IMG/VR virus record: IMGVR_UViG_2778261534_000007 | Location: 1-40,456 of that record | Source: a virus | Taxonomy: Duplodnaviria > Heunggongvirae > Uroviricota > Caudoviricetes | Strand: one strand, 5' to 3' | DNA length: 40,456 bases | Shown: positions 1 through 40,456 of the stretch, in pieces | Layout of the letters: each line of letters starts with the position of its first letter | Numbering within the stretch: position 1 is the first letter of the stretch | Program-made: the position numbers and the translations under genes | Notes under the pieces: generated by a model | The model's input: the letters and a program-made list of their open reading frames with translations, nothing else | The model's database searches: none | What the model was told of the DNA's origin: nothing

Positions 1-1248
1 ATGGCACTGAATATTCCATTCAGAAATGCGTACTATCGTTTTGCATCCAGTTACTCATTTCTCTTTTTTATTTCCTGGTCGCTGTGGTGGTCGTTATACG
101 CTATTTGGCTGAAAGGACATCTAGGGTTGACAGGGACGGAATTAGGTACACTTTATTCGGTCAACCAGTTTACCAGCATTCTATTTATGATGTTCTACGG
201 CATCGTTCAGGATAAACTCGGTCTGAAGAAACCGCTCATCTGGTGTATGAGTTTCATCCTGGTCTTGACCGGACCGTTTATGATTTACGTTTATGAACCG
301 TTACTGCAAAGCAATTTTTCTGTAGGTCTAATTCTGGGGGCGCTATTTTTTGGCTTGGGGTATCTGGCGGGATGCGGTTTGCTTGATAGCTTCACCGAAA
401 AAATGGCGCGAAATTTTCATTTCGAATATGGAACAGCGCGCGCCTGGGGATCTTTTGGCTATGCTATTGGCGCGTTCTTTGCCGGCATATTTTTTAGTAT
501 CAGTCCCCATATCAACTTCTGGTTGGTCTCGCTATTTGGCGCTGTATTTATGATGATCAACATGCGTTTTAAAGATAAGGATCACCAGTGCGTAGCGGCA
601 GATGCGGGAGGGGTAAAAAAAGAGGATTTTATCGCAGTTTTCAAGGATCGAAACTTCTGGGTTTTCGTCATATTTATTGTGGGGACGTGGTCTTTCTATA
701 ACATTTTTGATCAACAACTTTTTCCTGTCTTTTATGCAGGTTTATTCGAATCACACGATGTAGGAACGCGCCTGTATGGTTATCTCAACTCATTCCAGGT
801 GGTACTCGAAGCGCTGTGCATGGCGATTATTCCTTTCTTTGTGAATCGGGTAGGGCCAAAAAATGCATTACTTATCGGAGTTGTGATTATGGCGTTGCGT
901 ATCCTTTCCTGCGCGCTGTTCGTTAACCCCTGGATTATTTCATTAGTGAAGTTGTTACATGCCATTGAGGTTCCACTTTGTGTCATATCCGTCTTCAAAT
1001 ACAGCGTGGCAAACTTTGATAAGCGCCTGTCGTCGACGATCTTTCTGATTGGTTTTCAAATTGCCAGTTCGCTTGGGATTGTGCTGCTTTCAACGCCGAC
1101 TGGGATACTCTTTGACCACGCAGGCTACCAGACAGTTTTCTTCGCAATTTCGGGTATTGTCTGCCTGATGTTGCTATTTGGCATTTTCTTCTTGAGTAAA
1201 AAACGCGAGCAAATAGTTATGGAAACGCCTGTACCTTCAGCAATATAG
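1..1248 (+). CDS. cscB: LacY-family oligosaccharide:H+ symporter (sucrose permease CscB-like), 415 aa
   Basis: Full-length ORF with ATG at base 1; 12-TM hydrophobic profile and LacY-family similarity across the length; N-terminus MALNIPFRNAYYRF matches my recollection of CscB (from memory, unverified). Codon usage is host-like, not phage-like. Confidence 0.8.
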   Translation: MALNIPFRNAYYRFASSYSFLFFISWSLWWSLYAIWLKGHLGLTGTELGTLYSVNQFTSILFMMFYGIVQDKLGLKKPLIWCMSFILVLTGPFMIYVYEPLLQSNFSVGLILGALFFGLGYLAGCGLLDSFTEKMARNFHFEYGTARAWGSFGYAIGAFFAGIFFSISPHINFWLVSLFGAVFMMINMRFKDKDHQCVAADAGGVKKEDFIAVFKDRNFWVFVIFIVGTWSFYNIFDQQLFPVFYAGLFESHDVGTRLYGYLNSFQVVLEALCMAIIPFFVNRVGPKNALLIGVVIMALRILSCALFVNPWIISLVKLLHAIEVPLCVISVFKYSVANFDKRLSSTIFLIGFQIASSLGIVLLSTPTGILFDHAGYQTVFFAISGIVCLMLLFGIFFLSKKREQIVMETPVPSAI

Positions 1249-1689
1249 ACGTAAACTTTTTCCGGTTGTTGTCGATAGCTCTATATCCCTCAACCGGAAA
1301 ATAATAATAGTAAAATGCTTAGCCCTGCTAATAATCGCCTAATCCAAACGCCTCATTCATGTTCTGGTACAGTCGCTCAAATGTACTTCAGATGCGCGGT
1401 TCGCTGATTTCCAGGACATTGTCGTCATTCAGTGACCTGTCCCGTGTATCACGGTCCTGCGAATTCATCAAGGAATGCATTGCGGAGTGAAGTATCGAGT
1501 CACGCCATATTTCGCTATCAGGATTCTGTGTGATGGTTACATCGCCCGGCCCAGGGCTGTTTAGTCATCAGCGCTTTCTGACAGTGCTGAGATTTCAACC
1601 TGTTGCAGTAAAAATGAGTAGATATAAGGCAAGTGTGCTGCCAAACCCATCTTTTACGGGGTGAAGGTAGATTTCGTTTGAAGGGTATC

Positions 1690-1704
1690 TGGTGTCCCCT
1701 GCAG
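1690..1704 (-). other. Prophage attachment-site core (attR); 15-bp copy of the 3' end of tRNA-Arg (argW)
   Basis: TGGTGTCCCCTGCAG is the reverse complement of CTGCAGGGGACACCA, the 3' acceptor end of E. coli argW as I recall it. It lies 74 bp beyond the torI stop, where the phage-host junction is expected. Confidence 0.6.
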
Positions 1705-1777
1705 ACATCTACTTGAGGCGGCAGGGGATTGATTGGAATGGTGTTTTTTAGGTGTGAGAAATATTTTACCCGCTATT

Positions 1778-1978
1778 TTACCCATTGGCGCGGCTTAAGA
1801 GCTTATTTTTGAATTCACAATGGTCACGATATAACCATCTTGCTCGCCCGTGGATAACTTTGGCTTTTGGCAGGTCGCCGGACTTAATCCGGTCGTAGAT
1901 GAAGGTTTTACCAAAGCCAGTATCGGCCATGATGAATTTCAAATCAACCAGGGAATCAGGCTGTAGTTCGTGTTGCAT
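1778..1978 (-). CDS. torI: Excisionase / recombination directionality factor, TorI-like (66 aa)
   Basis: 66-aa winged-helix Xis-like protein (FGKTFIYDRIKSGDLPKAKVIHGRARWL); position adjacent to attR as in KplE1, where torI and intS sit at opposite prophage ends. Confidence 0.7.
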   Translation of the reverse strand: MQHELQPDSLVDLKFIMADTGFGKTFIYDRIKSGDLPKAKVIHGRARWLYRDHCEFKNKLLSRANG

Positions 1979-1997
1979 GAGTGCTATCTCCGAATAG

Positions 1998-2013
1998 GGA
2001 ATCGAACCTGCAA
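1998..2013 (-). other. 16-nt tRNA-Arg T-arm-derived segment upstream of torI
   Basis: Minus-strand TTGCAGGTTCGATTCC is an exact 16-nt match to the argW T-stem/loop as I recall it; chance occurrence in 40 kb is roughly 1e-5. Confidence 0.5.
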
Positions 2014-2023
2014 ATCAGGTAAT

Positions 2024-2044
2024 AAAAAACCGCCATCAGGCGGC
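2024..2044 (-). terminator. Putative intrinsic terminator downstream of the 99-aa Cys-rich gene
   Basis: Minus-strand hairpin CCGCC-TGAT-GGCGG followed by TTTTTTATT. Confidence 0.4.
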
Positions 2045-2086
2045 TTGGTGTTCTTTCAGTTCTTCAATTCGAATATTGGTTATGTC

Positions 2087-2386
2087 TTATTCGATGCGTA
2101 CTCCTGGTATTTCGCCTTTTGAAATGGCTAAGTCATAAATTTGCGCAGCACTATACCCATCTCGCATCCATGAATCTAAGGCGCGAATAGCCTCGCTACG
2201 CTTTTTATCTTCTCTTTCATTTTTGATATCAACGAGGACATCAACGCAATTAAGGCATATGTGGATTTTGTCCTTACATTCGATCATGGCGGCTTTACCA
2301 TGATTTCCGCCACACAGTGAGCATAAATCTTCAGGGTCTGGCTGGTATTTCTGTAACGTTAAAGGGTTGAATGTTGAACAGGCCAT
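2087..2386 (-). CDS. Hypothetical Cys-rich (zinc-finger-like) phage protein, ~99 aa
   Basis: ORF with GGAG RBS 6 nt upstream of the ATG at 2386; CSLCGG...CLNC motif pairs. Confidence 0.55.
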   Translation of the reverse strand: MACSTFNPLTLQKYQPDPEDLCSLCGGNHGKAAMIECKDKIHICLNCVDVLVDIKNEREDKKRSEAIRALDSWMRDGYSAAQIYDLAISKGEIPGVRIE

Positions 2387-2442
2387 AATCATCTCCATAA
2401 AACAAAACTCGCCGTAGCGAGTTCAGATAAAAGAAATCCGCA

Positions 2443-3243
2443 TTAAGCGGCGTCGGTGAATTCAAATAAAAAACCGGCTTGCGCCGGCTCTCTCATCTTT
2501 CTGTCTACCCATGCTGATATCGATGGTGGGTGCACCTTTTCAATAGCTGCGCGAAGTACAGCTGTACGTGCCAGTTTGTCGGTAATCTCAGGAAATCGCT
2601 TCTCTGTCTTCGGTACGTTAACAGCAACATTAGTAGAATCCGCACTGGCGAACGGATACATACCAAGAACTCTCACGTCGAGCATTCGAAGACCATGAAT
2701 TTTCACTTTCAAATTACGATTGATATAAAGCTCAGTGAAAACTTCATCCATTCTCTGTTCCCACCATTTAGAGCGTATGTGCCTGTGTGGGCCGCAGCAT
2801 CCAATCGCCACCCATTCAAATTTGCCAGAAAGGCGTAAAAGACGTTCAATTGATTCGTCGGTATGCCAGACCGGAACCGCTTTTGATTTTAGCCAATCAG
2901 GAACCAACTCAATCTGCTCGTCGTTTTCTGCCTCTGTCCCTTCGATAACGTCAGGTATAAGAAACCATTCAATTCTGCTGAACCACTTCCCAACAAAGTC
3001 GTAGAATTTTGCTCGTCTCTTACTCCAGTCTACCGGAGTGCCTTTCTTTAATGCTTTCATCCAGTCGCTAAAAGCGCCGTTATCAAGGCGTATATCACAA
3101 GGGAACATGGCAATCTTTTTCATCTGCTCTGGTCTGGCAAATGAAACAAAAGCCCCACCATCACGGTAAAGGGCTTTAATCAGCATATCTGTAGGGGCAT
3201 GCTCATCCCCCCATATTGGGCTGCCGTGAAAGTGGATGGTCAT
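2443..3243 (-). CDS. Hypothetical early-left accessory protein, 266 aa
   Basis: Long ORF in the early-left operon; family not recognised by inspection. Confidence 0.6.
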   Translation of the reverse strand: MTIHFHGSPIWGDEHAPTDMLIKALYRDGGAFVSFARPEQMKKIAMFPCDIRLDNGAFSDWMKALKKGTPVDWSKRRAKFYDFVGKWFSRIEWFLIPDVIEGTEAENDEQIELVPDWLKSKAVPVWHTDESIERLLRLSGKFEWVAIGCCGPHRHIRSKWWEQRMDEVFTELYINRNLKVKIHGLRMLDVRVLGMYPFASADSTNVAVNVPKTEKRFPEITDKLARTAVLRAAIEKVHPPSISAWVDRKMREPAQAGFLFEFTDAA

Positions 3244-3285
3244 ATTATCCCCATATAAAAGAAATCCCCGCGAGTGCGAGGATTG

Positions 3286-3570
3286 TTATTCAGTGCCGAT
3301 ATTTACCTTTATCGCGAACACCTTTACCGGTTTATCGCCGAAGTGGGGATGTGTGATTGTCTTGATTTCATATCCGTCATACGGAACATCAATTCTTCGG
3401 CTGGAATCGTCGCGCTTCGGATATCCCTTTGTGATAATCAGGCGGTCATACTCCCGGAACATAATTCGCTTATTCCAGTAGTCATTACACAGGCGATACT
3501 CTTCTGTTTTCTCTCCGCGAATCATGGCATCGAAGTATTCACCTTTGACGGCAAGTTGCAGGTTAGCCAC
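3286..3570 (-). CDS. Small phage protein, ASCH/DUF3850-like (94 aa)
   Basis: N-terminal pattern LAVKGEYFDAMIRGEKTEEYR resembles the ASCH/DUF3850 signature (pattern-level inference). Confidence 0.5.
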   Translation of the reverse strand: MANLQLAVKGEYFDAMIRGEKTEEYRLCNDYWNKRIMFREYDRLIITKGYPKRDDSSRRIDVPYDGYEIKTITHPHFGDKPVKVFAIKVNIGTE

Positions 3571-4096
3571 GGTTAACCTCCTGCGGCGGTTCTGGTAGCG
3601 GCATCCAGTGAGTTATTTCATCGGCAAAGATATCTGAGTTAAGTTCCGTCCAACTATTCCAATACCCAGATTCATCCCACCATTTAACCTCGACATGCTC
3701 TCCGTCGGTCACTAACACATCAGCATACCCTTTCGGCATTCGCTCACTACAGCTTATCCAACCATCCGGAGTTACCGGAGAGTTGCCATTTACATCGAAG
3801 TTTGGCTCTGCGTCCTGAACCAGGAGGATGTAACCATTCTTGGCTGTATCAAGTTCTAACGCCTCGGTGACGGTGCCGAAATAGCGATTACCTAAATCAG
3901 CATCACAAGTGCTTACATCAATGGAAACTTCCATGCCTTCGATTAATTCTGGCAAGTTGTAAGTTTGGCTTACAGGCTCTGCTTCCAGCGATGCCAGCGC
4001 AATCCGTGCCAGTTCCATTTGTTCGCCACGAGTAAGTCCGTTATCAAGCGGATTTTTAATGAATAATTTGATACGTTCTTTGGTTATAGCGCTCAT
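3563..4096 (-). CDS. Phage protein with C-terminal DUF551-like domain (177 aa)
   Basis: C-terminal W-rich segment (VKWWDESGYWNSWTEL...HWMPLPEPP) typical of DUF551 in lambdoid early regions; 4-nt overlap with the upstream gene. Confidence 0.6.
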   Translation of the reverse strand: MSAITKERIKLFIKNPLDNGLTRGEQMELARIALASLEAEPVSQTYNLPELIEGMEVSIDVSTCDADLGNRYFGTVTEALELDTAKNGYILLVQDAEPNFDVNGNSPVTPDGWISCSERMPKGYADVLVTDGEHVEVKWWDESGYWNSWTELNSDIFADEITHWMPLPEPPQEVNRG

Positions 4097-4097
4097 A

Positions 4098-4592
4098 TCA
4101 CTCTCCTTTGGTGCGAATGCCAGTGGTACTCATTCTCCTGATTTCCCAGAGCACACGAGGAATACCACCGTTTCCGACCGGATCGCGTTTACTCCGCAGG
4201 GCGACGCTTGATTCCGCCCAGCTTTTTCTTGGAGGAAGCTCTTTCACACGAACAAAACCAGCTGCGCGAAGAGATGCTCCTGATTCATCTGCCTGGGTGT
4301 ACGTAATACAACGTTGATAACCCATAGCTTTTGCTGCCCGCCAGACAGCACCATAAAGCGCGCTGTTAGCGTTGCGTTCTCCTGTGGTACATGTGCGATT
4401 TACTTCAAGCGTTAATCCATCGTCCAAATGTCGTGCAACAGGTCGACCAGCTGTCGCCACACCTATCAATTCTCCGGCATTATTTCTCAGACCAATGCTG
4501 AATTTATGCCCCACTGGTGGTTTATTGTGTCGGTGGTGCTGTGCGATAAATTCCTGCGCCGCTTTCAGCGTTATAGGTGAAATGACCATCAC
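4098..4592 (-). CDS. Hypothetical early-left accessory protein, 164 aa
   Basis: ORF translationally coupled to neighbours; family not recognised by inspection. Confidence 0.55.
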   Translation of the reverse strand: MMVISPITLKAAQEFIAQHHRHNKPPVGHKFSIGLRNNAGELIGVATAGRPVARHLDDGLTLEVNRTCTTGERNANSALYGAVWRAAKAMGYQRCITYTQADESGASLRAAGFVRVKELPPRKSWAESSVALRSKRDPVGNGGIPRVLWEIRRMSTTGIRTKGE

Positions 4593-5194
4593 TCAGACTC
4601 CTCCTTGATGCCAGCGGCGCGCTCGGCTTCACTTTGTTCCCAAAACCACTTGTGAAGCGCCATAAGCTTTTCGTCAATCGGTGCATATTTGCGATTAAAG
4701 TAGGCCTGAGCATCTTTCTCAGATTCGTCCGGTAATTCGCCAGGGCCAAACAGTGTGTTATAAATCCATGCCAGTCCGCTCTTAGCGTCGCCAGTTGCCT
4801 GCCATTCGATAATGGCAGCCTGCATGACCAGAATGTTTTTCCCGATTAATAGGTCCAGTTCTTTGTACCGGTTGCGGATGTATGCATTCTCGCTTTGTAA
4901 TTCAGCGTTTCGCTTCTCTGCTGCTTCCAGCTCATCCAGCAGCGCCAAGACGGTAGCCGGATTGGCTGCGGCGATGAATTCAGCATTGGCCTGCTGTTCC
5001 ATTTGGAAATCTTCATCGAAACCGCTTTCAGGATGCGCTCCTTCAATTCTGCAAATGGGAATATATCCAGCAACTTCACGATGAATTAGCGCATCATCAC
5101 CATCAAATCGGCCCTCTCCATATTCGAGCGACCACACACCACACGTTGCTTTTTCTGCCTTGGCACGCAGTACCTGATAGTCAATCTTGCTCAC
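4589..5194 (-). CDS. Ead/Ea22-like coiled-coil phage protein
   Basis: Central heptad/coiled-coil segment ([30 protein letters not shown]); likely GTG start at 5194 preceded by AAGGAGG. Confidence 0.55.
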
Positions 5195-5358
5195 TGGTTG
5201 CCTCCTTTGCGCCACATCGCATTCAGATATTTGTTTTGATTCACTGATGGAAAAGAATTTCTCTTAAGCAATTCCTCTCTCGATGGCATTGGCTTTACGC
5301 GTTGGCGAATAATCATTTCTGCCGGAAGAATGCCTGGATTGTATGCAAGTCCTCTCAT
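5191..5358 (-). CDS. Small hypothetical protein (55 aa), below the ORF-track size cutoff
   Basis: ATG at 5358 preceded by AAAGAGGAA RBS; stop overlaps the start of the next gene. Confidence 0.3.
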
Positions 5359-5374
5359 GGTAAATTCCTCTTTG

Positions 5375-5689
5375 TTAATTTATTCGTATGCCTGCTCTTT
5401 CTTCATCGAGTTTTTTTAGCTTGTATCGCATAGCTCTTACTGAATAAATTGAGCGGCAGGTTGCAATTGCTATTTCTTCTGCGGAGAACTTACCGAAAAG
5501 TGATACTTCGGCTCTTGTCCAGCGTCTTCCACGAAGTCGGCTAACAATGTCAGCGCCAATCCTTGTTGCTTTCGCCATTACTGCTTTTTCAGTCCTTTCC
5601 AGTTTTTCAGCGATAACTTCAACTGGCATTGTCGCCGCCACTTCGCGCAAGAAATCGACTTCCCATTTCTCCCATGGAGTCTTTTTCAT
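5375..5689 (-). CDS. Hypothetical phage protein, 104 aa
   Basis: ORF in operon context downstream of the RecT module. Confidence 0.5.
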
Positions 5690-5700
5690 AGGCGATACCG

Positions 5701-6189
5701 TTATTTGATAAGAAGTGAAGGTTTCCCAACTTTGAGTTGAGCACCGGGGATATTTATTCCTGCTTTTAGTTGGTGTTTGATTGCCAGTTTGTCGGCTTTA
5801 ATTGTCGTTTCAAACTCAACGTATTCAGGAGGAAGGGCGCTTGAGTCGATGATTTCTACAGTTTCTGACGGTTTGCGGATTGTTACCTGGTGAATACCTG
5901 CTCTAATCTTTTTCTTGCCAACCATTTCAAGCGATGAGGCTATATATGCCATAATGCTATCAATCTTATTTTGAATTACTGCTGCTCGTTCATTCAGTGA
6001 CTTTGCCTCGTCCTTGAGGCGTTCAGCATAACCAGATTCATTTTTAATAATGGCAAGAAGTTGCTCTATTTTATCGGTAAATTCTCCTTCCATGCCTTCT
6101 ATTGTGTCAGCAATCATCTCTGGTTCTAAATCTGAATCCATCAATTTTGCGTATTCATTGGCAATTTCATATAGTTTGCTCACTGGCAA
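5701..6189 (-). CDS. Recombination-associated protein, siphovirus Gp157-like (162 aa)
   Basis: Immediately downstream of and overlapping recT; acidic helical N-terminus; Gp157-family assignment is by resemblance and synteny. Confidence 0.5.
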   Translation of the reverse strand: MPVSKLYEIANEYAKLMDSDLEPEMIADTIEGMEGEFTDKIEQLLAIIKNESGYAERLKDEAKSLNERAAVIQNKIDSIMAYIASSLEMVGKKKIRAGIHQVTIRKPSETVEIIDSSALPPEYVEFETTIKADKLAIKHQLKAGINIPGAQLKVGKPSLLIK

Positions 6190-7069
6190 CCTCCAGTTTC
6201 GCTTTGCATTCTATGTAAATGGCTTGTATGTTCTGCTGCAATTTCATTCCAGATGTCAGGCGATATGCTTCTGCAAAATATCTCTTCAAATCATCCATGT
6301 TTTCAGACTGAGCCATTTCATCACAAAGAAGTTGTGCTTTATCCGTTATTTCCTGCTGGCGTTTCCGTTCATCTTCGCGGATATCTTCCTCTGATTTGTG
6401 CGGCATAACTGGTTCCTGATGCATACCTTCATCTTCGTTAAGCAGGTGAATGGCATTATCCAGTCGCTGGGCTTTAGGCCAGTATTTGCTGGCGCGTTTA
6501 ACTATTGTTTTACGCGCCATCTCTTCCCAGAATGTCTTCCACGGTCCATTCTTTGCCTTGCTCGTTGCTTCCACAGCTTTAATTTCTGCCAGACTCATTT
6601 CTTCAGTGAGGTAGTCACCATCTGCTGTTTTAACCGTACAATAACCACCAACAATAGAGCCTCGCTCACCAAATGCGTTGTATTTGTGGGTTGGTGCTGA
6701 ATCAAGGCCGTTTGATTCATAGGTGTCGTTTGAGTACACCAGTTTGCATTGCCCCCACTTAATTGATCCTGTCGATTGCGCAAGATGAAGTAATCCCATG
6801 TAACTGATATCAAGGCAAACCATGCCGTCGCGAGGAACCAGATAAGCCAGTTTGCTGGCCGGGTTTAAGGTGATGCCGATCGCCGCAACATTGATGATGG
6901 CGTTCTGTGCGCTGGTTGGATTTGCCAGTGCCGTTTTAGCCAGGTAATCATTTTTCTGGAAATACTGAATTGCAAACTGGCTTTCCTTAGCCCATGTCAC
7001 CGTCTGTTCAGTCAATGCTCCGCAGAATAACTGCTCCTGCTGTTTAACGAATTCAACGATATTGCTCAT
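6167..7069 (-). CDS. recT: RecT-family single-strand annealing recombinase (300 aa)
   Basis: RecT-family similarity across the length (NVAAIGITLNPASKLAYLVPRDG...); located in the position of lambda bet. Confidence 0.8.
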   Translation of the reverse strand: MSNIVEFVKQQEQLFCGALTEQTVTWAKESQFAIQYFQKNDYLAKTALANPTSAQNAIINVAAIGITLNPASKLAYLVPRDGMVCLDISYMGLLHLAQSTGSIKWGQCKLVYSNDTYESNGLDSAPTHKYNAFGERGSIVGGYCTVKTADGDYLTEEMSLAEIKAVEATSKAKNGPWKTFWEEMARKTIVKRASKYWPKAQRLDNAIHLLNEDEGMHQEPVMPHKSEEDIREDERKRQQEITDKAQLLCDEMAQSENMDDLKRYFAEAYRLTSGMKLQQNIQAIYIECKAKLEVASEQTI

Positions 7070-7377
7070 GCAGCTTCTCCAAAAATGTGTCTGCGTTTAA
7101 ATATTGCGAAGGCATATTCAGCCTTAACTCTTTCGGTTATTGCATCCCAGAACCATTCAGCGGCTTTTTCCTGATAGTTACAGTCATCATCTTCCAGCCA
7201 GTCGATAGCGTCCTTAGTGTGTTCATCTGGTTTATATGAGCGAAGCATTTCGCTTATTGGGTCGCAACGTTTGCAGAGGCGATCAACTTCACTGTTAATT
7301 CGTTCGTAATCTTCATCAGTAAAACTTGCGATTATTTGCGATATTTCACGCTTATCATTCAGAGTCAGAATCATCAT
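7066..7377 (-). CDS. Hypothetical acidic phage protein upstream of recT (103 aa)
   Basis: ORF overlapping the recT start by 4 nt; acidic, Trp-rich; no family recognised. Confidence 0.5.
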   Translation of the reverse strand: MMILTLNDKREISQIIASFTDEDYERINSEVDRLCKRCDPISEMLRSYKPDEHTKDAIDWLEDDDCNYQEKAAEWFWDAITERVKAEYAFAIFKRRHIFGEAA

Positions 7378-7458
7378 CTTTCTCCTGTTCTTTGTGCTGA
7401 TTGAGCATTTTGTTCATCTGACGAATGAATTCTTCGTCTGACCAGTTATCTGTAAAAC

Positions 7459-7581
7459 TCATTTCCTGCGATACCACGGAAGGTTGATAGCTGATTTCAT
7501 CGCTTTATTTGCTTCAAGCCACATTTTTGAATCACCAATAAATCTGGCTATTACTGCTTTGTTTTGTGCCGCACGAAGCAT
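7459..7581 (-). CDS. Kil-like small protein (40 aa), below the ORF-track cutoff
   Basis: ATG 14 nt after the cIII stop; translation MLRAAQNKAVIARFIGDSKMW... resembles my recollection of lambda Kil (IATFIGDEKM). Confidence 0.4.
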   Translation of the reverse strand: MLRAAQNKAVIARFIGDSKMWLEANKAMKSAINLPWYRRK

Positions 7582-7595
7582 CTGGTGATTAATGG

Positions 7596-7730
7596 CTATT
7601 TCATTGCGCATAACGCCTCCAGTTGTTTCTTTGCTGCTCTAATTAATTGTTTAACTCGGCGTGATAATTCAGATTCGTGCGGGTAGAAAGCGGACATGAC
7701 GCCGCTACCCGCGAGCTGAAAGTGCATCAT
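7596..7730 (-). CDS. cIII: cIII-like protease inhibitor (44 aa)
   Basis: MMHFQLAGSGVMSAFYPHESELSRRVKQLIRAAKKQLEAL resembles lambdoid cIII; AAGGAG RBS before the ATG at 7730. The longer listed ORF (to 7835) runs through a terminator hairpin and is rejected. Confidence 0.7.
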   Translation of the reverse strand: MMHFQLAGSGVMSAFYPHESELSRRVKQLIRAAKKQLEALCAMK

Positions 7731-7793
7731 GGGTAACTCCTTATATTTGATTGCATAACGAAAACGCCTCGAGTGAAGCGTTATTGGTATGCA

Positions 7794-7820
7794 TATAAAA
7801 AGGCCCTCACACTGGAGGGC
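7794..7820 (-). terminator. Intrinsic terminator (tL1-like) between the 156-aa gene and cIII
   Basis: Minus-strand hairpin GCCCTC-CAGTGT-GAGGGC followed by CTTTTTAT. Confidence 0.5.
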
Positions 7821-7924
7821 AAAGAAGATTTTCAATAATCAGAACAAGTCGGCTCCTGTTTAGTTACGAGCGACATTGCTCCGTGTATTCACTCGTTGGA
7901 ATGAATACACAGTGCTTATTTGTA

Positions 7925-8395
7925 CTAATAAAATACCCAATTTTCTGTTTCTTGGTTGTGTCCAAAGTTATATTCAATATCTGGTGTTGATGTATCAATA
8001 TTCTTCATCCCATCAACAAGAGTTGATACAACAGCCAAATCTTGTTTGATTCTCATTAAATGGTATTTCTTCCGGCGCAATAAACTTTCAATGGCAAGTT
8101 TCTTCGTTGGGAATGCAAAAGATCTTTCTGCATTTTTTGCTACTTTCTTAATTGCATATCTATTTCTCTTTTGTTTCCATTCCTGTAACCACTGATTTGG
8201 TGCTGGTTTAAAATTAACAATCCAATGCGCAGGAACCAACCATGCATAATGCTCTGTCTGATGAAAAGCTATATATTGAAGTGCGAATATTTTGATTCCA
8301 TCTTCTTCAACTGTCGCCTGGAATCTCCAGAAAACAGGCATTCCATCATGTTCAGTTTCTGATTCAGGAAAAGGTACGCTCCATGATTTTGTCAT
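7925..8395 (-). CDS. Hypothetical AT-rich accessory protein (156 aa) in the N-cIII (sieB/ral) slot
   Basis: ORF with markedly lower GC than the flanking N and cIII genes; followed by a 9-bp-stem inverted repeat (7883..7910); no family recognised. Confidence 0.6.
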   Translation of the reverse strand: MTKSWSVPFPESETEHDGMPVFWRFQATVEEDGIKIFALQYIAFHQTEHYAWLVPAHWIVNFKPAPNQWLQEWKQKRNRYAIKKVAKNAERSFAFPTKKLAIESLLRRKKYHLMRIKQDLAVVSTLVDGMKNIDTSTPDIEYNFGHNQETENWVFY

Positions 8396-8403
8396 ATCTC
8401 ACC

Positions 8404-8730
8404 TCAAATAAGTGGCTTGCTGCCTAATTTCATTTTCTGGCGACCAACACAAGTCACACCCATTTCACTGCGTGGCTTGCTGTACCATGTGCGCTGATTC
8501 TTGCGCTCAATACGTTGCAGGTTGCTTTCAATCTGTTCGTGGTATTCAGCCAGCACCGTAAGGTCTATCGGATTCAGTGCGCTTTCTACTCGTGATTTCG
8601 GTTTGCGATTCAGCGAGAGAATTGGGCGGTTAACTGGTTTTGCGCTTACCCCAACCAACAGGGGATTTGCTGCTTTCCATTGAGCCTGTTTAGCTGCGCG
8701 GCGTTCGCGGCGGCGTGTTTGTGCATCCAT
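8404..8730 (-). CDS. N: Antitermination protein N (lambda-type)
   Basis: Near-identity to lambda N as recalled (MDAQTRRRERRA.KQAQWKAANPLLVGVSAKPVNRPILSLNRKPKSRVESALNPIDLTVLAEYH...). Confidence 0.9.
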   Translation of the reverse strand: MDAQTRRRERRAAKQAQWKAANPLLVGVSAKPVNRPILSLNRKPKSRVESALNPIDLTVLAEYHEQIESNLQRIERKNQRTWYSKPRSEMGVTCVGRQKMKLGSKPLI

Positions 8731-8998
8731 CTGGATTCTCCTGTCAGTTAGCTTTGGTGGTGTGGTGGCTGGTAGTCTAGCTCCAGCTTGTTGAGTCTCA
8801 TTCGGAGGGGTATAACCGGCACCCCAGCGATTTTTCCATGCGACAACGTGCGCGTTATGGCGGCCTTATCGCCCGCGGCTCCCCATCTCGTCCACGCTAT
8901 TGCTAGCGTTGGGAGCGCTTCACCGCTCAACAGTAGGTAAGCACTTGCCAGTGACTAGCTGGCTTCACCACACACCAAAGCCTTCTGCTTTGAATGCT

Positions 8999-9029
8999 GC
9001 CCTTCTTCAGGGCTTAATTTTTAAGAGCG
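8999..9029 (-). promoter_or_regulatory. nutL (boxA CGCTCTTAA + boxB GCCCTGAAGAAGGGC)
   Basis: Reverse complement reads CGCTCTTAAAAATTAAGCCCTGAAGAAGGGC, the lambda nutL sequence; boxB at 8999..9013, boxA at 9021..9029. Confidence 0.8.
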
Positions 9030-9068
9030 TCACCTTCATGGTGGTTAGTGCGTCCTGCTGATGGCTAA

Positions 9069-9097
9069 ATAGTACGATTTGTACTTTATCGAGTCAA
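9069..9097 (-). promoter_or_regulatory. PL-like early leftward promoter (-35 TTGACT, 17-bp spacer, -10 TACTAT) with flanking operator-like TTTGTA/TACAAA repeats
   Basis: Sigma70 consensus-like hexamers with 17-bp spacing upstream of nutL on the minus strand. Confidence 0.55.
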
Positions 9098-9160
9098 TAC
9101 AAAATGTTCTAAATATAATTAGTTTTTTATAACGTTTTGTATTTAATGGGTTTATAATTT

Positions 9161-9190
9161 GGAAAAAGAAAACCCGACGCTAAGGTCGGG
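9161..9190 (-). terminator. Intrinsic terminator downstream of cI
   Basis: Minus-strand hairpin CCCGAC-CTTAGC-GTCGGG followed by TTTTCTTTTTCC. Confidence 0.55.
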
Positions 9191-9222
9191 TTATTGTTGT
9201 GTGTTTTAGAGTGGTGAGGCTG

Positions 9223-9882
9223 TTAACTAAATGTCTCTTCAGGCCACTGGCTGGCGATAACTTTCCCTACTACGGAACAGCTATCATTGCATGGAATCAT
9301 TGGATATTGCGGGTTTAGTGGCTGTAGGAACACCTGACCGCTATCCCTGATCAGTTTCTTGAAGGTAAACTCGTCACCACCAAGTCTGGCTATGCAGAAA
9401 TCACCTGGCTCAACAGCCTGCTCGGGGTCAACGAGAATTAACATCCCGTCAGGAAAGCTTGGCTTCGATCCTGTTGGCGCGGTCATGGAATTACCTTCAA
9501 CTTCAAGCCAAAACGCACAATCACTGGCTTTTTTGGTTGTGCTTACCCATCTCTCCGCATCACCTTTGGTAAAGGTTCTAAGCTCAGGCGAGAACATCCC
9601 GGCCTGAACATGAGAAAAAACAGGGTACTCATATTGTTTTTTAACGGGGGCAGATGAGTATTCGCCAACAGGTGAAAATGTACCGTCGTGGTTGAATGAG
9701 ACGTTATCAATACCAAGGTATTTAAACACCACACCAATCTCGTCAAGAGATGGATGACGAGATCCGCGCAACCAGTGACCAATTCCACCCTGCGTCATAC
9801 CAAGCTCTTCAGCTAACTTCTCTTGAGTTATGCCGAGCTCTTTCATTCTGGATCTAGCCAGTTCATACCATTTCATTTTCAT
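9223..9882 (-). CDS. cI: CI-type prophage repressor (HTH N-domain plus LexA/S24-like autocleavage C-domain)
   Basis: C-terminal ~150 aa match lambda cI as recalled ([22 protein letters not shown]...[48 protein letters not shown]...); N-terminal HTH ([23 protein letters not shown]) differs from lambda. Start at 9882 or 9876; the listed ORF start (9924) is a TTG extension. Confidence 0.85.
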
Positions 9883-9938
9883 ACCCTTATTATTACGCTC
9901 TGTACTAAAACCATCCATGCACAAGATGTATTTTTTGT

Positions 9939-9967
9939 TTGCATTCTAAAAGTACATATCGTATTAT
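9939..9967 (+). promoter_or_regulatory. PR-like promoter (-35 TTGCAT, 17 bp, -10 TATTAT) within the cI-cro operator region
   Basis: Consensus-like hexamers 27 nt upstream of the cro ATG; GTAC-containing operator-like repeats nearby. Confidence 0.5.
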
Positions 9968-9993
9968 TGTTTCATGGTTACTATGGAGGGCAT

Positions 9994-10209
9994 ATGAGCA
10001 ACCTACGAAAATATCGAGAGTCACTGAATATCTCTCAAACAACACTTGCTAAGGCAGTTGGATGCACACAGGGAGCTATCGGACATTGGGAATCTGGTCG
10101 TCGCTTCCCAGACCTTAAAACATGCCGTGCTCTTGTTGAGTGCCTAAACAAGTTAGGCGCAAAAGTCAGTCTTGATGACGTGTTCCCGCCGGAACACAAA
10201 GCCGCTTAA
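9994..10209 (+). CDS. cro: Cro-like HTH repressor (71 aa)
   Basis: Small HTH protein (ISQTTLAKAVGCTQGAIGHWESG) divergent from cI; GGAGGG RBS; the listed ORF from 9823 is a TTG-initiated extension. Confidence 0.75.
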   Translation: MSNLRKYRESLNISQTTLAKAVGCTQGAIGHWESGRRFPDLKTCRALVECLNKLGAKVSLDDVFPPEHKAA

Positions 10210-10217
10210 GACATTCC

Positions 10218-10249
10218 CGCTCTTACACATCCCAGCCCTGAAAAAGGGC
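10218..10249 (+). promoter_or_regulatory. nutR (boxA CGCTCTTAC + boxB GCCCTGAAAAAGGGC)
   Basis: Matches the lambda nutR boxA/boxB consensus directly downstream of cro. Confidence 0.8.
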
Positions 10250-10325
10250 ATTACCAGAAACAAATCTCTATGGTTTTGCGTTTCTTTGCGAAGCCAACTC
10301 TATCTAATCATTAAGGAAATTATCT

Positions 10326-10607
10326 ATGGGTACTATTGCAACTAAAAGCAAGAAAGCGGCTCGCATCGAGTCAGCCTTGCTGAACAAACTGGCACTGATG
10401 GGGCAGAAGACATTCGCTCGAGCGATGGGGGTTCCTGAATATCAGGTAAGCCGATGGAAGAATGGTTTCTTCTCGCAGGTAAGCATGATGCTTGCTGTTC
10501 TGGAATACGGAATCGAAGACGATGAAATGGCTGAATTGACTAAGCGGCTTGCCGATTACCTGACAAAAGAAAAAGCCCCGAAGAACGGCGAATTCTTCGA
10601 GGCCTGA
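10326..10607 (+). CDS. cII: CII-like transcriptional activator (93 aa)
   Basis: Similarity to lambda cII as recalled (RIESALLNK.A..G......A.GV...Q.SRWK......S.LAVLE.G..DD.MA.L). Confidence 0.8.
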   Translation: MGTIATKSKKAARIESALLNKLALMGQKTFARAMGVPEYQVSRWKNGFFSQVSMMLAVLEYGIEDDEMAELTKRLADYLTKEKAPKNGEFFEA

Positions 10608-10641
10608 TGTAGAAAGACTGGATCAATCCACAGGAGTAATT

Positions 10642-11286
10642 ATGACATACGAAAATGACAAATTCCAGGTTCTGAAGAGCATGAAGGTGCCAGATGATTT
10701 TAAATCAAATGGCTTTGTTTATGTGCTTTCGAATGAGTGCATGCCGGGAATTTATAAGATTGGGATGACTAAGCATTCACCAGAAGTTAGGGCTAAAGAA
10801 ATTTCAGCCTCTACTGGCGTTCCTAAGCCATTTAAGGTGATAGCAGCCTTTCATTCAAATAATCCCGCATCAGATGAAAAACTTATTCATAAAGCCTTTG
10901 CAAAAGAGAGGCTTAGTGATAATCGAGAGTTTTTCAAGCTTGAAGATAATGATCTTTATGAATCTCTAAATGAAATAAGGGCGCTGGTTGGCCCTGAAAG
11001 AAATGGCGAGACGGCAGAATACGCAATTTACGACTCATTCATTTCTTTTCGCCATGAAAATGAGCTTGATCTTAATGAGGAGCTTATAGAGCAAGGTCTG
11101 GGTAGTGTAGTTGGTCATCTTCCTGCGGTGAAAAATTTCCTTATTCGCGCCGGAATTGATTACGCGAAGCAACTGATAAGCAAATATAACTCATCGATAG
11201 TTATTAATACAGATGGCAGTGTGGTGATGGTTAAGTCTCTTGAAGCCCAATGCTTTGATGCGGAGGTTGGAAATGAGCCTTGCTGA
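10642..11286 (+). CDS. T5orf172 / GIY-YIG-like domain protein (214 aa), inserted between cII and O
   Basis: N-terminal motif GFVYVLSNECMPGIYKIGMT (GIY...YIG-like spacing) with a downstream conserved Arg and acidic residues; AGGAG RBS; more AT-rich than its neighbours; 3' end overlaps the O start by 14 nt. Confidence 0.6.
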   Translation: MTYENDKFQVLKSMKVPDDFKSNGFVYVLSNECMPGIYKIGMTKHSPEVRAKEISASTGVPKPFKVIAAFHSNNPASDEKLIHKAFAKERLSDNREFFKLEDNDLYESLNEIRALVGPERNGETAEYAIYDSFISFRHENELDLNEELIEQGLGSVVGHLPAVKNFLIRAGIDYAKQLISKYNSSIVINTDGSVVMVKSLEAQCFDAEVGNEPC

Positions 11287-12115
11287 AGTATTTTACCTGC
11301 CGAAGAGTGAACCTGTTGAACAGGAGCGAAGAGTGGCTGATATCGATGATGGTTACACCAGATTCGCTAACGAGCTGCTGGAAGCTATCGCAAGTGCCGA
11401 TTTAACCGCTCGCCAGTTGAAAGTTATGCTGGCCTACGTCCGGAAAACATATGGATTCAATAAGAAAACAGATCGAATAGCCGATGAGCAAATTGCTCAG
11501 TTAACAGGACTGTCAAGGCAGAATGTTAACAAGGCTAAAAAAGAACTGATTTCAATGAATTGCCTGTTTATGGATGGAAATCAAATCGGTGTAAACAGTG
11601 AGGTATCTGCGTGGCAATTCAGCAAGTGTCTCCAAGTTAGCAACTTTGTCTCGAAGTTAGAGACAAAAAATGTCTCCAAATTAGAGACACTCAATGTCTC
11701 GAAGTTAGAGACACACAAAAGACATTCTTTAAAGACAAAAGAAAATATTAATAAACCCCCTATATCCCCCAAAAAAGTTTCTCAGAAGTTCGACCCGCTA
11801 GAAACAGAGTTGCCTGATTGGTTATCAGCAGAAACATGGTTGTCGTGGGTTACCTATCGCAAGGAGATAGGTAAGTCGATCAAGTCTAAGCAAAGTGTCA
11901 CTCAGGCTATCAACGTTCTAAGCAGAAGTCTGGAGAAGGGATATACACCTGAAGAAATTATAAACCAGAGCATCGCCAGTGGTTGGCAGGGGATTTTTGA
12001 GCCCAAGACTCCAAAGGGGAAACCTCAACCGAGGCCGCAGCATCGAGCTATGCAGGAAAACTTTGCCACCAAAGATTACGGACAAACTGAAATGCCTTCA
12101 TGGGCGCAGGAGTGA
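11273..12115 (+). CDS. Replication initiation protein (lambda O-like) containing the origin iterons
   Basis: GGAGG RBS before the ATG at 11273; N-terminal replication-protein-O-like region; internal iterons encode repeated VSKLET; followed by a translationally coupled helicase loader. Confidence 0.8.
   Translation: MSLAEVFYLPKSEPVEQERRVADIDDGYTRFANELLEAIASADLTARQLKVMLAYVRKTYGFNKKTDRIADEQIAQLTGLSRQNVNKAKKELISMNCLFMDGNQIGVNSEVSAWQFSKCLQVSNFVSKLETKNVSKLETLNVSKLETHKRHSLKTKENINKPPISPKKVSQKFDPLETELPDWLSAETWLSWVTYRKEIGKSIKSKQSVTQAINVLSRSLEKGYTPEEIINQSIASGWQGIFEPKTPKGKPQPRPQHRAMQENFATKDYGQTEMPSWAQE
11627..11713. repeat. Replication origin iterons: three 19-bp TGTCTC-N7-GAGACA repeats at 24-bp spacing plus a degenerate fourth, followed by an AT-rich stretch
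   Basis: Directly visible: TGTCTCGAAGTTAGAGACA (11647..11665), TGTCTCCAAATTAGAGACA (11671..11689), TGTCTCGAAGTTAGAGACA (11695..11713), degenerate copy at 11627..11645; AT-rich 11714..11780. Confidence 0.7.
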
Positions 12116-12117
12116 AC

Positions 12118-12963
12118 ATGACGCTGGATGAAAAGATCTCCCAACTGGAGAAAAAACTTGCAGAATTGAGTTCTCCGCCAATTGCTATCGAGCATACATC
12201 TGTAGAAATTGGCACTGGCATCTGTGAAAAACATGGTGAGTTTGAGCAGCGTAACCGTTACTCGACTGGGCCAATTAAGTTTGCCTCAAGACCTAGCGAA
12301 TGCCCGGAATGCATGAGAGATGAGCTTATTCGGCTACAGGCAGAGAAGATTAAAATCGACGAGGAATCACGTAAGCGCAATGTCGAGTTTCTGTTGAATA
12401 ATCTTGATATTCCTGAACGATTCAAGGGTTGCACACTACAGAACTACGAGCCAGTCAACGACGATGCAAAGAGAGTGCTCAGGGTGTGTCAGGCATACGC
12501 CAGCAAATGGCCTGAGAGGTTACAGAAAGGCGGTGGGCTGGTTATGTGTGGAAAGCCTGGTACTGGAAAGAATCATCTTGCACTGGCTATCGCCCGGCAC
12601 GCAATTACGGAACATCAAAGCTCAGCTATTTTCACAACGGCGCTGAAAATTGCCAGAGAATATAAATCAACATGGTCGAAAAACTCCACCCGCACAGAGG
12701 ATGAAGTGATCCGACAGTTCACTAAACCTGACCTGCTAATTATCGATGAGGTTGGTGTGCAGTTTGGAAGCGAGGCGGAAAAGATGATCATGTTCGAAAT
12801 CATCAACACCCGCTACGAGCGCATGAAGCCAACAATCCTGATTAGCAACCAGAGCAAAGATGAACTGTCTGCATTCATTGGTGAGCGTGTTATTGACAGG
12901 ATGAATGATGGCGGCGGGTGCACTCTTGCGTTTACATGGGATAGTTACAGGAGCAGATCGTGA
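12118..12963 (+). CDS. DnaC/IstB-like AAA+ helicase loader (replication protein)
   Basis: Walker A CGKPGTGKNHLALAIA and Walker B LLIIDEVG; GGAG RBS before the ATG at 12118; N-terminal Cys/His cluster. Confidence 0.8.
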   Translation: MTLDEKISQLEKKLAELSSPPIAIEHTSVEIGTGICEKHGEFEQRNRYSTGPIKFASRPSECPECMRDELIRLQAEKIKIDEESRKRNVEFLLNNLDIPERFKGCTLQNYEPVNDDAKRVLRVCQAYASKWPERLQKGGGLVMCGKPGTGKNHLALAIARHAITEHQSSAIFTTALKIAREYKSTWSKNSTRTEDEVIRQFTKPDLLIIDEVGVQFGSEAEKMIMFEIINTRYERMKPTILISNQSKDELSAFIGERVIDRMNDGGGCTLAFTWDSYRSRS

Positions 12964-13250
12964 CTGGAAAAGAAATCATCCTGGAATATCTGAAAACTCA
13001 TGAACAATTCTCCCCACATGAATTAGCACTGATCACCGGAATACCAAATAACAGAATCGCTCAAGCAGCAAGGCATATGGTGAAACAAGGACATTTGAGT
13101 GTTGTTGAGCGTAAGTGGAAGACGGTTATTTATGCAAAACGCAAAGTGAAGAAGGAGCCAATTAAAAGAAATCCAGATGGTACGGGGTGGGGATATGCAA
13201 ATCCAATGACGGCGTTTATTAATAGGGCGCTTATTGAGGTAAGGCAATGA
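12960..13250 (+). CDS. Ren-like protein (96 aa)
   Basis: GTG start coupled to the loader stop with AGGAG RBS; size, position after the replication genes and N-terminus MTGKE resemble lambda Ren (from memory). Confidence 0.45.
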   Translation: MTGKEIILEYLKTHEQFSPHELALITGIPNNRIAQAARHMVKQGHLSVVERKWKTVIYAKRKVKKEPIKRNPDGTGWGYANPMTAFINRALIEVRQ

Positions 13251-13275
13251 CAATCTACATCACTGAGCTAATAAC

Positions 13276-13307
13276 AGGCCTGCTGGTAATCGCAGGCCTT
13301 TTTATTT
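13276..13307 (+). terminator. Intrinsic terminator (tR2-like) between replication and nin regions
   Basis: Hairpin AGGCCTGC-TGGTAATC-GCAGGCCT followed by TTTTATTT. Confidence 0.65.
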
Positions 13308-13323
13308 GGGGGAGAGGGAAGTC

Positions 13324-13506
13324 ATGAATCTGGACGAGCAAGATGCACAAACTATTAGCTCATACATAAGGGCATCAAGACCAGATTACAAAGGTCCGGT
13401 ATTCGTAGATTTATCTCGCCTTGAAGAGATTTACATGTGGAAAGCAAGGTTACTTACGCATTTTGTTATTCGAACGATGACTAGCAACATTAAAAAACCA
13501 ATGTAA
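13324..13506 (+). CDS. Hypothetical nin-region protein (60 aa)
   Basis: ATG at 13324 after a GGGGGAGAGGGAA purine-rich RBS; the listed ORF start (13306) is TTG. Confidence 0.4.
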   Translation: MNLDEQDAQTISSYIRASRPDYKGPVFVDLSRLEEIYMWKARLLTHFVIRTMTSNIKKPM

Positions 13507-13521
13507 CTGGAAGAGGTGAAT

Positions 13522-13737
13522 ATGAGCACACTCGCAGACCTTATTCATGCCGATATGGCTGAAGATGGAGCAAGGCGTAATAGGTACTGGAAATCATCGA
13601 GACTTCCAGTTTGTGAAAGATTCAACCACAGGCCAAAACCAAAACGTAGCCGACGAGACAAAGTGTTGAAAAAACTCATGCAAATTAACATGGCTGGTTT
13701 TGTCAGATTCGTGAGTGAAACGACTAACGGGGATTGA
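13522..13737 (+). CDS. Hypothetical basic nin-region protein (71 aa)
   Basis: AAGAGG RBS 5 nt before the ATG at 13522; Arg/Lys-rich. Confidence 0.5.
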   Translation: MSTLADLIHADMAEDGARRNRYWKSSRLPVCERFNHRPKPKRSRRDKVLKKLMQINMAGFVRFVSETTNGD

Positions 13738-13738
13738 T

Positions 13739-14050
13739 ATGGACGAATCAAGAAAGCAGTTTGAGGAATACGTTGCCAAAAAATTGAGATTACCATTCGA
13801 GATGATAACCGAGGCAAGAAATGGTGATAGGTACTTTGCATTTTCAAGCATGGATATTCGTCACTCCTTAAATGAGTGGTGGGCTTTATGGCAGGCATCG
13901 CGAGCAGCTATCGAGATTGAGTGTCCTGGAAAAAGAGAGCGTGAGGCATTTTCTACCGATTTCGAGGATGGGGTCACATTTGGTTATAACGACGCAATTA
14001 GTGAATGCGAAGGACTGATTCGCGCTGCTGGAGTCAAAGTGAAGGAGTAA
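13739..14050 (+). CDS. Hypothetical nin-region protein (103 aa)
   Basis: GGGGA RBS; ATG at 13739 immediately after the upstream stop; stop adjacent to the NinB RBS. Confidence 0.5.
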   Translation: MDESRKQFEEYVAKKLRLPFEMITEARNGDRYFAFSSMDIRHSLNEWWALWQASRAAIEIECPGKREREAFSTDFEDGVTFGYNDAISECEGLIRAAGVKVKE

Positions 14051-14052
14051 CG

Positions 14053-14463
14053 ATGAAGCAAACAATCTTCCTCCGAACTAAGCAACAACAGCAAGCTGCA
14101 ATAAATGCCATCCTCGCAACACCACTCGATAAAGACAAGCCAGTCACCATCCGCATTACTGACTACAAGCGCAACCTTGACCAGAACGCAAAATTTCACG
14201 CGATGCTGGCGGATATCGCACGTCAGGTTCAATGGTGCGGCAAATGGTTAAAACCGGAACAATGGAAGGTTTTGTTGATCAGCGGTCATGCAGTGGCAAC
14301 AAAGCAGGAAGCTGATGTTTTGCCCGGGCTTGAAGGCGAATACGTCAACATTCGCGAAAGCAGCGCGCAGATGAGCGTGAAGCGCATGGCAAGCCTGATT
14401 GAGTACACGACAGCATGGGCTATTGGTCAGGGTGTCAGATTTACCGACAGGAGGTACGAATGA
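14053..14463 (+). CDS. ninB: NinB recombination protein
   Basis: Similarity to lambda NinB as recalled; GGAG RBS before the ATG at 14053. Confidence 0.8.
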
Positions 14464-14636
14464 GACGACAGCGACGAAGTTTCACCGACATCATCTGCGA
14501 AAACTGCAAATACCTTCCAACGAAACGCTCCAGAAATAAACGCAAGCCAATCCCGAAAGAATCTGACGTAAAAACCTTCAACTACACGGCTCACCTGTGG
14601 GATATCCGGTGGCTAAGACATCGTGCGAGGAAATGA
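14460..14636 (+). CDS. ninD: NinD-like small zinc-binding protein (58 aa)
   Basis: [20 protein letters not shown]... matches lambda NinD as recalled; AGGAGG RBS; start overlaps the NinB stop. Confidence 0.7.
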
Positions 14637-14638
14637 CA

Positions 14639-14986
14639 ATGGATTATTCACAGTTAAGTGATTTTGAAATTAACAAGCGAGTATTTAAAGCGATAGTAGG
14701 GGCAAAACCATTAGGTTATCCGCACAACGCAGATGGACGGTCTGTCGGCAATGAATCAAATGGTAATTATCGATGGTACGACTACTGCAATAATCCTGAA
14801 GATGCAGAGCCGATTATCGTAGAGAACAGAATTGGCATTATTCCAGCGCCAGAAAATGGATTATGGAAGGCAGCGCATAGAAAAGTTGGCAGTGATAGTA
14901 CCCCATATCATATGACTCAAGATGAAAATCCCCTCCGCGCCGCCATGATTGTCTTTCTCATGATGCAGGACGCCAATAATGCTTAG
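14639..14986 (+). CDS. Hypothetical nin-region protein (115 aa)
   Basis: ATG at 14639 with a GAGG RBS; occupies the ninE position but is larger than lambda NinE. Confidence 0.5.
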   Translation: MDYSQLSDFEINKRVFKAIVGAKPLGYPHNADGRSVGNESNGNYRWYDYCNNPEDAEPIIVENRIGIIPAPENGLWKAAHRKVGSDSTPYHMTQDENPLRAAMIVFLMMQDANNA

Positions 14987-15155
14987 CCCATTCCAATCCC
15001 TTCAATACCAGAAAGAAAGCGTTGAGCGAGCTTTAACGTGCGCTAAATGCGGTCAGAAGCTGCATGTGCTGGAAGTTCACGTGTGTGAGCACTGCTGCGC
15101 AGAACTGATGAGCGATCCGAATAGCTCAATGTACGAGGAAGAAGACGATGGCTAA
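14979..15155 (+). CDS. ninF: NinF-like protein (58 aa), below the ORF-track cutoff
   Basis: Manual translation [58 protein letters not shown] matches lambda NinF as recalled; overlaps the NinG start. Confidence 0.65.
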
Positions 15156-15759
15156 ACCAGCGCGAAGACGATGTAAAAATGATGAATGTCGGGAATGGTT
15201 TCACCCTGCATTCGCTAATCAGTGGTGGTGTTCTCCAGAGTGTGGAACCAAGATAGCACTCGAACGACGAAGCAAAGAACGCGAAAAAGCGGAAAAAGCA
15301 GCAGAGAAGAAACGACGACGAGAGGAGCAGAGACAGAAAGATAAACTGAAGATTCGAAAACTCGCCTTAAAGCCCCGCAGTTACTGGATTAAACAAGCCC
15401 AACAAACCGTAAACACCTTCATCAGAGAAAGAGACCGCGACTTACCATGTATCTCGTGCGGAACGCTCACGTCTGCTCAGTGGGATGCCGGGCATTACCG
15501 GACAACTGCTGCGGCACCTCAACTCCGATTTGATGAACGCAATATTCACAAGCAATGCGTGGTGTGCAACCAGCACAAAAGCGGAAATCTCGTTCCGTAT
15601 CGCGTCGAACTGATTAACCGCATCGGGCAGGAAGCAGTAGACGAAATCGAATCAAACCATAACCGCCATCGCTGGACTATCGAAGAGTGCAAGGCGATCA
15701 AGGCAGAGTACCAACAGAAACTCAAAGACCTGCGAAATAGCAGAAGTGAGGCCGCATGA
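15148..15759 (+). CDS. ninG: NinG / Rap recombination endonuclease
   Basis: Similarity to lambda NinG with conserved Cys clusters ([10 protein letters not shown]...CSPEC; CISCG...CVVCNQHK). Confidence 0.8.
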
Positions 15760-15962
15760 CGTTCTCAGTAAAAACCATTCCAGACATGCTCGTTGAAGCA
15801 TACGGAAACCAGACAGAAGTAGCACGCAGACTGAAATGTAGTCGCGGTACGGTCAGAAAATACGTTGATGATAAAGACGGGAAAATGCACGCCATCGTCA
15901 ACGACGTTCTTATGGTTCATCGCGGATGGAGTGAAAGAGATGCGCTATTACGAAAGAATTGA
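15756..15962 (+). CDS. ninH: NinH-like protein (68 aa)
   Basis: Size, position and sequence resemble lambda NinH. Confidence 0.7.
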
Positions 15963-16605
15963 TGGCAGCAAATACCGAAATATTTGGGTAGTTGGCGATC
16001 TGCACGGATGCTACACGAACCTGATGAAAAAACTGGAGACGATAGGATTCGACACCAAAAAAGACCTGCTTATCTCGGTTGGCGATTTGGTCGATCGCGG
16101 TACAGAGAACGTCGAATGCCTGGAATTAATCACATTCCCCTGGTTCAGAGCTGTACGTGGAAACCATGAGCAAATGATGATTGATGGCTTATCAGAGCGT
16201 GGAAACGTTAATCACTGGCTGCTTAATGGCGGTGGCTGGTTCTTTAATCTCGATTACGACAAAGAAATTCTGGCTAAAGCTCTTGCCCATAAAGCAGATG
16301 AACTTCCGTTAATCATCGAACTGGTGAGCAAAGATAAAAAATATGTTATCTGCCACGCCGATTATCCCTTTGACGAATACGAGTTTGGAAAGCCAGTTGA
16401 TCATCAGCAGGTAATCTGGAACCGCGAACGAATCAGCAACTCACAAAACGGGATCGTGAAAGAAATTAAAGGCGCGGACACGTTCATCTTTGGTCATACG
16501 CCAGCAGTGAAACCACTCAAGTTTGCCAACCAAATGTATATCGATACCGGCGCAGTGTTCTGCGGAAACCTAACATTGATTCAGGTACAGGGAGAAGGCG
16601 CATGA
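15940..16605 (+). CDS. Ser/Thr protein phosphatase (lambda PPase / NinI-type), 221 aa
   Basis: Metallophosphatase motifs GDLHG, GDLVDRG, GNHE; near-identity to the lambda phosphatase as recalled; start at MRYYERI (15940). Confidence 0.9.
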
Positions 16606-17225
16606 GACTCGAAAGCGTAGCTAAATTTCATTCGCCAAAAAGCCCGATGATGAGCGACTCACCACGGGCCACGGCTTCTGACTCTCTTTCCGGTACTGAT
16701 GTGATGGCTGCTATGGGGATGGCGCAATCACAAGCCGGATTCGGTATGGCTGCATTCTGCGGTAAGCACGAACTCAGCCAGAACGACAAACAAAAGGCTA
16801 TCAACTATCTGATGCAATTTGCACACAAGGTATCGGGGAAATACCGTGGTGTGGCAAAGCTTGAAGGAAATACTAAGGCAAAGGTACTGCAAGTGCTCGC
16901 AACATTCGCTTATGCGGATTATTGCCGTAGTGCCGCGACGCCGGGGGCAAGATGCAGAGATTGCCACGGTACAGGTCGTGCGGTTGATATAGCAAAAACA
17001 GAGCTGTGGGGGAGAGTTGTCGAGAAAGAGTGCGGAAGATGCAAAGGCGTCGGCTATTCAAGGATGCCAGCAAGCGCAGCATATCGCGCTGTGACGATGC
17101 TAATCCCAAACCTTACCCAACCCACCTGGTCACGCACTGTTAAGCCGCTGTATGACGCTCTGGTGGTGCAATGCCACAAGGAAGAGTCAATCGCAGACAA
17201 TATTTTGAATACGGTCACACGTTAG
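16602..17225 (+). CDS. Q: Late-gene antiterminator Q (lambda-type)
   Basis: Near-identity to lambda Q across 207 aa as recalled, including the zinc-finger CRDCHGTG...CGRCKGVG. Confidence 0.9.
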
Positions 17226-17267
17226 CAGCATGATTGCCACGGATGGCAACATATTAACGGCATAATA

Positions 17268-17296
17268 TTGACTTTTTGAATAAAGTTGGGTAAATT
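17268..17296 (+). promoter_or_regulatory. PR' late promoter (-35 TTGACT, 17 bp, -10 TAAATT) with adjacent qut region
   Basis: Sequence matches the lambda PR' core as recalled (TTGACTTTTTGAATAAAGTTGGGTAAATTTGAC). Confidence 0.65.
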
Positions 17297-17333
17297 TGAC
17301 CCAACGATGGATAAATGCACTCGTTAAATAAAA

Positions 17334-17360
17334 CCCTGAGTTAATAGCTCGGGGCTTTTT
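17334..17360 (+). terminator. Intrinsic terminator in the PR' leader (tR'-like; overridden by Q)
   Basis: Hairpin CCCTGAG-TTAATAG-CTCGGGG followed by CTTTTT; a second long-range stem plus TTTT lies at 17378..17456. Confidence 0.5.
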
Positions 17361-17781
17361 GCGTTACAATCACAAAGGGAAGAGCGTTAGGTGAATCGGC
17401 GATACTGCCCCACAAGCCCGTTAATCGATAGAGGTAGACTAGCGCTCTTCCTTTTGTGCTGAATTAAGCGAATGCCGGAAGCAGAACCGGATCACCAAAT
17501 GCGTACAGGCGTCATCGCCGCCCAGCAACAGCACAACCCAAACTGAGCCGTAGCCACTGGCTATCCTGAATTCATCAGTGATAGTTATGCTGCGGCCTTC
17601 TACACATGACCTTCGTGAAAGCGGGTAGCAAGAGGCTGCGCTAACAACCTCATGCCGTTTTGCCCGTGCATGTCGGTCACGAACAAATCTGATTACTAAA
17701 CACAGTAGCCTGGATTTGTTCTATCAGTAATCGACCTTATTCCTAATTAAATAGAGCAAATCCCCTTATTGGGGGTAAGAC

Positions 17782-18105
17782 ATGAAGATGCCAGAAAAAC
17801 ATGACCTGTTAGCCGCCATTCTCGCGGCAAAGGAACAAGGCATCGGGGCAATCCTTGCGTTTGCAATGGCGTACCTTCGCGGCAGATATAATGGCGGTGC
17901 GTTTACAAAAACAGTAATCGACGCAACGATGTGCGCCATTATCGCCTGGTTCATTCGTGACCTTCTCGACTTCGCAGGACTAAGTAGCAATCTCGCTTAT
18001 ATAACGAGCGTGTTCATCGGCTACATCGGTACTGACTCGATTGGTTCGCTTATCAAACGCTTCGCTGCTAAAAAAGCCGGAGTAGAAGATGGTGGAAATC
18101 AATAA
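17782..18105 (+). CDS. S: Holin S (class I, dual-start holin/antiholin)
   Basis: Near-identity to lambda S as recalled; Met-Lys-Met dual-start motif; three TM segments. Confidence 0.9.
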
Positions 18106-18565
18106 TCAACGTAAGGCGTTCCTCGATATGCTGGCGTGGTCAGAGGGAACTGATAACGGACGTCAGAAAACCAGAAATCATGGTTATGACGTCATTGTAG
18201 GCGGAGAGCTATTTACCGATTACTCCGATCACCCTCGCAAACTTGTCACGCTAAACCCAAAACTCAAATCAACAGCAGCCGGACGTTACCAGCTTCTTTC
18301 CCGTTGGTGGGACGCCTACCGTAAGCAGCTTGGCCTGAAAGACTTCTCTCCGAAAAGCCAGGACGCTGTGGCATTGCAGCAGATTAAAGAGCGTGGCGCT
18401 TTACCGATGATTGATCGCGGTGATATTCGTCAGGCTATCGACCGTTGCAGCAATATCTGGGCTTCACTGCCGGGCGCTGGTTATGGTCAGTTCGAGCATA
18501 AGGCTGACAGCCTGATTGCAAAATTCAAAGAAGCGGGCGGAACAGTCAGAGAGATTGAGGTATGA
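18089..18565 (+). CDS. R: Endolysin R (lytic transglycosylase)
   Basis: Near-identity to lambda R (158 aa) as recalled. Confidence 0.9.
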
Positions 18566-19029
18566 GCAGAGTAACCGCGATTATCTCCGCTCTGGTTATC
18601 TGCATCATCGTTTGCCTGTCATGGGCTGTTAATCATTACCGTGATAATGCCATCGCCTACAAAGAACAGCGTGATAAAAAAGTCAGTGAACTGGAGAAGG
18701 CGACCGCCACCATCGCTGACATGCAGCAGCGCCAGCGTGCTGCTGATGCACTCGATGCTAAATACACGAAGGAGTTAGCTGATGCGAAAGCTGAAAATGA
18801 TGCTCTTCGGCGCAAGCTTGATAATGGTGGCAGGGTGCTCGTCAAAGGAAAATGCCCTGTGCCATCCTCATCCGAAACCTCCGGCGCCTCCGGCATGGGC
18901 AATGATGCCACCGTCGAACTCTCTCCAGTTGCTGGACGAAACGTTCTCGGTGTCCGGGACGGAATTATCCGCGACCAAACAGCACTGAGAACGCTTCAGG
19001 AATACATCAGGACGCAATGCCTTCGATGA
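18562..19029 (+). CDS. Rz: Spanin inner-membrane subunit Rz
   Basis: N-terminal TM segment, coiled coil, position after R; similarity to lambda Rz. Confidence 0.8.
18782..18988 (+). CDS. Rz1: Spanin outer-membrane lipoprotein subunit Rz1 (embedded in the +1 frame of Rz)
   Basis: Entirely nested in Rz in a different frame; lipobox MVAGC followed by a Pro-rich segment (PKPPAPPAW), as in lambda Rz1. Confidence 0.65.
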
Positions 19030-19204
19030 TAGCGATAATTTTACTCATCATCCTTCGCATCTGGCTCTATAGACAGGGTGATGATCACTTCTGGAGTGAA
19101 TCCAGATTAAACATCTCATTGCTGATGCTTGATATTGAGCATCTGGCGCGCAGTAAGGGGCTGCGTTGATATAAGAGCCAGTTCATTACAAATACCAGGA
19201 TTTA

Positions 19205-19228
19205 GCCTCGCATTTGCGGGGCTTTTTT
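19205..19228 (+). terminator. Intrinsic terminator-like hairpin downstream of Rz
   Basis: Hairpin GCCTCGC-ATTT-GCGGGGC followed by TTTTTT. Confidence 0.45.
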
Positions 19229-19372
19229 ATATCTGAATTTCACAGCGCATCTCACGCGCATATTAACGAGAGCCTTTCAGTAAGCGAGCCTGAGAAATGC
19301 CGTTATAGGTGGCGACCTCTCTCGGGCGGCTTTTCTGTGAGACAGGCTTACTTTCTAAAAGGTAAAGACGCT

Positions 19373-19897
19373 ATGAATAGTCATTCAGTTATTCCAGCCT
19401 TCGACTTCCGAGAAATGGTGCAAGCCAAAAACGGAGAGGTCGTTACCACATCCAGAAAAATTGCCAAGTACTTCGGCAAGCGACACGGTGATGTTCTCAG
19501 GAAAATCGAGCAGGTTAAGGCTGATTGCTCGCGTGAGTTTAGCCAACGCAATTTTGCGTCGGCTGATTATATCGATGAACAGGGCAAGGTTCGCCCGATG
19601 TACAGCCTGACGAAAGATGGCTGGATCATGGTTGTAATGGGGTTCACCGGGAAAGCTGCTGCAGCAATCAAGGAGAGCTATATAGCAGCATTCAATTGGA
19701 TGGCAGAGCAACTGAGCCGCCGCATGGCAATTGGCGAAGAAATGCAGCACCGCTACGCCATCAAAGAAACACGCTCAAAGCTGAAAGGTACGATCGGCAG
19801 TCGATTAATGAACGAACGGAAGAAAGAGAAGCGCGTCCTGGCTGTCGAGCATGAATACATCTTGCAGGTGACACAGCCTGAACTGCTGATTAATTGA
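19373..19897 (+). CDS. rha: Rha-family phage regulatory protein (174 aa)
   Basis: N-terminal Rha-like signature (EVVTTSRKIAKYFGKRHGDVLRKIEQ); the listed ORF start (19214, TTG) is an unsupported extension. Confidence 0.6.
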   Translation: MNSHSVIPAFDFREMVQAKNGEVVTTSRKIAKYFGKRHGDVLRKIEQVKADCSREFSQRNFASADYIDEQGKVRPMYSLTKDGWIMVVMGFTGKAAAAIKESYIAAFNWMAEQLSRRMAIGEEMQHRYAIKETRSKLKGTIGSRLMNERKKEKRVLAVEHEYILQVTQPELLIN

Positions 19898-20196
19898 AGA
19901 TGTCATTACAAAGCCTATCTACGGGTGGGCTTGATAATGAAACCGGAATTTATTCTGGGTAACCAGTTACGGCAGTACCGCGAAACAACCCAAGCCAGTA
20001 AGTGGGGAAATAACACTGGCAGCCACTGAAAGATGAACCTCCAGCCTTAAGGCAAAAAAGATTCTTTGTGGTGGCGGACTGATGGAAAGACATCGGTTAT
20101 TGCAGAGGCCATTCAATGAGTGGTCTCGACAATGGCTTATACCCTACACGGGATAACTTAACTGATATCCCTTTTAACGGATAAACGGAGCCAACA

Positions 20197-20439
20197 ATGG
20201 CAGAGATTATTCCCATGACTGAAGAACAGAAATTCCAGTTAGAGATTTACAAACTGGTCATGAACCAGAACGCAGCCGCAGAAGAAGCATTTCAGTTCAT
20301 TGGCACTGACGAGCTGAAGCTTGAGCCATTCAAAATTCACTTCCAGTCAGGCGGCGCTAATTCAGATATCACGACCCGTACTATCGAAGCGGTGCGTAAA
20401 TCGAAGGAAGCGTTAGACCTGTTCACCACCGGAGCATAA
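20197..20439 (+). CDS. Hypothetical protein (80 aa) preceding the terminase genes
   Basis: GGAG RBS; position corresponds to the small ORF upstream of gene 3 in P22-like phages. Confidence 0.5.
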   Translation: MAEIIPMTEEQKFQLEIYKLVMNQNAAAEEAFQFIGTDELKLEPFKIHFQSGGANSDITTRTIEAVRKSKEALDLFTTGA

Positions 20440-20441
20440 AC

Positions 20442-20879
20442 ATGGCGCGCCCAACAAAGTATCAAGAGGCGTATGCCGAACAGGCACGCAAACTGTGCTT
20501 GCTGGGCTACACCGATGCAGAACTTGCTGATTTCTTTGAAGTCAGTGAGTCAACTATTAACAAGTGGAAGCTTGATTATCCGAAGTTTTCGGAGTCCATA
20601 AAAAAGGGTAAGGCCGTCGCTGATGCAGAAGTTAGTGATCGTCTTTATCAACGCGCTATGGGCTTCGTGGCTCCAGATATCGATATTCGTGTTATTGAAA
20701 ACAGAATTGTCGAAACTCCGCTTGAGAAGTATTACCCGCCTGATACAACAGCCGCCATCTTCTGGCTTAAGAACCGACAGAAGGATAAATGGCGCGATAA
20801 GCAAGAAGTTGAACACACCGGAGAGGTTAACCTGATTCAGCGCATTCAGGAGGCCAGAAAACGCGCGAGAGGTGAGTAA
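20442..20879 (+). CDS. Terminase small subunit (P22 gp3 / Sf6 gp1-like)
   Basis: Basic 145-aa protein with an HTH-like N-terminus, immediately upstream of and coupled to the large terminase. Confidence 0.7.
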   Translation: MARPTKYQEAYAEQARKLCLLGYTDAELADFFEVSESTINKWKLDYPKFSESIKKGKAVADAEVSDRLYQRAMGFVAPDIDIRVIENRIVETPLEKYYPPDTTAAIFWLKNRQKDKWRDKQEVEHTGEVNLIQRIQEARKRARGE

Positions 20880-22339
20880 TGTCGTCAGAATTCGAGGCAA
20901 TGCTTGCCGATGATATGGGGCGATTCTTTTACGATCCGCTTGGCTTCGTTATGTATGCGTTTGATTGGGGAACTGGTGAGCTTGAGGGCTTTGACGGCCC
21001 CGATGAATGGCAGAAAGAGTTTCTGACAGATTGGGGAGACGCAATCAGGACTAATAACTTCGACGGTGTTAAACCTGTTGAAGCCTATCGTTGCGCTACC
21101 AGCTCTGGTCACGGTATCGGTAAAAGTGCTCTAACTGCCTGGGTCATTCTGTACATCCTCAGCACTCGTCCTTTCTGCAAGGGCGTCGTGACAGCCAATA
21201 CCTCTGAACAGCTTCGCACCAAAACATGGGGCGAGCTGGGCAAGTGGAAGAAGCGGTGCATCACCGGTCACTGGTTTGAGTACAACAACGGCAAAGGCAA
21301 CATGAACATCTACCATGTGGATCACATGGAATCATGGCGCTGTGACGGCCAGACGTGTCGGGAAGAGAACAGCGAGTCATTTGCTGGCCTGCATGCAGCT
21401 AACTCAAGCCCGTTCTACATCTTCGATGAAGCCTCAGCGGTTCCTGACAAAATTTGGGAAGTAGCAGAGGGCGGCCTTACTGACGGCGAGCCTTTCTGGT
21501 TTGCATTTGGGAACCCGACGCGTAACACCGGTCGATTCCGAGAGTGCTTCCGCAAGTTCAAACACCGATGGCGTCGACGTCAAATTGATAGCCGCCTGGC
21601 AAAGATGACCAACAAAGAGCTCATCGAAGAGTGGCGCAAGGATTACGGTGAAGACAGCGACTTCTTTAAAGTACGTGTTCGCGGCCTATTCCCATCGACA
21701 TCAGAAGTCCAGTTCATACCTCAGGCATATGTGGATGAGGCCATGTCTCGCACGCTTGAGCCCGGGTCTTACACATTCGCATCCAAAATAATCGGCGTTG
21801 ACCCTGCTTACACAGGTAGTGATGAGGCATCAATTTACCTTCGCCAGGGTCTTCATGCGCGCTTGCTTGGCACCTACCCGAAAACAGATGACGACGTTAA
21901 GTTCGCGCAAATCGTCGCAGGATTTGAGGATGAGCATAAGGCAGATGCAGTGTTCATAGACTTCGGGTATGGCACCGGAATTCACTCAATAGGTAGGTCG
22001 TGGGGAAGGAAGTGGCAGCTGGTTAACTTTGGGGGTGAATCCAAAGACCCCGGCATGCTGAACAAGCGCGGTGAGATGTGGAACTCAATGAAGTCATGGC
22101 TCAAAGAAGGGGGAAGTATCGATGATCAGCAAACAGCTGACGAAATCGTTGCTCCTGAGTACAGGGTTAAGCTCGATGGGCGCATCGTCCTTGAGGCCAA
22201 AGAGGACATGAAGCGCCGTGGGGTTCCTTCACCAAACCGCGCTGATGCGTTAGCCCTGACGTTTGCATTCCCGGTAGTCAAAAACAAACCAACTAAGCCA
22301 TTACCGGCTCCAATTCGTCCAATTTCCAGAGGTAGATAA
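20879..22339 (+). CDS. Terminase large subunit (ATPase/nuclease)
   Basis: Walker A-like [15 protein letters not shown]; 486 aa; start overlaps the small-subunit stop and its stop overlaps the portal start. Confidence 0.85.
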
Positions 22340-24507
22340 TGGCCGACCAAGACGACAAATTGCGAACCATTCTCCTTCGGTTTGACAGGGATTGGGCAGC
22401 AAGCGATGAGGCCAGAACCGAGGCGACAAATGACCTGTATTTTAGCCGAGTGTCGCAATGGGATGACTGGCTATCAAACTACACCACCCTGCAATATCGC
22501 GGACAATTCGATGTTGTTCGCCCGGTGGTCAGGAAACTGGTCGCAGAGATGCGCCGGAACCCTATCGACGTTCTCTTCCGACCCAAAGACGGCGCTAATC
22601 CTGATGCAGCCGATGTGTTGATGGGGATGTATCGTACTGATATGCGCCATAACACGGCAAAAATTGCCGTTAACGTTGGCGTTCGTGAGCAGATAGAGTC
22701 CGGCGTTGGTGCATGGCGTCTGGTCACGCAGTACGAAGACAACGACCCAACAAGCAACAATCAGGTAATCCGACGCCTGCCAATCCATGAAGCCTGCTCA
22801 CACGTCATATGGGACGCCAACAGCAAGCAGATGGATAAGAGCGACGCTAAGCACTGCACGGTGATTAACGCCTTGTCGCGCAATGGCTGGAAAGAGTTCG
22901 CAGAGGATTACGGTATTGATCCGGACACCTTGCCATCTTTCCAGAATCCGAACGATACATGGCTGTTTCCGTGGGTATCGAATGATGTCGTCTACGTCGC
23001 TGAGTATTACGAGGTCGAAGAGAAGAAGGAGAAAGTCTTCATCTACCGCGACCCGCTGACAGGTGAGCCGGTCAGCTATTACCAGCAGGATATCAAAGAC
23101 GTCATCGACGACCTGGCTAATCGTGGATTCATTAAGGTAGCAGAGCGCAAGGTGAAGCGTCGGCGTGTGTATAAGTCGATCATCACCTGTACGCAGATAC
23201 TGAAAGACCGCGAGAAGATAGCCGGAGAGCATATTCCAATCGTTCCAGTGTATGGTGAATGGTCATTCGCTGGTGACAAGGAGTGCTACGAAGGAGTGGT
23301 AAGGCTGACGAAAGACGGTCAACGCCTTCGTAACATGATCATGTCGTTCAACGCCGATATTGTTGCTCGTTCACCGAAGAAGAAACCTACCTTCTTCCCT
23401 GAGCAAATCGAAGGCTACGAATACATGTACGGTGGAAATGATGACTATCCGTACTATCTGCAGAACAGGACCGATGAAAACGGTAACGACCTGCCGATTG
23501 GTCCAATCTCCTACATGGAAAACCCTGAAGTGCCGCAAGCCAACGCTTACATGCTTGAGGCTGCCACCAACGCAGTGAAAGAGGTGGCTAGTCTTGGCGT
23601 GGATGCGCAGGCGGCAAACTCTCAGGTCGCTTTCGATACCGTCAATCAACTGAACATGCGGGCAGACCTTGAGACATACGTGTTTCAGGATAACCTGGCT
23701 ACCGCAATGCGACGTGATGGCGAGATTTACGCCTCAATGGTCAACGATATTTATGACGTTCCTCGTCATGTAACGCTGACACTTGAAGATGGAAGCGAGA
23801 AAGACGTTCAACTCTATGCGCAAGTTGTCGATTACCAGTCCGGCAATGTGGTCACACTCAACGACATTCGCGGTCGCTATGAGTGCTATACGGACGTTGG
23901 ACCATCCTTCCAGAGCATGAAGGAACAGAACCGCGCAGAGATTCAGGAGTTGCTCACCAAGGTTCCGCAAGGTACTCCAGAGTTCCAGATGCTGATGCTG
24001 CAATACTTCACGCTCCTTGACGGTAAAGGCGTCGAGATGATGCGAGAGTACGCGAACAAGCAACTGGTGATGATGGGGCTGAAGAAACCAGAAACACCTG
24101 AAGAGATGGAGATGGTGCAACAGGCGCAACAGCAGCCGCAGCAGCCATCAGCAGAGCAAATTCAGGCGCAGGGTATCCTTTTGCAAGGTCAGGCTGAATT
24201 GCTCAAGGCAGAGAACCAACAGGCGCAGATTCAGGTTGAAGCTGCCAAGGTTGAAGCCCAAAACCAACTCAACGCCGCGAAGATTGCAGAAATCTTCAAC
24301 AATATGGACCTCGACAAGCAGGCAGAACTGCGTGAGTACCTCAAGCTCGTAGGTCAATTCCAGCAACAGCGCAGCAAAGATGCTCGTGCTAACGCTGAGC
24401 TGCTTCTTAAAGATTCAGACCATACTCATTCACAACGCATGGATTTCGCGAATCTTATGCGTCAAGTTCAAATCCCCTCCGGCGGAGTAGCCGAGACACC
24501 TCAATAA
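22339..24507 (+). CDS. Portal protein (P22 gp1-like)
   Basis: Extensive identity to the P22 portal as recalled ([73 protein letters not shown]...); 722 aa. Confidence 0.9.
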
Positions 24508-24520
24508 GAGAGAGTTAATC

Positions 24521-25432
24521 ATGAACCCAACCACCGACATTCAGGCTTCTGAAGAATTAACCCTGACCGGCAATCATGCAGCGGCATCTGCTGATGGCTT
24601 AGTTGTCGATAATGCCAACGACAACGCAGGTCAGGAAGAAGGCTTCGAGATTGTCCTGAAAGACGATGAGAAACCAAAACAAGACCAGGCAACTAATGCT
24701 GAATTTGCCCGTCGCCGCATCGAACGCAAACGCCAGCGTGAGCTTGAGCAGCAGATGGAAGCGGTTAAGCGTGGAGAGTTGCCGGAGCACCTGCGGGTGA
24801 ACCCTGAGTTACCAAAACAACCAGACCCTAACGATTATCTTTCCGAAGACGCACTGGCTAAGTACGACTATGACCAGAGCCGCGCACTGGCTGCCTTCCA
24901 GCAGGCAAACAGTGAATGGCAGATCAAGGCTATGGACGCACGAAGCCAGGCTGTCGCCGAGCAGGGTCGCAAAACTCAGGAGTTCACCCAGCAATCAGCG
25001 CAATACGTCGAGGCAGCCCGTAAGCACTACGACGCAGCGGAAAAGCTCAATATCCCTGACTATCAGGAGAAAGAGGATGCATTCATGCAACTGGTGCCGC
25101 CAGCAGTCGGTGCCGACATCATGCGCCTCTTCCCGGAGAAATCCGCTGCTATCATGTATCACCTTGGTGCTAATCCTGAGAAAACACGCCAGTTGCTGGC
25201 GATGGACGGGCAATCCGCACTGATTGAACTCACTCGACTGTCAGAACGTTTAACTCTCAAGCCTCGAGCCAAGCCTGTTTCAGAAGCCCCGTTACCTGAT
25301 GAACCCATTCAGGGACATGCTGTTGCTGCAAATATCTCTGCGATTGAAAAGCAGATGGAGGCGGCAGCAAACAAAGGGGATGTAGAGACGTACCGCAAGC
25401 TCAAGGCGCAACTGAATAAAGGAATTCGATAA
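24521..25432 (+). CDS. Scaffolding protein (P22 gp8-like)
   Basis: 303 aa, acidic and helical, between portal and coat as in P22. Confidence 0.8.
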
Positions 25433-26727
25433 TGGCATTAAATGAAGGTCAACTGGTCACGTATGCTCTGGATGAAATCATCGAAACCGTCCAGAACCTG
25501 ACGCCAATGGCGTCCAAAGTGACAAAATACACCCCTCCGGCAGAATCCATGCAGCGTTCAAGCAACACCGTGTGGATGCCTGTTGAGCAGGAAGCGCCAA
25601 CCCAGACTGGCTGGGATTTAACTGGCAACGCAACCGGGATTCTGGAACTCTCCGTGAAATGCAACATGGGCGATCCGGATAACGATTTCTTCGAGCTTCG
25701 TGCAGATGACCTGCGTGATGAGCGTTCTTACCGTCGCCGCATCCAGGCATCCGCCAAAAAACTGGCGAATAACATTGAGTCAGCAATTGCCAAACAGGCA
25801 ACTGAAATGGGCTCGCTTGTTGTTCACGATACCCGCGCAATTGGTCCATCTACTGGCCTGTCTGGCTGGGATTTTGTGTCTGATGCAGAGCGCCTGATGT
25901 TCTCCCGTGAGCTAAACCGCGATATGGGCATCAGTTACTTCCTGAACCCTGACGATTACCGCAAAGCAGGCCGCAACCTGGTAGATGGTGACATCTTCGG
26001 TCGCGTTCCTGAAGAAGCGTATCGCAACGGTACTATTCAGCGTCAGATTGCTGGCTTTGATGAAATTCTTCGCTCACCGAAACTTCCGGCAGTTACCAAG
26101 TCAACCGCTACTGGTGTAACTGTTTCTGGTGCGCAGAAGTTTAAGCCGCAGGCATACACTCTTGATACCGATGGTAACAAAGAGAACGTCGACAACCGTG
26201 TTGCAACGGTGACCGTATCCTCCACCACCGGGTTTAAGCGCGGCGACAAAATCAGCTTCACTGGTGTGAAATTCCTGTCTCAGATGGCGAAGAACGTGCT
26301 GACTGATGATGCTACTTTCTCAATCACCCGTGTGATCGATGGTACTCACATCGAAATCACGCCGAAGCCGATTGCACTGGATGACGCGTCACTGACAAAA
26401 GAAGAGAAGGCTTACGCTAACGTAAACACCTCTCTTGCTGATACCACTCCGGTAAACGTTCTGAACGTGGCAACAACCACCGCTAACGTGTTCTGGGCTG
26501 ATGACTCAATCCGCCTGCTGTCTCAGCCGATCCCGGTAACCCATGAACTGTTTGCTGGCATGAAAACGTCTTCCTTCAGCATTCCTGGTATTGGTGTTAA
26601 CGGCATCTTCGCAACGCAGGGTGATATCAACACTCTGTCTGGTAAGTGCCGTATTGCTGTGTGGTATTCAGCATGTGCTGTACGACCAGAGGCAATTGGT
26701 GTTGGTCTGCCTAACCAGACCGCGTGA
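25432..26727 (+). CDS. Major capsid (coat) protein (P22 gp5-like)
   Basis: Strong similarity to P22 coat across 431 aa as recalled (MALNEGQ.VT.A.DEIIET...[33 protein letters not shown]...). Confidence 0.9.
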
Positions 26728-26770
26728 TAACCAGAGGGAGCTTCTGCTCCCTTTTCTATTGGAGATACCA

Positions 26771-27358
26771 ATGAGCGTAATGATTTTTCAGGCTGGCGGA
26801 GATACCAAAATATGGGGACGCAAGCTGAAAACGAAAACCGTTGATCCTGATGATGTAGCTGTGCACTTAGCAAATGGCTGGTATAAGCACCCTGACGATG
26901 TTCCTGATGATCCTCTTGTTGGTGATCAAATTGGGAGTGTTGGCGGAGGTGAAACTTCCCCAGTTGATATGGGCGAAGTGTCCGACGGTTATCACACTTT
27001 TAACGAGCTTTACGCTCACCGAGTGCGCCTCTTCTCATCGCTGATGCATGCTTACGCTGAGCTTTCGTGGTGGTCTCGCAAACACAGTGACGGTGAAGAG
27101 TGGGATGGCTGGATCATTGCTGGTATCACCACTCCAGAAGGCGAAATCACTTATCACCTACCTGTTGAAGAAATCGAGTTCCTTCCTGAAGGTACTGAGC
27201 TTGAGTTCGGGAAAGAGTGGGATGGTCATGAAGCAAATGATGTTCTTGGACGACTCCTGAGTTTGCGTCCGGCTATTGCAGAGCCAGAAGAAAAACAGCG
27301 TAAAAAGCCTGGTCGAAAACCTAAGGCGGCAGCAGATGAACCTGACAACGAAGGGTGA
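26771..27358 (+). CDS. Hypothetical acidic protein between coat and gp4-like genes (195 aa)
   Basis: GGAG RBS 6 nt before the ATG at 26771; Asp/Glu-rich with a basic C-terminal tail. Confidence 0.5.
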
Positions 27359-27836
27359 TTTAGTCCTTGCGGCATTACGTAAGCTCGGTGTGGCATCAAA
27401 TGCCACGTTAACAGATGTCGAACCGCAGTCTATGGAAGACGGCGTCAACGACCTTGAAATGATGATGGCTGAATGGCTTGGCGGTGATGCGTCACCTGGT
27501 ATCAACGTTGGCTACATTTTTGCTGATGCAGATGTTTCTCCGGATCCGGGCGATGAGCACGGTTTATCAAATAACGCTATCAATGCCGTCATTTTCAACC
27601 TTGCCTGCCGCATTGCTCCAGATTATGCGCTGGAAGCGTCTGCAAAACTTATAACCACTGCCAGATACGGGAAAGAGCGACTCGTCAAACTGTCTGCAAT
27701 GGATAGGGCGAAAGCCGCTAAATGTAAGTCCGGTTATCCAAACCGTATGCCTGTTGGCAGTGGAAACCAGTTGGCGAAGTGGAACGGTTGGAATTACTTC
27801 CACCGAAAGGAACCTTGTGATAACGGGAGCGAATAA
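27336..27836 (+). CDS. Head completion / tail accessory protein (P22 gp4-like, 166 aa)
   Basis: Size and synteny match P22 gene 4; translationally coupled to the gp10-like gene. Confidence 0.6.
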
Positions 27837-29254
27837 TGCCGATTCAGCAACTTCCGCTTATGAAAGGTGTCGGCAAAGACTTTAGAAACGCCGACTATAT
27901 CGACTATCTGCCAGTGAATATGTTGGCTACACCCAAAGAAATCCTTAACAGCAGCGGATATCTTCGTTCATTCCCGGGCATTGCCAAACGTTCTGATGTG
28001 AACGGAGTATCGCGAGGCGTCGAGTACAACATGGCGCAGAGTGCTGTTTATCGCGTGTGTGGTGGCAAGCTGTACAAAGGCGAAAGCGAAGTCGGTGACG
28101 TCGCCGGAAGTGGTCGTGTATCAATGGCGCATGGTCGTACATCTCAGGCGGTAGGCGTTAATGGTCAACTGGTCGAGTATCGCTATGATGGCACGGTTAA
28201 AACCATCTCAAACTGGCCTACAGACAGTGGATTTACGCAGTATGAGTTAGGTTCGGTTCGCGACATTACGCGCTTGCGCGGGCGTTATGCGTGGTCAAAA
28301 GACGGCACTGATTCATGGTTTATCACTGACCTTGAAGACGAATCGCATCCTGACCGCTACAGTGCACAATATCGCGCAGAATCGCAGCCGGACGGCATCA
28401 TCGGTATCGGCACATGGCGAGACTTCATCGTCTGCTTTGGTTCATCGACGATTGAGTATTTTTCCCTGACTGGTGCAACCACCGTTGGTGCCGCTTTGTA
28501 TGTCGCACAGCCATCACTGATGGTGCAGAAAGGCATTGCCGGGACTTACTGCAAAACGCCGTTTGCTGACTCGTATGCGTTCATCAGCAATCCGGCAACA
28601 GGTGCGCCGTCTGTATACATCATCGGCTCCGGTCAGGTATCACCAATCGCCAGCGCGAGCATTGAGAAAATACTACGCTCCTACACTGCTGATGAACTGG
28701 CTGAAGGCGTGATGGAATCGCTGCGGTTTGATGCGCATGAGTTGCTGATTATCCATCTTCCGCGCCACGTACTCGTGTACGACGCATCTTCAAGCGCCAA
28801 TGGTCCGCAATGGTGTGTGCTGAAAACAGGCCTGTATGACGATGTGTACCGCGCTATAGACTTCATTTACGAAGGCAATAAGATAACGTGCGGCGATAAG
28901 CTGGAGTCCGTGACCGGGAAATTGCAATTCGACATCAGCAGCCAGTACGACAAGCAACAGGAACATCTGCTGTTTACTCCTCTGTTCAAAGCGGATAACG
29001 CCAGAGTTTTCGACCTTGAAGTTGAATCGTCAACTGGAGTTGCGCAGTATGCTGACCGCCTTTTTCTCTCTGCAACCACTGACGGCATCAATTACGGGCG
29101 TGAGCAGATGATTGAGCAGAATGAACCGTTCGTTTACGACAAACGCGTTTTGTGGAAGCGTGTCGGGCGAATAAGGAAAAATGTCGGCTTCAAATTGCGC
29201 GTTATCACTAAGTCACCTGTCACTCTCTCAGGCTGCCAGATAAGGATTGAGTAA
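27836..29254 (+). CDS. Tail accessory protein (P22 gp10-like, 472 aa)
   Basis: Length and synteny match P22 gene 10. Confidence 0.7.
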
Positions 29255-30207
29255 TGGCTGATTCGAATCTCAATGAGCCGGTAATCATTCAGGCTACACG
29301 ACTCGACACATCAGTCCTTCCACGCAATATCTTCTCGCAGTCATATCTGCTGTACGTTATTGCACAGGGTACTGATGTTGGTAATGTGGCTAACAAGGCC
29401 AACGAAGCAGGGAAGGGGGCTTATGATGCACAGGTGAAGAATGATGAGCAGGATGTCACCCTTGCAGACCATGAATCCAGAATTGCTGCTGCTGAAGCAA
29501 CTCTCGTCAATCATGAGCATAGAATCGCAGCAGCGGAAAGCACTCTTGCAGATCATGAAACACGGATTACGGCTGCCGAAACAGAGCTGGCTGATCACGA
29601 GACGCGAATTGCTGCCAATGAATCTGAGTTAGCAAACCATGATGCGCGAATAACTCAGAATACAACCGATATCGACGCACTTGATACCAGGCTCACAGCG
29701 GCAGAGGGAAGTATTTCGACGCTACAAAGCACAGTTGGTGATCACTCAACAAGAATATCTGCGCTTGAGTATGCCACCACGCGCAAGAAATCAGAGGTTG
29801 TTTACTCAGGAGTATCTGTAACAATTCCGACAGCGCCTACCAACCTTGTTAGCCTGCTGAAAACGCTCACGCCGTCATCAGGCACGTTGGCACCATTCTT
29901 CGACACCGTTAACAACAAGATGGTTGTGTTCAACGAGAACAAAACCCTGTTCTTCAAGCTGTCGATTGTCGGGACGTGGCCAAGCGGAACCTCAAACAGG
30001 TCAATGCAGCTAACCTTTTCCGGATCTGTTCCTGACACACTGGTAAGCAGTCGCAACTCGGCGACAACAACCGATAACATCCTGTTAGCTACGTTCTTCA
30101 GCGTGGATAAAGACGGCTTTCTTGCCACAAATGGCAGTACGTTAACCATTCAGTCAAATGGTGCGGCGTTTACTGCCACAACCATCAAGATAATCGCGGA
30201 GCAGTAA
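29254..30207 (+). CDS. Tail needle protein (P22 gp26-like) with C-terminal knob domain
   Basis: N-terminus [43 protein letters not shown]... matches P22 gp26 as recalled; heptad-repeat coiled coil ([14 protein letters not shown]); extra beta-rich C-terminal ~140 aa. Confidence 0.8.
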
Positions 30208-30662
30208 TGATTCAGTTCAAACCAACGCGAAATATCGACCTGATCGAAGCAGTCGGAAATCACCCTGACATTATTGCCGGAAGCAACAACGGTGATGGAT
30301 ACGACTACAAGCCTGAATGCCGTTACTTTGAGGTTAACGTGTACGGTCAGTTTGGCGGCATTGTTTACTATCAGGAGATTCAGCCGCTGACATTCGATTG
30401 CCACGCCATGTACCTGCCAGAGGTTCGTGGCTTCAGCAAGGAAATCGGGCTGGCGTTCTGGCGATACATTCTGACTAACACCACCGTTCAGTGCATCACA
30501 TCGTTCGCCGCACGCAAATTCCGCCACGGGCAGATTTACTGCGCAATGATTGGCCTTAAGCGTGTAGGAACCATCAAGAAATACTTCAAAGGCGTGGATG
30601 ACGTGACTTTTTACAGCGCCACACGCGAAGAACTAATCGACTTCCTGAATCACGGGAGATAG
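30207..30662 (+). CDS. Virion protein at the P22 gp14 position (151 aa)
   Basis: Synteny only (between needle and ejection proteins); sequence not recognisably gp14-like. Confidence 0.45.
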   Translation: MIQFKPTRNIDLIEAVGNHPDIIAGSNNGDGYDYKPECRYFEVNVYGQFGGIVYYQEIQPLTFDCHAMYLPEVRGFSKEIGLAFWRYILTNTTVQCITSFAARKFRHGQIYCAMIGLKRVGTIKKYFKGVDDVTFYSATREELIDFLNHGR

Positions 30663-30664
30663 CC

Positions 30665-31357
30665 ATGTTATATGCATTTAAGCTGGGCAGAAAACTGCGC
30701 GGCGAGGAACCTTATTGCCCTGAAAAGGGTGGGAAAGGTGGCAGTTCTGATAAAAGCGCAAAGTATGCCGCAGAAGCTCAGAAGCATGCAGCAGACCTGC
30801 AAAATCAGCAGTGGCAGACGATCATGAAAAACCTTGCTCCGTTCACGCCTCTTGCGGAGCAGTATGTTAACCAGTTGCAGAATCTTTCCAGTTTAGAAGG
30901 TCAGGGGAAGGCTCTTAATCAGTATTACAATTCTCAGCAGTATAAAGACCTTGCAGGTCAGGCTCGTTACCAGAGTCTTGCTGCTGCGGAGGCGACTGGC
31001 GGACTTGGGTCGACAGCCACAAGCAATCAACTGGCTACGATCGCGCCGACTCTCGGTCAGTCTTGGTTATCAAATCAGATGAGCAATTACAACAATCTGG
31101 CAAACGTTGGGCTTGGTGCGCTGCAAGGTCAGGCAAACGCCGGGCAGACGTACGCCAACAACATGAGCAGCATTGCACAGCAAAGCGCAGCTCTTGCCGC
31201 TGCTAATGCCAATAAACCATCAAGTCTTCAGACAGCAATTAGTGGCGGAACGTCTGGTGCGATTGCCGGTGCAGGTCTTGCCAGCCTTTTGGGAACATCA
31301 ACACCTTGGGGCGCTGGCATTGGTGCTGGTATCGGATTGCTTGGCTCGTTGTTTTAA
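30665..31357 (+). CDS. Ejection (internal virion) protein, P22 gp7-position
   Basis: Synteny and size (230 aa); Gln/Ala/Gly-rich low-complexity C-terminus. Confidence 0.55.
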   Translation: MLYAFKLGRKLRGEEPYCPEKGGKGGSSDKSAKYAAEAQKHAADLQNQQWQTIMKNLAPFTPLAEQYVNQLQNLSSLEGQGKALNQYYNSQQYKDLAGQARYQSLAAAEATGGLGSTATSNQLATIAPTLGQSWLSNQMSNYNNLANVGLGALQGQANAGQTYANNMSSIAQQSAALAAANANKPSSLQTAISGGTSGAIAGAGLASLLGTSTPWGAGIGAGIGLLGSLF

Positions 31358-31366
31358 GGGGTAATC

Positions 31367-32755
31367 ATGGCTACTTGGCAAGGATCAAATGGCGGATTGT
31401 TGGCTGGTATCGGCGGCGTCAACTCAAACGCTCCGAGCGTAAATGACATCGGCAATACGCTTCAGCTTATCAGGCAGAACAATGATATTGAGCGTTCAGG
31501 CGCTAACAATGTTGGGCTGACTGCTTTGCAAGGTCTTTCAGGTATTGCAGGGGTGTTTCAGCAGGAAAAGCAGGCTCAGCGGCAGAAAGAATTTCAGCAG
31601 GCATACGCTAATGCTTATGCGTCTGGTGATCGCGGTGCTTTGCGTCAGTTGGCTACTCAATATCCAGACCAGATTGAATCCGTTCGTAAAGGCATGGGAT
31701 TCATTGATGAAGAGCAGCGTAATTCTATCGGCACCTTAGCAGCTGGCGCACGCCTTGCGGCCTCGTCTCCAGAAGCAATGCAATCATGGCTGCAAAACAA
31801 CGCCAAGGAACTGGCGCGCGTAGGCGTTGACCCTAACAACGTTGCTCAGATGTATCAGCAGAATCCTTCAGGATTTGGTGAGTTTGTTGATCACCTCGGA
31901 ATGGCTGCTCTTGGTCCGATTGATTACTTCAATGTTCAGGACAAGATGGCTGGTCGTGAGATTGACAGAGGCAGACTGGCAGAGACAATCCGCAGCAATC
32001 AGGCCGGAGAGGCGCTAACAGCACGAGGTCAAAACATCACGATGCGCGGTCAGGATTTATCTGCTTCTACTGCGCGACGCGGGCAGGATTTGGCAATGCA
32101 GCGAGCGTCAACAAGAGGAACCGCTGGGAATGACGAGCGTACAGTTCAGTTATCAGATGGCAGAACTGTAACGGTAGGCGGGAAGCTTCACGGCGCTGGG
32201 GCTAATGCGTTCTACGAAGGCATCGACAACGAGGGGAATATGGTTCGCGTTCCTGCCAGTTCAATCGCAGCGCCTGCAACATCGTCTGCATCAGCACAAA
32301 ACTATGCCATGAAGAAGGATATCGACGCGATCGCAAATGCAGACGCTTCTGCTCTCGATTTCATGACAGGAATGACCGGCGGTGCAGGTAACCCGGCAAT
32401 TGGTGCTGATGTTCGCAGCCGATTAACAGGAAAAGAGCAGCGCCAGTTATATAACTCAGCACAACGTATTCAGGGAAGAATGCAGAATCAGGGCGTGGCG
32501 GCAGCAAGGGACATGGGTGCCAGTGGTATTAACACCGTTGCAGAAGCGAAGATGTATTTTCAGGGGATGCCGCAGGTTGACTATTCAAGCCCGGAGGCTA
32601 TGCAGCAGTCGATTCGTGAAATTCAGGAATACACCAACAATTACAACCAACAATATAACGTTAATGTTGGTAAATCTCAGCGGAAGCAATCTCAACCTGC
32701 ACAGGTATCACAGCCAGCAGCCAGCAGTAACTTTTCTTCACTATGGGGTGATTAA
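31367..32755 (+). CDS. Ejection protein, P22 gp20-position
   Basis: Synteny and size (462 aa). Confidence 0.55.
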
Positions 32756-34752
32756 TGGCTAAAGCATGGAAAGATGTTATCGCCTCTCCACAGTATCAGG
32801 CGTTAGCACCAGAACAAAAAGCGCAGGCTCAGGAGCAATACTTCAATGAAGTCGTGGCCCCGCAAGCCGGAGAAAATGCAGAGCAGGCTAAGCAAGCTTT
32901 CTATGCTGCCTATCCATTGCCATCTGTGCAGCCAGTGGAGACACAACAACCATTAGCACAGCAACAACCACAGCAAAGTGGATTTATGTCTGATCTTGGC
33001 GAAGCAGTAAGAGAGACTGGTCGCGGACTGGTGCAGGCTGGCGTGAACGTGGCAAACATACCTGCATCAGTTGCCGATGCTGTAACAAGTGCGGCGGCTT
33101 GGGCTGGCGGTAAACTCGGCATTGGTGATGGTACATATCAACCAGCGCCACGAGTAACAACGCAGGGATTAGAGCAGGACTTTGGCCTTCAGCAAGGCGC
33201 GCTGACTCCACAAACTACAGAGGGCAGGGTATTTGCTGAGGCATTGCCTTACCTCACTCCTTCTGGCGTTGAGAGAGCGGCGGTACAGGCACCAACACTT
33301 GCTGGTCGAATTGCTCAGGGGGCAACTCGCCTTCTCGCAGAAAACGCAGTTGGATCACTTGCTGCAAACAGTATGAAAGATGATGCGGAAGCACTTGCTA
33401 CCGATTTAGGCGTTGGTGTGCTGGCTGGCGGTGCTATTAACGCTGCCGGACGTGGGTTAGGTGCTGCTTATCGTGGCGTTCGTGGTGCTATTGCGCCAGA
33501 AGCGCAGCAGGCTATCAGATTTGCAGAGCGTGAAGGAGTTCCTCTGCACACCACAGACCTGTTACAGCCTACTTCCCGCGTCGGGAAAATGGCGCAGACG
33601 ACAGCGGAAAATATCCCCCTGGCTGGCACAAGCGGGATGAGAGCAACGCAACAGGAAGCGAGAAGCCAGTTGGTGCAGAGATTTGCTGATAAATTCGGTG
33701 AGTATGATCCAGCTGTTGTTATTGACAGCCTTAAAGCGAAAACATCAGGAATTCGTCGTGCTGCAGGGAACCGTCTTGAGCAGGTTCAGAATGCAATGGC
33801 GGGAGTCAATATCCAGCCTGCTCGAGCAATTCAGCAGATTGATACAGAAATATCTAACCTGCAGAAGCTTGGTAAGGTCGCCGATAACGAGACTATTTCA
33901 AAACTTCAGTCCTATCGTGATGAGCTTGTTCGCAATGCTGGTCCTGATGGTCCGGTAAATCTGGATTTGAAGCAATTAAGCGATCTGCGCAGCCAGTTCA
34001 GAATGGACGTGAAGGGTGAGCGACCAGTGTTACCAAACCGTTCCGATGCCGCCATTCAGCGCGTTTACAAGGCGATGACAGACGATATCAATGGTGCCAT
34101 TGGTCAGAATCTTGGCAACGATACTCTCCGTAAATATCAGCAGGCCAATGCCGTCTACGCTGACGAAGCGGCGAAACTAAAGAATACCAGGCTGAAGAAT
34201 GTTCTCATGAAAGGCGACCTGACGCCGGAAGTTGTCAACAACATGCTATTCAGCAAGAACAAATCTGAAATTAAGACGCTGTATAACTCAGTTGGTCGTG
34301 TTGGCAGGGCGCAAATGCGCAATGGCATCATTGGAAAGGCGATGGAGAAATCTGGCGGATCCCCTGACCAGTTCCTTCGACAGCTTAACATCCTGCAAAA
34401 CCAGACTGGCATCACATTTAAGGGGCAGGACGCTGCTTATCTGAAAGGATTGAAAAACTACCTGCAATCCACGCAGCAGGCTGCAAAAGCGGCAATAACA
34501 ACACCAACAGGGCAGCAAACCATCCCGTTCATTATCGGATATGGGACAGCAATGAACCCGGCGACAACTGGCGCAGCAGTAAGCTACGGACTTCTTACTC
34601 GCGCATATGAGAGCGAGCCATTCAGAAATGCAATGCTCCGAATGGCAAACACCCCACGCGGATCAACAGCCTTTGAGAAAGCAATGCAGCAGGCACAAAA
34701 GGCAATTAACGCTCTGACGCAGGGGGCTAAGTCTGATGCGTTGTCAGAATAG
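32755..34752 (+). CDS. Ejection protein, P22 gp16-position
   Basis: Synteny and size (665 aa); last gene of the rightward late operon before the convergent lipoprotein gene. Confidence 0.55.
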   Translation: MAKAWKDVIASPQYQALAPEQKAQAQEQYFNEVVAPQAGENAEQAKQAFYAAYPLPSVQPVETQQPLAQQQPQQSGFMSDLGEAVRETGRGLVQAGVNVANIPASVADAVTSAAAWAGGKLGIGDGTYQPAPRVTTQGLEQDFGLQQGALTPQTTEGRVFAEALPYLTPSGVERAAVQAPTLAGRIAQGATRLLAENAVGSLAANSMKDDAEALATDLGVGVLAGGAINAAGRGLGAAYRGVRGAIAPEAQQAIRFAEREGVPLHTTDLLQPTSRVGKMAQTTAENIPLAGTSGMRATQQEARSQLVQRFADKFGEYDPAVVIDSLKAKTSGIRRAAGNRLEQVQNAMAGVNIQPARAIQQIDTEISNLQKLGKVADNETISKLQSYRDELVRNAGPDGPVNLDLKQLSDLRSQFRMDVKGERPVLPNRSDAAIQRVYKAMTDDINGAIGQNLGNDTLRKYQQANAVYADEAAKLKNTRLKNVLMKGDLTPEVVNNMLFSKNKSEIKTLYNSVGRVGRAQMRNGIIGKAMEKSGGSPDQFLRQLNILQNQTGITFKGQDAAYLKGLKNYLQSTQQAAKAAITTPTGQQTIPFIIGYGTAMNPATTGAAVSYGLLTRAYESEPFRNAMLRMANTPRGSTAFEKAMQQAQKAINALTQGAKSDALSE

Positions 34753-34842
34753 CTTTTCAAACACCAGGAACGTGCAAAAACCAAATATGTAGAACGCGAG
34801 GTTTATCGTACAACTCTGCATAGGAGATACCTTTGCTGATTG

Positions 34843-35328
34843 TTATCTTATGTTACTGCTACTGTTGCATGTGACTGTATTTCCAAACCCTGAATTGCAG
34901 TTTGTGTAAGTGTCAACGCGTGTTGGATAGGGTTGAGTTATAACAGGCTGTCTCGCTTTTTGCTCGATCGCTTGCATTGTGTTTACAGCCTGATAATTCA
35001 ATAAAGCCTGCTGGAATGCTTGGCTTTGTGCTATTTGTTGGGCTTGTTCTTGGCTTTGTAATTGAACATAAAGATTCTGAAGCTCAAGTCTTGCCTGTGC
35101 GTCACTTATCTTGCCTTCATCGACACCTTGCCCGAGCATCTTTGCAGCAAGGACATACAGCTTAGGTGTTGGTGCTGATGCCATGCGTGAGTCGTTCTTC
35201 ACACTGGCATCAAGGCAATTAGCCATATCGCTAAGCTTTTGATAGCGTTGTTCGCAACTTGCTTGATAGTCACTTACTTTTGCGCATCCAACCAGCAGAA
35301 GCGGGATAATTAACAGTAATTTTTTCAT
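34843..35328 (-). CDS. Phage-encoded lipoprotein (161 aa) in the immI/sieA slot
   Basis: AAGGAGAG RBS; signal peptide with lipobox MKKLLLIIPLLLVGC; Gln-rich helical region; Cys-containing C-terminus; the listed ORF start (35364) is an extension. Confidence 0.7.
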   Translation of the reverse strand: MKKLLLIIPLLLVGCAKVSDYQASCEQRYQKLSDMANCLDASVKNDSRMASAPTPKLYVLAAKMLGQGVDEGKISDAQARLELQNLYVQLQSQEQAQQIAQSQAFQQALLNYQAVNTMQAIEQKARQPVITQPYPTRVDTYTNCNSGFGNTVTCNSSSNIR

Positions 35329-35398
35329 ATGGTTAACTCTCCTTAGTTTTTCACAGGATAGCATGAAGGCAATGCCATTTTAGCCGGAAACTAGATTT

Positions 35399-35698
35399 CT
35401 ATGTTTCCTTTTTATTATTGCTATACATGGTCTTAAGCGTTTCAAAAACCATTTTCTTAACCATATCAGATTGTTGTTCTGCCATACGCTCTGCATCGTC
35501 AATGTAAACGGATGCAGAGCTTTGTTTAGCCAACGATTCTTCAATCGCTGCAATTATCTCTGAGTTCAGCGATCTGTTATTCATCTTCGCACGCTGCTTA
35601 ATTTTCGCGTGGAGTTCATGCGGAAGTCTCAAGTGAAACTGCGCCTCATCGTATTTGCTGTACATCCTTGATGCCTCACCAGTTGGGTGGAATGGCAT
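35399..35698 (-). CDS. mnt: Mnt-like ribbon-helix-helix repressor
   Basis: RHH N-terminus (FHLRLPHELHAKIKQRAKMNNRSLNSEI); C-terminus DAERMAEQQSDMVKKMVFETLKTMY resembles P22 Mnt as recalled; start may be at 35665 (MYSKYD). Confidence 0.7.
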   Translation of the reverse strand: MPFHPTGEASRMYSKYDEAQFHLRLPHELHAKIKQRAKMNNRSLNSEIIAAIEESLAKQSSASVYIDDAERMAEQQSDMVKKMVFETLKTMYSNNKKET

Positions 35699-35786
35699 CG
35701 TAACCTACTGGATAAATACTCAATAGTACCATTTCGGTATGCAATCACATCATGGTTGCATCATATCATTCGTCTGGAGCAATGAA

Positions 35787-38024
35787 ATGTCAGATATCAC
35801 CGCAAATGTTGTGGTAAGCATGCCTTCGCAACTCTTCACTATGGCGCGTTCTTTTAAAGCGGTTGCCAATGGCAAAATTTATATCGGAAAAATTGACACT
35901 GACCCGGTAAATCCTGAAAACCAGATTCAGGTTTATGTAGAGAATGAAGACGGTTCTCACGTTCCTGTTTCGCAACCAATCATCATTAACGCTGCTGGAT
36001 ATCCGGTATATAACGGACAGATTGCCAAATTCGTTACCGTGCAAGGCCATTCGATGGCTGTTTATGATGCGTATGGTGCGCAGCAGTTCTATTTTCCGAA
36101 TGTTCTTAAATATGATCCTGATCAGCTTAAAGTATCTCTATCAGGGAAAGACGGTCTTAAATACATCGGGACATGCCCTGATATAGCAATGTTAAGGACA
36201 ATTGAGCCTGAGCGAGATCAGCAAAAGATTTTCGTCGACTTCCACACTACAGGCATGAAGCCTACAGTATCAGGTGATACTGGTGGTGGTCTGTTTGTGT
36301 CAGATTTCACAGATTCTACTTCTGCAGATGATAACGGCATGGTCATTGTCACTGCGGGTGGTAAACGCTGGAAACGTGATCTTCAAGGTAAGGGGTATGT
36401 AACACCACGTATGTTTGGTGCGTGGATGGATGCTCCATATATTGACTGGAATACTATTCAGGCCACAGGGTATCCTAGAGCGCCAAGCATGGGTGGCGTC
36501 GATTTAACAGGAGTAACAAATGATGGATTAGCACTTAATAAAGCTTATCTAACTAAGCTTCCTGTTTTCATAGACCAGCCCATATATATGGGTAACACTC
36601 AAATTGACATTAGCCAGTTTAGATGGGAAGGGATTAGTCTAAATCTATATGGGATTAATCCACAAAAAAGTATTGTTTATACATCAGGAAGTGGTGGTTT
36701 TGTTATGGGAAGTTGGGGGCACAATCTTAAAGTAAAGAATATGTGTTTTCGCAACGCTGACGATGAATATTCAGGTAGCCCATTGGTCATTTCTGGTCAA
36801 ACACAAACTTTTGGCGGTGGTAGTGAATATGATATTAAAAATAACATATTTCTACATTATAAATTTGCACTTCCCTTATCATGCTTTGTCAGTAATGTTA
36901 CAAACAACCAAGCATATGATTGTATCTATGGTTTCGGTTTGGCTGGCACATCTACTACATTCTCTTCCAACTGGGCAAGGCATTGTGACTACGGATATCT
37001 GTGGGGCGCGGCTATTGATAGAACAACATATGATCCGGTGAACAGTCCTTACCCATTGATGTATGTTAAGGCCACAAATATCGCGTCGGATGGATGTAAA
37101 TTACCACATAAGTTCTATCAATTTAGATCTTTAAGTATTGATGGTCTAGGTATTGAGGGTGTCACAGGAGATCATTGCTTAGATTTTACAGATATAGTTC
37201 AGCAGGATGCTACTTCGCTAATGGAGTTGTCAAATATCTCATGCAATCTTAAGGAAGACAATTCGGTAGGTGTGACGCACTTCATATCATTGCCAACTAA
37301 TGAACAGAATGGACCAACACAAGTTAGGATATTATCTGGATATGTTCGGGCATACAAAGGGATTACCATTCTTAAGAATACATCTGACGAGTCAAGCCAG
37401 TATCAATGCCGTGGGTTTGATATTTGTGATGGGTTCAAATTCATAAAGCAAACAAGCGGTAGTTCTATCGCTGATGACTACGTTAGAGGGAGTAAATATC
37501 ATTCAAGATTCTATGGTGAACATACAGGTATTGGTTATCAGACAGGCTCTAATGGCACTAAACTTTCAGCATTACATCAGGCATCAAATGCAGTATATCC
37601 ACAAGTTATTACAGAGAACGGTACAATACTCATGCCTTATGGGAGGGCTCTCGATATTCTTATAGCAACAGATGGAGAGGAATCGTATTATACTGGTGGT
37701 GTTTTTATTGCCGGTGAGATAAGTATAATTCCTATTAACCAAAATGGATTGGGAGGGGTTAACGAAAATGGAGGGGTTATTTTATTTAGCGTTTCAGCTA
37801 AAGATCAAGCAACGTTATTATCATCAAAAGTTTGGGTAAATAAAATTACAGGAGACAAGCTATTAAATAATGTAGTGGTTTCCAAGTACAACAATGGAAG
37901 CCAAACAATACTAAGGATAAACTTCGCAACAGCAACCATCTCTCAAGCCATATTGCATATTACACTAACCTCACAAGGTCGGATGCATTACTATGATAAG
38001 AGATGGAAAATTGTAACTCCGTGA
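35787..38024 (+). CDS. Tailspike protein: P22-type N-terminal head-binding domain plus divergent beta-helix receptor-binding domain
   Basis: Residues 1-~115 match the P22 gp9 N-domain as recalled ([11 protein letters not shown]...F...[35 protein letters not shown]...VLKYDPDQ); the remainder diverges and is AT-rich; GGAG RBS. Confidence 0.85.
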
Positions 38025-38031
38025 TCACCAC

Positions 38032-38051
38032 CCCCCCATGTAAAATGGGGG
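38032..38051 (+). terminator. Hairpin terminator between the convergent tailspike and acyltransferase genes
   Basis: Hairpin CCCCCA-TGTAAAA-TGGGGG followed by an AT-rich run. Confidence 0.45.
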
Positions 38052-38055
38052 ATAT

Positions 38056-39054
38056 TTATATTAAATGTTTTGTTATTTTATTCTTTGATAGTAAATAACA
38101 AATTAAAGCTGAAATTGCGAAATATATTATGGTGAGTACAGGTATCATATACCATGCATTAACAGGACTGTAGCCAAACTTTATCTCTCTGACTAATATA
38201 AAATGTATGAAATAGATACCAAAAGATAGTCCTGAAATTGTCCTTATAAAGGAAAGCACATGATCAGATACACGATCCTTAACTGAAATGCAAAACATGA
38301 ACGTGAAGATAGCACTTGCAAAAACAAATGGAGCAGTATTTTTAAAGAAAAGCTGTTCCGGCCTACCAACCTTGCTGGACCACCATATTGTAGCTAAAAC
38401 AGTAGCCACGCTAAAGAAGACAACAAGCAGGAAATAAATTATCCAACTAATAGTTGAAATTCTGTCTCTATATCTTCTTAGTATAGCGCCAACAAGAATG
38501 TATATGCCATTCTCTGAAATAAAATCCAACTTAAGCCATGTAAGGCTAAACATTGTTCTGTGAATGTACGGAACGAGTGAGTGAACGTAAAACAACATCG
38601 CTATTATCATCAGTATATAATACGATGGCAAATTCTTAAGTGGATTACTTATTATTGGTAAAAACATATACATGCAAATATATGTATACATAAACCATAA
38701 ATGGACCTCTGAATGTTGAAATAATGACGATATTTTAAGTCCGTTATAGTGATTATTATATAAAAAATAAAACAGCCACCAAAACATAAAAGGAATAAAG
38801 AGTTTTCTAACCCCTTTTGCTAAATGATTTGAAGCCTCTATCTCCTTTTTATAATAAAGGTATCCTGTTATTATAAAGAATAACCCAATACATTGTCGTG
38901 TAAATGAACTATACGTTGTTATAGTATTCCATGAGTCGCTGAATGCAAGGAAGTAAGCTCCTGACGCATGTAACATAACCACAAGAAAGATAGCTAAACT
39001 TCTTGCTATATGCACTTCATTTAACTCTATTCTATTTTGTCGAATATCAGACAT
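38056..39054 (-). CDS. Integral-membrane acyltransferase (acyltransferase-3 family; O-antigen acetylase Oac-like), 332 aa
   Basis: About 10 predicted TM helices; N-terminal motif RSLAIFLVVMLHA typical of the acyltransferase-3 family; very AT-rich; located between tailspike and integrase, where seroconversion genes sit in P22-like phages. Confidence 0.75.
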   Translation of the reverse strand: MSDIRQNRIELNEVHIARSLAIFLVVMLHASGAYFLAFSDSWNTITTYSSFTRQCIGLFFIITGYLYYKKEIEASNHLAKGVRKLFIPFMFWWLFYFLYNNHYNGLKISSLFQHSEVHLWFMYTYICMYMFLPIISNPLKNLPSYYILMIIAMLFYVHSLVPYIHRTMFSLTWLKLDFISENGIYILVGAILRRYRDRISTISWIIYFLLVVFFSVATVLATIWWSSKVGRPEQLFFKNTAPFVFASAIFTFMFCISVKDRVSDHVLSFIRTISGLSFGIYFIHFILVREIKFGYSPVNAWYMIPVLTIIYFAISALICYLLSKNKITKHLI

Positions 39055-39298
39055 TACGCACCCACCACAATTTTATTTGTATGATTTATATGCTTTTAAA
39101 TTTAAGATTATTTTGTCCTTTTTCTATCACGTAACCATGAGCGAGATGATACTTAAAAAAACAGTGCTGCGAATTTATTCTATCATCCAAGGCTCCATCG
39201 ATCGATACTTGCGGTAGTTGATGAGGAAAAGCTATGGTACACAAAGCTTTGCACTGGATTGCAAGGTTTTGTTTCTATCAGATAGTGGTTAAGCTGGA

Positions 39299-40456
39299 TC
39301 ACTCCACCTTTTCATCAATCCAGTCCGCCCACCACTGCATCATTTCTCTGCGCTTATCGAGATACTGAGCATGGTTGTAAATCCCGCGCACAGAACCGCC
39401 GTTGGCATGTGCCAGTTGCACTTCAATAGCATCAGCAGGCCATTCGTGCTCGTTCATAATCGTGCTGAATTCATGCCTGAATCCGTGACCGCTTTCCAGA
39501 CCCTCATAGCCGATTTGTTTGATCACAAGCAGTACCGCGTTCTCGCAGATTGGCTTCTTCTTATCGTTGCGACCGGCAAAAACAAACTCTGATACTGGTT
39601 TGGTGATTGAGCTTAGCGTAGTGAGAAGTTCAACCACCTGGTCTGACATAGGAACCACATGAATTTTGCGTCCCTTCATCACACTGGCGTCGATGGTGAT
39701 AATCCTGTTTTCAAAATCGACGTTCTTCCATAGCATAGAACGAAGCTCTTTTGTTCTGAGGGCTGTGTAGCGTAAAACTTTGGTCGCAATGAGCGATACG
39801 ATGCTTCCTGAAAATGTTGCCAGTGCTTTGTTAAATGCCGGGATCTGGTCTGCAGGAAGAAACGGGAAGTTTTTCTTGCGGTATCCCTTCATGGCGTCAG
39901 CAAGGTCAGGTGCCGGGTTATATTTAGCCCTACCAGTGACAATAGCGTAACGGAAAACCTCGCCGCATCTTCTGCGTGCTTTGTTGGCTCGCTCCATTGC
40001 CCCGCGATCTTCAAATCTGCGGATTACTTCCAGCAGTTGCATCGGCTCAATATCCTGAATTTCAAGGCCGCCGATGATAGGTAAAATGTCGTCATCAAAC
40101 ATTTTTGCAAGTTCAGTCGCATAGGCGGCTGACCAGACTTGCTTCTTGTGCTCGTACCATTCCTTGTAAATCGCACTAAAGGAATTGTTGTTAGACGAAG
40201 CCTTTTTCGCCTTTACCGGATCGATGCCAACCGAGATGTCTTTCCTCGCAGTCCATGCCTTATCCCTTGCCTCCTGCAAAGTCATAAGCGGATATTTTCC
40301 GACGGTCAGGATTTTCTCCTTACCGTCAATCTTGTAGCGAAGCTGCCATACCTTTTTCCCTGATACAGGAACATAAAGGTACAGGCCATTACCATCGAGA
40401 AGGCGGTATGGTTTTTCTTTCGGCTTTGCTGCCTCAATCTGCTTAACGGTGAGCAT
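39299..40456 (-). CDS. intS: Tyrosine site-specific integrase (P4/IntS family), 385 aa
   Basis: SAM-like and catalytic domains (R...HGFRHEFSTIM...Y region); start codon is the last base of the window, so the promoter and attL/argW lie outside. Confidence 0.9.
   Translation of the reverse strand: MLTVKQIEAAKPKEKPYRLLDGNGLYLYVPVSGKKVWQLRYKIDGKEKILTVGKYPLMTLQEARDKAWTARKDISVGIDPVKAKKASSNNNSFSAIYKEWYEHKKQVWSAAYATELAKMFDDDILPIIGGLEIQDIEPMQLLEVIRRFEDRGAMERANKARRRCGEVFRYAIVTGRAKYNPAPDLADAMKGYRKKNFPFLPADQIPAFNKALATFSGSIVSLIATKVLRYTALRTKELRSMLWKNVDFENRIITIDASVMKGRKIHVVPMSDQVVELLTTLSSITKPVSEFVFAGRNDKKKPICENAVLLVIKQIGYEGLESGHGFRHEFSTIMNEHEWPADAIEVQLAHANGGSVRGIYNHAQYLDKRREMMQWWADWIDEKVE

What the first reader, a model, noticed from the sequence alone, without database searches (positions are those of the whole stretch)
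1249..1689. Host-side segment between the permease and the att core has no clear gene
About 440 bp with a long-loop inverted repeat (CCGGTTG...CAACCGG, near 1262..1305) and no convincing ORF. It could be a remnant of a disrupted host gene or of an earlier integration at this tRNA hotspot.
Basis: inference. Interest (0 to 1): 0.25.

Follow-up and report, generated by a model that had tools for sequence, protein, structure and literature searches.

The report
Decayed island remnant beside argW
The 441 bp between the sucrose permease gene cscB and the prophage attachment core is ordinary non-coding spacer found in about half of complete E. coli genomes, made of the tail of the sucrose gene cassette plus the collapsed, non-functional remains of an older genomic island that once sat at the argW tRNA gene.

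Summary
Window 1249-1689 has no ORF longer than 44 aa. It has a real inverted repeat, perfect over 11 bp (1258-1268 / 1291-1301, 22-nt loop).

The segment is not specific to this prophage-bearing genome. It occurs in 2645 of 5426 complete E. coli genomes, the same set that carries cscB (2646). In 1471 of them it directly abuts an intact argW.

It is a mosaic:
- **1249-~1320:** the 3' tail of the csc cassette. The hairpin is conserved in Citrobacter amalonaticus csc loci.
- **1337-1623, minus strand:** a DUF4942 pseudogene fragment (Pfam E=2.5e-9; tblastn E=8e-18). It has a stop codon, a ~50-nt deletion and a frameshift, and it evolves without codon-position bias.
- **1621-1653:** a short piece of the neighbouring DUF957 gene (tentative).
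- **~1644-1689:** a flank homologous to the integrase-side attL flank of islands now integrated at argW in other strains.

DUF957 followed by DUF4942 is the usual distal module of CP4-type islands, and the order and orientation here fit an island once integrated at argW. The finding is ordinary, already annotated in RefSeq as a DUF4942 pseudogene, and of low interest.

The parts
1..1248 (+). cscB, sucrose:H+ MFS permease (intact, 415 aa); left neighbour of the segment
   Evidence: ORF. RefSeq annotates the identical region as oligosaccharide MFS transporter / cscB. Under purifying selection: variable sites by codon position 17:5:59.
1249..1320 (+). 3' tail of the csc cassette (cscB downstream flank). 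Homology to Citrobacter amalonaticus csc loci runs to about 1316. ETEC strain L7_E1373 shares only 1249-1327.
   Evidence: blastn at 79-80% identity to L015-L017, running through window ~1304-1316; alignment A2; H40/L003. In Citrobacter a chemoreceptor (MCP) gene starts right after the hairpin.
1258..1301 (.). Stem-loop: 11-bp perfect stem TTTTCCGGTTG/CAACCGGAAAA with a 22-nt loop, starting 10 nt after the cscB stop. No U-tract follows on either strand.
   Evidence: z -2.8. Stems are conserved in E. coli variants, in a divergent Escherichia lineage and in Citrobacter, with 0 compensatory pairs. The terminator scan does not call it.
1337..1564 (-). DUF4942 pseudogene fragment, main block. It corresponds to aa 76-151 of the 281-aa protein and has one in-frame stop (TGA at 1385-1387 on the minus strand).
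   Evidence: Pfam PF13708 E=2.5e-9, 37.6 bits (cut-off 25), profile 5-62/190. tblastn 50% identity, E=8e-18. blastn 73-75% to intact paralogues. RefSeq calls it a DUF4942 pseudogene or short CDS.
1536..1623 (-). DUF4942 fragment, upstream block (about aa 38-66), in a different frame. It is separated from the main block by a deletion of roughly 45-55 nt relative to intact genes.
   Evidence: blastn 72-74% identity, E=4e-13 and 5e-15. tblastn collinear HSP in another frame.
1621..1653 (-). Probable fragment of the DUF957 gene, the gene immediately upstream of DUF4942 in CP4-type islands. It is joined to the DUF4942 fragment by a ~270-nt deletion at a shared GAT. Tentative.
   Evidence: Window vs L004: E=0.003, 25/33. 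The orthologous stretch in the divergent lineage L014 matches better: 27/32, E=8e-6 and 2e-4. No Pfam support.
1644..1689 (.). argW-proximal flank, homologous to the integrase-side (attL) flank of islands currently integrated at argW in other strains
   Evidence: 25-26 of 46 identical at fixed offset from the tRNA end, including the exact 10-mer GGTAGATTTC. Shuffle p <= 0.0004 vs strains 2013C-4225 and ARS-C301. No similarity to the K-12 attR host flank.
1690..1704 (-). att core: the last 15 nt of argW (tRNA-Arg CCU), marking the attR junction of the prophage
   Evidence: Identical to the 3' end of the tRNA in L001. Single copy in the window. Same junction as K-12 KplE1 attR.
1778..1978 (-). 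torI (KplE1-type excisionase); first prophage gene, given for context only
   Evidence: RefSeq annotation of the matching regions as torI, WP_001163428.1. Phage Kapi1 matches from window 1690 onward.

Best explanation
The segment is non-functional spacer DNA of the csc-argW locus, assembled from two sources.

The left ~70-90 bp is the tail of the imported sucrose (csc) cassette, including a stem-loop just after cscB. That stem-loop most likely marks or stabilises the 3' end of the cscKB transcript; this role is inferred, not shown.

The right ~350 bp is what remains of a CP4-type genomic island (P4-like integrase) that was once integrated into the 3' end of argW. Internal deletions removed the integrase and nearly all cargo. 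They joined the attL flank to the middle of the DUF957 gene, and DUF957 to the DUF4942 gene. Arrival of the csc cassette, which also truncated dsdX on its far side, cut off the 3' half of DUF4942 and the old attR.

The relic has since drifted neutrally and been inherited with cscB. Later elements, here a KplE1/Kapi1-like prophage, integrate at argW between the tRNA and this relic, so the relic ends up on the host side of attR.

Shown: homology, anatomy, distribution and neutral evolution. Inferred: the order of the deletion and replacement events, and the role of the hairpin.
For: **Distribution**
- The segment is in 2645 of 5426 complete E. coli genomes, and the cscB 3' end is in 2646.
- 1471 genomes have the segment fused to intact argW, and 373 have this window's torI-side junction.
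- It is 100% identical in the prophage-free strain OXA-181, lying exactly between the cscB stop and argW.

**Island origin**
- Pfam DUF4942 scores above its gathering cut-off. tblastn gives E=8e-18.
- Two collinear DNA blocks match intact DUF4942 genes, and a third matches the adjacent DUF957 gene.
- Intact paralogues lie at or near the distal end of the conserved module Ag43...DUF932, antirestriction, JAB, DUF987, CbeA, CbtA, DUF5983, DUF957, DUF4942.
- Strain 2013C-4225 now carries such an island at argW, with argW, the integrase and that module all on one strand, reading away from the tRNA. The relic genes here lie on the argW strand in the same way. That island's attR abuts the same segment.
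- The argW-proximal 46 nt resemble that island's attL flank (p <= 0.0004).

**Decay**
- The fragment has an in-frame stop, a frameshift and internal deletions. Lineage-specific indels of 18, 6, 2 and 1 nt occur among strains.
- Variable sites by codon position are 10:14:10, against 17:5:59 in cscB. Diversity is 5.1%, close to the 4.6% at cscB third positions.
- A divergent Escherichia lineage (L014) appears to share the DUF957/DUF4942 junction and has further deletions.

**csc tail**
- The hairpin and its flank are conserved in Citrobacter amalonaticus, where a chemoreceptor gene follows instead of the relic.
Against: - No integrase fragment and no second copy of the att core (old attR) survive in the window, so the island cannot be reconstructed end to end.
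- The DUF957 piece is short (33 nt; E=0.003 in the window), lacks Pfam support, and rests partly on the better match in L014.
- The attL-flank similarity is only ~55-57% over 46 nt.
- No intermediate strain was found with a more complete island next to cscB.
- The relic always travels with csc. It could therefore have been acquired together with csc rather than having resided at argW beforehand.
- The hairpin has no compensatory changes and no U-tract, so its proposed RNA role is unsupported by covariation.
Confidence: 0.85

Rival explanations
1. The DUF4942/DUF957 fragment did not come from an island previously resident at argW. It was imported together with the csc cassette, for example because csc was cargo of, or adjacent to, a CP4-type island in the donor. 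The whole block was then fixed next to argW.
For: The relic and cscB co-occur almost perfectly (2645 vs 2646 genomes). csc-negative K-12 has an unrelated host flank at the same attR.
Against: Citrobacter amalonaticus csc loci, the closest non-Escherichia cscB relatives retrieved, have a chemoreceptor gene after the hairpin and no relic. The argW-proximal 46 nt resemble the attL flank of islands integrated at argW itself, and the gene order and orientation relative to argW are those of an in-situ island. dsdX is truncated on the other side of csc, which indicates replacement recombination rather than site-specific insertion.
Confidence: 0.1
2. The segment, or part of it, is functional in its present form. 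Possibilities are a small protein from the DUF4942-derived ORF (60 aa in O157:H7), an sRNA, the argW transcription terminator, or a host-side arm needed by the argW-specific integrase.
For: RefSeq annotates short CDSs of 44-60 aa here in some strains. A weak terminator-like hairpin lies on the minus strand at 1642-1628, ~50-60 nt downstream of argW in prophage-free strains. GTAGATTTC (1667-1675) and GACATCTAC (1704-1712) form an imperfect inverted repeat around the core.
Against: ORF length differs between strains, and only 30 aa remain open in this window. Substitutions show no codon-position bias, and indels are frequent. There is no Rfam match and no excess folding energy. Promoter-like sites do not exceed the shuffled expectation. 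K-12 KplE1 has the same attR with an unrelated host flank, so the flank is not needed for that att site.
Confidence: 0.04
3. Plain ancestral intergenic DNA with no mobile-element history. On this reading the protein-family similarity is a chance match.
For: It is conserved as intergenic DNA next to intact argW in 1471 genomes.
Against: The Pfam score is above the curated cut-off. tblastn gives E=8e-18. There is 72-76% DNA identity over ~200 nt to DUF4942 genes in more than a thousand other genomes, plus collinear second and third blocks.
Confidence: 0.01

Closest known systems
DUF4942 (PF13708) genes of CP4-type (CP4-44 / CP4-57-like) genomic islands with P4-like integrases, e.g. the E. coli Nissle island gene WP_001529401.1 that follows cbeA, cbtA, DUF5983 and DUF957
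   Same: Sequence homology at 50% aa and 72-76% nt identity. A fragment of the upstream neighbour DUF957 is retained. The relic genes lie on the same strand as argW, as the module genes do in the island now at argW in strain 2013C-4225.
   Different: Only about aa 38-151 of 281 survive, with a stop, a frameshift and an internal deletion. There is no integrase, no toxin-antitoxin module and no attR. It is a pseudogene fragment, not a member with function.
The variable argW-dsdCXA / csc genetic island of E. coli (Jahreis et al. 2002; Moritz and Welch 2006, as cited in PMC11251922 and PMC3032704)
   Same: Same locus: yfdC, argW, (mobile elements), cscB, cscK, cscA, cscR, truncated dsdX, dsdA. It is described as a recombination hotspot.
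   Different: The papers I could read do not describe the cscB-argW spacer itself. The anatomy given here (csc tail plus collapsed island) is my reconstruction.
KplE1 (CPS-53) prophage of E. coli K-12 and phage Kapi1, which use argW as attachment site
   Same: The junction at 1690-1704 and the adjacent torI region match K-12 attR closely: 97% identity over 1690-1789 and an identical 15-nt core.
   Different: This concerns the prophage side only. The examined segment lies outside the prophage and is unrelated to the K-12 host flank.
Rho-independent terminators / 3' stabilising stem-loops
   Same: A stable stem-loop begins 10 nt after a stop codon at the end of an operon.
   Different: The loop is 22 nt and no U-tract follows. 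The consensus terminator scan does not detect it, and there is no covariation.

Membership tests
DUF4942 (Pfam PF13708) protein-coding gene | Significant match to the family profile | tested here: met
   37.6 bits against a cut-off of 25, E=2.5e-9, profile positions 5-62 of 190. tblastn E=8e-18 to a 281-aa member.
DUF4942 (Pfam PF13708) protein-coding gene | Intact full-length reading frame under purifying selection | tested here: not met
   Only about aa 38-151 are present, with an in-frame stop, a frameshift and a ~50-nt deletion. Variable sites by codon position are 10:14:10. It is therefore a pseudogene fragment.
CP4-type genomic island integrated at a tRNA gene | Conserved distal gene module in native order (DUF957 then DUF4942), reading away from the tRNA | tested here: met
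   The blocks are collinear on the argW strand. An island with the proximal genes of that module (DUF932 to YeeU) on the argW strand sits at argW in strain 2013C-4225. The DUF957 part is tentative.
CP4-type genomic island integrated at a tRNA gene | P4-like tyrosine integrase next to the tRNA | tested here: not met
   There is no integrase-like ORF or Pfam hit in 1249-1689. Only ~46 nt resembling the integrase-side attL flank remain.
CP4-type genomic island integrated at a tRNA gene | Direct repeat of the tRNA 3' end (attR) at the distal boundary | tested here: not met
   The core TGGTGTCCCCTGCAG occurs once in the window even when 2 mismatches are allowed. The distal end was replaced by the csc tail.
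Intrinsic (Rho-independent) terminator | G+C-rich stem, short loop and a following U-tract | tested here: not met
   The stem is 11 bp with only 5 G-C pairs and the loop is 22 nt. It is followed by AAAAUAAUAAUAG on + and AGUUUACG on -. The scan does not call it.
Any curated RNA family (Rfam 15) | Covariance-model match | tested here: not met
   There is no match in 1249-1689 up to E=1. The only hit in 1100-2200 is a sub-threshold STnc130 match at 1928-2055, outside the segment.
Dispersed repeat (REP/ERIC/MITE-like) | Multiple copies elsewhere in the genome | tested here: not met
   In the sampled listing of the blastn search of 5426 genomes, every extra place covers only segment positions 97-298, the DUF4942 paralogues. 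The hairpin region shows no extra copies at E<=1e-5. Very short matches would be missed.

The most novel reading that the evidence does not exclude
The cscB-proximal stem-loop (1258-1301) may be a conserved functional element of the csc cassette. A 29-nt block including its left arm and half of the loop is invariant between E. coli and Citrobacter amalonaticus, although cscB itself is only ~80% identical there. Candidate roles are a 3'-end or stability determinant of the cscKB mRNA. In Citrobacter it could also be a translational or transcriptional control element for the chemoreceptor gene that starts 9 nt after it. The island relic would remain inert under this reading.
Probability: 0.15. 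Interest if true: 0.2.

Novelty: already known. Interest (0 to 1): 0.08.

Why it matters
It matters little beyond annotation hygiene. It shows that the host-side DNA next to this prophage's attR is not part of the prophage and not a hidden gene. It is a fossil of serial occupation of the argW hotspot, in this order: a CP4-type island, then csc replacement, then a KplE1/Kapi1-like phage.

Practically, it gives exact boundaries for delimiting prophages at argW. It explains the inconsistent short "DUF4942" and "hypothetical" CDS calls in RefSeq. It also flags four GenBank phage records that carry this host DNA.

Tried and rejected
- **RNA families:** an Rfam scan of 1100-2200 at E<=1 found nothing in the segment.
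- **RNA structure:** whole-segment folding on both strands showed no excess structure.
- **Promoters and terminators:** the scan found one promoter-like site, fewer than the shuffled expectation. Its only call inside the segment was a weak minus-strand terminator-like hairpin at 1642-1628.
- **CscR operator:** I tested whether the hairpin arms resemble a CscR operator elsewhere in the csc locus. There is no copy in the cscA-cscK intergenic region, so this was rejected.
- **Hairpin covariation:** 0 compensatory pairs. One strain (LH50c) has one G-U change and one broken pair.
- **Pfam on other frames:** the other minus-strand frames, including the putative DUF957 piece, gave no hit.
- **Literature:** the Moritz and Welch 2006 paper (PMC1698345) is not held in the library.
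- **Intermediate strains:** I looked for strains with a more complete DUF4942 next to cscB. None appeared among the sampled hits. ETEC L7_E1373 instead has ISEc46 plus an integrase N-terminal relic.
- **Not run:** the large protein-database searches and structure prediction, because the answer did not depend on them.

Full report
**Observation**

The window starts with an intact 415-aa MFS permease gene (1-1248, +). RefSeq annotates identical DNA as cscB / oligosaccharide MFS transporter. The 15-mer TGGTGTCCCCTGCAG at 1690-1704 is the reverse complement of the 3' end of argW (tRNA-Arg CCU), as read in a prophage-free strain, and it occurs once in the window. ARAGORN finds no complete tRNA in the window.

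Between these features, 1249-1689 (441 bp, 45% G+C) has no ORF longer than 44 aa. The reported inverted repeat exists and is longer than stated: 11 nt, perfect, at 1258-1268 / 1291-1301 with a 22-nt loop. It folds at -20.1 kcal/mol, z = -2.8. The rest of the segment shows no excess structure. It has no Rfam match and no excess of promoter-like sites.

**Distribution**

- The segment is present in 2645 of 5426 complete E. coli genomes, always chromosomal, at 90-100% identity.
- The 3' end of cscB is present in 2646, so the two are essentially inseparable.
- In strain OXA-181 the segment is 100% identical and lies exactly between the cscB stop and an intact argW. The surrounding order is yfdC, argW, segment, cscB, cscK, cscA, cscR, truncated dsdX, dsdA.
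- A probe spanning the last 100 nt of the segment plus argW is fully covered in 1471 genomes.
- The window's own junction (segment, core, torI side) is in 373 genomes.
- Other genomes have other elements at the same point: an O157:H7 prophage remnant and a CP4-type island in strain 2013C-4225.

The segment is therefore ordinary conserved spacer of csc+ E. coli, on the host side of whatever is integrated at argW.

**Anatomy**

(a) *csc tail, 1249-~1320.* Citrobacter amalonaticus csc loci (CscB 91-92% identical) align with the window at about 79-80% through cscB's 3' end and on to ~1304-1316. The hairpin stems and the left half of the loop are invariant there, although the last cscB codons differ. 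In Citrobacter a chemoreceptor (MCP/HAMP) gene starts 9 nt after the hairpin. E. coli keeps only about 15 nt of homology past the hairpin. ETEC strain L7_E1373 shares only 1249-1327 and then has ISEc46 and an integrase N-terminal relic before argW. No pair in the hairpin shows compensatory change, and no U-tract follows it. A role at the 3' end of the cscKB mRNA is an inference only.

(b) *DUF4942 fragment, 1337-1623 on the minus strand.*
- The conceptual translation hits Pfam DUF4942 above the gathering cut-off (37.6 bits, E=2.5e-9, profile 5-62/190).
- The 281-aa DUF4942 protein of E. coli Nissle aligns aa 76-151 to 1564..1337 at 50% identity with one in-frame stop (E=8e-18). It aligns aa 38-65 to 1623..1540 in another frame.
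- At DNA level, 1345-1546 is 73-75% identical and 1536-1623 is 72-74% identical to intact paralogues. Roughly 45-55 nt are missing between these two blocks.
- More than 1200 further genomes match only this part, at 60-80% identity; the sampled rows fall in annotated DUF4942 genes.
- RefSeq marks the spot as a DUF4942 pseudogene, or as short CDSs of 44-60 aa whose length differs by strain.

(c) *DUF957 fragment, 1621-1653.* This stretch matches the middle of the DUF957 gene, which lies immediately upstream of DUF4942 in intact islands. In the window the match is E=0.003. The orthologous stretch in a divergent Escherichia lineage (L014) matches better, at 27/32 and E=8e-6. The two lineages appear to share the DUF4942/DUF957 junction at a GAT, which implies a ~270-nt deletion. 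This part is tentative.

(d) *attL flank, ~1644-1689.* The 46 nt next to the tRNA end are 25-26/46 identical, at fixed offset, to the integrase-side flank of islands now integrated at argW in strains 2013C-4225 and ARS-C301. The match includes the 10-mer GGTAGATTTC (shuffle p <= 0.0004). They are unrelated to the K-12 attR host flank.

**Why this is an island relic**

In intact elements, DUF957 and DUF4942 lie at or near the distal end of the conserved CP4-type module: Ag43, DUF932, antirestriction, JAB/RadC, DUF987, CbeA, CbtA, DUF5983, DUF957, DUF4942. In strain 2013C-4225 such an island sits at argW. The integrase is next to the tRNA, and the module genes are on the tRNA's strand, reading away from it. 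The island's attR core (TGGTGTCCCCTGCAGGAAT) abuts the very same segment.

In the window the relic pieces are on the argW strand. Their order from the tRNA is attL flank, DUF957', DUF4942'. This is what remains if the interior of such an island is deleted. The 3' half of DUF4942 and the old attR are missing: no second core copy is found, and the csc tail begins there. csc also truncates dsdX on its other side. Replacement of the island's distal end through dsdC/dsdX' by the csc cassette is therefore the simplest history. This order of events is inferred.

**Evidence for decay**

I compared seven deliberately diverse alleles.
- The relic has 41 variable sites and indels of 18, 6, 2 and 1 nt.
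- Variable sites in the main block fall 10:14:10 over codon positions, against 17:5:59 in cscB from the same strains.
- Nucleotide diversity of the relic is 5.1%, close to the 4.6% at cscB third positions. cscB overall is 2.1%.
- The relic therefore evolves at about the neutral rate.

**Context**

The DNA to the right of 1690 matches K-12's KplE1/CPS-53 attR end: 97% identical over 1690-1789, with an identical 15-nt core and first 14 phage-side nt. It includes torI (1778-1978, -) and matches phage Kapi1 from its third base. The literature I could read describes csc as lying at a recombination hotspot near argW, between the variable argW region and dsdX (PMC11251922, PMC3032704). I found no description of the spacer itself.

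**Verdict**

The interpretation "remnant of an earlier integration at this tRNA hotspot" is supported, and "disrupted host gene" is not. The proposed refutation test comes out positive, since the segment is conserved in prophage-free strains, but it does not refute the reading because the conserved spacer is itself the fossil.

The feature is ordinary, non-functional as far as sequence evidence goes, and already flagged by RefSeq annotation. Interest is low. The only mildly open point is whether the conserved cscB-proximal stem-loop has a function.

Noticed in passing
window 1998-2013 (with 1690-1704): GGAATCGAACCTGCAA is an exact 16-nt copy of the stretch of argW that follows the 15-nt att core, overlapping its last G. 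In the tRNA the two pieces are contiguous. Here they are separated by ~293 bp that contain torI. 0 of 100 shuffles give a match. The same fragment sits upstream of torI in K-12 KplE1. It may be a vestige of a longer ancestral attP/tRNA homology or of an older junction.
   Followed up: partly
window 1690-40456: The prophage is of the KplE1 (CPS-53) / phage Kapi1 type. torI and the attR junction closely match K-12 (97% identity over 1690-1789). The early region matches Kapi1, HK140 and related lambdoid or P22-like phages at 93-96% in patches. No tRNA is found in the window, so the argW/attL end lies beyond it.
   Followed up: partly
GenBank phage records ON470608.1, ON470622.1, ON470589.1, ON470594.1: These four phage records contain the full host segment 1249-1689 at 95.7-100% identity. 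In three of them it is annotated in part as 'A-kinase anchor protein 5'. This is host DNA carried in the records with a spurious annotation. They probably correspond to the 'four coliphage genomes with csc' mentioned in PMC11251922.
   Followed up: no
window 1695-1702 / 1721-1728 and 1667-1675 / 1704-1712: Two inverted repeats straddle the att core: TCCCCTGC/GCAGGGGA (perfect) and GTAGATTTC/GACATCTAC (8 of 9). They may be core-type integrase binding sites of attR.
   Followed up: no
L017 5249-6422 (Citrobacter amalonaticus P55): In Citrobacter the conserved csc hairpin is followed 9 nt later by the start of a 370-aa methyl-accepting chemotaxis protein gene. The hairpin's 3' arm overlaps the likely ribosome-binding region.
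   Followed up: partly
L003 6001-8359 (ETEC L7_E1373): This is an alternative cscB-argW spacer. It has 79 bp of csc tail, then ISEc46 (tnpB and tnpA), then an integrase N-terminal (Arm DNA-binding domain) relic next to argW. It is an independent trace of island occupation at the same site.
   Followed up: no
L001 4753-6000 (strain OXA-181) and L002 2453-4681 (O157:H7 strain 9234): The csc genes are themselves decaying in some strains. cscB has an internal stop in OXA-181, and cscK is split by IS1203 in O157:H7 strain 9234.
   Followed up: no

Follow-up and report, generated by a model that had tools for sequence, protein, structure and literature searches.

A conserved argW T-arm copy in the torI leader of Sf6/HK620-type prophages as a candidate cis control element

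The argW recombination module and the right end of the prophage

The closest described systems are the argW recombination modules of KplE1 (CPS-53), HK620, Sf6, and Kapi1 (Panis, Mejean, Ansaldi; PMC2951348, PMC3509656, PMC8787464), which share the same unusual xis-attP-int order, with torI and intS at opposite ends of the prophage. The available portions of the module papers define a core of 16-17 bp, five TorI sites, IntS arm sites, and one IHF site; the core sequence in the literature is CTGCAGGGGACACCAT, and the IntS arm-type sites are characterized by a TAAA motif (PMC2951348). For in vitro excision, a 135-bp attR bounded by the primer attR-IHF2 was used (PMC3509656). The expression of torI is the switch by which prophages of the KplE1/Sf6/HK620 type stay in the chromosome or leave it. 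The group is widespread and counts the seroconverting phages of Shigella, E. coli, and Salmonella among its members. As Menouni and co-workers reportedly described in PNAS in 2013, torI is reached by read-through transcripts that are normally stopped by Rho, which fits a torI leader that has no promoter of its own.

The window, which is the whole stretch of 40,456 nt analysed here, opens with cscB (1-1248), followed by the right junction of an Sf6/HK620-like prophage of about 39 kb. Because the start codon of intS forms the exact end of the window, argW itself lies outside it, and ARAGORN found no tRNA in the window. The argW sequence was taken from K-12 and from the genome with the closest intS, and the two copies were identical. 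Homology to Sf6, HK620, and Kapi1 begins exactly at position 1690, and positions 1690-1704 (minus strand, CTGCAGGGGACACCA, argW nt 61-75) are therefore identified as the attR core, in agreement with PMC2951348 and PMC8787464. These 15 bp combine identity to a tRNA 3' end with the exact position of the bacterial/phage junction, the pawZ pseudogene of K-12 consists of the same 15 bp, and attL beside intS in relatives carries the same 15-bp core sequence. The segment is the ordinary attR core of an argW-integrating prophage of the Sf6/HK620/KplE1 type and, like other tRNA 3'-end duplications such as pawZ, a displaced 15-bp tRNA 3' end.

The module otherwise agrees with the KplE1-type systems, with the same core sequence, the same arm-type sites and int-side TorI sites, and a TorI protein that is 100% identical to that of E. 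coli. The phage arm beside the core spans 1705-1727, and the P arm has two IntS arm-type sites at 1764-1784 (TTTTACCCG and TTTTACCCA; GGGTAAAA on the minus strand), which, as read from the sequence, overlap the torI stop codon. The torI gene itself, which encodes the 66-aa excisionase or recombination directionality factor (RDF), lies on the minus strand at 1778-1978 according to the ORF list, with RefSeq hits annotated as TorI; its Shine-Dalgarno (SD) sequence GGAG was read from the same strand at 1988-1991. Upstream of these signals is the feature of interest, a second argW-derived segment on the minus strand at 1998-2013 (TTGCAGGTTCGATTCC, an exact match to argW nt 46-61), hereafter called the T-arm copy. 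Ahead of it on the minus strand come the intrinsic terminator of the preceding gene (stem-loop at 2046-2027 in a terminator scan) and the linker TTTTTTATTACCTGA, which together occupy 2014-2046. A mosaic boundary with 933W-type phages lies close by, as homology to 933W/Stx phages begins at about 2019, and the similarity to K-12 ends past about 2030. The T-arm copy is unmentioned in the available portions of the KplE1-type module papers and of the Kapi1 paper, and it is apparently an additional, conserved, and undescribed part of a known module.

Two argW-derived segments and the split-attP model

Positions 1690-1704 of the window (TGGTGTCCCCTGCAG) are the exact reverse complement of argW nt 61-75, and positions 1998-2013 (GGAATCGAACCTGCAA) are the exact reverse complement of argW nt 46-61. 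In the tRNA they adjoin, with C61 common to both, and in the window they lie on one strand in tRNA order, separated by a gap of 293 bp (1705-1997) that holds torI. The preliminary description had reported two tRNA-Arg segments on the same strand with torI between them, and alignment confirmed this, since both the 15-mer and the 16-mer are present in argW of K-12 and of the genome with the closest intS. An exact 16-mer match has a calculated expectation of about 2e-5 per 40 kb on both strands, so that the single occurrence observed in the window is not due to chance; no second copy was found there even when three mismatches were allowed. The designation as a T-arm copy holds for the exact match of 16 nt, but the arm is incomplete, as the copy comprises the 5' strand of the T-stem, the T-loop, and two further nucleotides.

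The T-arm copy differs from the known tRNA 3'-end duplications in being phage-internal, 293 bp away from the junction, and in being neither duplicated by integration nor involved in exchange. It is likewise internal in the phage genomes of Sf6 and HK620, and no hybrid junction of the argW 5' part, the T-arm, and torI was found in 5426 E. coli genomes; 1998-2013 was therefore rejected as an att crossover site. A tRNA or tRNA-like gene at this position was also rejected, as the Rfam tRNA model gave no match between 1500 and 2200 even at E<=10, in line with the ARAGORN result, and the 3' sequence is not tRNA-like: the 20 nt between the motif and the torI ATG aligned with the argW 3' end no better than shuffled sequences (p 0.1-0.9).

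The preliminary description had proposed that an ancestral attP carrying a longer tRNA 3' half was later split by the acquisition of torI. Stated explicitly, attP would once have contained a contiguous argW 3' half of about 31 nt, into which a torI cassette was inserted between nt 61 and 62. In favour of this, the two pieces abut in the tRNA with a one-base overlap and in the same orientation, and the T-arm copy is near a mosaic boundary. The sequence next to the core, however, tells against it. In a comparison of 45 thinned attP/attR arms, the decamer adjoining TGCAGGGG was (A/T)TT(C/A)GATGT(C/A), in register with GGTTCGATTCC of the tRNA, with a mean of 5.4 matches out of 10 and with GATGT conserved at 77-100%. 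The T-loop-like TT[C/A]GATGT of the arm aligns with TTCGATTC of the tRNA in relatives, and TTCGAT is intact in the arm of many lineages. The corresponding stretch of the window, within 1705-1727, is degenerate but still T-loop-like (AAGTAGATGT on the minus strand; family consensus TT[C/A]GATGT). Since a tRNA-like tract thus continues directly beside the core, the split model would yield the T-loop twice. The same arm also holds GCAGGGG at 1721-1727, the inverted partner of CCCCTGC of the core at 1696-1702; the repeat recurs in every relative, with a spacer of variable length.

The nature of the supposed insert is a further difficulty for the split model, because these 293 bp include the P arm that functions in attR, together with its IntS arm-type sites. 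The attR-IHF2 primer maps to 1782-1801 of the window, so the 135-bp attR used in vitro ends at about 1801, and the T-arm copy lies outside it, about 200 bp further on. Moreover, the same layout of torI, P arm, and core also exists without the motif. Dryocola and several viral contigs have the same order of terminator, linker, SD, xis, P arm, and core, minus about 22-25 nt around the motif, so that the difference is an indel between terminator and SD; such motif-only deletions leave ATTGCCTG joined directly to GAGAT. As the motif alone is lost from these layouts, it is an independent segment of the leader and not the edge of a torI insertion. The tandem motif copies found in some phages also count against a split. 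An uninterrupted attP would read ...CCCCTGCAGGAATCGAACCTGCAA..., and a search with a synthetic query of core, T-arm, and terminator retrieved only two contiguous cases (F404 and E10), which still have the leader bases GAATAG and have therefore lost the P arm and torI secondarily. On the strength of the in-register T-loop beside the core, the P arm in the insert, the motif-only losses, and the tandem copies, we abandoned the proposal that attP was split by torI, which now seems very improbable.

Conservation of the leader element

The 16-mer found in E. coli is one form of a family element, GTTCGATT(C/T)CC(C), which consists of the tRNA T-loop and neighbouring bases. Read on the torI sense strand, the element precedes the ATG by about 30 nt and the SD by 4-7 nt; the SD itself is kept as GGAG(A/G)T in an alignment of 20 leaders. 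The element directly follows the terminator of the preceding gene and is on the torI side of the mosaic joint. In the window, leader comparison places its family-conserved core, GTTCGATTCCC, at 1997-2007 on the minus strand. When torI homologues from genomes and viral contigs, a sample dominated by Enterobacterales prophages, were searched within 60 nt upstream of the start codon, GTTCGATTCC, allowing one mismatch, turned up in 63 of 84 distinct leaders and 13 of 21 Xis clusters defined at 90% identity, nearly always at position -29 or -30 from the ATG; the calculated chance expectation is about 0.13 leaders. The exact 16-mer was present in 75 of 80 E. coli-type IMG/VR contigs. It stands there behind at least three different terminators, as at least three different terminator stems precede the same linker and motif. 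A pattern search of IMG/VR for motif, SD, and ATG returned 120 loci, of which 89 were torI-family leaders and nearly all others were genuine phage tRNA genes.

The element occurs in KplE1 of K-12, in Sf6, and in HK620, and a shorter form is found across Enterobacterales. With the E. coli-type viral contigs, these relatives show that the T-arm-like segment is conserved, which disposes of the caveat in the preliminary description that it might be a chance match. Members of the torI family carrying it come from Escherichia, Salmonella (phages g341c and Emek), Citrobacter, Serratia (S. fonticola), Pantoea, Edwardsiella, and Erwinia, where phage Midgardsormr38 has two tandem copies. The motif is kept even where the Xis proteins have diverged to 39-51% identity (phiEt88 and g341c), with Erwinia phage phiEt88 carrying it beside an Xis only 39% identical to TorI. 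The element thus travels with the int-attP-xis recombination module among unrelated phage backbones.

Within 32 thinned leaders, a subset chosen for the presence of the motif, eight of its ten positions never vary and the one mismatch allowed falls mostly on a single C/T position; in the same subset, identity in the columns on either side is 31-88%. The family consensus TTCCAGGTTCGATTCC agrees with argW at all but one of 16 positions, the sequence of the E. coli lineage agrees at every one of them, and in Serratia the match to argW extends in the 3' direction to ..CCTG. A longer T-arm copy whose two edges have decayed around a protected T-loop core would look like this, and judging from these alignments the element is almost certainly derived from the argW T-arm, although none of the aberrant-excision and Campbell-type schemes that we tried places the T-arm upstream of xis in direct orientation. 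Among tRNA-Arg(CCU) variants, which come from unlinked contigs only, both GCAGG and ACAGG T-stems occur. A hidden coding sequence was considered and rejected. The distance between the motif and the ATG varies from 16 to 19 nt among lineages, so that the reading frame is lost and coding constraint does not account for the conservation of the motif; its frame differs by lineage, and in E. coli it is closely preceded by a stop codon. The AlpA-type RDFs of Pseudomonas phages, which are distant and stand in a different gene order, were uninformative, as xis overlaps the upstream gene there and int is convergent. Eight of the 21 Xis clusters are without the element, and clean short deletions have removed it, so that it is dispensable.

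Function of the leader element and its possible readers

We consider that the T-arm copy is a selected cis control element of the torI leader that came from the argW T-arm, that it is not the remnant of a split attP, and that it has no role in strand exchange; we would put the probability of this reading at roughly 0.55. By this reading it would control torI expression in cis by being recognized as an imitation of the T-loop of the target tRNA, and it may be read either in the mRNA leader beside the SD or in the DNA by a factor that is constant across the family. Such a constant factor could be the core-binding/catalytic part of the integrase or a host factor that binds T-loops. Of the parts compared across the family, arm-type sites (GGGTAAA versus GGGCATA) and RDF repeats vary, and the target tRNA, the core, and the host clade do not; for this reason, the partner is more likely to be one of these two than TorI. 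Its place beside the torI ribosome-binding site puts it at the control point that is least understood in this prophage family.

As its alternative, the preliminary description had offered a binding site for integrase or TorI that overlaps the torI promoter; the indirect evidence for such a site is mixed, with conservation speaking for some function. If TorI were the reader, autoregulation through GTTCG in its own leader would mirror its action at PintS on attL. The T-arm copy does contain GTTCG, one of the TorI pentamers (GTTCG, GATCG, or GTCCG in direct orientation), placed on the torI sense strand in the orientation of the five mapped sites I1-I5 (PMC2951348); the motif agrees with site I4 at 9 of 10 positions (GGTTCGCTTC versus GGTTCGATTC), phages of the Midgardsormr type have tandem copies about two helical turns apart, and one P'-arm site reads GTTCGATTT (L233). 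The known RDF operator sites (TorI on PintS; P4 Vis) are likewise short cis elements beside a recombination gene with GTTCG. The leader element differs from them in having no evident promoter, in its flanking signature, and in its failure to co-vary with the RDF-site type of the module. The base following the pentamer is C or T in 39 of 39 P'-arm sites from nine modules but always A in the leader, and ATTCCC is as invariant as GTTCG in the leader, unlike in the I sites. In three modules (phiEt88, L184, and L187), the P'-arm carries repeats of the (A/G)TTACC type, which from their position are presumed RDF sites, and no GTTCG, yet the leader motif is unchanged. The motif is thus probably not a TorI operator, a role that we regard as quite improbable, and from the same comparisons TorI is unlikely to be the reader of the element. 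The P'-arm site of L233 is the one exception to the rule of a pyrimidine after the pentamer.

An integrase-binding site is an unlikely but slightly better alternative. The motif would then be a pseudo core-type (B'-like) site, at which putative binding of IntS, either free or bound at the P-arm sites, blocks or tunes read-through into torI or which serves as a decoy. It equals the attB sequence that flanks the core on the tRNA side. Like the target tRNA and the core, it stays constant where arm-type and RDF-site specificities differ, and in F404 and E10 the deletions have brought the core to a point 6 nt away from the motif, in the register of the tRNA. Against this, the motif is without TGCAGGGG, the part closest to the exchange region, it is not contained in the 135-bp in vitro attR, and the equivalent T-loop positions of attP are the variable ones, with only G(A/G)TGT fixed; as the attP arm varies at these positions, the idea that IntS reads them is weakened. 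Core-type sites also usually bind integrase weakly on their own, as in the case of lambda Int. The IntS arm-type motif, GGGTAAA(A)/TAAA, is absent from 1998-2013, the true P-arm sites being those at 1764-1784. A neutral relic, i.e. a scar of an old illegitimate recombination with argW that hitch-hikes with torI, is rather improbable. Its dispensability, with losses by short deletions and absence from the clusters mentioned above, would be expected of a relic, and no structure, promoter, or partner was found; but most motif positions are fixed while the neighbouring non-coding sites and Xis (down to 39% identity) diverged, and what variation the motif shows falls mainly at one C/T position. Even if the element should prove functionless, the split-attP story should not be propagated. 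A part in a promoter is hardly credible, even though pI ("possible integrase expression promoter") stands at the equivalent of about 1994-2021 of the window in the GenBank record of Sf6, the HK620 record likewise annotates pI, and PtorI has been called uncharacterised (PMC2951348). Many copies of the E. coli lineage contain TTGC-N5-TTGC, which could be taken for an activator box of the CII/C1 type, but the spacing is N5 and not N6, and the window itself has TTAC. No sigma-70-like promoter was found on either strand between 1600 and 2500, where 1.6 were expected from shuffled sequences; the -35, the -10, and the activator-box flanks are not conserved in other lineages, whereas the T-loop core is, and intS has its own mapped promoter in attL (PMC2951348).

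Returning to the cis control element, we tentatively favour an RNA-level role or a host factor as its partner, although we would not go beyond calling this a plausible minority option. A role at the RNA level is favoured, though not decisively, by the fixed distance to the SD and by the tolerated change from C to T, which keeps or improves pairing with GGAGAU. A possible helix between AUUCCC of the leader and GGAGAU of the SD is compatible with the sequences, pairing in 82.5% of cells, but only 25 of 500 shuffles stayed below that value, and its covariation is marginal against this control. RNAalifold found no consensus pairs in the leaders, the z-scores of the minimum free energy of the leader fold were near 0 (-0.7 to +1.2), and the predicted occlusion of the SD was no stronger than with shuffled upstream sequence. 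The thrS operator, an mRNA leader that imitates the anticodon arm of tRNA-Thr, offers a parallel for a tRNA-like piece immediately upstream of an SD. The torI leader differs from it in having only a T-loop with a stem of at most 2-6 bp, with no conserved helix, and with no known binding protein implicated. More speculatively, and with somewhat less confidence than we attach to an RNA-level role or a host factor in general, a mimic of the argW T-loop 6 nt from the torI ribosome-binding site may be read by a factor that recognizes tRNAs or tRNA genes and may thereby gate the production of excisionase. Possible factors of this kind would be the core-binding/catalytic domains of the integrase acting on DNA, or a host enzyme that binds T-loops, such as TruB or TrmA, acting on mRNA. 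If true, this would be a new type of feedback, from the recognition of the target site to the directionality of recombination.

The T-arm repeat also bears on the annotation of related prophages. In the GenBank record of CUS-3 (CP000711), the 16-mer TTGCAGGTTCGATTCC is annotated as both the attL core and the attR core, and the record ends there. The right end of the UTI89 prophage is 100% identical to CUS-3 over 809 bp, and torI and then dsdC follow 20 nt past the end of the CUS-3 record; because of these genes, the annotated core of CUS-3 is the T-arm repeat and not the crossover site. A repeat of 16 nt that matches the T-arm is easily mistaken for an att site, and the CUS-3 record apparently did so, losing torI from the annotated prophage.

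The att core, its annotation and deletions that start in it

In the GenBank record of CUS-3 (CP000711), the 16-mer TTGCAGGTTCGATTCC, a copy of the argW T-arm that occupies positions 1998-2013 of the window in the torI leader, is given as the core of both attL and attR (2693-2708 of comparison locus L005 and 1-16 of L006). The record stops at this 16-mer and torI is thereby excluded from it. The right end in UTI89 is 100% identical to that of CUS-3 across 809 bp, and there (L121, 2009-2229) torI starts 20 nt past the point at which the CUS-3 record ends and is followed by dsdC. Therefore, the annotated CUS-3 att core is probably the wrong direct repeat.

Both the P arm and torI are missing from prophages of E. 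coli F404 (L007, ~2506-2536) and E10 (L008, ~2502-2532, and L009). The deletions run from within the att core (TGGTGTCC / TGGTGTCCC) to GAATAG immediately ahead of the T-arm copy, and their product is a pseudo tRNA 3' end equal in length to the genuine one, in prophages that are left without an excisionase of their own. In E10, this site also harbours a tandem island that bears a second P4-like integrase.

The core motif CCCCTGC (window 1696-1702) recurs in inverted form as GCAGGGG (window 1721-1727). The inverted copy was present in every attP and attR compared, 12-24 nt into the phage arm and behind a spacer of variable length. This pair may be part of the core-type sites of the integrase; in the literature on the module, as far as it was accessible, we found no discussion of it.

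Leader motif copies and apparently exchanged specificities

The leader motif is doubled in several loci (L010, L217, L220, L221, and L223). Phages of the Midgardsormr type carry two tandem copies with a 19-nt period, as in Midgardsormr38 (L010, ~2100-2145), and the viral contig L217 has two copies ~13-14 nt apart. A near-consensus leader, GTTCGATTCCCTAAACCGGAG, was also found on the minus strand of the IMG/VR contig L322 (~3438), where it precedes an endolysin-like ORF and not an excisionase gene, and a similar motif lies upstream of an unknown ORF in L306. Both may be leaders that arose by recombination, or the matches may be due to chance.

In the argW modules of phiEt88 (L235, 2100-2240), L184, and L187, the stretch from the core to the int promoter carries (A/G)TTACC or GTAAC repeats where other modules have TorI sites of the GTTCG type, and GGGCATA replaces GGGTAAA in the arm-type sites. 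Apparently, the RDF and arm specificities were swapped in these modules with no change in either the core or the leader motif of xis.

Contig labels and other features of the window

Typical enterobacterial torI modules were found on contigs labelled as Actinomycetes and Parachlamydiaceae MAGs (L018 and L035; also L038 and L040), and these labels probably reflect binning contamination. Weaker matches were also present in Synechococcus records.

On the plus strand of the window, Rfam gave a weak match at 1928-2055 to the enterobacterial sRNA STnc130 (22.6 bits, E=0.63), which is below the gathering score of 55 and most likely due to chance. The match lies opposite the torI start, in antisense orientation, and extends as far as the bidirectional terminator.

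Among the complete E. coli genomes in our collection, none matched window 1250-2450 above ~98%; the best-matching one, CAU16175 (L003, 978-2999), contains an IS1 element within cscB. Between the phage tail end and the adjoining intS, the very AT-rich region at window 38400-39060 holds a long minus-strand reading frame, which is probably a serotype-conversion gene; the equivalent position in Sf6 is occupied by the O-antigen acetylase gene oac.

Follow-up and report, generated by a model that had tools for sequence, protein, structure and literature searches.

Attachment site and recombination genes

We analysed a stretch of 40,456 nt from IMG/VR virus record IMGVR_UViG_2778261534_000007, called the window below. 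It starts with chromosomal DNA, and the features at the borders of the prophage are the following.

1..1248 (+), host cscB/oligosaccharide MFS transporter, 98-99% identical to E. coli chromosomes; flanking chromosome, outside the prophage
1249..1689, host spacer from cscB to the attachment site, abutting argW directly in unoccupied chromosomes
1690..1704, attR core, a 15-nt duplicate of the argW 3' end (TGGTGTCCCCTGCAG), identical to that end and to the attP cores of Sf6 and HK620
1705..1777, attR P arm, from the core to torI, within a 339-nt block 97.9% identical to the attR-torI region of K-12
1778..1978 (-), torI, recombination directionality factor (excisionase), identical to K-12 TorI over 66/66 residues; phrog_66, excisionase
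1998..2013 (-), exact 16-nt copy of the argW T-arm (TTGCAGGTTCGATTCC), upstream of torI
39299..40456 (-), intS, P4-type tyrosine integrase, 382/385 residues identical to K-12 IntS (99.2%); annotated as IntS in E. coli genomes

The core of KplE1 has been described as a 16-nt sequence, CTGCAGGGGACACCAT, equal to the 3' end of argW and duplicated at both prophage ends (PMC2951348). The argW 3' end of locus L001 and of K-12, TGGTGTCCCCTGCAG, is found at 1690-1704 and represents 15 of these 16 nt; the sixteenth base differs at attR because the local attB flank differs. DNA identity to K-12 KplE1, Sf6 and HK620 starts exactly at 1690. Further evidence for this border was obtained from two IMG/VR contigs (L130 and L190) in which argW continues directly into window 1-1704, in reverse complement, with 98.7% identity over all 1704 nt. 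As these contigs represent the unoccupied site, 1690 is the true prophage border, in agreement with an earlier interpretation made without database searches (the sequence-only reading), which had placed the start of the prophage there. Binding sites for IntS (arm-type) and TorI that overlap the att sites have been described for KplE1 (PMC2951348), and the P arm at 1705-1777 probably holds such sites as well.

The gene torI begins 74 nt inside attR, and its product is also identical over 66/66 residues to Sf6 gp18 and HK620 HkaC. intS is the final gene at the opposite end, its ATG being the last three bases of the window. The encoded protein contains the Pfam domains Arm-DNA-bind_3, Phage_int_M and Phage_integrase, and shares 378-382 of 385 residues with the integrases of Sf6, HK620 and E. 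coli 573. The K-12 proteins TorI and IntS have themselves been studied experimentally. The coordinates of the two genes thus bear out the proposal that torI sits beside attR and intS at the other end of the element. A tRNA search of the whole window found no tRNA, so that argW and attL are not visible in it. Scanning it against Rfam at gathering thresholds detected neither a known family of phage sRNAs nor a tRNA-like element. The distance from the intS start to the end of argW is 162 nt in E. coli 573 and K-12. Of 38 IMG/VR loci whose flanks were long enough, 36 have the end of the argW core 161 nt from the ATG of intS. The attL and argW of the present element would therefore be expected 161-162 nt past this ATG, and the intS promoter also lies beyond position 40456. 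In KplE1, this promoter overlaps attL and is autoregulated by IntS and TorI (PMC2951348).

The separation of integrase and excisionase had been regarded as an unusual feature of the defective K-12 element KplE1. The arrangement is indeed that of KplE1, which has intS and torI at opposite ends, but it is not peculiar to it. An int-attP-xis recombination module, in which transcription of int is uncoupled from that of the directionality factor, is conserved in HK620, Sf6, CUS-3 and many argW prophages (PMC2951348, PMC3509656), and the Sf6 and HK620 records annotate the order int, attP core, xis/TorI. This order accounts for the split of the two genes between the prophage ends, which is the published norm for HK620, Sf6 and CUS-3. 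By contrast, the order attP-int-xis of lambda brings both genes to one prophage end, and P22, which has the same order and integrates at thrW, has adjacent int and xis genes.

Early genes, replication and lysis

Inward of torI, the element has the early region of a lambdoid phage.

2087..8730 (-), early-left (pL) operon, orf103 to N, from PHROG, Pfam and NCBIfam matches
2443-3243 (-), DpdA-like gene of this operon, a name taken solely from its PHROG annotation; a DUF551 gene comes after it
4098-4592 (-), XF1762/Mom-like gene, pL operon; an ead/Ea22-like gene comes after it
5701-6189 (-), Gp157/Mu-Gam-like gene, pL operon
6167-7069 (-), RecT, pL operon
7459-7611 (-), kil, pL operon; cIII and orf156 lie between kil and N
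8404-8730 (-), N, pL operon
8969..10607, immunity region: nutL with pL/OL, cI, OR, cro, cII
9223-9882 (-), cI; phrog_4
9994-10209 (+), cro; PHROG match
10326-10607 (+), cII; PHROG match
10642..11286 (+), T5orf172/MUG113-domain gene, between cII and O; Pfam PF13455, PF10544
11240..12963 (+), O-like initiator and DnaC-like helicase loader; phrog_678, phrog_50
12960..17225 (+), nin region and Q: ren-like, ninB, ninE, ninX-like, ninF, ninG, ninH, ninI, Q; PHROG matches
16602-17225 (+), Q, late-gene antiterminator
17782..19029 (+), lysis cassette: S holin, R endolysin, Rz with embedded Rz1; PHROGs 126, 90, 13, 3198
19214..19897 (+), Rha-like regulator or antirepressor gene, in the lysis-packaging interval; phrog_518, Pfam Phage_pRha

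The DpdA-like protein had no match in PDB, Pfam, NCBIfam or PADLOC. The T5orf172/MUG113-domain gene is a candidate defence moron; the PADLOC models PDC-S57 and PD-Lambda-1 match its domain only. Related 20-nt operator-like sequences are found on either side of cI (9068-9087 and 9949-9968), and four copies of a repeat of about 18-24 bp, containing TGTCTC...GAGACA, make up the ori iterons inside the O gene (11624-11718).

Several of these segments are shared with lambda: at the nucleotide level, N is 92% and nutL 98% identical, and the C-terminal domain of cI is near-identical to that of lambda cI, with Ala-Gly, Ser149 and Lys192 kept. The claim that the nin-Q and lysis modules are near-identical to those of lambda was confirmed, since 15013-17325, from ninF to Q, is 98.1% identical to lambda 42297-44609 (100% for the Q protein) and 17441-18809, covering S and R, is 95.1% identical. 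The similarity to lambda stops inside Rz, while identity to HK620 runs on to 19377. The element differs from lambda in its immunity specificity and in O and P, and it has none of the lambda virion genes.

Packaging, virion and conversion genes

The remainder of the element encodes a P22-type virion.

20442..22339 (+), terminase small (145 aa) and large (486 aa) subunits; phrog_309, phrog_2
22339..26727 (+), portal, scaffolding and coat proteins (P22 gp1, gp8 and gp5 types); PHROGs 156, 648, 283
26771..27358 (+), WDGH-domain gene, 195 aa; Pfam PF25311, E = 1.3e-39; phrog_3769
27276..34752 (+), tail hub/ejection genes: gp4, gp10, gp26 needle, gp14, gp7, gp20, gp16; PHROGs 637, 578, 1030/1219, 651, 598, 917, 770
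34843..35698 (-), immI-like remnant: orf173 and Mnt/Arc-type repressor; phrog_6067, phrog_795, Pfam Arc and Repressor_Mnt
35787..38024 (+), tailspike, conserved N-terminal head-binding domain and divergent receptor-binding domain; phrog_33504
38056..39054 (-), Acyl_transf_3 membrane acyltransferase; Pfam PF01757, E = 6.5e-35; GC 32.7%

The terminase genes had no Pfam or NCBIfam match and owe their identification to the PHROGs and to homologues that carry the name terminase. In terS, the first 360 nt (the N-terminal 120 codons) are 98% identical to terS of CUS-3. TerL homologues of equal length occur in E. coli (99%) and Salmonella (90%); among the isolated phages of our collection this type has no close relative, the best match being a Pseudomonas phage at 75% nucleotide identity. 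The portal-coat region is 97.7% identical to that of IME10 and 74% identical to that of P22, and over their full length the three proteins are 98-99% and 73-85% identical, respectively. The WDGH-domain gene follows the coat terminator, where P22 has orf69. The tail/ejection region is of the Sf6 type, with 91-96% nucleotide identity to Sf6 in gp10, the needle knob, gp14, gp7, gp20 and gp16, and the gp26 needle has a knob of the Sf6 type (Pfam Phage_tail_NK).

No ant gene was found in the immI-like region at 34843-35698. Residues 1-116 of the tailspike match the N-terminal domains of Sf6 gp14 (E = 2.5e-64) and P22 gp9 (E = 2.2e-51) in PDB, in which no close solved relative of the rest of the protein was found; the tailspike is 97.3% identical to that of E. 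coli strain 573. The acyltransferase, which occupies the position of Sf6 oac and weakly matches the O-acetyltransferase family phrog_3333, is likely to be an O-antigen acetylase for serotype conversion. The sequence-only reading had described a sharp mosaic boundary in this element. Lambda-like nin-Q and lysis modules are indeed joined to a P22/Sf6-type structural module, but a single boundary does not describe the element: the structural region is itself a mosaic of a third type of terminase, an IME10/P22-type head, a Sf6-type tail and ejection apparatus, and a tailspike and acyltransferase in common with E. coli strain 573.

Comparison with known phages

The whole-genome comparison with HK620, Sf6 and K-12 KplE1 that had been proposed as a check showed that the recombination module is common to all three. 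Sf6 is a Shigella phage of the genus Lederbergvirus (Casjens et al. 2004, cited in PMC2951348). It resembles the element, besides its tail and ejection genes, in its attP core, TorI (100%), IntS (98%) and int-attP-xis module, in the O-antigen acyltransferase gene between tailspike and int, and in lambda-like S and R genes. Its portal, scaffold and coat proteins, in contrast, show 27-33% amino acid identity or no match, and its terminase, immunity region, tailspike receptor domain and acyltransferase are different. The element has a DnaC-like loader and RecT instead of the DnaB-like helicase and Erf of Sf6, and it contains neither IS911 nor tRNA genes, unlike Sf6.

HK620 (Clark et al. 2001) and CUS-3 share the recombination module and the argW target. 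HK620 also shares Q (99% identical), S, R, Rz and Rz1 (90-100%), the lysis-to-terminase spacer and ninB, while its head genes, immunity, replication genes, tailspike and conversion gene differ, an O-antigen polymerase-like gene standing in the place of the acyltransferase. The best overall match among isolated phages was Enterobacteria phage IME10, which is similar not only in the portal-coat region but also in gp4 and gp10 (92%), nin-Q (97.5%) and intS (96%). Nevertheless, it covers just about 60% of the late half of the window and differs in terminase, early-left genes, immunity, replication genes and the tailspike/acyltransferase region. P22, a Salmonella phage, has a collinear virion module (gp3, 2, 1, 8, 5, 4, 10, 26, 14, 7, 20, 16 and 9; 35-93% amino acid identity) and a Mnt-type repressor; unlike the element, it carries gtrABC conversion genes and a full immI region with ant.

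Nature of the element

Taken as a whole, 1690-40456 is apparently a complete P22/Sf6-type temperate phage inserted in the argW tRNA gene of an E. coli-like chromosome. About 59 ORFs lie between the prophage ends, all uninterrupted and with near full-length profile matches (PHROG, Pfam). The virion module of a Lederbergvirus is complete and collinear (terS, terL, portal, scaffold, coat, gp4, gp10, gp26, gp14, gp7, gp20, gp16 and tailspike, all as intact ORFs), and the lambdoid early region of this genus is also present (N, cI/cro/cII, O/P-type replication genes, nin genes, Q and S-R-Rz). The full gene set anticipated earlier, comprising immunity, replication, nin, lysis and P22-like virion genes, was thus found intact. 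The estimated length of the element, about 38.9 kb, compares with 39.0 kb for Sf6, 38.3 kb for HK620 and 39.6 kb for IME10. No IS element or transposase was detected in any PHROG or Pfam scan of the element, and no deletion scar was found. We estimate at about 90% the probability that 1690-40456 represents nearly all of a temperate P22-like podovirus of about 38.9 kb (Lederbergvirus, Sf6/HK620/CUS-3/IME10 group), whose int and torI genes were split by IntS recombination at argW.

An intact set of ORFs may nevertheless belong to a cryptic, non-inducible prophage like KplE1, with defects hidden from ORF inspection (missense or regulatory mutations, or a mismatch between mosaic terminase, portal and pac). 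Prophage decay is common (PMC3509656), the chimeric terS is joined to a terL type absent from the isolated coliphages of the collection, and no identical prophage or phage was present in the complete E. coli genomes and phage collection searched, the best complete E. coli genomes reaching 58% coverage for window 1-25000 and 79% for 17000-40456, with 96-97% identity. We consider hidden defects of this kind unlikely, as the uninterrupted ORFs have the lengths of functional homologues, the 250 E. coli member sequences of this terL type show 99% conservation, the size is typical of the group, IS elements and deletion scars are absent, and the cleavage residues of cI are intact.

Much less probable still is that the element is a full-length KplE1/CPS-53 of which K-12 KplE1 is a decayed descendant related along its whole length: the integration site and core are shared, TorI is identical and IntS 99% identical, but K-12 KplE1, a 10.2-kb remnant without repressor, replication, lysis or virion genes, matches the window only at 1690-2028 and 39171-40456 (1,625 bp in total), and its interior genes (gtr-type yfdGHI, tfaS, yfdK) have no counterpart in the element, the tail-fibre assembly genes among them (tfaS, yfdK) being foreign to a P22-type virion. 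Kinship over the whole length is largely refuted by these data, and the label KplE1/CPS-53-type, given to the element earlier, holds for the recombination module, the only part shared, as already published (PMC3509656), and not for the rest. The element is best described as a Lederbergvirus of the Sf6/HK620/IME10 type rather than as a whole-element relative of KplE1.

Proposed life cycle

For this Lederbergvirus, comparison with its relatives suggests the following behaviour. In the free phage, the gene order would be tailspike, O-antigen acyltransferase, intS, attP, torI and pL operon. As follows from the order intS-attP-torI, IntS would recombine attP with the 3' end of argW so that intS, with its own promoter, comes to lie beside argW at attL, and torI, which ends the pL operon, beside attR. 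In the lysogen, cI, which has a lambda-type autocleaving C-terminal domain and a different DNA-binding domain, would keep pL and pR off, and the acyltransferase would probably modify the O-antigen recognised by the tailspike. Upon SOS-triggered cleavage of cI, N-antiterminated transcription from pL would reach torI, and TorI together with IntS would excise the phage genome. Replication from the iterons inside O would then be carried out by O and the DnaC-like loader, and the lambda-identical Q would activate the lambda-like lysis genes as well as the P22-type genes for headful packaging and the virion. All of this, including inducibility, is what would be expected of such an element, which is a candidate inducible phage for its host strain.

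If active, the element would be an intact, repressor-bearing relative of KplE1 that could complement studies of how excision by IntS and TorI is coupled to induction, a question for which HK620 and Sf6 already serve. It may also be generalised-transducing and serotype-converting for its host strain. A screen for restriction evasion or defence could take in its DpdA-like, XF1762/Mom-like, T5orf172-domain and WDGH-domain genes. The practical value of the element is limited, and beyond annotation its significance is small. What had been singled out as unusual is, according to the literature, normal in Sf6, HK620 and CUS-3. The element adds one more mosaic combination to the very large and well-studied family of P22-like argW prophages. 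A relative of IntS is encoded on 547 IMG/VR contigs, many of them 38-44 kb long, and the intS region was matched in 2508 of 5426 complete E. coli genomes; this type of phage is very common.

A copy of the argW T-arm upstream of torI

The 16-nt T-arm sequence at 1998..2013 has a single exact match in the window, where none is expected by chance. In argW, it directly adjoins the att core; the phage keeps this order and orientation relative to the core, but the two are about 293 bp apart, an interval that contains only torI and the P arm. Positions 1664-1702 of HK620, annotated as pI promoter and cII site, map to window 1985-2023 and span the T-arm copy. As it is common to Sf6, HK620 and K-12 KplE1, the copy is a trait of the family and not of this window.

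The T-arm copy might be a footprint of the origin of the int-attP-xis order, left when a cassette with the directionality factor was inserted in, or recombined beside, an ancestral attP with at least 31 nt of argW, or else a functional mimic of the attB-side integrase-binding site recruited into the control of torI and pI. We regard such an origin or function as doubtful. No ancestral attP, with contiguous T-arm and core in phage DNA, was found among the 120 IMG/VR matches: all have the full 5' part of argW upstream and are therefore host tRNA genes, which lend no support to an ancestral attP. A search of the fetched loci for diverged torI contexts yielded just seven torI contexts, all of them 100% identical.

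The left border and the unoccupied attachment site

The window opens with the last 415 codons of an MFS sugar transporter gene (1-1248), which is 98-99% identical in E. coli chromosomes and annotated there as cscB or as an oligosaccharide MFS transporter. A host spacer (1249-1689) follows, and phage DNA runs from 1690 to the end of the window. BLAST identity with K-12 KplE1 (97.9%), Sf6 (97.2%), and HK620 (98.0%) starts exactly at 1690. The first 15 nt, TGGTGTCCCCTGCAG (1690-1704), are identical to the argW 3' end of E. coli strain 573 and of K-12, and to the attP cores annotated in the Sf6 and HK620 records. They match the published 16-nt core of KplE1, CTGCAGGGGACACCAT (PMC2951348), at 15 of 16 positions. 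The lone mismatch is the local attB flank of csc-positive chromosomes, which have G instead of T after the CCA end, so that the att identity spans 15 nt rather than 16.

To look for an empty site, IMG/VR was scanned with the 3' half of argW as query. In three contigs, argW was directly followed by GATACCCTTCAAACG, the window sequence from 1689 downward in reverse complement. Contigs L130 (6110-7828) and L190 (reverse strand, 6523-8241) aligned with the reverse-complemented segment 1-1704 of the window along its full 1704 nt, at 98.7% identity. Their attachment site is unoccupied, argW being joined straight to the reverse complement of 1-1689. The true left border of the prophage is therefore 1690.

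Recombination genes and the attL end

As the sequence-only reading had stated, integrase and excisionase lie at opposite ends, torI beside attR and intS as the last gene, and both products correspond to characterised proteins:

1778-1978, minus strand: torI; protein identical at 66 of 66 residues to K-12 TorI, Sf6 gp18, and HK620 HkaC
39299-40456, minus strand: intS; 385 aa, 382 of them identical in K-12 IntS

IntS contains arm-binding, central, and catalytic domains, and excision of the prophage would be carried out by TorI and IntS. Because the intS ATG is the final triplet of the window (end 40456), attL and argW are not seen. ARAGORN found no tRNA in the whole window, and an Rfam scan of it at gathering thresholds gave no matches. 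In strain 573 and K-12, the end of argW is 162 nt past the intS start. IntS relatives are encoded by 547 IMG/VR contigs, the best 80 at 98-99% identity and many of them 38-44 kb long. Among these best 80, 38 loci offered 200 nt or more of sequence upstream of an intS of 99% identity, and in 36 of the 38 the argW core ended 161 nt from the intS ATG. We infer that attL would carry CTGCAGGGGACACCA as part of a complete tRNA-Arg(CCU) gene whose end lies some 161 nt from the ATG. The other 42 of the 80 had under 200 nt of sequence ahead of intS, many beginning at the integrase ATG. This suggests that the prophage caller places its boundary at the gene edge, systematically removing attL, PintS, and argW. 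Counting about 176 nt past the window end, the prophage would measure about 38.9 kb, compared with 39.0 kb for Sf6, 38.3 kb for HK620, and 39.6 kb for IME10.

The separation of int and xis had been regarded as an unusual arrangement, as in KplE1. The layout is indeed present, but it is no peculiarity, being normal in Sf6, HK620, and CUS-3. As free phage genomes, Sf6 and HK620 run from the conversion gene through int, the attP core, and xis (TorI) to the pL operon, while lambda and P22 have attP-int-xis. With the recombination site between int and xis, the two genes are necessarily apart in the prophage. The IntS/TorI module, in which the intS promoter overlaps attL and transcription of int and RDF is uncoupled, is conserved in KplE1, HK620, Sf6, CUS-3, and many argW prophages (PMC2951348, PMC3509656). 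Its publication in HK620, Sf6, and CUS-3 means that the split layout was already known in complete, viable phages. Kinship with K-12 KplE1 is confined to 1,625 bp, and the KplE1 interior (gtr-type yfdGHI, tfaS, yfdK, and others) has no counterpart in the element.

The T-arm of argW recurs as an exact 16-nt copy, TTGCAGGTTCGATTCC, on the minus strand at 1998-2013, 19 nt upstream of the torI start codon; none is expected by chance in the window. In argW the 16-mer directly adjoins the core; in the phage about 293 bp, comprising torI and the P arm, separate it from the core (1690-1704), with order and orientation as in argW. The copy is common to Sf6, HK620, and K-12 KplE1, and falls in the annotated pI promoter/cII site of HK620. 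The copy may serve as a functional site, or it may be left over from an ancestral attP with longer tRNA homology. This idea stays speculative, since a scan for a phage-borne contiguous T-arm and core yielded host argW genes only.

Gene content

The interval holds about 59 ORFs, none of them interrupted:

Early-left operon, minus strand: orf103, DpdA-like, DUF551, XF1762/Mom-like, ead/Ea22-like, Gp157/Mu-Gam-like, RecT, kil, cIII, N
2443-3243, minus strand: DpdA-like, 266 aa, PHROG 887 'queuine tRNA-ribosyltransferase' (E = 1.4e-102)
4098-4592, minus strand: XF1762-family/Mom-like, 164 aa
Immunity region: cI, cro, cII
9223-9882, minus strand: cI, hybrid protein
10642-11286, plus strand: T5orf172/MUG113-domain gene, 214 aa, inserted between cII and O
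Replication: O-type initiator, with four repeats of about 18-24 bp at 11624-11718, and DnaC-type loader
Middle genes in order: ren-like, ninB/E/X/F/G/H/I, Q, S, R, Rz/Rz1, Rha-like
19214-19897: Rha-like regulator
Late genes in order: terS, terL, portal, scaffold, coat, WDGH-domain gene, gp4, gp10, needle with Sf6-type knob, gp14, gp7, gp20, gp16, orf173, Mnt-type repressor, tailspike
26771-27358, plus strand: WDGH-domain gene, 195 aa, PF25311
34843-35698, minus strand: reduced immI-like region, Mnt/Arc-type repressor (99 aa) and 173-aa ORF (phrog_6067)
After the tailspike: Acyl_transf_3 acyltransferase, then intS

Early, immunity, replication, nin, lysis, and virion genes are thus all uninterrupted. 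The earlier observation is confirmed, and its interpretation as an apparently complete prophage is supported. The main alternative, that a silent defect renders the element cryptic, appears unlikely to us.

The hybrid cI differs from lambda cI at 3 positions from YEYPVF to the end, that is, in the C-terminal oligomerisation/autocleavage domain, and retains Ala111-Gly112, Ser149, and Lys192. The sequence of its N-terminal DNA-binding domain bears no relation to that of lambda. This composition implies lambda-like SOS cleavage with another immunity specificity, and induction would proceed through cI autocleavage. Related 20-nt operator-like sequences flank cI on both sides, and rexAB is absent from the prophage. 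No ant antirepressor gene was found in the immI-like region (34843-35698).

The DpdA-like and XF1762/Mom-like genes are two candidate DNA-modification morons of the early-left operon. The DpdA-like protein had no sequence match in Pfam, NCBIfam, PADLOC, or PDB, and the prophage contains no preQ0 synthesis genes. The N-terminal domain of the T5orf172 protein matches the PADLOC candidates PDC-S57 and PD-Lambda-1, at the domain level only, and the gene may be a prophage-encoded defence gene. The WDGH gene, absent from Sf6, HK620, IME10, and P22, comes after the coat-gene terminator, in the place taken by orf69 in P22 and by gene 6 in Sf6, and overlaps the gp4 ORF at its 3' end. DNA packaging would be of the headful type. 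TerL had no Pfam match; homologues of the same length named terminase occur at 99% in E. coli (250 member sequences) and at 90% in Salmonella. The acyltransferase has a low GC content (32.7%) and weak similarity to Sf6 Oac, and would bring about O-antigen acetylation as lysogenic conversion. No close solved structure was found for the tailspike receptor domain.

Mosaic structure

The closest relatives change from module to module:

15013-17325, ninF to just past Q: lambda, 98.1% nt; Q protein 100%
17441-18809, S, R, and start of Rz: lambda, 95.1%; similarity ends within Rz
Lysis region through 19377: HK620, past the lambda break
20442-22339, plus strand, terS-terL; first 360 nt of terS: CUS-3 terS, 98%
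Last ~25 codons of terS and whole terL: best 75% nt, Pseudomonas phage Ab31
Portal to coat: IME10, 97.7%; P22, 74%
gp10 to gp16: Sf6, 91-96%
35432-40456, tailspike, acyltransferase, and intS: E. coli strain 573, 97.3%

The contrast between lambda-like and P22/Sf6-like modules had been correctly noted, but the sharp boundary proposed between them is just one of many module junctions. Multiple junctions of this type are typical of lambdoid phages. In the Sf6 record, a 'boundary sequence' is annotated within Rz. The gene terS is chimeric, and the position of its junction fits with the C-terminus of TerS co-varying with TerL. Among the isolated phages of the collection, this type of terS end and terL had no close relative.

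Distribution

The exact mosaic was present in no complete genome or phage searched; the best matches, at 96-97% identity, covered no more than 58% of window 1-25000 and no more than 79% of 17000-40456. The element adds a new mosaic combination to a well-known phage group, and the layout that had been flagged was already published. Strain 573, a chicken isolate from China, is the only complete genome that covers 35432-40456 fully. With matches to 80% or more of window 1-2500, 368 genomes carried the cscB-attR-torI junction, and the intS region was matched by 2508 of 5426 complete E. coli genomes.

Follow-up and report, generated by a model that had tools for sequence, protein, structure and literature searches.

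The cluster at positions 2087-5689 of the window, the 40,456-nucleotide stretch of viral DNA analyzed here as a whole, is best explained, with a probability of roughly 0.6, as the accessory mosaic of a P22-like/lambdoid early-left (PL) operon carrying a stand-alone DpdA and a Mom-like GNAT of the XF1762 family. Its two enzyme-sized genes are new members of already known phage DNA-modification families, and the region itself is an ordinary mosaic distal PL accessory region, of the ea/exo-xis type, of an E. coli lambdoid prophage. A preliminary description had portrayed it as an island of uncharacterised genes and had recognized no motif in its 266-aa product. The island label was overstated, since both the 266-aa and the 164-aa proteins belong to named families, and the former is a DpdA-family protein. 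The suggestion of a lambdoid early-left accessory region with counter-defence-type candidates was borne out, but any counter-defence effect of the cluster genes is, like the catalytic activities and substrates proposed below, predicted rather than observed.

The coupled gene cluster described earlier between excisionase and RecT was recovered in full, with all its ORFs in place and with short or overlapping junctions. Eight minus-strand ORFs, most of which overlap or are separated by ≤16 nt, fill the region; a TorI-type excisionase lies on one side and a Gp157/RecT module on the other (Table 1). Each matches a PHROG strongly (E ≤ 5e-23), and hence they are real genes and not chance ORFs. From RecT to the ASCH-like gene, successive junctions measure -23, 11, 16, -4, -4, 1 and -8 nt, a spacing that fits translational coupling, and dpdA is flanked by junctions of 42 nt (upstream) and 44 nt, each with a terminator-like hairpin. 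Two start sites merit comment. The Cys-rich ORF has a GGAG 7 nt upstream of its internal ATG, and the resulting shorter form is the commonest in databases; the internal GTG of the Ead/Ea22-like ORF follows an AAGGAGG and shares a GTGA with the stop of the upstream gene, which makes it the likelier start. The prophage adjoins cscB and its layout matches that found in E. coli W, and the cluster would form the promoter-distal end of an N-antiterminated PL operon.

Table 1. Genes and terminator-like hairpins of the cluster and its flanks (window positions).
Feature	Position	Strand	Description
Excisionase	1778-1978		66 aa; torI in E. coli W annotation
Terminator-like hairpin	2027-2046	-	Past Cys-rich gene, ahead of excisionase
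Cys-rich protein	2087-2398	-	103 aa; likely 99 aa from ATG 2386
Terminator-like hairpin	2405-2424	-	Gap before Cys-rich gene
dpdA	2443-3243	-	266 aa; candidate singleton DpdA-family DNA guanine/7-deazaguanine transglycosylase
Terminator-like hairpin	2468-2493	-	Within final codons of dpdA
Terminator-like hairpin	3263-3284	-	42-nt gap upstream of dpdA
ASCH/PUA-like protein	3286-3570	-	94 aa
C-terminal DUF551 domain protein	3563-4096	-	177 aa
XF1762-family GNAT	4098-4592	-	164 aa; Mom-like nucleic-acid modification candidate
Ead/Ea22-like protein	4589-5215	-	Longest ORF 208 aa; likely 201 aa from GTG 5194
DUF2737 protein	5191-5358	-	55 aa
Small protein, possible helix-turn-helix	5375-5689	-	104 aa
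Gp157	5701-6189		Other flank of cluster
RecT	6167-7069		Other flank of cluster
N	8404-8730		

On sequence grounds, the 266-aa product is a stand-alone ("singleton") member of the phage DpdA family and a candidate DNA transglycosylase. It matches PHROG 887 with an E-value of 1e-102, is 58% and 43% identical to the published DpdAs of Salmonella phage 7-11 (gp032) and Pantoea phage MED16 (gp38), to which it scores 367 and 316 bits in profile comparisons, and is 99% identical to HK106 gp29. Its profile score to MS1 gp6, encoded within a preQ0 operon, is 38 bits (E = 6e-14), and profile searches reach neither E. coli Tgt nor any PDB TGT by sequence. The predicted fold is a TIM barrel of the TGT superfamily, with residues D54, D98, H127 and D202, invariant in 39 homologs, at the ends of strands 3, 4, 5 and 8. 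By position, and not by superposition, we infer that they correspond to D95, D130, H181 and D256 of bacterial DpdA, whose catalytic residues lie on the same strands. On this positional match D202 would be the nucleophile and D54 the general acid/base, and D98 together with H127 would read the base. Of 5,426 complete genomes, 82 carry the allele, strain W among them; PGAP calls this DpdA a "hypothetical protein" in E. coli genomes.

The enzyme would swap guanine in double-stranded phage DNA for 7-cyano-7-deazaguanine (preQ0), supplied by the host queuosine pathway. Neither the surroundings of dpdA nor the 20 window ORFs scanned, a non-exhaustive set, yielded genes for preQ0 synthesis or transport, and thus the enzyme would depend on host preQ0. 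The DpdA of phage 9g, alone in E. coli, leads to insertion of dPreQ0 into plasmid DNA, and host preQ0 therefore suffices for at least DpdA1 of that phage. Absence of a link to preQ0 genes is a defining trait of the singleton group, of which a gamma-proteobacterial set has been defined in the literature (PMC6884629). Among relatives, a Vut_1/YhhQ-family gene lies directly upstream of the PEAT2 homolog (64% identical to the present DpdA), Caulobacter phage DMCA has QueD as a neighbour and a full preQ0 operon is found in MS1. The singleton DpdAs studied so far modify less than 0.15% of guanines (0.02-0.13% of G where dADG is found), without demonstrated protection: phage 7-11 DNA contains 50 dADG per 10^6 nt (PMC6884629) and MED16 DNA 354 per 10^6 nt, which did not visibly block the restriction enzymes tested (PMC8306585), while the DNA of mycobacteriophage Orion, also a singleton carrier, is unmodified (PMC6884629). 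Judged from these relatives, modification by the 266-aa enzyme would likely be sparse.

The singleton DpdAs of 7-11, MED16 and HK106 share with the present protein its family, size (~235-266 aa) and invariant residues. Its gene neighbours the excisionase in the PL operon of a P22-like temperate prophage, a kind to which 7-11 and MED16 do not belong, and the dADG of those two phages requires an additional amide-forming step. The bacterial DpdA of Salmonella Montevideo (PDB 7ui4) is larger (413 aa), and the 266-aa protein lacks both its DpdA-specific insertions Ins1 and Ins2 and the Zn-binding/DNA-binding Ins8 found in bacterial DpdA and TGT. After D202 just ~64 residues remain, and they contain no conserved Cys/His cluster.

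The 164-aa product is a clear member of the XF1762 family (NCBIfam NF045478; 207.3 bits, cutoff 50), which is common in prophages (3,811 clusters at 50% identity) and for which no experimental study was found in the literature searched. Among solved structures, the closest to its GNAT fold model is phage Mu Mom (PDB 8bv8). A direct profile comparison with Mu Mom is not significant, and the protein falls short of the Pfam Mom cutoff (PF25680; 24.2 bits against 27.1), which XF1762 relatives do exceed (P0305, 32.5; P0321, 28.1); close homologs also have precomputed PF25680 hits. Across 150 diverse family representatives H20-R21-H22, R66, N74, S77 and E103 are near-invariant, with R66 and S77 each conserved in at least 146. 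Both hhalign and hmmalign pair R66 with Mom R111, in alignments that are not statistically significant, and S77 is matched to Mom S124 only through an R-N-x-x-S motif compared by eye. Read again by eye, this motif takes the place of the canonical GNAT acetyl-CoA loop in XF1762 and resembles Mom R120-N121-S122-E123-S124. XF1762 relatives occur fused to DNA methyltransferases and also to YodL/LPD28 domains.

Mu Mom, which catalyzes a tRNA-Gly-dependent N6 carbamoylmethylation of adenine, has the GNAT fold and the Pfam/PHROG superfamily in common with the 164-aa protein, and its H58, R111, S124 and E150 likely correspond to H20, R66, S77 and E103. There are also differences. Mom is longer (231-241 aa) and mom is described as a late lytic gene, whereas the 164-aa gene lies in an early operon and has no com-type control. 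The A-D-E-R containing the essential R151 of Mom reads A-D-E-S here, with S, P, T or N at this position family-wide. The HTH-like insertion essential in Mom (~175-209) is absent; in its place a low-confidence 25-residue loop (120-145) precedes the last strand of the model, and this region is missing or variable in many family members. With less assurance than for DpdA, the protein may be expected to place an acyl or aminoacyl group on a nucleic-acid base.

For the remaining genes the preliminary description, which had called the cluster mostly unknown, holds better: this is a fair account of the DUF551, DUF2737, ASCH-like, Cys-rich and 104-aa proteins and of the Ead/Ea22 C-terminus, but not of the two largest supposed unknowns. 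Its family labels DUF551 and Ead/Ea22 agree with Pfam, where the 177-aa protein, which also matches PHROG 60, scores 58.6 bits to DUF551 (PF04448; cutoff 22, residues 112-172) and the Ead/Ea22-like protein 76.9 bits to Ead_Ea22 (PF13935; cutoff 27, residues 9-120). DUF551 has been described as a portable domain, occurring in YfdS of CPS-53 and in some Ea22 variants. The C-terminal half of the Ead/Ea22-like protein also matches a PADLOC "DpdH" model (6e-37) which, with just 127 positions, is probably mislabelled. The ASCH label stands as ASCH-like: the 94-aa protein matches PHROG 625 (E = 2e-51), and its positional counterpart in the prophage of E. coli W, also of 94 aa, is named "ASCH domain-containing protein" by PGAP, but the Pfam score (PF04266; 14.3 bits) lies under the 21.2 cutoff and covers only the first 23 profile positions. 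The 55-aa protein belongs to DUF2737 (PF10930; 109.2 bits, cutoff 25). The 104-aa protein matches PHROG 11492 (E = 5e-23) and the "transcriptional regulator" PHROG 323 (E = 3e-20), with a sub-cutoff score to Pfam HTH_12 (20.7 bits); a repeated W-x3-E motif, seen by eye, might point to a Myb/SANT-like reading. PDB sequence matches were found neither for this protein nor for the ASCH-like one.

The Cys-rich protein matches PHROG 3680 (E = 2.5e-69). Its family is small (38 clusters) and confined to Enterobacteriaceae, and 21 homologs all retain C26, C29, C48 and C51. The protein may be a C4 zinc ribbon, with a weak resemblance solely to the ClpX N-terminal domain. In PDB its only profile matches with E < 1 are ClpX chains (E 0.016-0.29), in an ungapped 36-residue alignment with their zinc-binding N-terminal domain, and ClpX is likewise its sole match in Pfam (zf-C4_ClpX, PF06689; 15.6 bits, cutoff 27) and NCBIfam (E = 0.0025), every score being under family thresholds. 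The two share the pattern C-x2-C-G...I-C-x2-C-V-D; the phage protein lacks the AAA+ module of ClpX and adds a conserved N-terminal YQPDPEDL motif and a C-terminal helical tail.

Comparison with related prophages points to an assembly of interchangeable parts. In 79 viral contigs with the same or a related dpdA no partner gene is conserved, and hence the modules of the cluster are independent and form a mosaic, not one system. Of these contigs, 8 have the ASCH-like gene adjacent to dpdA, 2 have XF1762 there and none has the Cys-rich gene; in related prophage contigs the gene most regularly nearby is that for DUF2737. Gene content varies freely among near-identical prophages: the accessory modules are independently exchangeable, and the cluster is not a co-inherited unit.

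This free variation in gene content also argues against the notion that essentially uncharacterised genes jointly form an anti-defence or host-takeover island, which we consider very improbable. Among the eight genes five or six lack an assigned function, the ORFs did not all return confident non-defence matches, and the position does fit a lambdoid accessory region; yet the two largest genes can be placed in families, the literature presents lambda Ea22 as pro-lysogenic and not as an anti-defence protein, and no ORF scanned gave a meaningful match to a PADLOC model. A better case, if still an unlikely one, can be made for one or both enzymes not being DNA modifiers at all. The DpdA-like barrel might act on tRNA, take part in a Cap10-like deazaguanine-protein conjugation or be a near-inactive passenger, and XF1762 might use acetyl-CoA like any ordinary GNAT, with a protein, a small molecule or tRNA as its substrate. 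The occurrence of both domains in fusions with DNA methyltransferases speaks against a non-DNA role, decay is made less likely by the catalytic positions of DpdA, unchanged across homologs down to ~43% identity, the scanned ORFs include no CD-NTase or QueC-like Cap9 partner, and XF1762, as read by eye, carries its Mom-like motif where the canonical acetyl-CoA loop would be expected.

Somewhat less probable is a more specific role for an active DpdA, whereby a sparse, motif-specific 7-deazaguanine "self" mark would mimic host Dpd modification and allow escape from Dpd-type (dpdD-K) restriction; by analogy, it would resemble an orphan methyltransferase and not a broad anti-restriction device. 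The modification levels of singleton phages resemble the <0.1% reported for bacterial DpdA, their product is dADG, as in the bacterial Dpd system (PMC10164549), MED16 dADG does not block ordinary restriction enzymes (PMC8306585), and in two independent cases among relatives a DpdA domain is fused to an orphan-type Dam methyltransferase. On the other hand, a PADLOC scan of ten ORFs revealed none of the bacterial Dpd partners (DpdB, DpdC, dpdD-K). Doubtful too, on a par with a role outside DNA, is the boldest extension of the accessory-mosaic reading, in which XF1762 would represent a second, minimal Mom-like type that lacks the HTH insertion and acylates or aminoacylates a nucleic-acid base. 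The phage would then combine, within a single early operon, two orthogonal enzymes of post-replicative hypermodification, with DpdA acting on G from the host preQ0 pool and XF1762 on A or another base from the host pool of charged tRNA or acyl-CoA.

With an active DpdA, prophages of a type common in E. coli would introduce 7-deazaguanine into their own DNA from host precursors only. This would extend to temperate lambdoid phages a chemistry studied mostly in virulent ones, and would provide a genetically easy system for the role of sparse dADG/dPreQ0 marks, a question raised by the 2019-2021 work on singleton DpdAs. The XF1762 protein, in turn, offers a tractable entry to a branch of the Mom superfamily that lacks the insertion and is still unexplored, and the annotation of DpdA in E. 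coli genomes can be improved.

More generally, the cluster resembles the exo-xis region of lambda and the ea region of P22 (Ea22, Orf60a-63, Ea8.5), as well as the yfdQRST genes of CPS-53/KplE1, in genomic position and early transcription. It has the Ead/Ea22, DUF551 (as in YfdS) and DUF2737 modules in common with the lambda, P22 and CPS-53 accessory regions, and the mosaic exchange of C-terminal domains is likewise common to all of them. The present cluster differs from these regions in that it also holds the two modification-enzyme candidates and a RecT/Gp157 recombination module.

The DNA between the TorI-type excisionase and the Gp157/RecT module contains eight minus-strand ORFs, encoding proteins of 103, 266, 94, 177, 164, 208, 55 and 104 aa and all (8/8) with strong PHROG matches; the ORFs, these matches and the junctions bear out the cluster of the preliminary description. 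Two starts were revised on translational signals: the Cys-rich protein more likely begins at ATG 2386, with GGAG 7 nt upstream, than at the start of the longest ORF, giving the 99-aa form most frequent in databases, and the Ead/Ea22 protein more likely begins at GTG 5194, which is preceded by AAGGAGG and overlaps the upstream stop codon as GTGA. Junctions from RecT to the ASCH-like gene overlap or span at most 16 nt. The gene for the 266-aa protein, a candidate stand-alone DpdA DNA transglycosylase, is flanked by 42- and 44-nt gaps, each with a terminator-like hairpin, and a further hairpin of this kind lies downstream of the Cys-rich gene. The hairpin within the last dpdA codons encodes the ...AQAGFLFEF tail of the protein, similar hairpin-encoded tails end several homologs, and the hairpins around dpdA look like a module boundary. 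Given the junction spacing, the hairpins and the upstream N gene, the cluster represents the distal portion of an early-left operon subject to antitermination.

Features of the prophage and its flank, with the number of complete E. coli genomes (of 5,426) carrying the allele
Feature	Position	Strand	Genomes	Remark
cscB	1-1248			oligosaccharide MFS transporter in the E. coli W annotation
Excisionase	1778-1978	-		TorI-type
Accessory cluster	2087-5689	-		
Cys-rich gene	2087-2398	-	316	
Terminator-like hairpins	2405-2493, 3263-3284	-		bracket dpdA; one inside its last codons
dpdA (candidate)	2443-3243	-	82	266 aa
ASCH-like gene	3286-3570	-		
XF1762 gene	4098-4592	-	144	164 aa
AT-rich segment	7750-8500			GC 0.37-0.39
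ORF in AT-rich segment	7925-8395	-		156 aa
N gene	8404-8730			upstream of cluster
T5orf172/MUG113-domain gene	10642-11286	+		
Putative tailspike ORF	35739-38024			761 aa
Acyl_transf_3 gene	38056-39054	-		
Integrase	39299-40456	-		385 aa; Arm-DNA-bind_3, Phage_int_M and Phage_integrase domains

Beyond cscB, the remainder of the window is a complete P22-like/lambdoid prophage, with integrase and excisionase at opposite ends. The 530-bp stretch that separates cscB from the excisionase contains no integrase, and the notion of a missing or degraded one at 1249-1777 was rejected, as the gene occupies the other end of the prophage. The cscB-side arrangement is the same in E. coli W, and the K-12 prophage KplE1/CPS-53 has the same split layout. 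The excisionase also matches the PADLOC model 'mad1' (E 7.6e-14), which probably reflects a common small HTH fold rather than a defence function. Several other features were recorded along the prophage. The AT-rich segment, set against a GC of about 0.45 nearby, holds an ORF immediately downstream of N with no Pfam match, and together they look like a moron. The T5orf172/MUG113-domain protein, of a GIY-YIG-related type, is encoded next to putative replication ORFs where the early-right region begins. The Acyl_transf_3 family acyltransferase gene, possibly an O-antigen-modifying moron, adjoins the putative tailspike ORF.

The 266-aa protein, for which no motif could previously be named, is labelled 'hypothetical protein' by PGAP, and sequence searches of Pfam, NCBIfam, PADLOC and PDB returned no match to it. 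PHROG 887 ('queuine tRNA-ribosyltransferase') matches it with an E-value of 1e-102, and its tblastn identities are 99% to HK106 gp29, 58% to gp032 of Salmonella phage 7-11 and 43% to gp38 of Pantoea phage MED16, the latter two being published DpdAs; the DNA of the last two phages carries 50 (PMC6884629) and 354 (PMC8306585) dADG per 10^6 nt, respectively. Streptococcus phage MS1 gp6, which belongs to a QueC-QueD-QueE-FolE-Vut_1-DpdA operon, reaches 38 bits with a profile built from 39 homologs, and the motifs D-x-x-A/G-F/Y, P-V-x-H and S-A-D-S-T align between the two. The AF2 model is an eight-stranded barrel (pLDDT 90), for which Foldseek against PDB returned generic TIM barrels only; since TGTs were not singled out, the predicted fold is supportive of DpdA identity without deciding it. 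The invariant D54, D98, H127, G148/G151 and D202 are placed where strands 3, 4, 5, 6 and 8 end, and bacterial DpdA has D95 (general acid/base), D130 and H181 (base recognition), G206/G207 and D256 (nucleophile) in matching order. The 266-aa protein lacks the Zn-binding insertion that bacterial DpdA and TGT carry.

The gene neighbourhoods of relatives point the same way. In PEAT2 a Vut_1/YhhQ-family gene lies immediately upstream of the dpdA homolog, in the Opt-719 and Sadiya phages the annotation places VUT-family genes under the match or next to it, and in Caulobacter phage DMCA QueD adjoins the relative. This DpdA-like domain occurs in two independent natural fusions to a Dam-type N6-adenine DNA methyltransferase (P0006, a 460-aa protein, and the 569-aa product of viral locus L047:6001-7710).

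The cluster is not one system. At least 80% of the region was found in one place in none of the public phages and none of the complete E. coli genomes, and the dpdA, XF1762 and Cys-rich alleles occur independently of one another in the latter. Among 79 IMG/VR loci carrying this dpdA or a relative of it, 8 have the ASCH-like gene next to it, 2 the XF1762 gene and none the Cys-rich gene, and in many the excisionase directly follows it. A search of these loci by tblastn with all window proteins and by de novo clustering of neighbouring ORFs revealed no neighbour cluster following dpdA across identity groups; local recurrence was limited to a TraR/DksA zinc-finger gene, at 13 loci, and a P2 GPA-type replication gene, at 12. 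A conserved partner making ADG from preQ0, for which the ASCH-like and Cys-rich proteins were candidates, was thus rejected.

Once the prophage is induced or a cell is infected, the PL transcript would most likely pass through the hairpins, and DpdA, by analogy with its bacterial counterpart, for which a covalent Asp-DNA intermediate has been described, would most likely use such an intermediate to swap some phage-DNA guanines for host-made preQ0. The preQ0 pool of E. coli sufficed for the DpdA of phage 9g (DpdA1-type) expressed alone. The biological payoff is uncertain. Known singleton DpdAs modify at most 0.13% of G, and the dADG of MED16 did not stop the restriction enzymes tested (PMC8306585). 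The modification may instead serve to escape Dpd-type restriction or some other narrow defence.

Among the remaining genes, the Cys-rich protein has four invariant cysteines and matches only the ClpX zinc-binding domain in Pfam, NCBIfam and PDB, always below threshold; any role as a decoy in the binding of ClpX adaptors or substrates would be a guess. The Ead/Ea22 protein has a clear N-terminal Pfam domain, and lambda Ea22 is described as pro-lysogenic with variable C-terminal domains. In the prophage protein, the C-terminal half (residues 97-195) matches PADLOC PDLC02890 'DpdH' (E 6e-37), but this tie to Dpd systems was set aside, as the model (127 positions) is far shorter than expected for a real DpdH and is probably a short prophage-gene model under a misleading name. 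DUF551 is a portable domain also present in YfdS of CPS-53. The 104-aa protein matches in PHROG only, one match being labelled 'transcriptional regulator', and PDB sequence searches with the 266-, 164-, 94-, 104- and 177-aa proteins gave nothing meaningful. The description of the cluster as uncharacterised holds in part, for genes such as the DUF2737, ASCH-like and 104-aa genes, and fails for the two enzyme-sized genes, which are members of known families with incompletely understood biology.

The second of these, the 164-aa protein, scores 207 bits against the XF1762 family (cutoff 50), which comprises 3,811 clusters at 50% identity and for whose name a literature search found nothing. It is matched by PHROG 1384 ('Mom-like DNA modification protein') and falls just under the Pfam Mom threshold (24.2 vs 27.1), which its relatives pass; it is an XF1762 member, and only tentatively one that works like Mom. 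XF1762/Mom-like domains are fused to a D12 N6-adenine methyltransferase, a C5-cytosine methyltransferase, YodL+LPD28 polyvalent-protein domains and DUF6884 (proteins P0310, P0352, P0345 and P0368), and all but the last of these partners point towards DNA-directed, establishment-type functions. Direct comparison with Mu Mom was not significant (negative hmmsearch score, hhalign E 0.05), so that residue equivalences are tentative. H20-R21-H22, R66, N74, S77 and E103 are near-invariant across the family; R66 aligns to the essential R111 of Mom, in alignments that are themselves not significant, and S77 is plausibly equivalent to S124 of Mom through the common R-N-x-x-S motif. The essential R151 of Mom is not kept, and the protein lacks the HTH-like insertion on which Mom activity depends. 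The main upside of the cluster is XF1762 as an unexplored Mom-like branch.

Follow-up and report, generated by a model that had tools for sequence, protein, structure and literature searches.

RecT and its putative partners in a phage recombination cassette of known type with no recognisable exonuclease

Introduction

Where does an annealing protein find its single-stranded substrate if the DNA ends on which it should act are supposedly capped by a protein of the MuGam type? This question, which concerns both recombineering and phage defence, is raised by a RecT gene in the 40,456-nucleotide stretch of phage DNA that was analysed here in full and is referred to below as the window. The first-pass annotation had described RecT as flanked by a 103-residue acidic protein and a Gp157-like protein, and all three genes have been confirmed on the minus strand, RecT by PF03837 and Gp157 by PF05565. 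The arrangement is not an unusual one; the nuclease-less RecT cassette is a known, common and catalogued type of module, and 84 of the 246 lambdoid Rec modules in the survey of Zheng et al. 2025 are given there as having no nuclease (PMC12315714). As the design is common, and as sequenced phages carry almost the same cassette, a RecT gene without a nuclease matters little in itself. What remains of interest for recombineering and phage defence is the putative binding of Gp157 by the C-terminal domain of RecT, together with the role of the 103-residue protein, here called p103. Our preferred reading, to which we assign a probability of about 0.7, is that the locus is a Rec module of the HK140 type, carried by a lambdoid prophage that resembles P22 and packages its DNA by the headful mechanism, and that RecT is accompanied in it by a MuGam-type Gp157 and by neither an exonuclease nor a single-strand binding protein (SSB).

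Layout and boundaries of the cassette

The features on which the argument depends are as follows, in the direction of transcription.

7459–7835, minus strand: kil and cIII of the pL operon, the proximal boundary of the cassette (PF06301, E 1.7e-20; PF08134, E 7.8e-30)
7355–7477, minus strand: p40, an acidic 40-residue ORF between kil and the p103 gene (phrog_17766, phrog_2123)
7066–7377, minus strand: p103, a 103-residue acidic helical protein, the first gene of the cassette, in the 'gam slot'
6167–7069, minus strand: RecT, whole gene (PF03837)
6425–7069, minus strand: annealing core of RecT, residues 1–215 (PF03837, phrog_148)
6167–6424, minus strand: C-terminal domain of RecT, residues 216–300 plus the stop codon, a partner-specific module and candidate docking site for Gp157
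5701–6189, minus strand: Gp157 (Sipho_Gp157; PF05565, phrog_253), in the slot downstream of RecT
5375–5689, minus strand: p104, a basic 104-residue protein with a tandem HTH-like character (phrog_323, the P22 Abc1 / Mu gp9 family)
5191–5358, minus strand: DUF2737 gene, the distal boundary of the exchangeable cassette (PF10930, E 9e-32)

The stop codon of p103 overlaps the ATG of RecT (ATGA), and the p40 ORF overlaps the start of the p103 gene. Gp157 probably starts at the GTG at 6183, because a GGAGG lies 7 nt upstream of it and because the resulting length of 160 residues is that of the homologues; the gene would then overlap the 3' end of RecT. Given these overlaps of starts and stops, p103, RecT and Gp157 are translationally coupled. 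The module extends beyond the three genes first noted, in that the p104 gene also belongs to it and the conserved p40 ORF is probably a further member.

The edges of the cassette are visible in phages HK97 and HK022. Their similarity to the window, at ~98–99% identity, is confined to two stretches outside the cassette that together make up ~15% of the query, and between these stretches the two phages carry erf and abc2. Elsewhere in the window there are P22-type terminase, portal and coat genes, arranged in the P22 gene order. There is no Chi site on either strand of the window, which fits the anti-RecBCD class outlined by Zheng et al. 2025 (PMC12315714) and not their Chi-rich, RecBCD-using class.

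Distribution

The cassette is ~93% identical in phages HK140, mEpX1, Kapi1 and Gally, all of which are viable (the HK140 alignment covers 90% of the query at 93.2% identity), and it is found in 266 of 5426 complete E. coli genomes. A decayed, non-functional module is ruled out by this conservation and by the presence of the cassette in viable phages. A first scan of viral contigs returned only loci of 97–99% identity, which can be used for counts of gene architecture but not for diversity. According to the catalogue of Zheng et al. 2025, HK140 has a strand-annealing protein of type 4 and a MuGam-type anti-RecBCD protein without a nuclease, and the gene content of the window agrees with the definition of the HK140-type nuclease-less Rec module given there (PMC12315714).

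Search for an exonuclease

The earlier observation that no RecE- or lambda-Exo-like gene lies near RecT holds for the whole window. Neither lambda Exo/YqaJ (PF09588) nor RecE/DUF3799 (PF12684) appeared in Pfam and PHROG scans of the early ORFs. Two local HMMs, one made from lambda Exo and three YqaJ sequences and the other from a pair of RecE/DUF3799 sequences, matched nothing at E ≤ 10 in a six-frame translation of all 40 kb, and no tblastn hit to an exonuclease in the window scored better than E 0.33. The six-frame search also rules out an exonuclease elsewhere in the prophage. The related loci agree: neither the 80 nearest viral loci nor the 20 species-level loci with Gp157 had an exonuclease within 5–6 kb.

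One locus (L091) encodes a 281-residue protein, between a p103-like gene and Gp157, that bears the PHROG label 'exonuclease' (phrog_2489, phrog_7838); this protein has no Pfam or PDB match, and the Exo and RecE HMMs do not match it.

It might be argued that one of the flanking ORFs is itself a highly diverged exonuclease, but the one point in favour of this is positional, Gp157 occupying the exo slot of lambda and phi80. Searches with p103, Gp157 and p104 turned up neither a nuclease family nor a nuclease fold. The p103 model is all-helical and without a PDB match, and relatives of p103 occur together with real exonucleases; in Gp157, no His/Asp/Glu cluster or metal-binding set is conserved across divergent members, the conserved residues being mostly hydrophobic. 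We therefore regard a hidden exonuclease in either flanking ORF as scarcely credible.

The two domains of RecT

RecT matches PF03837 over residues 31–214 with 116 bits (cut-off 24; E 2e-33), which places it in the RecT family, and it matches phrog_148 with E 2.5e-91 and the solved RecT structure 7UB2 in the PDB with E 7e-5. Its core is 58% identical to that of phi80 RecT; despite this, the C-terminal domains of the two proteins are unrelated. That of phi80 RecT is 76% identical to the C-terminal domain of lambda Beta, and an Exo gene follows. The window-type domain, for which there is no Pfam family, is present (at 46–77% identity) in 14 of the 14 examined RecTs of other loci that precede Gp157 and in none of those examined that precede an exonuclease gene. 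Judged by sequence, the C-terminal 85 residues of RecT track the type of downstream partner, Gp157 or Exo. A 448-residue ORF in which a RecT remnant is joined to a window-type C-terminal domain (locus L111) was left out of this evidence; it probably belongs to a rearranged prophage.

These observations bear on an alternative in which blocking RecBCD is not the main task of Gp157. It would instead be the dedicated physical partner of RecT, standing in the place of Exo; it would attach to DNA ends, or to a nuclease or helicase of the host, and recruit or load RecT there through the swapped C-terminal domain. The contrast with phi80 and the consistency of the Gp157-linked RecTs both point this way, as does the alternation of Gp157 and YqaJ/Exo in the slot downstream of RecT. 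In addition, a true Gam or GamL is encoded alongside Gp157 in 9 of 18 species-level RecT–Gp157 loci, so that Gp157 is no simple substitute for Gam and a purely anti-RecBCD role for it would be partly redundant. However, the link between domain and partner may reflect the physical linkage of adjacent DNA instead of an interaction; the Gp157-linked RecTs share one type of core and hence are not independent observations; and in Firmicutes phages Gp157 precedes Erf or Sak4, a position that Mu Gam homologues also use. We consider this alternative unlikely, if by no means negligible.

Gp157 and its possible relation to Mu Gam

Gp157 is a member of PF05565, matching positions 1–162 of the 162 in the profile with 126 bits (cut-off 28.6; E 1.5e-36), and 29 of 29 relatives match the same family. 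It also matches phrog_253, which is labelled 'Mu Gam-like end protection', with E 4e-53. An old Pfam note on Gp157 suggested phage resistance. RecBCD modulation is the accepted reading for proteins of the Gp157 type, and for Gp157 the first-pass suggestion that the small partners of RecT modulate host RecBCD is supported by the label of phrog_253 and by the class to which the HK140 module is assigned (PMC12315714).

The relationship to Mu Gam can be examined directly. Mu Gam itself belongs to phrog_491, not phrog_253. The match of Gp157 to the Mu Gam family, PF07352, is nearly full-length (42–161 against 30–147 of 149) but falls below the cut-off (16.4 bits versus 28.3; E 0.009); 8 of the 29 relatives also match, the best with E 0.001. 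With hhalign, Gp157 and Mu Gam are co-linear over 110–141 columns and share motifs, at E 0.028 and a probability of 1.8%, the alignments being shallow (Neff ~3); in three runs with growing alignments the E value improved only from 0.11 to 0.028. The predicted structure consists of a long helix and a small beta domain. Fold searches with Gp157 did not return the Gam-like structure 2P2U, and a profile search of the PDB gave only coiled-coil noise, whereas a published HHpred comparison of another PF05565 member with 2P2U reached 99.4% (PMC10530707). Our own sequence comparisons are thus only weakly positive for homology between Gp157 and Mu Gam, and lie below significance.

In view of this lack of confirmation, it could be supposed that RecT acts only on single-stranded gaps at replication forks, where ends would not have to be processed, and that Gp157 does something unrelated, in replication or exclusion for instance. 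Such a scheme accords with the ability of RecT-type annealing proteins to promote recombination of oligonucleotides by themselves. Beta recombination can dispense with lambda Exo if its DNA substrate is single-stranded from the outset (PMC3945230). Against the scheme, RecT and Gp157 are tightly coupled in translation and neighbour each other in 18 of the 20 species-level loci; Gp157 accompanies three different families of annealing protein across phyla (in one locus, L199, it is followed by an Erf-like ORF); and a headful-packaging phage, as described by Zheng et al. 2025, needs end-to-end recombination to circularise (PMC12315714). An unrelated Gp157 seems to us improbable.

The acidic protein p103

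The first gene of the cassette encodes a protein of 103 residues with a pI of 4.65 and a net charge of -9. It matches phrog_3486 ('unknown function') with E 4e-59, and belongs to no Pfam family; a Pfam search with 36 members of its own family gave no consistent assignment. An AlphaFold2 (AF2) model (pLDDT 79) predicts an all-helical protein with five helices, for which Foldseek returned nothing from the PDB at E < 1, Gam crystal structures included, and sequence searches of the PDB with three profiles returned nothing below E 0.1. An exhaustive search found 51 relatives, each of ~100 residues. As in the window, where p103 is the first gene of the Rec module and lies directly upstream of the annealing-protein gene, distant relatives (the context of which was taken from exact-sequence contig look-ups) stand directly upstream of RecT plus YqaJ, of RecT plus Gp157 or of a DUF3799 exonuclease, and phage SEN22 has a member of the family with a RecE-like core. 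Because the family occurs together with YqaJ or RecE-like exonucleases, p103 does not replace the exonuclease, and that half of the first-pass suggestion about the small partners is not supported.

A different proposal is that p103 is a third, hitherto unrecognised type of Gam-like RecBCD inhibitor, beside lambda Gam and phi80 GamL. Its position is that of GamS and GamL, after kil/cIII and overlapping the start of the annealing-protein gene; its size is similar (GamS has 98 residues and GamL 92); and it is acidic and, in the model, helical. In other RecT–Gp157 loci it is lambda Gam or phi80 GamL, not p103, that fills the gam slot (the 9 of 18 loci mentioned above), and in phage Dewey lambda Gam replaces p103 in an otherwise homologous cassette. 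p103 and Gam or GamL were never found together within ±5–6 kb in the sampled loci. The family also works with different cores, the RecE-like one of SEN22 among them, as a host-directed factor would. There is, too, some sequence likeness: the p103 HMM matches one true Gam (locus L099) with E 3e-4 over 75 co-linear columns, and hhalign of p103 with Gam gives probabilities of 15–27% over 24–25 columns (best E 7e-4), in a segment with the motif DDDxx[YF]QE[KR]xAE.

On the other hand, that Gam is the only one of 120 Gam proteins to score against the p103 HMM; none of the 36 family members matches the lambda Gam family PF06064 at E ≤ 1, and in the reverse search, with the Gam HMM, none of the p103 family scores at E ≤ 10. 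The structural comparison with Gam was negative, as noted above; p103 shows no similarity to GamL, and BLASTP or hhalign comparisons with P22 Abc2, Abc1 and Arf gave none either. The cassette would, moreover, then hold two anti-RecBCD functions. We put the proposal forward as tentative. If p103 were a new RecBCD inhibitor, it could prove useful as a tool and might trigger defence systems that guard RecBCD. Most likely, p103 is either a host-nuclease inhibitor or a general accessory serving several cassette cores. Overall, the profile comparison of the flanking ORFs proposed in the first-pass annotation yielded no exonuclease; for p103 it gave no Abc relationship, no Pfam Gam match and a weak likeness to Gam, and for Gp157 a sub-threshold match to Mu Gam.

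The small proteins p104 and p40

p104 (pI 10) matches phrog_323 with E 2.8e-20, as do P22 Abc1 (E 1.3e-23) and Mu gp9 (E 5.2e-29), whose gene immediately precedes Mu gam; this makes p104 a member of the Abc1 / gp9 family, although the regions of phrog_323 matched by these three repeat proteins overlap only partly. With BLASTP, p104 matches Mu gp9 (E 5e-5) but has no pairwise match to P22 Abc1; the remark 'similar to P22 Abc1' for the 104-residue gene in the Gally record thus holds through the shared PHROG only. Five of 20 species-level loci have the p104 gene beside Gp157, as does phage SEN22. p40 (pI 4.2) matches phrog_17766 (E 8e-16) and phrog_2123 (E 5e-10). Of the 80 nearest viral loci, 75 contain it, and it recurs in three further species; BLASTP aligns it with P22 Arf over 12 residues only (E 0.007).

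How the cassette may work

On the preferred reading, that of an HK140-type module with RecT and a MuGam-type Gp157, the cassette would be transcribed leftward from pL. A Gp157 dimer, to judge from the family assignment, would cap double-strand ends and keep RecBCD off them. RecT would anneal complementary single strands and in this way circularise the terminally redundant injected genome; it would also help the phage to change over to replication that forms concatemers, and would promote mosaic exchange. The single strands would come from host activities or from gaps at replication forks, and not from a dedicated phage 5'–3' exonuclease; the precedent is P22, whose Erf needs no nuclease of phage origin. 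RecT probably docks Gp157 on its C-terminal 85 residues, much as Beta docks Exo on its C-terminal domain. p103, at the lambda gam position, may have either of the roles given above, and p104 would be an accessory of the Abc1 / Mu gp9 type. The main difficulty for this scheme is that tight capping by Gp157 leaves the resection of ends for annealing to be explained.

A bolder combination would make the cassette a three-part analogue of lambda Red, in which Gp157, as a Ku-like end-binder, has supplanted Exo as the physical partner of RecT and docks on its swapped C-terminal domain, and p103 is a new Gam-like inhibitor of RecBCD. This is distinctly unlikely in our judgement; were it true, it would show an annealing protein acting at DNA ends without a nuclease of its own.

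Comparison with known systems

The nearest system is the Rec module of HK140, mEpX1 and Kapi1, which has the same genes in the same order at ~93% nucleotide identity, and from which the window differs in nothing material. As the HK140 class is defined by Zheng et al. 2025, it and the window alike combine an anti-RecBCD protein and an annealing protein with neither nuclease nor SSB; the main text of that paper does not discuss the 103- and 104-residue genes as members of the module (PMC12315714).

Lambda Red (gam-bet-exo) and the phi80 system (gamL-recT-exo) occupy the same operon position as the window cassette, after cIII/kil, and share with it three slots, for a small acidic protein, an annealing protein and a partner. 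The third slot is filled by Gp157 in the window and by a YqaJ-type exonuclease in lambda and phi80, and the C-terminal domain of the window RecT is unrelated to the Exo-binding, Beta-type domain found in those phages. In the first slot the window has p103, which, unlike the lambda and phi80 proteins, is no recognisable Gam or GamL.

The arf-erf-abc1-abc2 region of P22 resembles the window in lacking a nuclease, in belonging to a headful-packaging phage and in having the annealing-protein gene followed by one of the Abc1 family. The annealing protein is Erf in P22 and RecT in the window, and Abc2 (phrog_656), of which no homologue was found in the window, has Gp157 as its counterpart; the likeness of the window cassette to Arf is limited to the 12 residues already mentioned. 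The gp9–Gam pair of phage Mu is similar in that a small HTH protein of the D5-like/Abc1 family adjoins an end-protection gene. The gene order in Mu is, however, the reverse of that in the window, there is no annealing protein at the Mu locus, and Mu Gam (phrog_491/PF07352) and Gp157 (phrog_253/PF05565) are assigned to different families.

Finally, Firmicutes phages have modules in which Gp157, Mu Gam, DUF2483 or DUF1351 is followed by Erf or Sak4 and then by SSB, with Gp157 and Mu Gam homologues in the same position beside the Erf and Sak4 genes, whereas RecT in these phages is typically found with YqaJ or DUF3799 (PMC8093625). These modules are like the window in setting a Gp157-family gene beside an annealing-protein gene without an exonuclease, and unlike it in their order, with Gp157 ahead of the annealing-protein gene and SSB behind it, and in having Erf or Sak4 as the annealing protein.

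Layout of the prophage and its pL operon

The window spans an entire lambdoid prophage, P22-like and headful-packaging, in an E. coli chromosome. At its left end a host cscB-type permease gene adjoins a TorI-type excisionase gene (1778-1978), whose counterpart in matching E. coli genomes carries the annotation TorI; the integrase gene (39299-40456) lies at the far right end, past the tailspike gene and an Acyl_transf_3 gene (38056-39054; possibly an O-antigen acetylase). Integrase and excisionase genes at opposite prophage ends presumably represent the KplE1/Sf6-type layout. No tRNA genes were found inside the window. The pL operon is on the minus strand and runs leftward from the repressor gene (9223-9924).

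Genes of the pL operon, listed leftward
8404-8730, minus strand: N
7925-8395, minus strand: 156-aa ORF
7596-7835, minus strand: cIII
7459-7611, minus strand: kil
7355-7477, minus strand: p40, a 40-aa ORF
7066-7377, minus strand: p103, a 103-aa protein
6167-7069, minus strand: RecT (PF03837, E 2e-33)
5701-6189, minus strand: Gp157-family protein (PF05565, E 1.5e-36)
5375-5689, minus strand: p104, a 104-aa protein
5191-5358, minus strand: DUF2737

Beyond DUF2737 lie Ead/Ea22, Mom-like, DUF551, ASCH-like and DpdA/tgt-like genes, and then the excisionase gene. This early-left operon includes two candidate DNA-modification genes (2443-3243 and 4098-4592): its queuine-tRNA-ribosyltransferase/DpdA-like gene matches phrog_887 (E 1e-102) and has no match in Pfam, and its Mom-like gene matches phrog_1384 (E 1e-43) and scores 24 bits with Pfam Mom, just under the cut-off. 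A MUG113/T5orf172 gene, of a family that we take to be GIY-YIG-like, lies at 10642-11286, with a cII-like gene on one side and the replication gene O on the other, which is not a usual position in the early-right operon.

The three central ORFs proved to be as the first-pass annotation had described them, namely RecT, a Gp157-family protein downstream and acidic p103 (pI 4.65, net charge -9) upstream. They are translationally coupled, because the p103 stop codon and the RecT ATG overlap and the likely start of Gp157 is a GTG within the final RecT codons (GGAGG is 7 nt upstream, and homologues are of 160 aa).

Absence of an exonuclease and conservation of the cassette

It had also been noted that no phage exonuclease is encoded near RecT, and this is true for the whole window. 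Pfam and PHROGs gave no exonuclease-family match for any early ORF; the six-frame translation of the window gave no match at E<=10 to an Exo/YqaJ HMM (lambda Exo plus three YqaJ proteins) or to a RecE/DUF3799 HMM (two proteins); and the best tblastn E-value for exonucleases in the window was 0.33. The remaining recombination genes of the window are confined to the nin region: NinB/Orf (14005-14463) and NinG/Rap (15148-15759).

The cassette is conserved: Kapi1, mEpX1, HK140, Gally and other phages match it at ~93% identity across 90-100% of its length, and 266 of 5426 complete E. coli genomes carry it. The order p103-RecT-Gp157 is found in 77 of the 80 nearest IMG/VR loci, most of which also have p40, p104 and DUF2737; an exonuclease or Gam lies within 6 kb of the cassette in none of the 80. 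HK97 and HK022 have near-identical DNA outside the cassette only, with erf and abc2 in its place, and SEN22 has a RecE-like exonuclease in the cassette position, a pattern of ordinary lambdoid cassette exchange.

Gp157 and the C-terminal domain of RecT

Gp157 matches PHROG 253 ('Mu Gam-like end protection', E 4e-53), and mEpX1 and HK140, as re-annotated in RefSeq, and Zheng et al. (PMC12315714) give the same reading. Another PF05565 protein matches 2P2U with an HHpred probability of 99.4% (PMC10530707). Our own homology tests were weakly positive: Pfam Phage_Mu_Gam aligned with nearly the full length of Gp157 (16.4 bits, E 0.009, cut-off 28.3) and matched 8 of 29 relatives, the best of them at E 0.001, and hhalign gave a co-linear alignment with Mu Gam of 110-141 columns, with shared motifs (E 0.028, probability 1.8%). 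In the AF2 model (pLDDT 79, pTM 0.42), a helix at the N-terminus is followed by one of 67 residues and by a small beta domain at the C-terminus. We accept Gp157 as probably a MuGam-type protein. That it is itself a nuclease is unlikely, since the residues conserved among divergent Gp157 proteins are mostly hydrophobic and include no conserved metal-binding set.

In phi80, where the order is gamL-recT-exo, the RecT core is 58% identical to that of the window, whereas the final 73 residues bear no relation to those of the window and share 76% identity with the C-terminal domain of lambda Beta; in L087, a locus with a p103-like gene, the same Beta-type tail is joined to yet another RecT core, the third. 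Each of the three Beta-type tails precedes a lambda-Exo-type nuclease gene. A window-type tail (46-77% identical) is present in 14 of 14 examined RecT genes of other loci that precede Gp157, and a Beta-type tail in none of them, these RecTs being all of one core type and so not independent observations of a tail-partner link; the pattern could be simple linkage of adjacent DNA. Beta binds Exo through its C-terminal domain, and PDB entry 6M9K is, we take it, this domain solved in complex with Exo. The entry is listed in Zheng et al. (PMC12315714). By analogy, residues 216-300 of the window RecT would be a putative Gp157 docking site.

In Candidatus Erwinia dacicola a 155-aa ORF, HNH-endonuclease-like by eye, stands between RecT and Gp157 (L098 4537-5004), and an HNH endonuclease is annotated in the cassette of phage Louie too; in Pseudenterobacter timonensis, the place of RecT upstream of Gp157 is taken by ORFs that are IS-transposase-like by eye (L105 3738-4942).

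The acidic protein upstream of RecT

RecT directly precedes Gp157 in 18 of 20 species-level Gp157 loci, and the ORF directly upstream of RecT was tallied in these.

ORF directly upstream of RecT in RecT-Gp157 loci
p103 family: 7/18 (an eighth locus, L108, stops short of Gp157)
lambda Gam: 4/18
phi80-type GamL: 5/18 (81% identical to the characterised RecBCD/SbcCD inhibitor)
107-aa acidic protein: 1/18
no recognisable short ORF: 1/18 (L111, a rearranged locus)

The slot alternates: p103 never occurs together with Gam or GamL among the species-level Gp157 loci sampled, and in phage Dewey lambda Gam takes the place of p103 within a cassette that is homologous in other respects. The GamL-type proteins all end in C-P-F (L097 3818-4096, L104 3802-4080, L115 3800-4084, L109/L110 3701-4090), much like the I-P-F at the tip of the tail of E. 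coli SSB, to which many DNA-processing enzymes are recruited.

No Pfam family, PDB sequence match or fold match was found for p103, the AF2 model of which has five helices (pLDDT 79). An exhaustive profile search gave 51 relatives of ~100 aa, down to ~25% identity, in which a terminal E-[AV]-A is conserved at the C-terminus. Similarity to Gam is weak: the p103 HMM matches one bona fide Gam (E 3e-4, 75 co-linear columns), and hhalign of p103 against Gam gives a probability of 27%, around the common motif DDDxx[YF]QE[KR]xAE, compared with 95% for GamL against Gam (N-terminal half only). Given where it lies, how large it is, its charge and this weak similarity, we regard p103 as a candidate host-nuclease inhibitor of the Gam type, a tentative assignment to which we give a probability of about 0.35.

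Gene contexts of p103 relatives (P, relative; L, locus)
P0160, L087: p103-like, RecT, YqaJ
P0179, L089: p103-like, RecT, YqaJ
P0172, L090: cIII, p103-like, RecT, YqaJ
P0188, L088: p103-like, DUF3799 exonuclease
P0165, L093: cIII, p103-like, RecT, Gp157
P0150, L094/L095: kil, p103-like, RecT, Gp157
P0177, L091/L092: cIII, p103-like, 281-aa protein, Gp157

In SEN22 (L197 2576-4588), near-identical copies of p103 (97/103 residues) and p104 (93/104) flank the RecE-like exonuclease and a 189-aa protein (phrog_11517) rather than RecT-Gp157; the core pair is swapped and both flanking accessories are retained. p103 is therefore a conserved first gene of such cassettes, working with several cores. The earlier suggestion that the small flanking proteins replace the exonuclease or modulate RecBCD was half right: p103 is no nuclease replacement, because it co-occurs with real exonucleases in other cassettes, and the second part finds a counterpart in the probable MuGam-type Gp157. 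The 281-aa protein (L091/L092 4318-5163), between the p103-like gene and a divergent Gp157, has no match in Pfam, the PDB or the Exo and RecE HMMs; it matches 'exonuclease' PHROGs, with phrog_2489 (E 8e-92) aligned over only the C-terminal third of the 728-position profile.

p104 and p40

p104 matches phrog_323 (window 5375-5689, E 3e-20), as do P22 Abc1 (L005 7971-8255, E 1e-23) and Mu gp9 (L006 5482-5781, E 5e-29), the gene for which is immediately upstream of Mu gam; the module thus has an Abc1-type fourth member, and a small tandem-HTH family adjoins end-protection/anti-RecBCD genes in three phage types. BLASTP of p104 against Mu gp9 gives E 5e-5, across a repeated HTH-like unit. Recombination is aided by P22 Abc1, according to Zheng et al. 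(PMC12315714). The p40 gene (7355-7477), a conserved acidic ORF, overlaps the start of the p103 gene; it matches phrog_2123, labelled 'recombinase', and has a stretch of 12 residues in common with the P22 Arf N-terminus.

Proposed function and comparison with known modules

We suggest that RecT would anneal terminally redundant ends and replication intermediates, that Gp157 would cap DNA ends and keep RecBCD off, that single strands would come from host activities or fork gaps, as in the P22 precedent, and that p103 may act on the host side. Gam or GamL accompanies Gp157 in 9 of 18 RecT-Gp157 loci, against one phage only, HK639, with duplicated anti-RecBCD functions in the published panel (PMC12315714), and this leaves room for Gp157 being mainly an end-recruiting partner of RecT.

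RecT without an exonuclease is a known, common arrangement and not an unusual one, and its interest is therefore low to moderate. Two leads are of use: p103 may be a new inhibitor of the Gam type, and the RecT C-terminal domain may pair with Gp157. The Chi site (GCTGGTGG) is absent from both strands of the whole window, which is not significant alone, since ~0.5 per strand is expected by chance, and which fits the anti-RecBCD class of the survey by Zheng et al. and not its Chi-rich class, the members of which use RecBCD (PMC12315714). That survey, of 325 lambdoid phages (Zheng, Casjens, Davidson, Amundsen and Smith, Genome Res 2025; PMC12315714), counts 84 nuclease-less Rec modules among 246, gives 46 members to the P22 class (with just an anti-RecBCD function and an annealing protein), and names as an example HK140, with a strand-annealing protein of type 4, a MuGam-type anti-RecBCD function and no phage nuclease or SSB.

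Follow-up and report, generated by a model that had tools for sequence, protein, structure and literature searches.

A widespread gene of the HK97 gp45 family, predicted to be expressed early, lies between N and cIII in a lambdoid phage

The stretch of viral DNA analyzed here (40,456 nt; referred to as the window) carries on its minus strand an early operon of the lambdoid type, in which the antiterminator gene N and the cIII gene bracket an open reading frame for a protein of 156 amino acids (Table 1); the genes for Kil, RecT and a Sipho_Gp157 protein are found downstream of cIII. An earlier note on this DNA had pointed to an AT-rich reading frame between N and cIII, and we could confirm both its position (7925..8395, minus strand) and its unusual base composition. 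The GC content of the reading frame is 35.7% (27.4% at the third codon position, GC3), compared with 50.5% for N, 47.8% for cIII and 46.7% for the entire window, and it falls within the lowest 3.3% of all 471-nt windows. A gap of only 8 nt separates the stop codon of N (8406..8404) from the start codon of the reading frame. The Shine-Dalgarno sequence GAGGTGAG overlaps this stop codon, its GAGG core is positioned 6 nt before the ATG, and it is present unchanged in phages HK97 and 933W. There is no hairpin within this short gap; the description of the gene as flanked by hairpins therefore applies to its downstream side, where such structures do exist, and not to its upstream side. A further reading frame is present between the Kil and RecT genes (7066..7377, minus strand); it encodes an acidic protein of 103 amino acids with no match in Pfam.

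Table 1. Features of the early operon surrounding the gp45-family gene; coordinates are those of the window.
Feature	Position	Strand	Basis
pL promoter and nutL site	8999..9097	-	Promoter scan; leader identical to lambda
Antiterminator gene N, lambda-type	8404..8730	-	PF11438 match, E 5e-25
Low-GC cassette common to gp45-bearing phages	7916..8457	-	Alignment with lambda, HK97 and 933W
Shine-Dalgarno sequence GAGGTGAG	8398..8405	-	Read from the sequence
gp45-family coding sequence, 156 aa	7925..8395	-	ATG start
RNA hairpin, 12 bp, GUGUAUUCAUUC-CAAC-GAGUGAAUACAC	7883..7910	-	Inverted repeat and RNA folding
PreS/LPR1 sRNA homolog (extent approximate)	7796..7884	-	Size of ~88 nt in lambda and position of the U-run
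Intrinsic terminator tL2a, GCCCTC-CAGTGT-GAGGGC plus U-run	7797..7820	-	Terminator scan and alignment with lambda
Second terminator-like hairpin, just upstream of cIII	7763..7782	-	Scan and alignment with lambda
cIII gene	7596..7733	-	PF08134 match, E 2e-30

Profile comparison identifies the reading frame as a gene of the HK97 gp45 family that has already been catalogued, and that has been known as a "hypothetical" gene ever since the genomes of HK97, 933W and H-19B were sequenced. The encoded protein matches the profile of PHROG 1636 ("unknown function") from end to end (E 5.4e-112; residues 1-156 on profile positions 1-156 of 156), and its amino acid sequence is 100% identical to the product of an unannotated reading frame in H-19B, 99.4% identical to ST933Wp19 of 933W (NP_049479) and 98.7% identical to gp45 of HK97 (NP_037731). 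Hence, the statement that the gene belongs to an unknown family holds with respect to function, but not with respect to the family itself, which is on record as HK97 gp45 or PHROG 1636. The gene is carried by 83 phage records, for the most part those of Stx-converting phages; among the carriers are the Shiga-toxin phages 933W, H-19B, BP-4795 and Stx2-86 and, besides HK97, the isolated phages Huey, Dewey and CurroJimenez_Bas106. It was also found in 563 of 5426 complete E. coli genomes. Every source annotates the gene as hypothetical, and literature searches aimed at the HK97 gp45 family yielded no report on it. A protein named "gp45" that appears in a preprint on OLD is encoded by phage HK578 and is not a member of the HK97 gp45 family.

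The pL promoter in front of N is identical to that of lambda, as is the nutL leader; it has its −35 element at 9097-9092 and its −10 element at 9074-9069, and the nutL site comprises a boxA at 9029-9021 and a boxB at 9013-8999 (all on the minus strand). A scan with consensus sequences, to which Rho-dependent sites are invisible, revealed no terminator-like site between pL/nutL and tL2a (at 7820). Likewise, no promoter-like site was detected by a consensus scan inside N upstream of the gp45-family reading frame, although a weak internal promoter could escape such a scan. Since no terminator-like site was seen ahead of tL2a and the reading frame starts immediately behind N, co-transcription of the two genes is to be expected before any antitermination is needed; as judged from the sequence, the gp45-family gene is thus probably an immediate-early gene. 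In lambda, the terminator tL1 is positioned between N and ral and renders ral dependent on the N protein. The window differs from the N-ral arrangement of lambda in that no tL1-like site was seen between N and the gp45-family gene, and the earlier proposal that this gene is N-dependent is consequently unlikely to be correct. We envision a single pL RNA of ~1.27 kb that would run from pL through nutL, N and gp45 to its end at PreS/tL2a. The gp45 protein would then appear within the first few minutes after infection or induction, and its gene would be silent in the lysogen, in which cI represses pL; this agrees with the lytic-cycle expression of lambda PreS, which is part of the same transcript.

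The hairpin and the terminator that the earlier note had assigned to the reading frame are both real, but they are parts of the phage backbone and not features of the gene. Nine perfect pairs make up the inverted repeat at 7883..7910, and 12 pairs, including one G-U pair, form when it is folded as RNA; the stem of tL2a (7820..7803, minus strand) is followed by CTTTTT. The fold of the 151-nt downstream RNA has a z-score of -5.1, and none of 200 shuffled sequences folded as well. When the segment 7803..7915 was compared with the lambda DNA located between ral and ea10, 112 of 113 nt were identical; the sole substitution within it is an A for a G at position 7832, and CT replaces GA right after the stem. 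Alignments with lambda and HK97 show that all sequence leftwards of 7915 is conserved backbone. HK97 possesses the same downstream PreS/tL2a element as the window, and its annotation contains a putative terminator at the site equivalent to tL2a.

The lambda RNA LPR1/PreS is an Hfq-dependent sRNA that occurs in forms of ~88 and ~68 nt and has its 3' end at tL2a; it is made during the lytic cycle, is absent in the lysogen, and raises the translation of DnaN (dnaN), thereby supporting phage replication (10.1101/2024.10.31.621285). The copy in the window resembles the lambda element in its GC-rich stem and U tail and in its location at the end of the gene that occupies the slot. Hfq binding, RNA accumulation and the regulation of dnaN have been reported from experiments with lambda PreS; the window copy is a predicted homolog. 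A search of Rfam, in which PreS/LPR1 is not represented by a model, gave no family in the interval 7300..9400. The hairpin at 7883..7910 is situated at the junction between the cassette and the backbone and is present in identical form downstream of ral in lambda; its last base on the 3' side falls where the 5' end of a PreS RNA of ~88 nt would be expected, and we infer that the hairpin helps to release or process the sRNA. PreS would be cleaved off the 3' end of the gene that happens to fill the slot. The first 80 nt of the region 7836-8403 are four times as frequent as the gp45-family gene (2235 E. coli genomes), because the PreS/tL2a segment belongs to the conserved backbone. Collectively, the sequence comparisons identify the hairpin and the terminator as a conserved PreS/LPR1 plus tL2a backbone element that is separate from the gp45 cassette. 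We had also considered the gene to be a self-contained moron equipped with its own hairpin and terminator, but rejected this notion because both structures are backbone sequences held in common with lambda.

Further towards cIII, the region of the second hairpin (7763..7793, minus strand) and its flanking sequences are likewise present in lambda, where they are found downstream of ea10. The window contains no ea10 gene; in 933W, by contrast, ea10 is present downstream of the gp45-family gene, while in E. coli M18 and phage PA28 this position is taken by a gene for a 103-aa protein annotated as "superinfection exclusion protein."

The low-GC cassette that is common to the gp45-bearing phages has its left junction 9 nt past the stop codon of the reading frame, where identity with lambda resumes, and its right junction inside N, 54 nt before the stop codon of this gene. 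It stands in for the sieB-orf28-ral segment of lambda and fills the space bounded by the 3' end of N on one side and by the conserved tL2a/PreS element on the other. The view that the gene resides in a variable lambdoid slot, the very slot that harbors sieB-orf28-ral in lambda, is thereby borne out. Both borders of the ral/orf28/sieB segment and the operon in which it is embedded are the same as those of the window cassette, yet there is no sequence or family similarity between these lambda genes and the gp45-family reading frame. The lambda ral gene provides an early counter-restriction function, and PreS is contained in its 3' UTR as well.

The gene present in HK97, 933W and H-19B is the same as that of the window with respect to length and to its position after N. 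Its immediate upstream surroundings differ, however: the gp45-family gene of the window follows a lambda-type N at a distance of 8 nt, whereas in HK97 and 933W it is preceded by a different N gene and then by a 54-nt remnant of the 3' end of a lambda-type N. The last 54 nt of the window's N gene (8404..8457) are identical to the 58-nt non-coding "spacer" found in HK97 and 933W behind their N genes, which are unrelated to it (L002, L001 2943..2992). The identity between the N 3' end and this spacer implies that the gp45 cassette once travelled with a lambda-type N, and that the remnant stayed behind as a recombination scar when N was exchanged. A mobile cassette of foreign base composition is supported, in keeping with the horizontal acquisition that the low GC content had suggested at the outset.

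Pectobacterium, Brenneria, Cronobacter and Rosenbergiella, as well as metagenomes, contain homologs with 55-85% identity. Across 20 homologs from Enterobacterales and metagenomes, 40 columns of the alignment are invariant. Substitutions at synonymous sites have reached saturation (pS 0.8-0.9), whereas pN amounts to 0.10-0.24 at amino acid identities of 63-84%; in close pairs, dN/dS is 0.08-0.13. By these comparative measures, the gp45-family reading frame is certainly a real and functional gene that is under strong conservation. Its placement as the first gene after N holds for four different N-type genes; the homologs with 84 and 73% identity, for instance, directly follow N-type genes of yet further families. 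In a Pectobacterium prophage, the homolog instead immediately precedes xis-int. Homologs were also found in the T1-like phage Bas81 (63% identity), in whose annotation neither an integrase nor a repressor appears, and in the Salmonella phage NX263 (64% identity), and in both of these phages the gene leads an operon. In Bas81 (18877..20174) and NX263 (3001..4298), the gp45 homolog is followed 11 nt further on by a gene for a 269-aa ParB-like or "DNA binding" protein, and the two genes may act as a pair in T1-like phages.

An exhaustive profile search extended the family to 87 proteins, most of them 130-155 aa in length, at an identity of ~20-25%; they are grouped in PHROGs 13631 and 25384, both of which likewise bear the label "unknown function." Positions common to this wide family comprise an aromatic-aromatic-basic strand, G33, an "ET" motif (T47), K84, K87, an RFAF strand, A101 and a basic helix, but only G33, T47, K87 and A101 are near-invariant. 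The genes for the distant homologs are always located in early operons among small reading frames, with neighbors that encode Dam, C5 and MT-A70 methyltransferases, Lar, RecT/YqaJ, RdgC, SSB and xis-int. The methyltransferase and Lar neighbors are compatible with a counter-restriction setting, but any gene of an early operon would show the same.

The gp45 protein is hydrophilic (GRAVY -0.58) with a pI of 9.0. Its central portion, residues 61-130, is strongly basic (pI 10.7; 17 lysine or arginine residues), while both ends of the protein are acidic; no membrane segment was detected, the maximum Kyte-Doolittle mean over 19 residues being 0.56. AlphaFold2 produced a poor model when it was supplied with close homologs alone; when provided with an alignment of 70 sequences, it returned a model with a pLDDT of 96.2 and a pTM of 0.83. 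This model predicts strands at residues 19-30, 33-46, 50-55 and 83-86 and helices at residues 56-61 and 66-74, followed by a long helix of 33 residues (98-130).

Neither Pfam nor NCBIfam scans of the protein gave a match above noise, and when the 70 family members were run against Pfam, with cutoffs of E<=0.01 and of E<=1, no recurrent family emerged. The SieB families were not matched in Pfam, NCBIfam or among the PHROGs, and no Pfam match to Ral/Lar_restr_allev was obtained for the protein or for any of the 70 family members. The best hit in PADLOC-DB 2.0 was Cas1_II (E 0.0097; 13 bits over 46 residues), which is at noise level, and similarity to known anti-defence proteins was not detected. 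Small β-barrels of the Tudor/SH3/KOW and PipX type were considered among the closest known systems, as a possible structural comparison. The structural relatives recovered from BFVD with Foldseek are exclusively uncharacterized proteins of diverse phages, and the gp45 protein has no solved structural relative. The earlier remark that the protein contains no recognizable motif consequently stands after sequence, profile and structure searches, in none of which a characterized family was matched.

What might be the role of such a protein? With a confidence somewhat short of even, we favor the view that gp45 is made immediate-early and promotes lytic growth by binding and not by catalysis, either as a counter-defence or as a host-takeover factor. 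The protein would be small and soluble and would combine a β-sheet domain with a strongly basic middle portion and an extended amphipathic helix; it would bind nucleic acid, or a host protein that handles nucleic acid, and in this way aid lytic growth. The restriction of near-invariant positions to G33, T47, K87 and A101 argues for a binding protein rather than an enzyme, and the pI of 10.7 of residues 61-130 also favors binding over catalysis, although the basic helix could equally serve as a protein-protein interface, so that nucleic-acid binding is not required. A small nuclease of the GIY-YIG type is very improbable: the best match of the family profile among PDB sequences was the GIY-YIG protein 1zg2, over the strand-helix region, but at an E-value of 0.51, and the structure search did not bear it out; the fold and the catalytic Tyr/Arg/Glu residues were not found.

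The earlier note saw in the gene a strong candidate for a defence or an anti-defence function. An anti-defence role for gp45 is possible. A prophage defence or superinfection exclusion function like that of sieB or rex, with a protein made in the lysogen to block other phages, would agree with the presence of sieB in the same slot of lambda, with the moron-like low GC content of the gene and with its frequent occurrence in E. coli prophages, but we regard such a function as improbable. No promoter-like site was seen for the gene itself, which is located on the cI-repressed pL transcript and which, in other prophages, adjoins a separate gene for a "superinfection exclusion protein." The lack of a membrane segment and of a PADLOC match above noise, the homologs in NX263 and in Bas81 with no annotated integrase or repressor, and the structural relatives in diverse phages lead us to prefer a lytic role over defence. 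The low GC content, which is typical of lysogenic-conversion morons, counts against the lytic-factor reading. The main rival to a binding protein engaged in counter-defence or in taking over the host is a regulator internal to the phage, or an accessory factor of DNA metabolism, that plays no part in the defence arms race; it might, for example, bind DNA or RNA and thereby adjust early transcription, the choice between lysis and lysogeny, recombination or replication. We consider this explanation conceivable but doubtful. We are similarly reserved about the most far-reaching version of our preferred reading, and offer it as a rather speculative proposal: the gp45 family might represent an unrecognized type of immediate-early effector whose fold is not represented in the PDB, which binds a conserved host nucleic-acid enzyme or nucleic acid to disarm a defence or take over a host process, and which HK97, the Shiga-toxin phages and virulent phages of the T1-like type have in common, while phages of Pseudomonas and Vibrio and marine phages carry distant relatives.

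The gp45 gene is not a discovery; it codes for a widespread, conserved protein whose early expression is predicted, and it is a reasonable but unremarkable target for experiments. A gene of this family is present in roughly a tenth of the complete E. coli genomes and in the main Shiga-toxin phages, and if its product were a counter-defence or host-takeover factor, this would bear on the spread of Stx phages and on the way in which temperate phages pass host immunity. Moreover, whichever gene is present in the slot would supply the precursor transcript for PreS, the sRNA that raises host DnaN for phage replication.

Several other portions of the window deserve mention. A gene for a 214-aa protein with a T5orf172/MUG113 domain (10642..11286, plus strand; ~39% GC) is inserted in the interval from cII to the O replication gene, which is empty in lambda; the same arrangement is present on a metagenomic contig, and it may be another accessory cassette. 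The spot with the lowest GC content of the entire window (29%) is an Acyl_transf_3 gene (38056..39054, minus strand), possibly a lysogenic-conversion gene of the O-antigen acetylase type. It is adjoined by a gene for a P4-type integrase (39299..40456, minus strand) that ends exactly at the edge of the window. The integrase gene beside this candidate conversion gene is at the far end from a gene for a LacY-family sugar symporter (1..1248, plus strand; E 1e-193), which presumably represents host flanking DNA. The rest of the window is P22-like, with a P22 portal protein, a tailspike head-binding domain and Arc/Mnt.

Follow-up and report, generated by a model that had tools for sequence, protein, structure and literature searches.

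The closest described system is the N leader of phage lambda. PMC5725501, drawing on Wilson et al. (1997, 2002), states that translation of N is repressed by N and the Nus factors when these are bound at NUTL, about 200 nt upstream; the RNA between NUTL and N is highly structured, and RNase III modulates this repression. The hairpin processed by RNase III in lambda (Kameyama et al. 1991; Wilson et al. 1997, 2002; via PMC5725501) has the same position behind pL as the segment described here, and nutL, the lower helix, the Shine-Dalgarno sequence (SD) and the N start are identical. A second system with the same order of elements is the rrn leader, i.e., boxB-boxA-boxC followed by an RNase III leader-trailer helix around 16S rRNA (PMC10250234, PMC2724277). 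The rrn helix encloses a functional rRNA, and the likeness with the N leader is an analogy, not a sequence homology.

The window is the whole stretch of DNA analysed, i.e., 40,456 nt of the IMG/VR record IMGVR_UViG_2778261534_000007. It carries, on the minus strand, an N antitermination gene (8730..8404) encoding a lambda-N-like protein of 108 aa with a lambda-type arginine-rich motif. All the leader features given below lie on the same strand. The promoter pL is of the sigma-70 type, TTGACT-17-TACTAT (9097..9069), with its −35 box TTGACT at 9097..9092 and its −10 box TACTAT at 9074..9069. The transcript probably starts at 9062 (A of ATCAGCAGG), judging from homology with the pL start annotated in the HK544 and CL707 records. 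The nutL site (9029..8999) is composed of boxA CGCTCTTA (9029..9022), the spacer AAAATTAA and the boxB hairpin GCCCTGAAGAAGGGC (9013..8999); boxA and spacer are identical to the lambda nutL oligonucleotide (PMC2724277). At the other end, the ribosome-binding region of N (SD GGAG, 8741..8738; ATG, 8730..8728) is just outside the closing helix described below.

From boxB to ATG (8998..8731) the leader has exactly 268 nt, vs. 158 nt in lambda J02459. The initial annotation was right in describing it as enlarged, lambda-like at both ends, different in its centre and GC-rich. The match to lambda extends over about 31 nt behind boxB and resumes for about 37 nt ahead of ATG, with 2 mismatches at most; in a pairwise alignment with the pL-N region the centre does not align with J02459. 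G and C make up 55.6% of the leader and 57.4% of its centre, vs. 46.7% GC in the window as a whole and 51% in the leader of lambda. By blastn against phage records, the full 268-nt form is found in Sf6, Sf101, HK544, HK446, HK633, mEp213, mEp043, vB_EcoP-720R6 and CurroJimenez_Bas106. These nine leaders are 98.6-99.4% identical to the window over 359 nt, and their interior is 100% identical. Lambda, 434 and others match in the flanks only, and CL707, Louie and vB_EcoP-683R2 have a third, different leader centre. In the GenBank records of the Sf6/HK544 group, nothing is annotated between nutL and N except one «hypothetical protein».

The window has the same cassette as the leaders of the Sf6/HK544 group, but carries a change in N and another in the 5' stem strand. 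Codon 13 of N (8692..8694) specifies Ala for Glu inside the boxB-binding arginine-rich motif (E13A), i.e., RRAAKQ vs. RRAEKQ in the 14 commonest N alleles listed. Position 25 of the leader (8974) carries a G->U change in the 5' stem strand, by which the bulge is shifted; this leader variant is otherwise found in L105 only.

The RNA of the leader is predicted to form, after pL and nutL, one long-range helix of 3 bp plus 16-17 bp that would close off an interior of 198 nt. In the window, 8987..8966 pairs with 8767..8745. The outer extension of 3 bp (CAG 8987..8985 with CUG 8747..8745) is predicted to pair and is part of the covariation set. The base helix is made of the 5' strand GGCUUUGGUGUGUGGUG (8982..8966) and the 3' strand CACCACACCACCAAAGCU (8767..8750), with one nucleotide bulged. 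The lower 8 bp and the flanking sequence are those of lambda. The upper helix is GGUGUGGUG/CACCACACC here vs. GGUGUGUG/CACACACC in lambda. The length of the closing helix, its bulge and the predicted accessibility of SD and AUG are the same in the two leaders; at the apex, 90 nt of lambda give way to 198 nt of unrelated sequence (8965..8768, 57% GC). This c268 interior is predicted to fold into a multi-helix junction, unlike the lambda interior. In lambda, the 5' strand GGUGUGUG is presumably the historical «boxC», and we take the RNase III cuts to lie inside the closing helix, at about +88 and +197; the RNase III site of the present leader is a putative one.

N loci were collected from four sources: (i) GTDB genomes (mostly lambda contamination); (ii) IMG/VR, searched by protein; (iii) IMG/VR, searched by a conserved DNA pattern around SD and ATG; (iv) metagenomes, searched by this same pattern. 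Loci in which both boxB and the N start could be recognised form the survey set; there are 270 of them, and 196 are distinct. They sort into exactly seven cassette families: c110 (leader of 110 nt, 63 distinct sequences), c158, i.e., the lambda type (157-160 nt, 51), c268 (267-269 nt, 40), c198 (198 nt, 21), c172 (172 nt, 17), c186 (186 nt, 2) and c183 (183 nt, 2). The c268 interior is unrelated to the six other types. More generally, local alignment against shuffled controls detects no homology among the cassette interiors (z < 2.5), except for c198 and c186, which have both end hairpins in common. The metagenome scan yielded no new family. An eighth cassette, with a leader of 128 nt, occurs in L347 and three other loci, only before an N of the Stx type; it has the same closing-helix architecture as the others, with the upper stem GGGGUGAAUGCAG... 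/ ...CUGUAUUCACC. Each cassette is at least 98% conserved, but this conservation is uninformative because the flanking N is equally conserved.

Thus the c268 segment is not an insertion but a replacement of the hairpin apex, and one of at least seven non-homologous, interchangeable fillers. The idea of a structured insertion in the N leader holds in so far as the segment lies within the structured part of the leader, which in lambda is RNase III-sensitive and autoregulatory, and is longer and different; it has to be replaced by that of an allelic exchange among seven alternatives. Neither the fine-scale polymorphism of the cassettes nor their spread across N specificity groups is apparently annotated in any record examined.

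Every family is predicted to have the same long-range helix, i.e., CAG...CUG (3 bp), a 2x2 internal loop and 16-17 bp, in most cases with a single A bulged out. Three quite different sequences make up its upper half: GGGUGUG(G)UG/CA(C)CACACC, GAUUGGAUG/CAUCCAAUC and AGUAGCGCG/CGCGUUACU. Covariation was evaluated on an alignment of 22 distinct arm pairs, with 20 pairs in the named structure; column shuffles and slid 3' partners served as controls. In these arm pairs 95.7% of the helix cells are paired, and changes on both sides occur at 8 of the 20 helix pairs. Double-change cells number 49, vs. 13.5±2.8 in column shuffles, and none of 500 shuffles reaches 49. The covariation score is 0.359 vs. 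0.108 in shuffles. When the 3' partners are slid by 1-3 columns, just 29-37% of the cells are paired. These counts are strong evidence that the helix itself is selected.

The same separation between helix and interior is seen in the folding energies. The z values against shuffles range from −2.0 to −5.7 for closed hairpins and from +0.2 to −1.4 for interiors alone, c110 being at −2.2. For the whole leader of the window z = −3.5, a significant value because of one long-range helix which is found in lambda too. The several potential stems mentioned in the initial annotation are present, but, taken by itself, the interior of 198 nt does not fold better than dinucleotide-shuffled sequence (MFE −68.0 kcal/mol vs. 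−65.7±4.1, z −0.57), and its antisense strand gives z −0.66. These stems are what any sequence of 57% GC would give. Only the closing helix shows signs of selection, and the GC-rich filler has no detectable signal of its own.

The cassettes reassort freely with their neighbours. One identical N allele of 108 aa is found behind seven cassette types (two lambda-type subclusters, later merged into c158, being counted apart here). Nine pL/operator (immunity) types can be told apart by the sequence ahead of nutL, and seven of the nine are found with c268. Module boundaries of lambdoid mosaics likewise show non-homologous alternatives between near-identical flanks, which reassort with the neighbouring sequences. 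Unlike the usual lambdoid modules, the present one is a sub-genic, non-coding segment of 43-198 nt, and its joints are the two strands of one RNA helix; exchange as a matched pair is therefore required.

The c268 cassette, together with its upper stem, also occurs in leaders with other nut sites and other antiterminators, as found by searching IMG/VR with a 30-nt core of the interior. Behind other nut sites, the c268 hairpin with an interior about 100% identical is present in L299, L302, L303, L307, L310, L313, L315 and L332 (IMG/VR) and in L300 and L109. Where boxB is GCGCUGACAAAGCGC, c268 is followed by the N of Stx-converting phages (127 aa). In L300, c268 lies behind a third nut type and before an N that we take to be phage-21-like, and in L109 the boxB GCGCUGAAAAAGCGC and c268 go with a lambda-type N. 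Small ORFs occasionally replace N behind c268: L304 and L311 (IMG/VR) have a lambda-type nutL, the c268 hairpin and SD, then unrelated ORFs of 42 and 43 aa at the position of the N start. The lower stem reads GAACUUUGG/CCAAAGUUC instead of GGCUUUGG/CCAAAGCU in leaders of the Stx type, which is again a compensatory change. The cassettes before a Stx-type N are c172 with slight divergence (89 loci), c268 (10 loci) and the additional one of the 128-nt leader. The presence of c268 in leaders of the Stx and 21 types means that the hairpin is a portable module, independent of nut or N specificity.

The locus L309 (IMG/VR 3300045988_069239, ~6830..7200) contains in tandem the c268 hairpin, the initial five codons of a Stx-type N, fused to a second nut remnant, and the c172 hairpin. 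It looks like a recombination product in which one leader hairpin follows another.

An N gene of lambda, preceded by the unaltered lambda leader, was also found on short contigs of low coverage (L009-L024, L026, L027, L029, L030, L032-L035) from assemblies labelled Shewanella, Chromatium, Paenibacillus, Capnocytophaga, Pseudomonas, Desulfovibrio, Kitasatospora and others. The lambda N contigs in these assemblies are almost certainly contamination, e.g., size markers or spike-ins.

Among 5426 complete E. coli genomes, 882 carry this N 5' region and 60 carry c268. The context of c268 was inspected in two of the matches: one copy is full-length and directly upstream of N, the other is partial. 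The partial copy (H80; L006, E. coli P276M, NZ_CP044293.1 503215..503311) is a deletion endpoint in a decayed P22-like prophage: a truncated «packaged DNA stabilization protein» pseudogene is joined to the 3' half of the c268 interior, and N follows with neither nutL nor pL.

The effect of the interior on its surroundings was assessed by partition-function folding of pL transcripts, from +1 to codon 12 of N, with one transcript per cassette family. The probability of the boxB stem is 1.0 in six families and 0.69 in c183, and that of the base helix ranges from 0.92 to 1.0. The unpaired probability of SD is 0.32-0.34 in six families and 0.39 in c183; that of AUG is 0.39-0.43 in six families and 0.53 in c183. 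In these equilibrium predictions the interior has no influence on boxB, base helix or SD/AUG. The gap of 198 nt between the two helix strands could change the kinetics of co-transcriptional folding, which are outside equilibrium predictions.

The 268-nt leader is thus probably a lambda-type N-leader RNase III hairpin with a variable apical domain, regulated as in lambda. The closing helix would set the nutL RNA beside the SD of N and, by homology with lambda, may be the RNase III processing site. Such a helix would let the NUTL-bound N/Nus complex repress N translation, and a cut by RNase III would part NUTL from the N message, by which repression would be relieved. The c268 interior would be a passenger apical domain, exchanged among lambdoid phages by recombination that may take place in the conserved flanks, i.e., nutL and the 5' stem on one side, and the 3' stem, SD and N on the other. 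Since the interior is thermodynamically insulated by the helix in the folding predictions, regulation should work as in lambda. Cleavage by RNase III and N autoregulation are extrapolated from lambda to the c268 leader, and the neutrality of its interior is likewise something we infer; against such neutrality counts the fact that the shortest cassette has not taken over. An altered RNase III processing or N autoregulation, as proposed in the initial annotation, is not indicated: the putative RNase III helix is kept and covarying, and the predicted states of boxB, base stem, SD and AUG are unchanged by the cassette.

Another explanation, which we consider unlikely, gives the interior a function of its own. 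RNase III would free a multi-helix junction of about 200-220 nt whose first and last loops kiss, in the manner of a tRNA elbow. This RNA would act as a trans-acting sRNA, a decoy or a protein sponge, the seven cassettes being alternative payloads. The explanation comes from the hairpins at the two ends of the interior. In c268, the 5' hairpin GCCAG-CUAGUCA-CUGGC (8963..8947), directly after the 5' helix strand, has UAGUC in its loop, and the 3' hairpin GCUGG-AGCUAGACUA-CCAGC (8787..8768), which abuts the 3' helix strand, has GACUA in its loop, i.e., 5 bp of Watson-Crick complementarity between the loops (P 0.014-0.023). Independently of c268, the equivalent loops of c186 and c198 contain GCUGA/UCAGC (P 0.005-0.015). 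The stem of the 5' hairpin differs between these two families by a compensatory change (GCGC/GCGC vs. GAGC/GCUC), and their 3' hairpins differ by two wobble-preserving changes, pairing being kept through G-U. On the contrary, three of the six independent families have no loop complementarity. Complementarity in two of six at P of about 0.02 is expected in about 1% of cases by chance, which is suggestive but not compelling.

The tRNA-like aspect is most marked in the rare family c183. In L114 (IMG/VR 2541047875_000007), as in the other c183 loci, the c183 leader (~1027..1209 in L114) has at its 3' end GCUGG-UUCGACU-CCAGC-CACCACA-CCA, i.e., a T-arm with the canonical T-loop UUCGACU on the same 3' hairpin stem as c268, an acceptor-like strand of 7 nt and CCA. 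The 5' end, UGUGGUG-AA-GCUC-AACGGC-GAGC, comprises an acceptor-like strand and a D-arm-like hairpin with GG in its D-like loop; an extra arm of the class-II type is present too. However, Rfam gives c183 12-13.8 bits as tRNA/tmRNA (12 bits for the tmRNA match), vs. gathering scores of 47 and 84 (47 for tmRNA), and ARAGORN finds nothing. The T-loop consensus UUCRANY is present in c183 only. The c268 cassette shares with c183 the 3' hairpin stem of 5 bp and the acceptor-like strand of 7 nt, but its loop AGCUAGACUA has 10 nt and is not a T-loop, and c268 was rejected as a tRNA/tmRNA-like element. Unlike in the 3' domain of tRNA or tmRNA, the «CCA» of the cassette is base-paired inside the closing helix.

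The parallel with the rrn operon, where nut-like boxes come first and a structured RNA is then enclosed in an RNase III helix (PMC10250234), also speaks for a functional interior. Against it stand the searches for an autonomous signal. The stability of the interior is, as given above, no greater than that of shuffles on either strand. No Rfam family matches c268 at any threshold (gathering and permissive; window and leader alone). On five other cassette loci Rfam gives nothing relevant, apart from the sub-threshold match of c183 to the tmRNA 3' end. ARAGORN predicts no tRNA or tmRNA gene in the window or in 11 cassette loci, i.e., it is blank for all cassettes tried. No promoter- or terminator-like site is found inside 8768..8965 on either strand. 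Neither complementarity to the rest of the window nor repeats exceed chance; the longest complement, 11 nt, is at chance level. The 14 distinct leader variants of c268 differ by isolated SNPs only, the family being too uniform for covariation inside c268. In c172, the copies of lambda and Stx contexts have four fixed differences; two of them break predicted pairs and none is compensatory. The MFE structures of c172 in these two contexts differ by 48 base pairs, the base helix being untouched.

Accordingly c268 was rejected as an independent small-RNA gene: it has no promoter or terminator of its own, no known Rfam family, no excess stability and no covariation. The suggestion that the leader harbours a separate small RNA is not borne out, and RNase III excision itself would be the sole route to a discrete RNA from the interior. 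In an extended form of the explanation, rated lower still, the closing helix would be a general «excision frame» for RNase III, common to the pL leaders of lambda, Stx phages and 21-like phages, and the interiors, folded around kissing loops or a tRNA-like elbow, would be trans-acting payloads released earliest in infection or induction, each with a role of its own, e.g., as decoy of a host RNA-binding factor or of a defence system. The lambda-type hairpin with a variable, exchangeable apex is retained as the preferred reading.

It is very unlikely that the diversity of the cassettes is itself selected, e.g., as an escape from resident prophages or host defences that target, by sequence, the first phage transcript or the DNA, with the helix keeping regulation constant. 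Seven non-homologous sequences at one site between near-identical flanks, their free reassortment with N alleles and immunity types, their movement between N specificity groups and the fact that no family has displaced the others would all fit such a selection. The same pattern is nevertheless given by ordinary lambdoid mosaicism, with conserved flanks around an unconstrained segment. The cassette set is small and closed, the metagenome scan having yielded nothing further. We know of no such targeting system, and none was detected in this analysis.

There is hardly any case for a small protein encoded by the segment, either by a TTG ORF of 60 aa on the N strand (8930..8748, in a stop-free run of 68 codons) or by an antisense ORF. 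Frames of 54-68 codons are open on both strands, and a «hypothetical protein» is annotated here in one phage record (H19) and in a few database entries. The TTG ORF, however, has neither ATG nor SD, and it overlaps the 3' strand of the conserved helix. No open frame has a Pfam or PHROG match. A search of 5.8 billion proteins gave no more than 4 matches, of which two come from the same locus and two are short and partial (~31-32% of the query), one of the latter falling inside an E. coli DUF551 protein. Most annotators omit the ORF, and the other cassettes at the site share none.

A small MITE-like mobile element, with the helix strands as terminal inverted repeats, is as improbable as the small protein. 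The inverted repeat of 17 bp around a variable segment of 198 bp and the short direct repeats AGCTAGTC / AGCTAGAC near the segment ends recall such an element, but the direct repeats are there because of the complementary hairpin loops, and the inverted repeat corresponds to the functional helix, which lambda itself and all the families possess. All the full-length copies examined are in pL leaders, downstream of a nut site of lambda, Stx-phage or 21 type and upstream of an N gene or of a small ORF replacing N; the sole partial copy, among the two E. coli matches inspected for context, is the deletion endpoint mentioned above. An inversion switch was rejected, as no cassette is the reverse complement of another.

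The c268 leader is an unannotated variant of the known N-leader hairpin and not a new element, and its significance is modest. Natural variation maps selection here in a classic regulatory RNA: in seven cassettes and in three or more N specificity groups, a helix of about 20 bp is kept by compensatory changes, and the 43-198 nt inside it are freely replaceable wholesale. The pattern agrees with a model in which it is the helix, rather than the apical structure, that brings NUTL beside the ribosome-binding site and serves as the RNase III switch; the cassettes are ready-made natural swap constructs for testing this model. About 1% of the complete E. coli genomes (60/5426), Sf6 and several HK and mEp phages have this feature before N, where it is unannotated. 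If excised interiors were stable and functional, pL leaders would be a source of early phage sRNAs, which is put forward as a weak suggestion.

Between pL and the gene of a LexA/CI-like repressor (9924..9223, minus strand), the window contains a bidirectional terminator-like hairpin AACCCGACCTTAGCGTCGGGTT with T-runs (9171..9192), at the place where «Timm» is annotated in HK544 and CL707; this hairpin has weak, sub-threshold matches to Rfam sRNAs only. As a whole, the window represents a lambdoid (pro)phage that is P22/Sf6-like and mosaic: of its first 25 kb (1..25000), any one phage record covers 43% at most, and the best partial matches to that part are vB_EcoP-683R2, Dewey, IME10 and Kapi1.

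Follow-up and report, generated by a model that had tools for sequence, protein, structure and literature searches.

The cI repressor gene in the window, by which we mean the whole 40,456-nucleotide stretch of phage DNA that we analysed, resembles lambda cI in one part and differs from it in another. This raises the question of which immunity specificity the locus encodes, and whether that specificity is new. The window corresponds to a P22-like (Lederbergvirus-type) coliphage genome or prophage, a mosaic with matches to IME10, Dewey, Louie, Kapi1 and 683R2 in which the P22-like blocks include the portal, terminase, coat and tailspike genes. We conclude that it very probably contains the immunity region of a P22-like temperate coliphage or prophage that belongs to the already described VT2-Sakai immunity type.

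The two-part repressor and its Cro

The cI gene lies on the minus strand at 9223–9876 or 9223–9882, depending on the start codon, within an open reading frame (ORF) spanning 9223–9924. Translation from the ATG at 9882 yields a protein of 219 amino acids (MKMKWYEL...) and translation from the ATG at 9876 yields one of 217 (MKWYEL...); the second ATG is the database-annotated start of cI in Nil2 and phage 720R6. A 233-residue reading initiated at a TTG (9924) was rejected because it runs through the operators.

The repressor consists of two parts. The N-terminal DNA-binding domain (residues 1–83; 9634–9882, minus strand) was assigned to the VT2-Sakai/Nil2 type by alignment and by a match of residues 11–58 to Pfam HTH_3 (E = 8.3e-11). 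The C-terminal part (residues 84–219; 9223–9633, minus strand) is lambda-like by alignment, Pfam and PDB searches, and comprises the linker, the S24 peptidase and the oligomerisation domain. Residues 87–209 match Pfam Peptidase_S24 (E = 8.9e-29), and the best match among solved structures is the lambda repressor (PDB 3bdn, E = 2e-96). The Ala94–Gly95 cleavage site in the interdomain linker lies within HVQAGMF, identical to lambda, and the catalytic dyad Ser132/Lys175 is invariant, aligning with lambda Ser150 and Lys193 (initial Met counted). With a helix-turn-helix (HTH), an S24 domain with its Ser/Lys dyad and an Ala-Gly linker site all present, the protein is predicted to belong to the LexA/lambda cI-type autocleaving repressors.

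Alignment with cI of lambda (NC_001416) confirmed the central proposal of the initial annotation, that a lambda-like C-domain is joined to a different DNA-binding domain. Over the 136 residues that run from Y84 (YEYPVF) to the C-terminus, window and lambda cI agree at 133 positions, the exceptions being C122/S, D200/E and S219/G. The DNA encoding this part is 92.7% identical to lambda (93.3% by blastn over 9229–9633), so that nearly all nucleotide differences are silent; the C-domain is thus near-identical to that of lambda rather than identical, as had been suggested. By contrast, only 17 of the first 83 residues are shared with lambda (~20%), and identity jumps from this level to 98% at residue 84, in the interdomain linker. 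The divergent segment is therefore longer than the ~60 residues first proposed. It is also not unrelated to its lambda counterpart: a weak local match covers the HTH (12 of 26 residues identical, BLASTP E = 1e-7), and window cI and lambda cI alike match Pfam HTH_3, which makes the HTH domain a remote homologue of that of lambda.

The cro gene (9994–10209, plus strand) encodes a 71-residue protein of the HTH_3 type (Pfam E = 1.4e-12) that falls into the VT2-Sakai/Nil2 type, being 99% identical to Cro of Nil2 and 100% identical to that of 720R6. It gave no BLASTP alignment with lambda Cro even at E ≤ 100, in keeping with the earlier statement that cro is unrelated to lambda. Cro resembles the N-domain of the cI from the same phage (35% identity, E = 5e-13), with TQG-IGHW common to the recognition helix. 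By this comparison the two HTH_3 domains are paralogous, and a likeness of this kind is the pattern expected where repressor and Cro recognise a common set of operators. A 128-residue TTG extension of cro was rejected, as it too runs through the operators.

Operators, promoters and the regulatory chassis

Six putative operators, three at PL and three at PR/PRM, are 17-bp pseudo-palindromes of roughly the form a-AGTAC-N5-GTAyT-t. They were compared with the six VT2-Sakai operators tabulated in Supplementary Table S1 of PMC10742460. A weight matrix built solely from these published VT2-Sa sites was also used to scan the whole 40,456-bp window. On the PL side, OL1 (TAGTACGATTTGTACTT, 9070–9086) has one mismatch to VT2-Sa OL1 (spacer position 10) and the top matrix score of the window (20.4 bits). 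OL2 (CAATACAAAATGTTCTA, 9095–9111; matrix rank 3) has two spacer mismatches to its counterpart, and OL3 (TATAACGTTTTGTATTT, 9128–9144; matrix rank 5) has two, at positions 3 and 8. On the PR side, OR3 (TATTACGCTCTGTACTA, 9891–9907) has one mismatch to VT2-Sa OR3 (position 17), OR2 (ATGCACAAGATGTATTT, 9917–9933) has two spacer mismatches and abuts the putative PRM −35, and OR1 (AAGTACATATCGTATTA, 9950–9966; matrix rank 2) has two mismatches (positions 11 and 17) and overlaps the PR −10. All of these mismatches, one or two per site, fall at spacer positions 8–11 or at position 17, with the exception of OL3 position 3; only OL3 differs from its VT2-Sa counterpart inside a half-site. The OR1–OR3 positions, OR3 among them, coincide with features annotated as 'putative operator' in AP005153, and the Stx1 phage and Nil2 have OR sites with the same sequences as those published for VT2-Sa.

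The matrix ranked the six operator positions as the top six of the window (10.95–20.36 bits), with the next-best site at 10.07 bits. Across 200 shuffles, the sixth-best score had a mean of 9.6 and a maximum of 11.6. OR2, the lowest of the six at 10.95 bits, would not stand out by the matrix alone; the set of six, arranged in two clusters flanking cI, does. A degenerate pattern, WRKTACN5GTAYYW with two mismatches allowed, was dropped as too loose (80 matches in the window against 63 expected), and a seed-based inverted-repeat search missed the operator palindromes, returning only a spurious OL1/OL2 pairing. Lambda-type operators (TATCACCG..., TATCACCGC-type) are absent from both PL and PR, and the OL and OR sequences are unrelated to those of lambda. 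The GTAC-type candidates that the initial annotation had suspected at PL and PR were thus borne out as six non-lambda sites matching VT2-Sakai OL1–3 and OR1–3, except that OL3 lies outside the 9030–9110 interval proposed for the search of the left operators.

The spacing of the sites also departs from that of lambda. Centre-to-centre distances are 33 bp (OR1–OR2), 26 bp (OR2–OR3), 25 bp (OL1–OL2) and 33 bp (OL2–OL3), a range of 25–33 bp compared with 23–24 bp in lambda, and OR2 does not overlap the PR −35. Owing to these two features, the details of cooperative pairing may differ from lambda.

A consensus scan identified promoter candidates for both early operons. The predicted PL (9069–9097, minus strand) has a −35 of TTGACT (9097–9092), a 17-nt spacer and a −10 of TACTAT (9074–9069); OL1 covers its −10 and spacer, and OL2 covers its −35. 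The predicted PR (9938–9967, plus strand) has a −35 of TTTGCA, an 18-nt spacer and a −10 of TATTAT, and its position agrees with the annotation of AP005153; OR1 covers this promoter, whose transcript would start near 9974. The scan did not pick up PRM. A weak candidate for PRM was read directly from the sequence at 9889–9917 (minus strand), with a −35 of TGGATG (9917–9912), which is the one annotated in AP005153, a 17-nt spacer and a −10 of AATAAT (9894–9889).

The genes and sites around this core are largely of the lambda type. The N antiterminator gene (8404–8730, minus strand), first gene of the PL operon, matches Pfam N36 (E = 4.9e-25), and the interval 8429–8777 is 92% identical to lambda by blastn. 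Both nut sites match the lambda boxA and boxB strings exactly: nutL at 8999–9029 (minus strand; boxB 8999–9013, boxA 9022–9029) and nutR at 10218–10249 (plus strand; boxA 10218–10225, boxB 10235–10249). The segment 8969–9063, which spans nutL and the PL leader, shows 97.9% identity to lambda; this homology stops ~8 bp short of the position of lambda OL1. Its end at 9063 lies close to where the PL transcript should start (about 9062). Further along the leader, between nutL and the N start (8778–8968), lambda homology is interrupted by a GC-rich segment that makes this part ~110 bases longer than in lambda. The extra segment is common to phage 720R6, and an Rfam search at the gathering threshold returned nothing anywhere in the window, the extended N leader included.

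The cII activator gene (10326–10607, plus strand) was identified by Pfam Phage_CII (E = 4e-30). A TTGC-N6-TTGC cII site on the minus strand at 10338–10351 is in the PRE position, 12 nt inside cII; the lambda site lies 9 nt inside its cII. Because this site matches lambda in position and orientation, a plus-strand TTGC-N6-TTGC at 10276–10289 was rejected as the cII site. That second repeat sits in the spacer between nutR and cII and may be due to chance, the pattern occurring three times on each strand of the window. The cIII gene (7596–7835) is an intact ORF with a family match.

Downstream of cI, an intrinsic terminator (9171–9192, minus strand) consists of an 8-bp stem followed by a T-run. 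The segment 9165–9200 is 88.9% identical by blastn to lambda 35799–35834, the terminator after rexB, and its stem shows a compensatory G:C to A:T change relative to lambda. The 78 bp between OL3 and the cI stop hold this terminator, stops in all six frames and no ORF, so the earlier observation that rexAB is missing between PL and cI stands. As a separate point, the terminator homology fits either a rex-less derivative or an ancestor of the lambda cI-rex-terminator arrangement.

Taken by analogy with lambda, the region most likely works as a standard lambda-style switch. Dimers of cI would bind OL1/OL2 and OR1/OR2 cooperatively through the lambda-type C-domain, thereby blocking PL and PR. At OR2, cI would abut the PRM −35 and activate its own transcription; OR2 would be centred near −43 of the putative PRM, the geometry that lambda uses for activation. 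Transcripts from PRM would begin at the A of ATG 9882 or beside it, so that the cI mRNA is probably leaderless, as in lambda. Occupancy of OR3 would provide negative autoregulation of cI, while Cro would bind the same operators with the opposite preference. A cII-dependent PRE would establish repression, the terminator at 9171–9192 would end the cI transcript, and activated RecA would trigger self-cleavage of cI at Ala94–Gly95, leading to induction.

Immunity type and closest relatives

Searching 8900–10300 against phage records by megablast matched 122 records, five of which cover at least 80% of the query: vB_EcoP-720R6 (99.2%), Dewey (99.1%), vB_EcoP-683R2 (99.0%), Louie (98.9%) and phi458 (97.6%). 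Two deposited phage genomes share the cI-cro module at 99% identity or better, and three more at 98–99%. In 776 of 5,426 complete E. coli genomes (~14%), at least 80% of the cI-cro query is present, and 98 records reach at least 99% identity. The nearest relative, 720R6, encodes cI and Cro proteins 100% identical to those of the window, including all 83 N-domain residues, and has the same lambda-type N and leader. 720R6, 683R2, Louie and Dewey are filed as, or match, P22-like podophages; phi458 is the exception, and differs further from the window in carrying an extra 348-aa ORF between cI and PL.

One difference from 720R6 lies between cII and O. There the window carries a 214-aa ORF (10642–11286, plus strand) matching T5orf172/MUG113 (GIY-YIG-like; Pfam E = 2e-16 and 2e-15), whose end runs into the beginning of O when that gene is given its longest reading, which is TTG-initiated (start 11240). 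720R6 is without the T5orf172 gene and has only a 48-aa ORF at this position, so the gene looks like an inserted moron or homing-endonuclease-like gene. A further ORF of 156 aa, between N and cIII (7925–8395, minus strand), gave no Pfam match; lambdoid PL operons have accessory or exclusion genes at this position.

The wider group is the VT2-Sakai type, which comprises VT2-Sa, Nil2, the Stx1-converting phage AP005153, Stx2 II, phage 2851 and the PA-series Stx2a phages. We base this link on two points: the published operator sequences recur unchanged in the Stx1 phage and Nil2, and the PST1 PA phages have been described as the Stx2a prophage of strain Sakai (PMC4587872). The type shares the cI architecture of the window, with 96% identity in the N-domain, 97% in the C-domain and 99% in Cro, together with six operators in the same order, near-identical half-sites and the same PR/PRM layout. 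The N-domain is identical to that of Nil2 and the Stx1 phage at 80 of 83 positions, and the three substitutions (D46, E47 and V60) lie outside the recognition helix; cI of Nil2 is 97% identical overall. At the nucleotide level, the cI-cro block (9223–10209) is 92.8% identical to Nil2, AP005153, Stx2 II, 2851 and the PA phages. This ~7% divergence marks the window as a distinct allele. One extra T lies between OR2 and OR1. The surroundings also differ. The window has the backbone of a P22-like podophage and not of an Stx phage; its N is of the lambda type, whereas Nil2 has no DNA similarity over the N region; and it lacks the 173-aa ORF located between PL and cI in Nil2 and the Stx1 phage.

The cargo at that position varies within the immunity type: Orf11 of phi458 (348 aa; L006 3186–4232), ORF22 of Nil2 (173 aa; L004 1002–1523) and its equivalent in the Stx1 phage. 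Neither Orf11 of phi458 nor ORF22 of Nil2 gave a Pfam match. The cI-PL interval, where lambda has rexAB, may serve as a site of variable content for genes of exclusion or defence.

Lambda itself shares with the window the 136-residue C-terminal part of cI (98% identical, with cleavage site and Ser/Lys dyad conserved), N, nutL, nutR, the homologue of the post-rexB terminator, a cII site at PRE, the 3 + 3 operators and the divergent PRM and PR. It differs in the N-domain (~20% identical), in a Cro of another Pfam family than the HTH_3 protein of the window, in operator sequence and spacing, in having rexAB, and in a cII that is only distantly similar. The features of imm lambda were not found in the window, which has no lambda operators, no lambda cI N-domain or Cro, and no rexA or rexB. 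The proposal of a non-lambda specificity on a lambda regulatory chassis is supported by this combination: the N-domain, Cro and operators are non-lambda, while the C-domain, N, nut sites, terminator and the cII site at the PRE position are lambda-like. The specificity expected from these sequences is VT2-Sakai, not lambda. Strict homo-immunity with VT2-Sakai is likely rather than certain, given that D46, E47, V60 and one OL3 half-site base differ from VT2-Sa. The idea that the immunity is new did not hold, since N-domain, Cro and the six operators all fall into a well-known type, the very finding that the initial annotation had named as leaving nothing new beyond the mosaic.

The VT2-Sa repressor has a history in the literature. 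As summarised in PMC10742460, Fattah et al. (Genes Genet Syst 2000) described VT2-Sa CI as having a lambda-like C-terminus and a dissimilar N-terminus. [quoted passage not shown] In addition, a 2022 survey placed lambda CI in Clade I with one group of Stx-phage CI that is 61% identical to lambda overall; this figure is close to the value to be expected of a hybrid like that in the window.

Alternative readings and the origin of the hybrid repressor

The reported cross-immunity gives weight to a reading in which the region is functionally lambda-immune, through cross-reaction via lambda operators or through mixed oligomers, so that its immunity would not be distinct. Lambda CI does bind VT2-Sa operators in electrophoretic mobility shift assays (EMSA), and the HTH regions have 12 of 26 residues in common. 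The affinities, however, are 3.7–6.4 µM on VT2-Sa sites compared with 0.2–0.35 µM on lambda's own OR1 and OL1 (PMC10742460). Similar micromolar values were obtained in the same EMSA on unrelated Stx2-I sites (PMC10742460), which suggests that lambda CI binding to VT2-Sa sites is near non-specific. The window, moreover, has no lambda-type operator at PL or PR, its lambda homology stops at 9063, and its Cro is unrelated to lambda Cro. We regard functional lambda immunity as improbable. Even less credible is a decayed, non-functional immunity region of a cryptic prophage, to which we give next to no weight. The absence of rexAB and the ~110 extra bases of the nutL–N leader would suit decay, but each of cI, cro, cII, cIII, N and O is an unbroken ORF that strongly matches its family, and neither the catalytic residues nor any of the six operators has been lost. 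Outside this region the window matches complete genomes of P22-like phages, and the closest relatives (720R6, Louie, Dewey and phi458) are deposited as phages.

A recent, phage-specific domain fusion creating a previously unseen specificity would explain the sharp change from ~20% to 98% identity at residue 84, which resembles a recombination junction. Against this, the same hybrid cI, cro and operators occur in Nil2, the Stx1 phage, Stx2 II, 2851 and the PA series; the 122 phage records and ~14% of complete E. coli genomes carry the hybrid, and it was described in 2000 (Fattah et al., in the summary of PMC10742460). Salmonella phage SPN9CC (P22-like), like g341c, ST64T and others, has a colinear 217-aa cI of the same two-part make-up in which both halves are much more diverged: identity to the window is 51% in the N-part, and the C-part is 79–81% identical to both the window and lambda. 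It follows that N-domains of this family were paired with lambda-family C-domains long ago. The word 'fused' in the initial annotation was apt for a real two-part protein, but not for the recent event that it implied, and we consider such an event extremely improbable.

Within the C-domain, the DNA of lambda, the VT2-Sa allele and the window allele differ pairwise by 7–9%, and the near-identity of the C-domains of E. coli phages to lambda is better read as later recombination or homogenisation of this segment. On these comparisons, the simplest reading would be that the repressor lineage is old and that homologous recombination has swapped its C-domain segment with those of lambda-like phages, with putative junctions in the cI linker and where the PL transcript should start. 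The exchange may have gone in either direction, and lambda could equally be the recipient.

The lambda C-domain carries the dimer, tetramer and octamer contacts of the repressor. With 98% identity over this part, window cI could conceivably form mixed dimers or cooperative assemblies with lambda-type cI in polylysogens, a prospect that we consider unlikely, though less so than the alternatives above. If it holds, partial cross-immunity, dominant-negative interference or coupled induction between heteroimmune prophages would be possible outcomes, and mixed oligomers could explain the VT2-Sa/lambda cross-immunity attributed to Fattah et al. in the account of PMC10742460.

The immunity type found here has been on record from Stx phages for 25 years, and E. 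coli carries it very commonly; beyond the mosaic, there is nothing new in it. The region is a textbook case of lambdoid mosaicism, with its apparent junctions in the cI linker and near the expected start of the PL transcript. For annotation, the phage of the window can be assigned to the VT2-Sakai-type immunity, which bears on Stx-phage superinfection and on prophage typing. Immunity to Sakai-type Stx2a and Stx1 phages is predicted for its lysogens; conversely, the phage would not plate on bacteria lysogenic for those phages.
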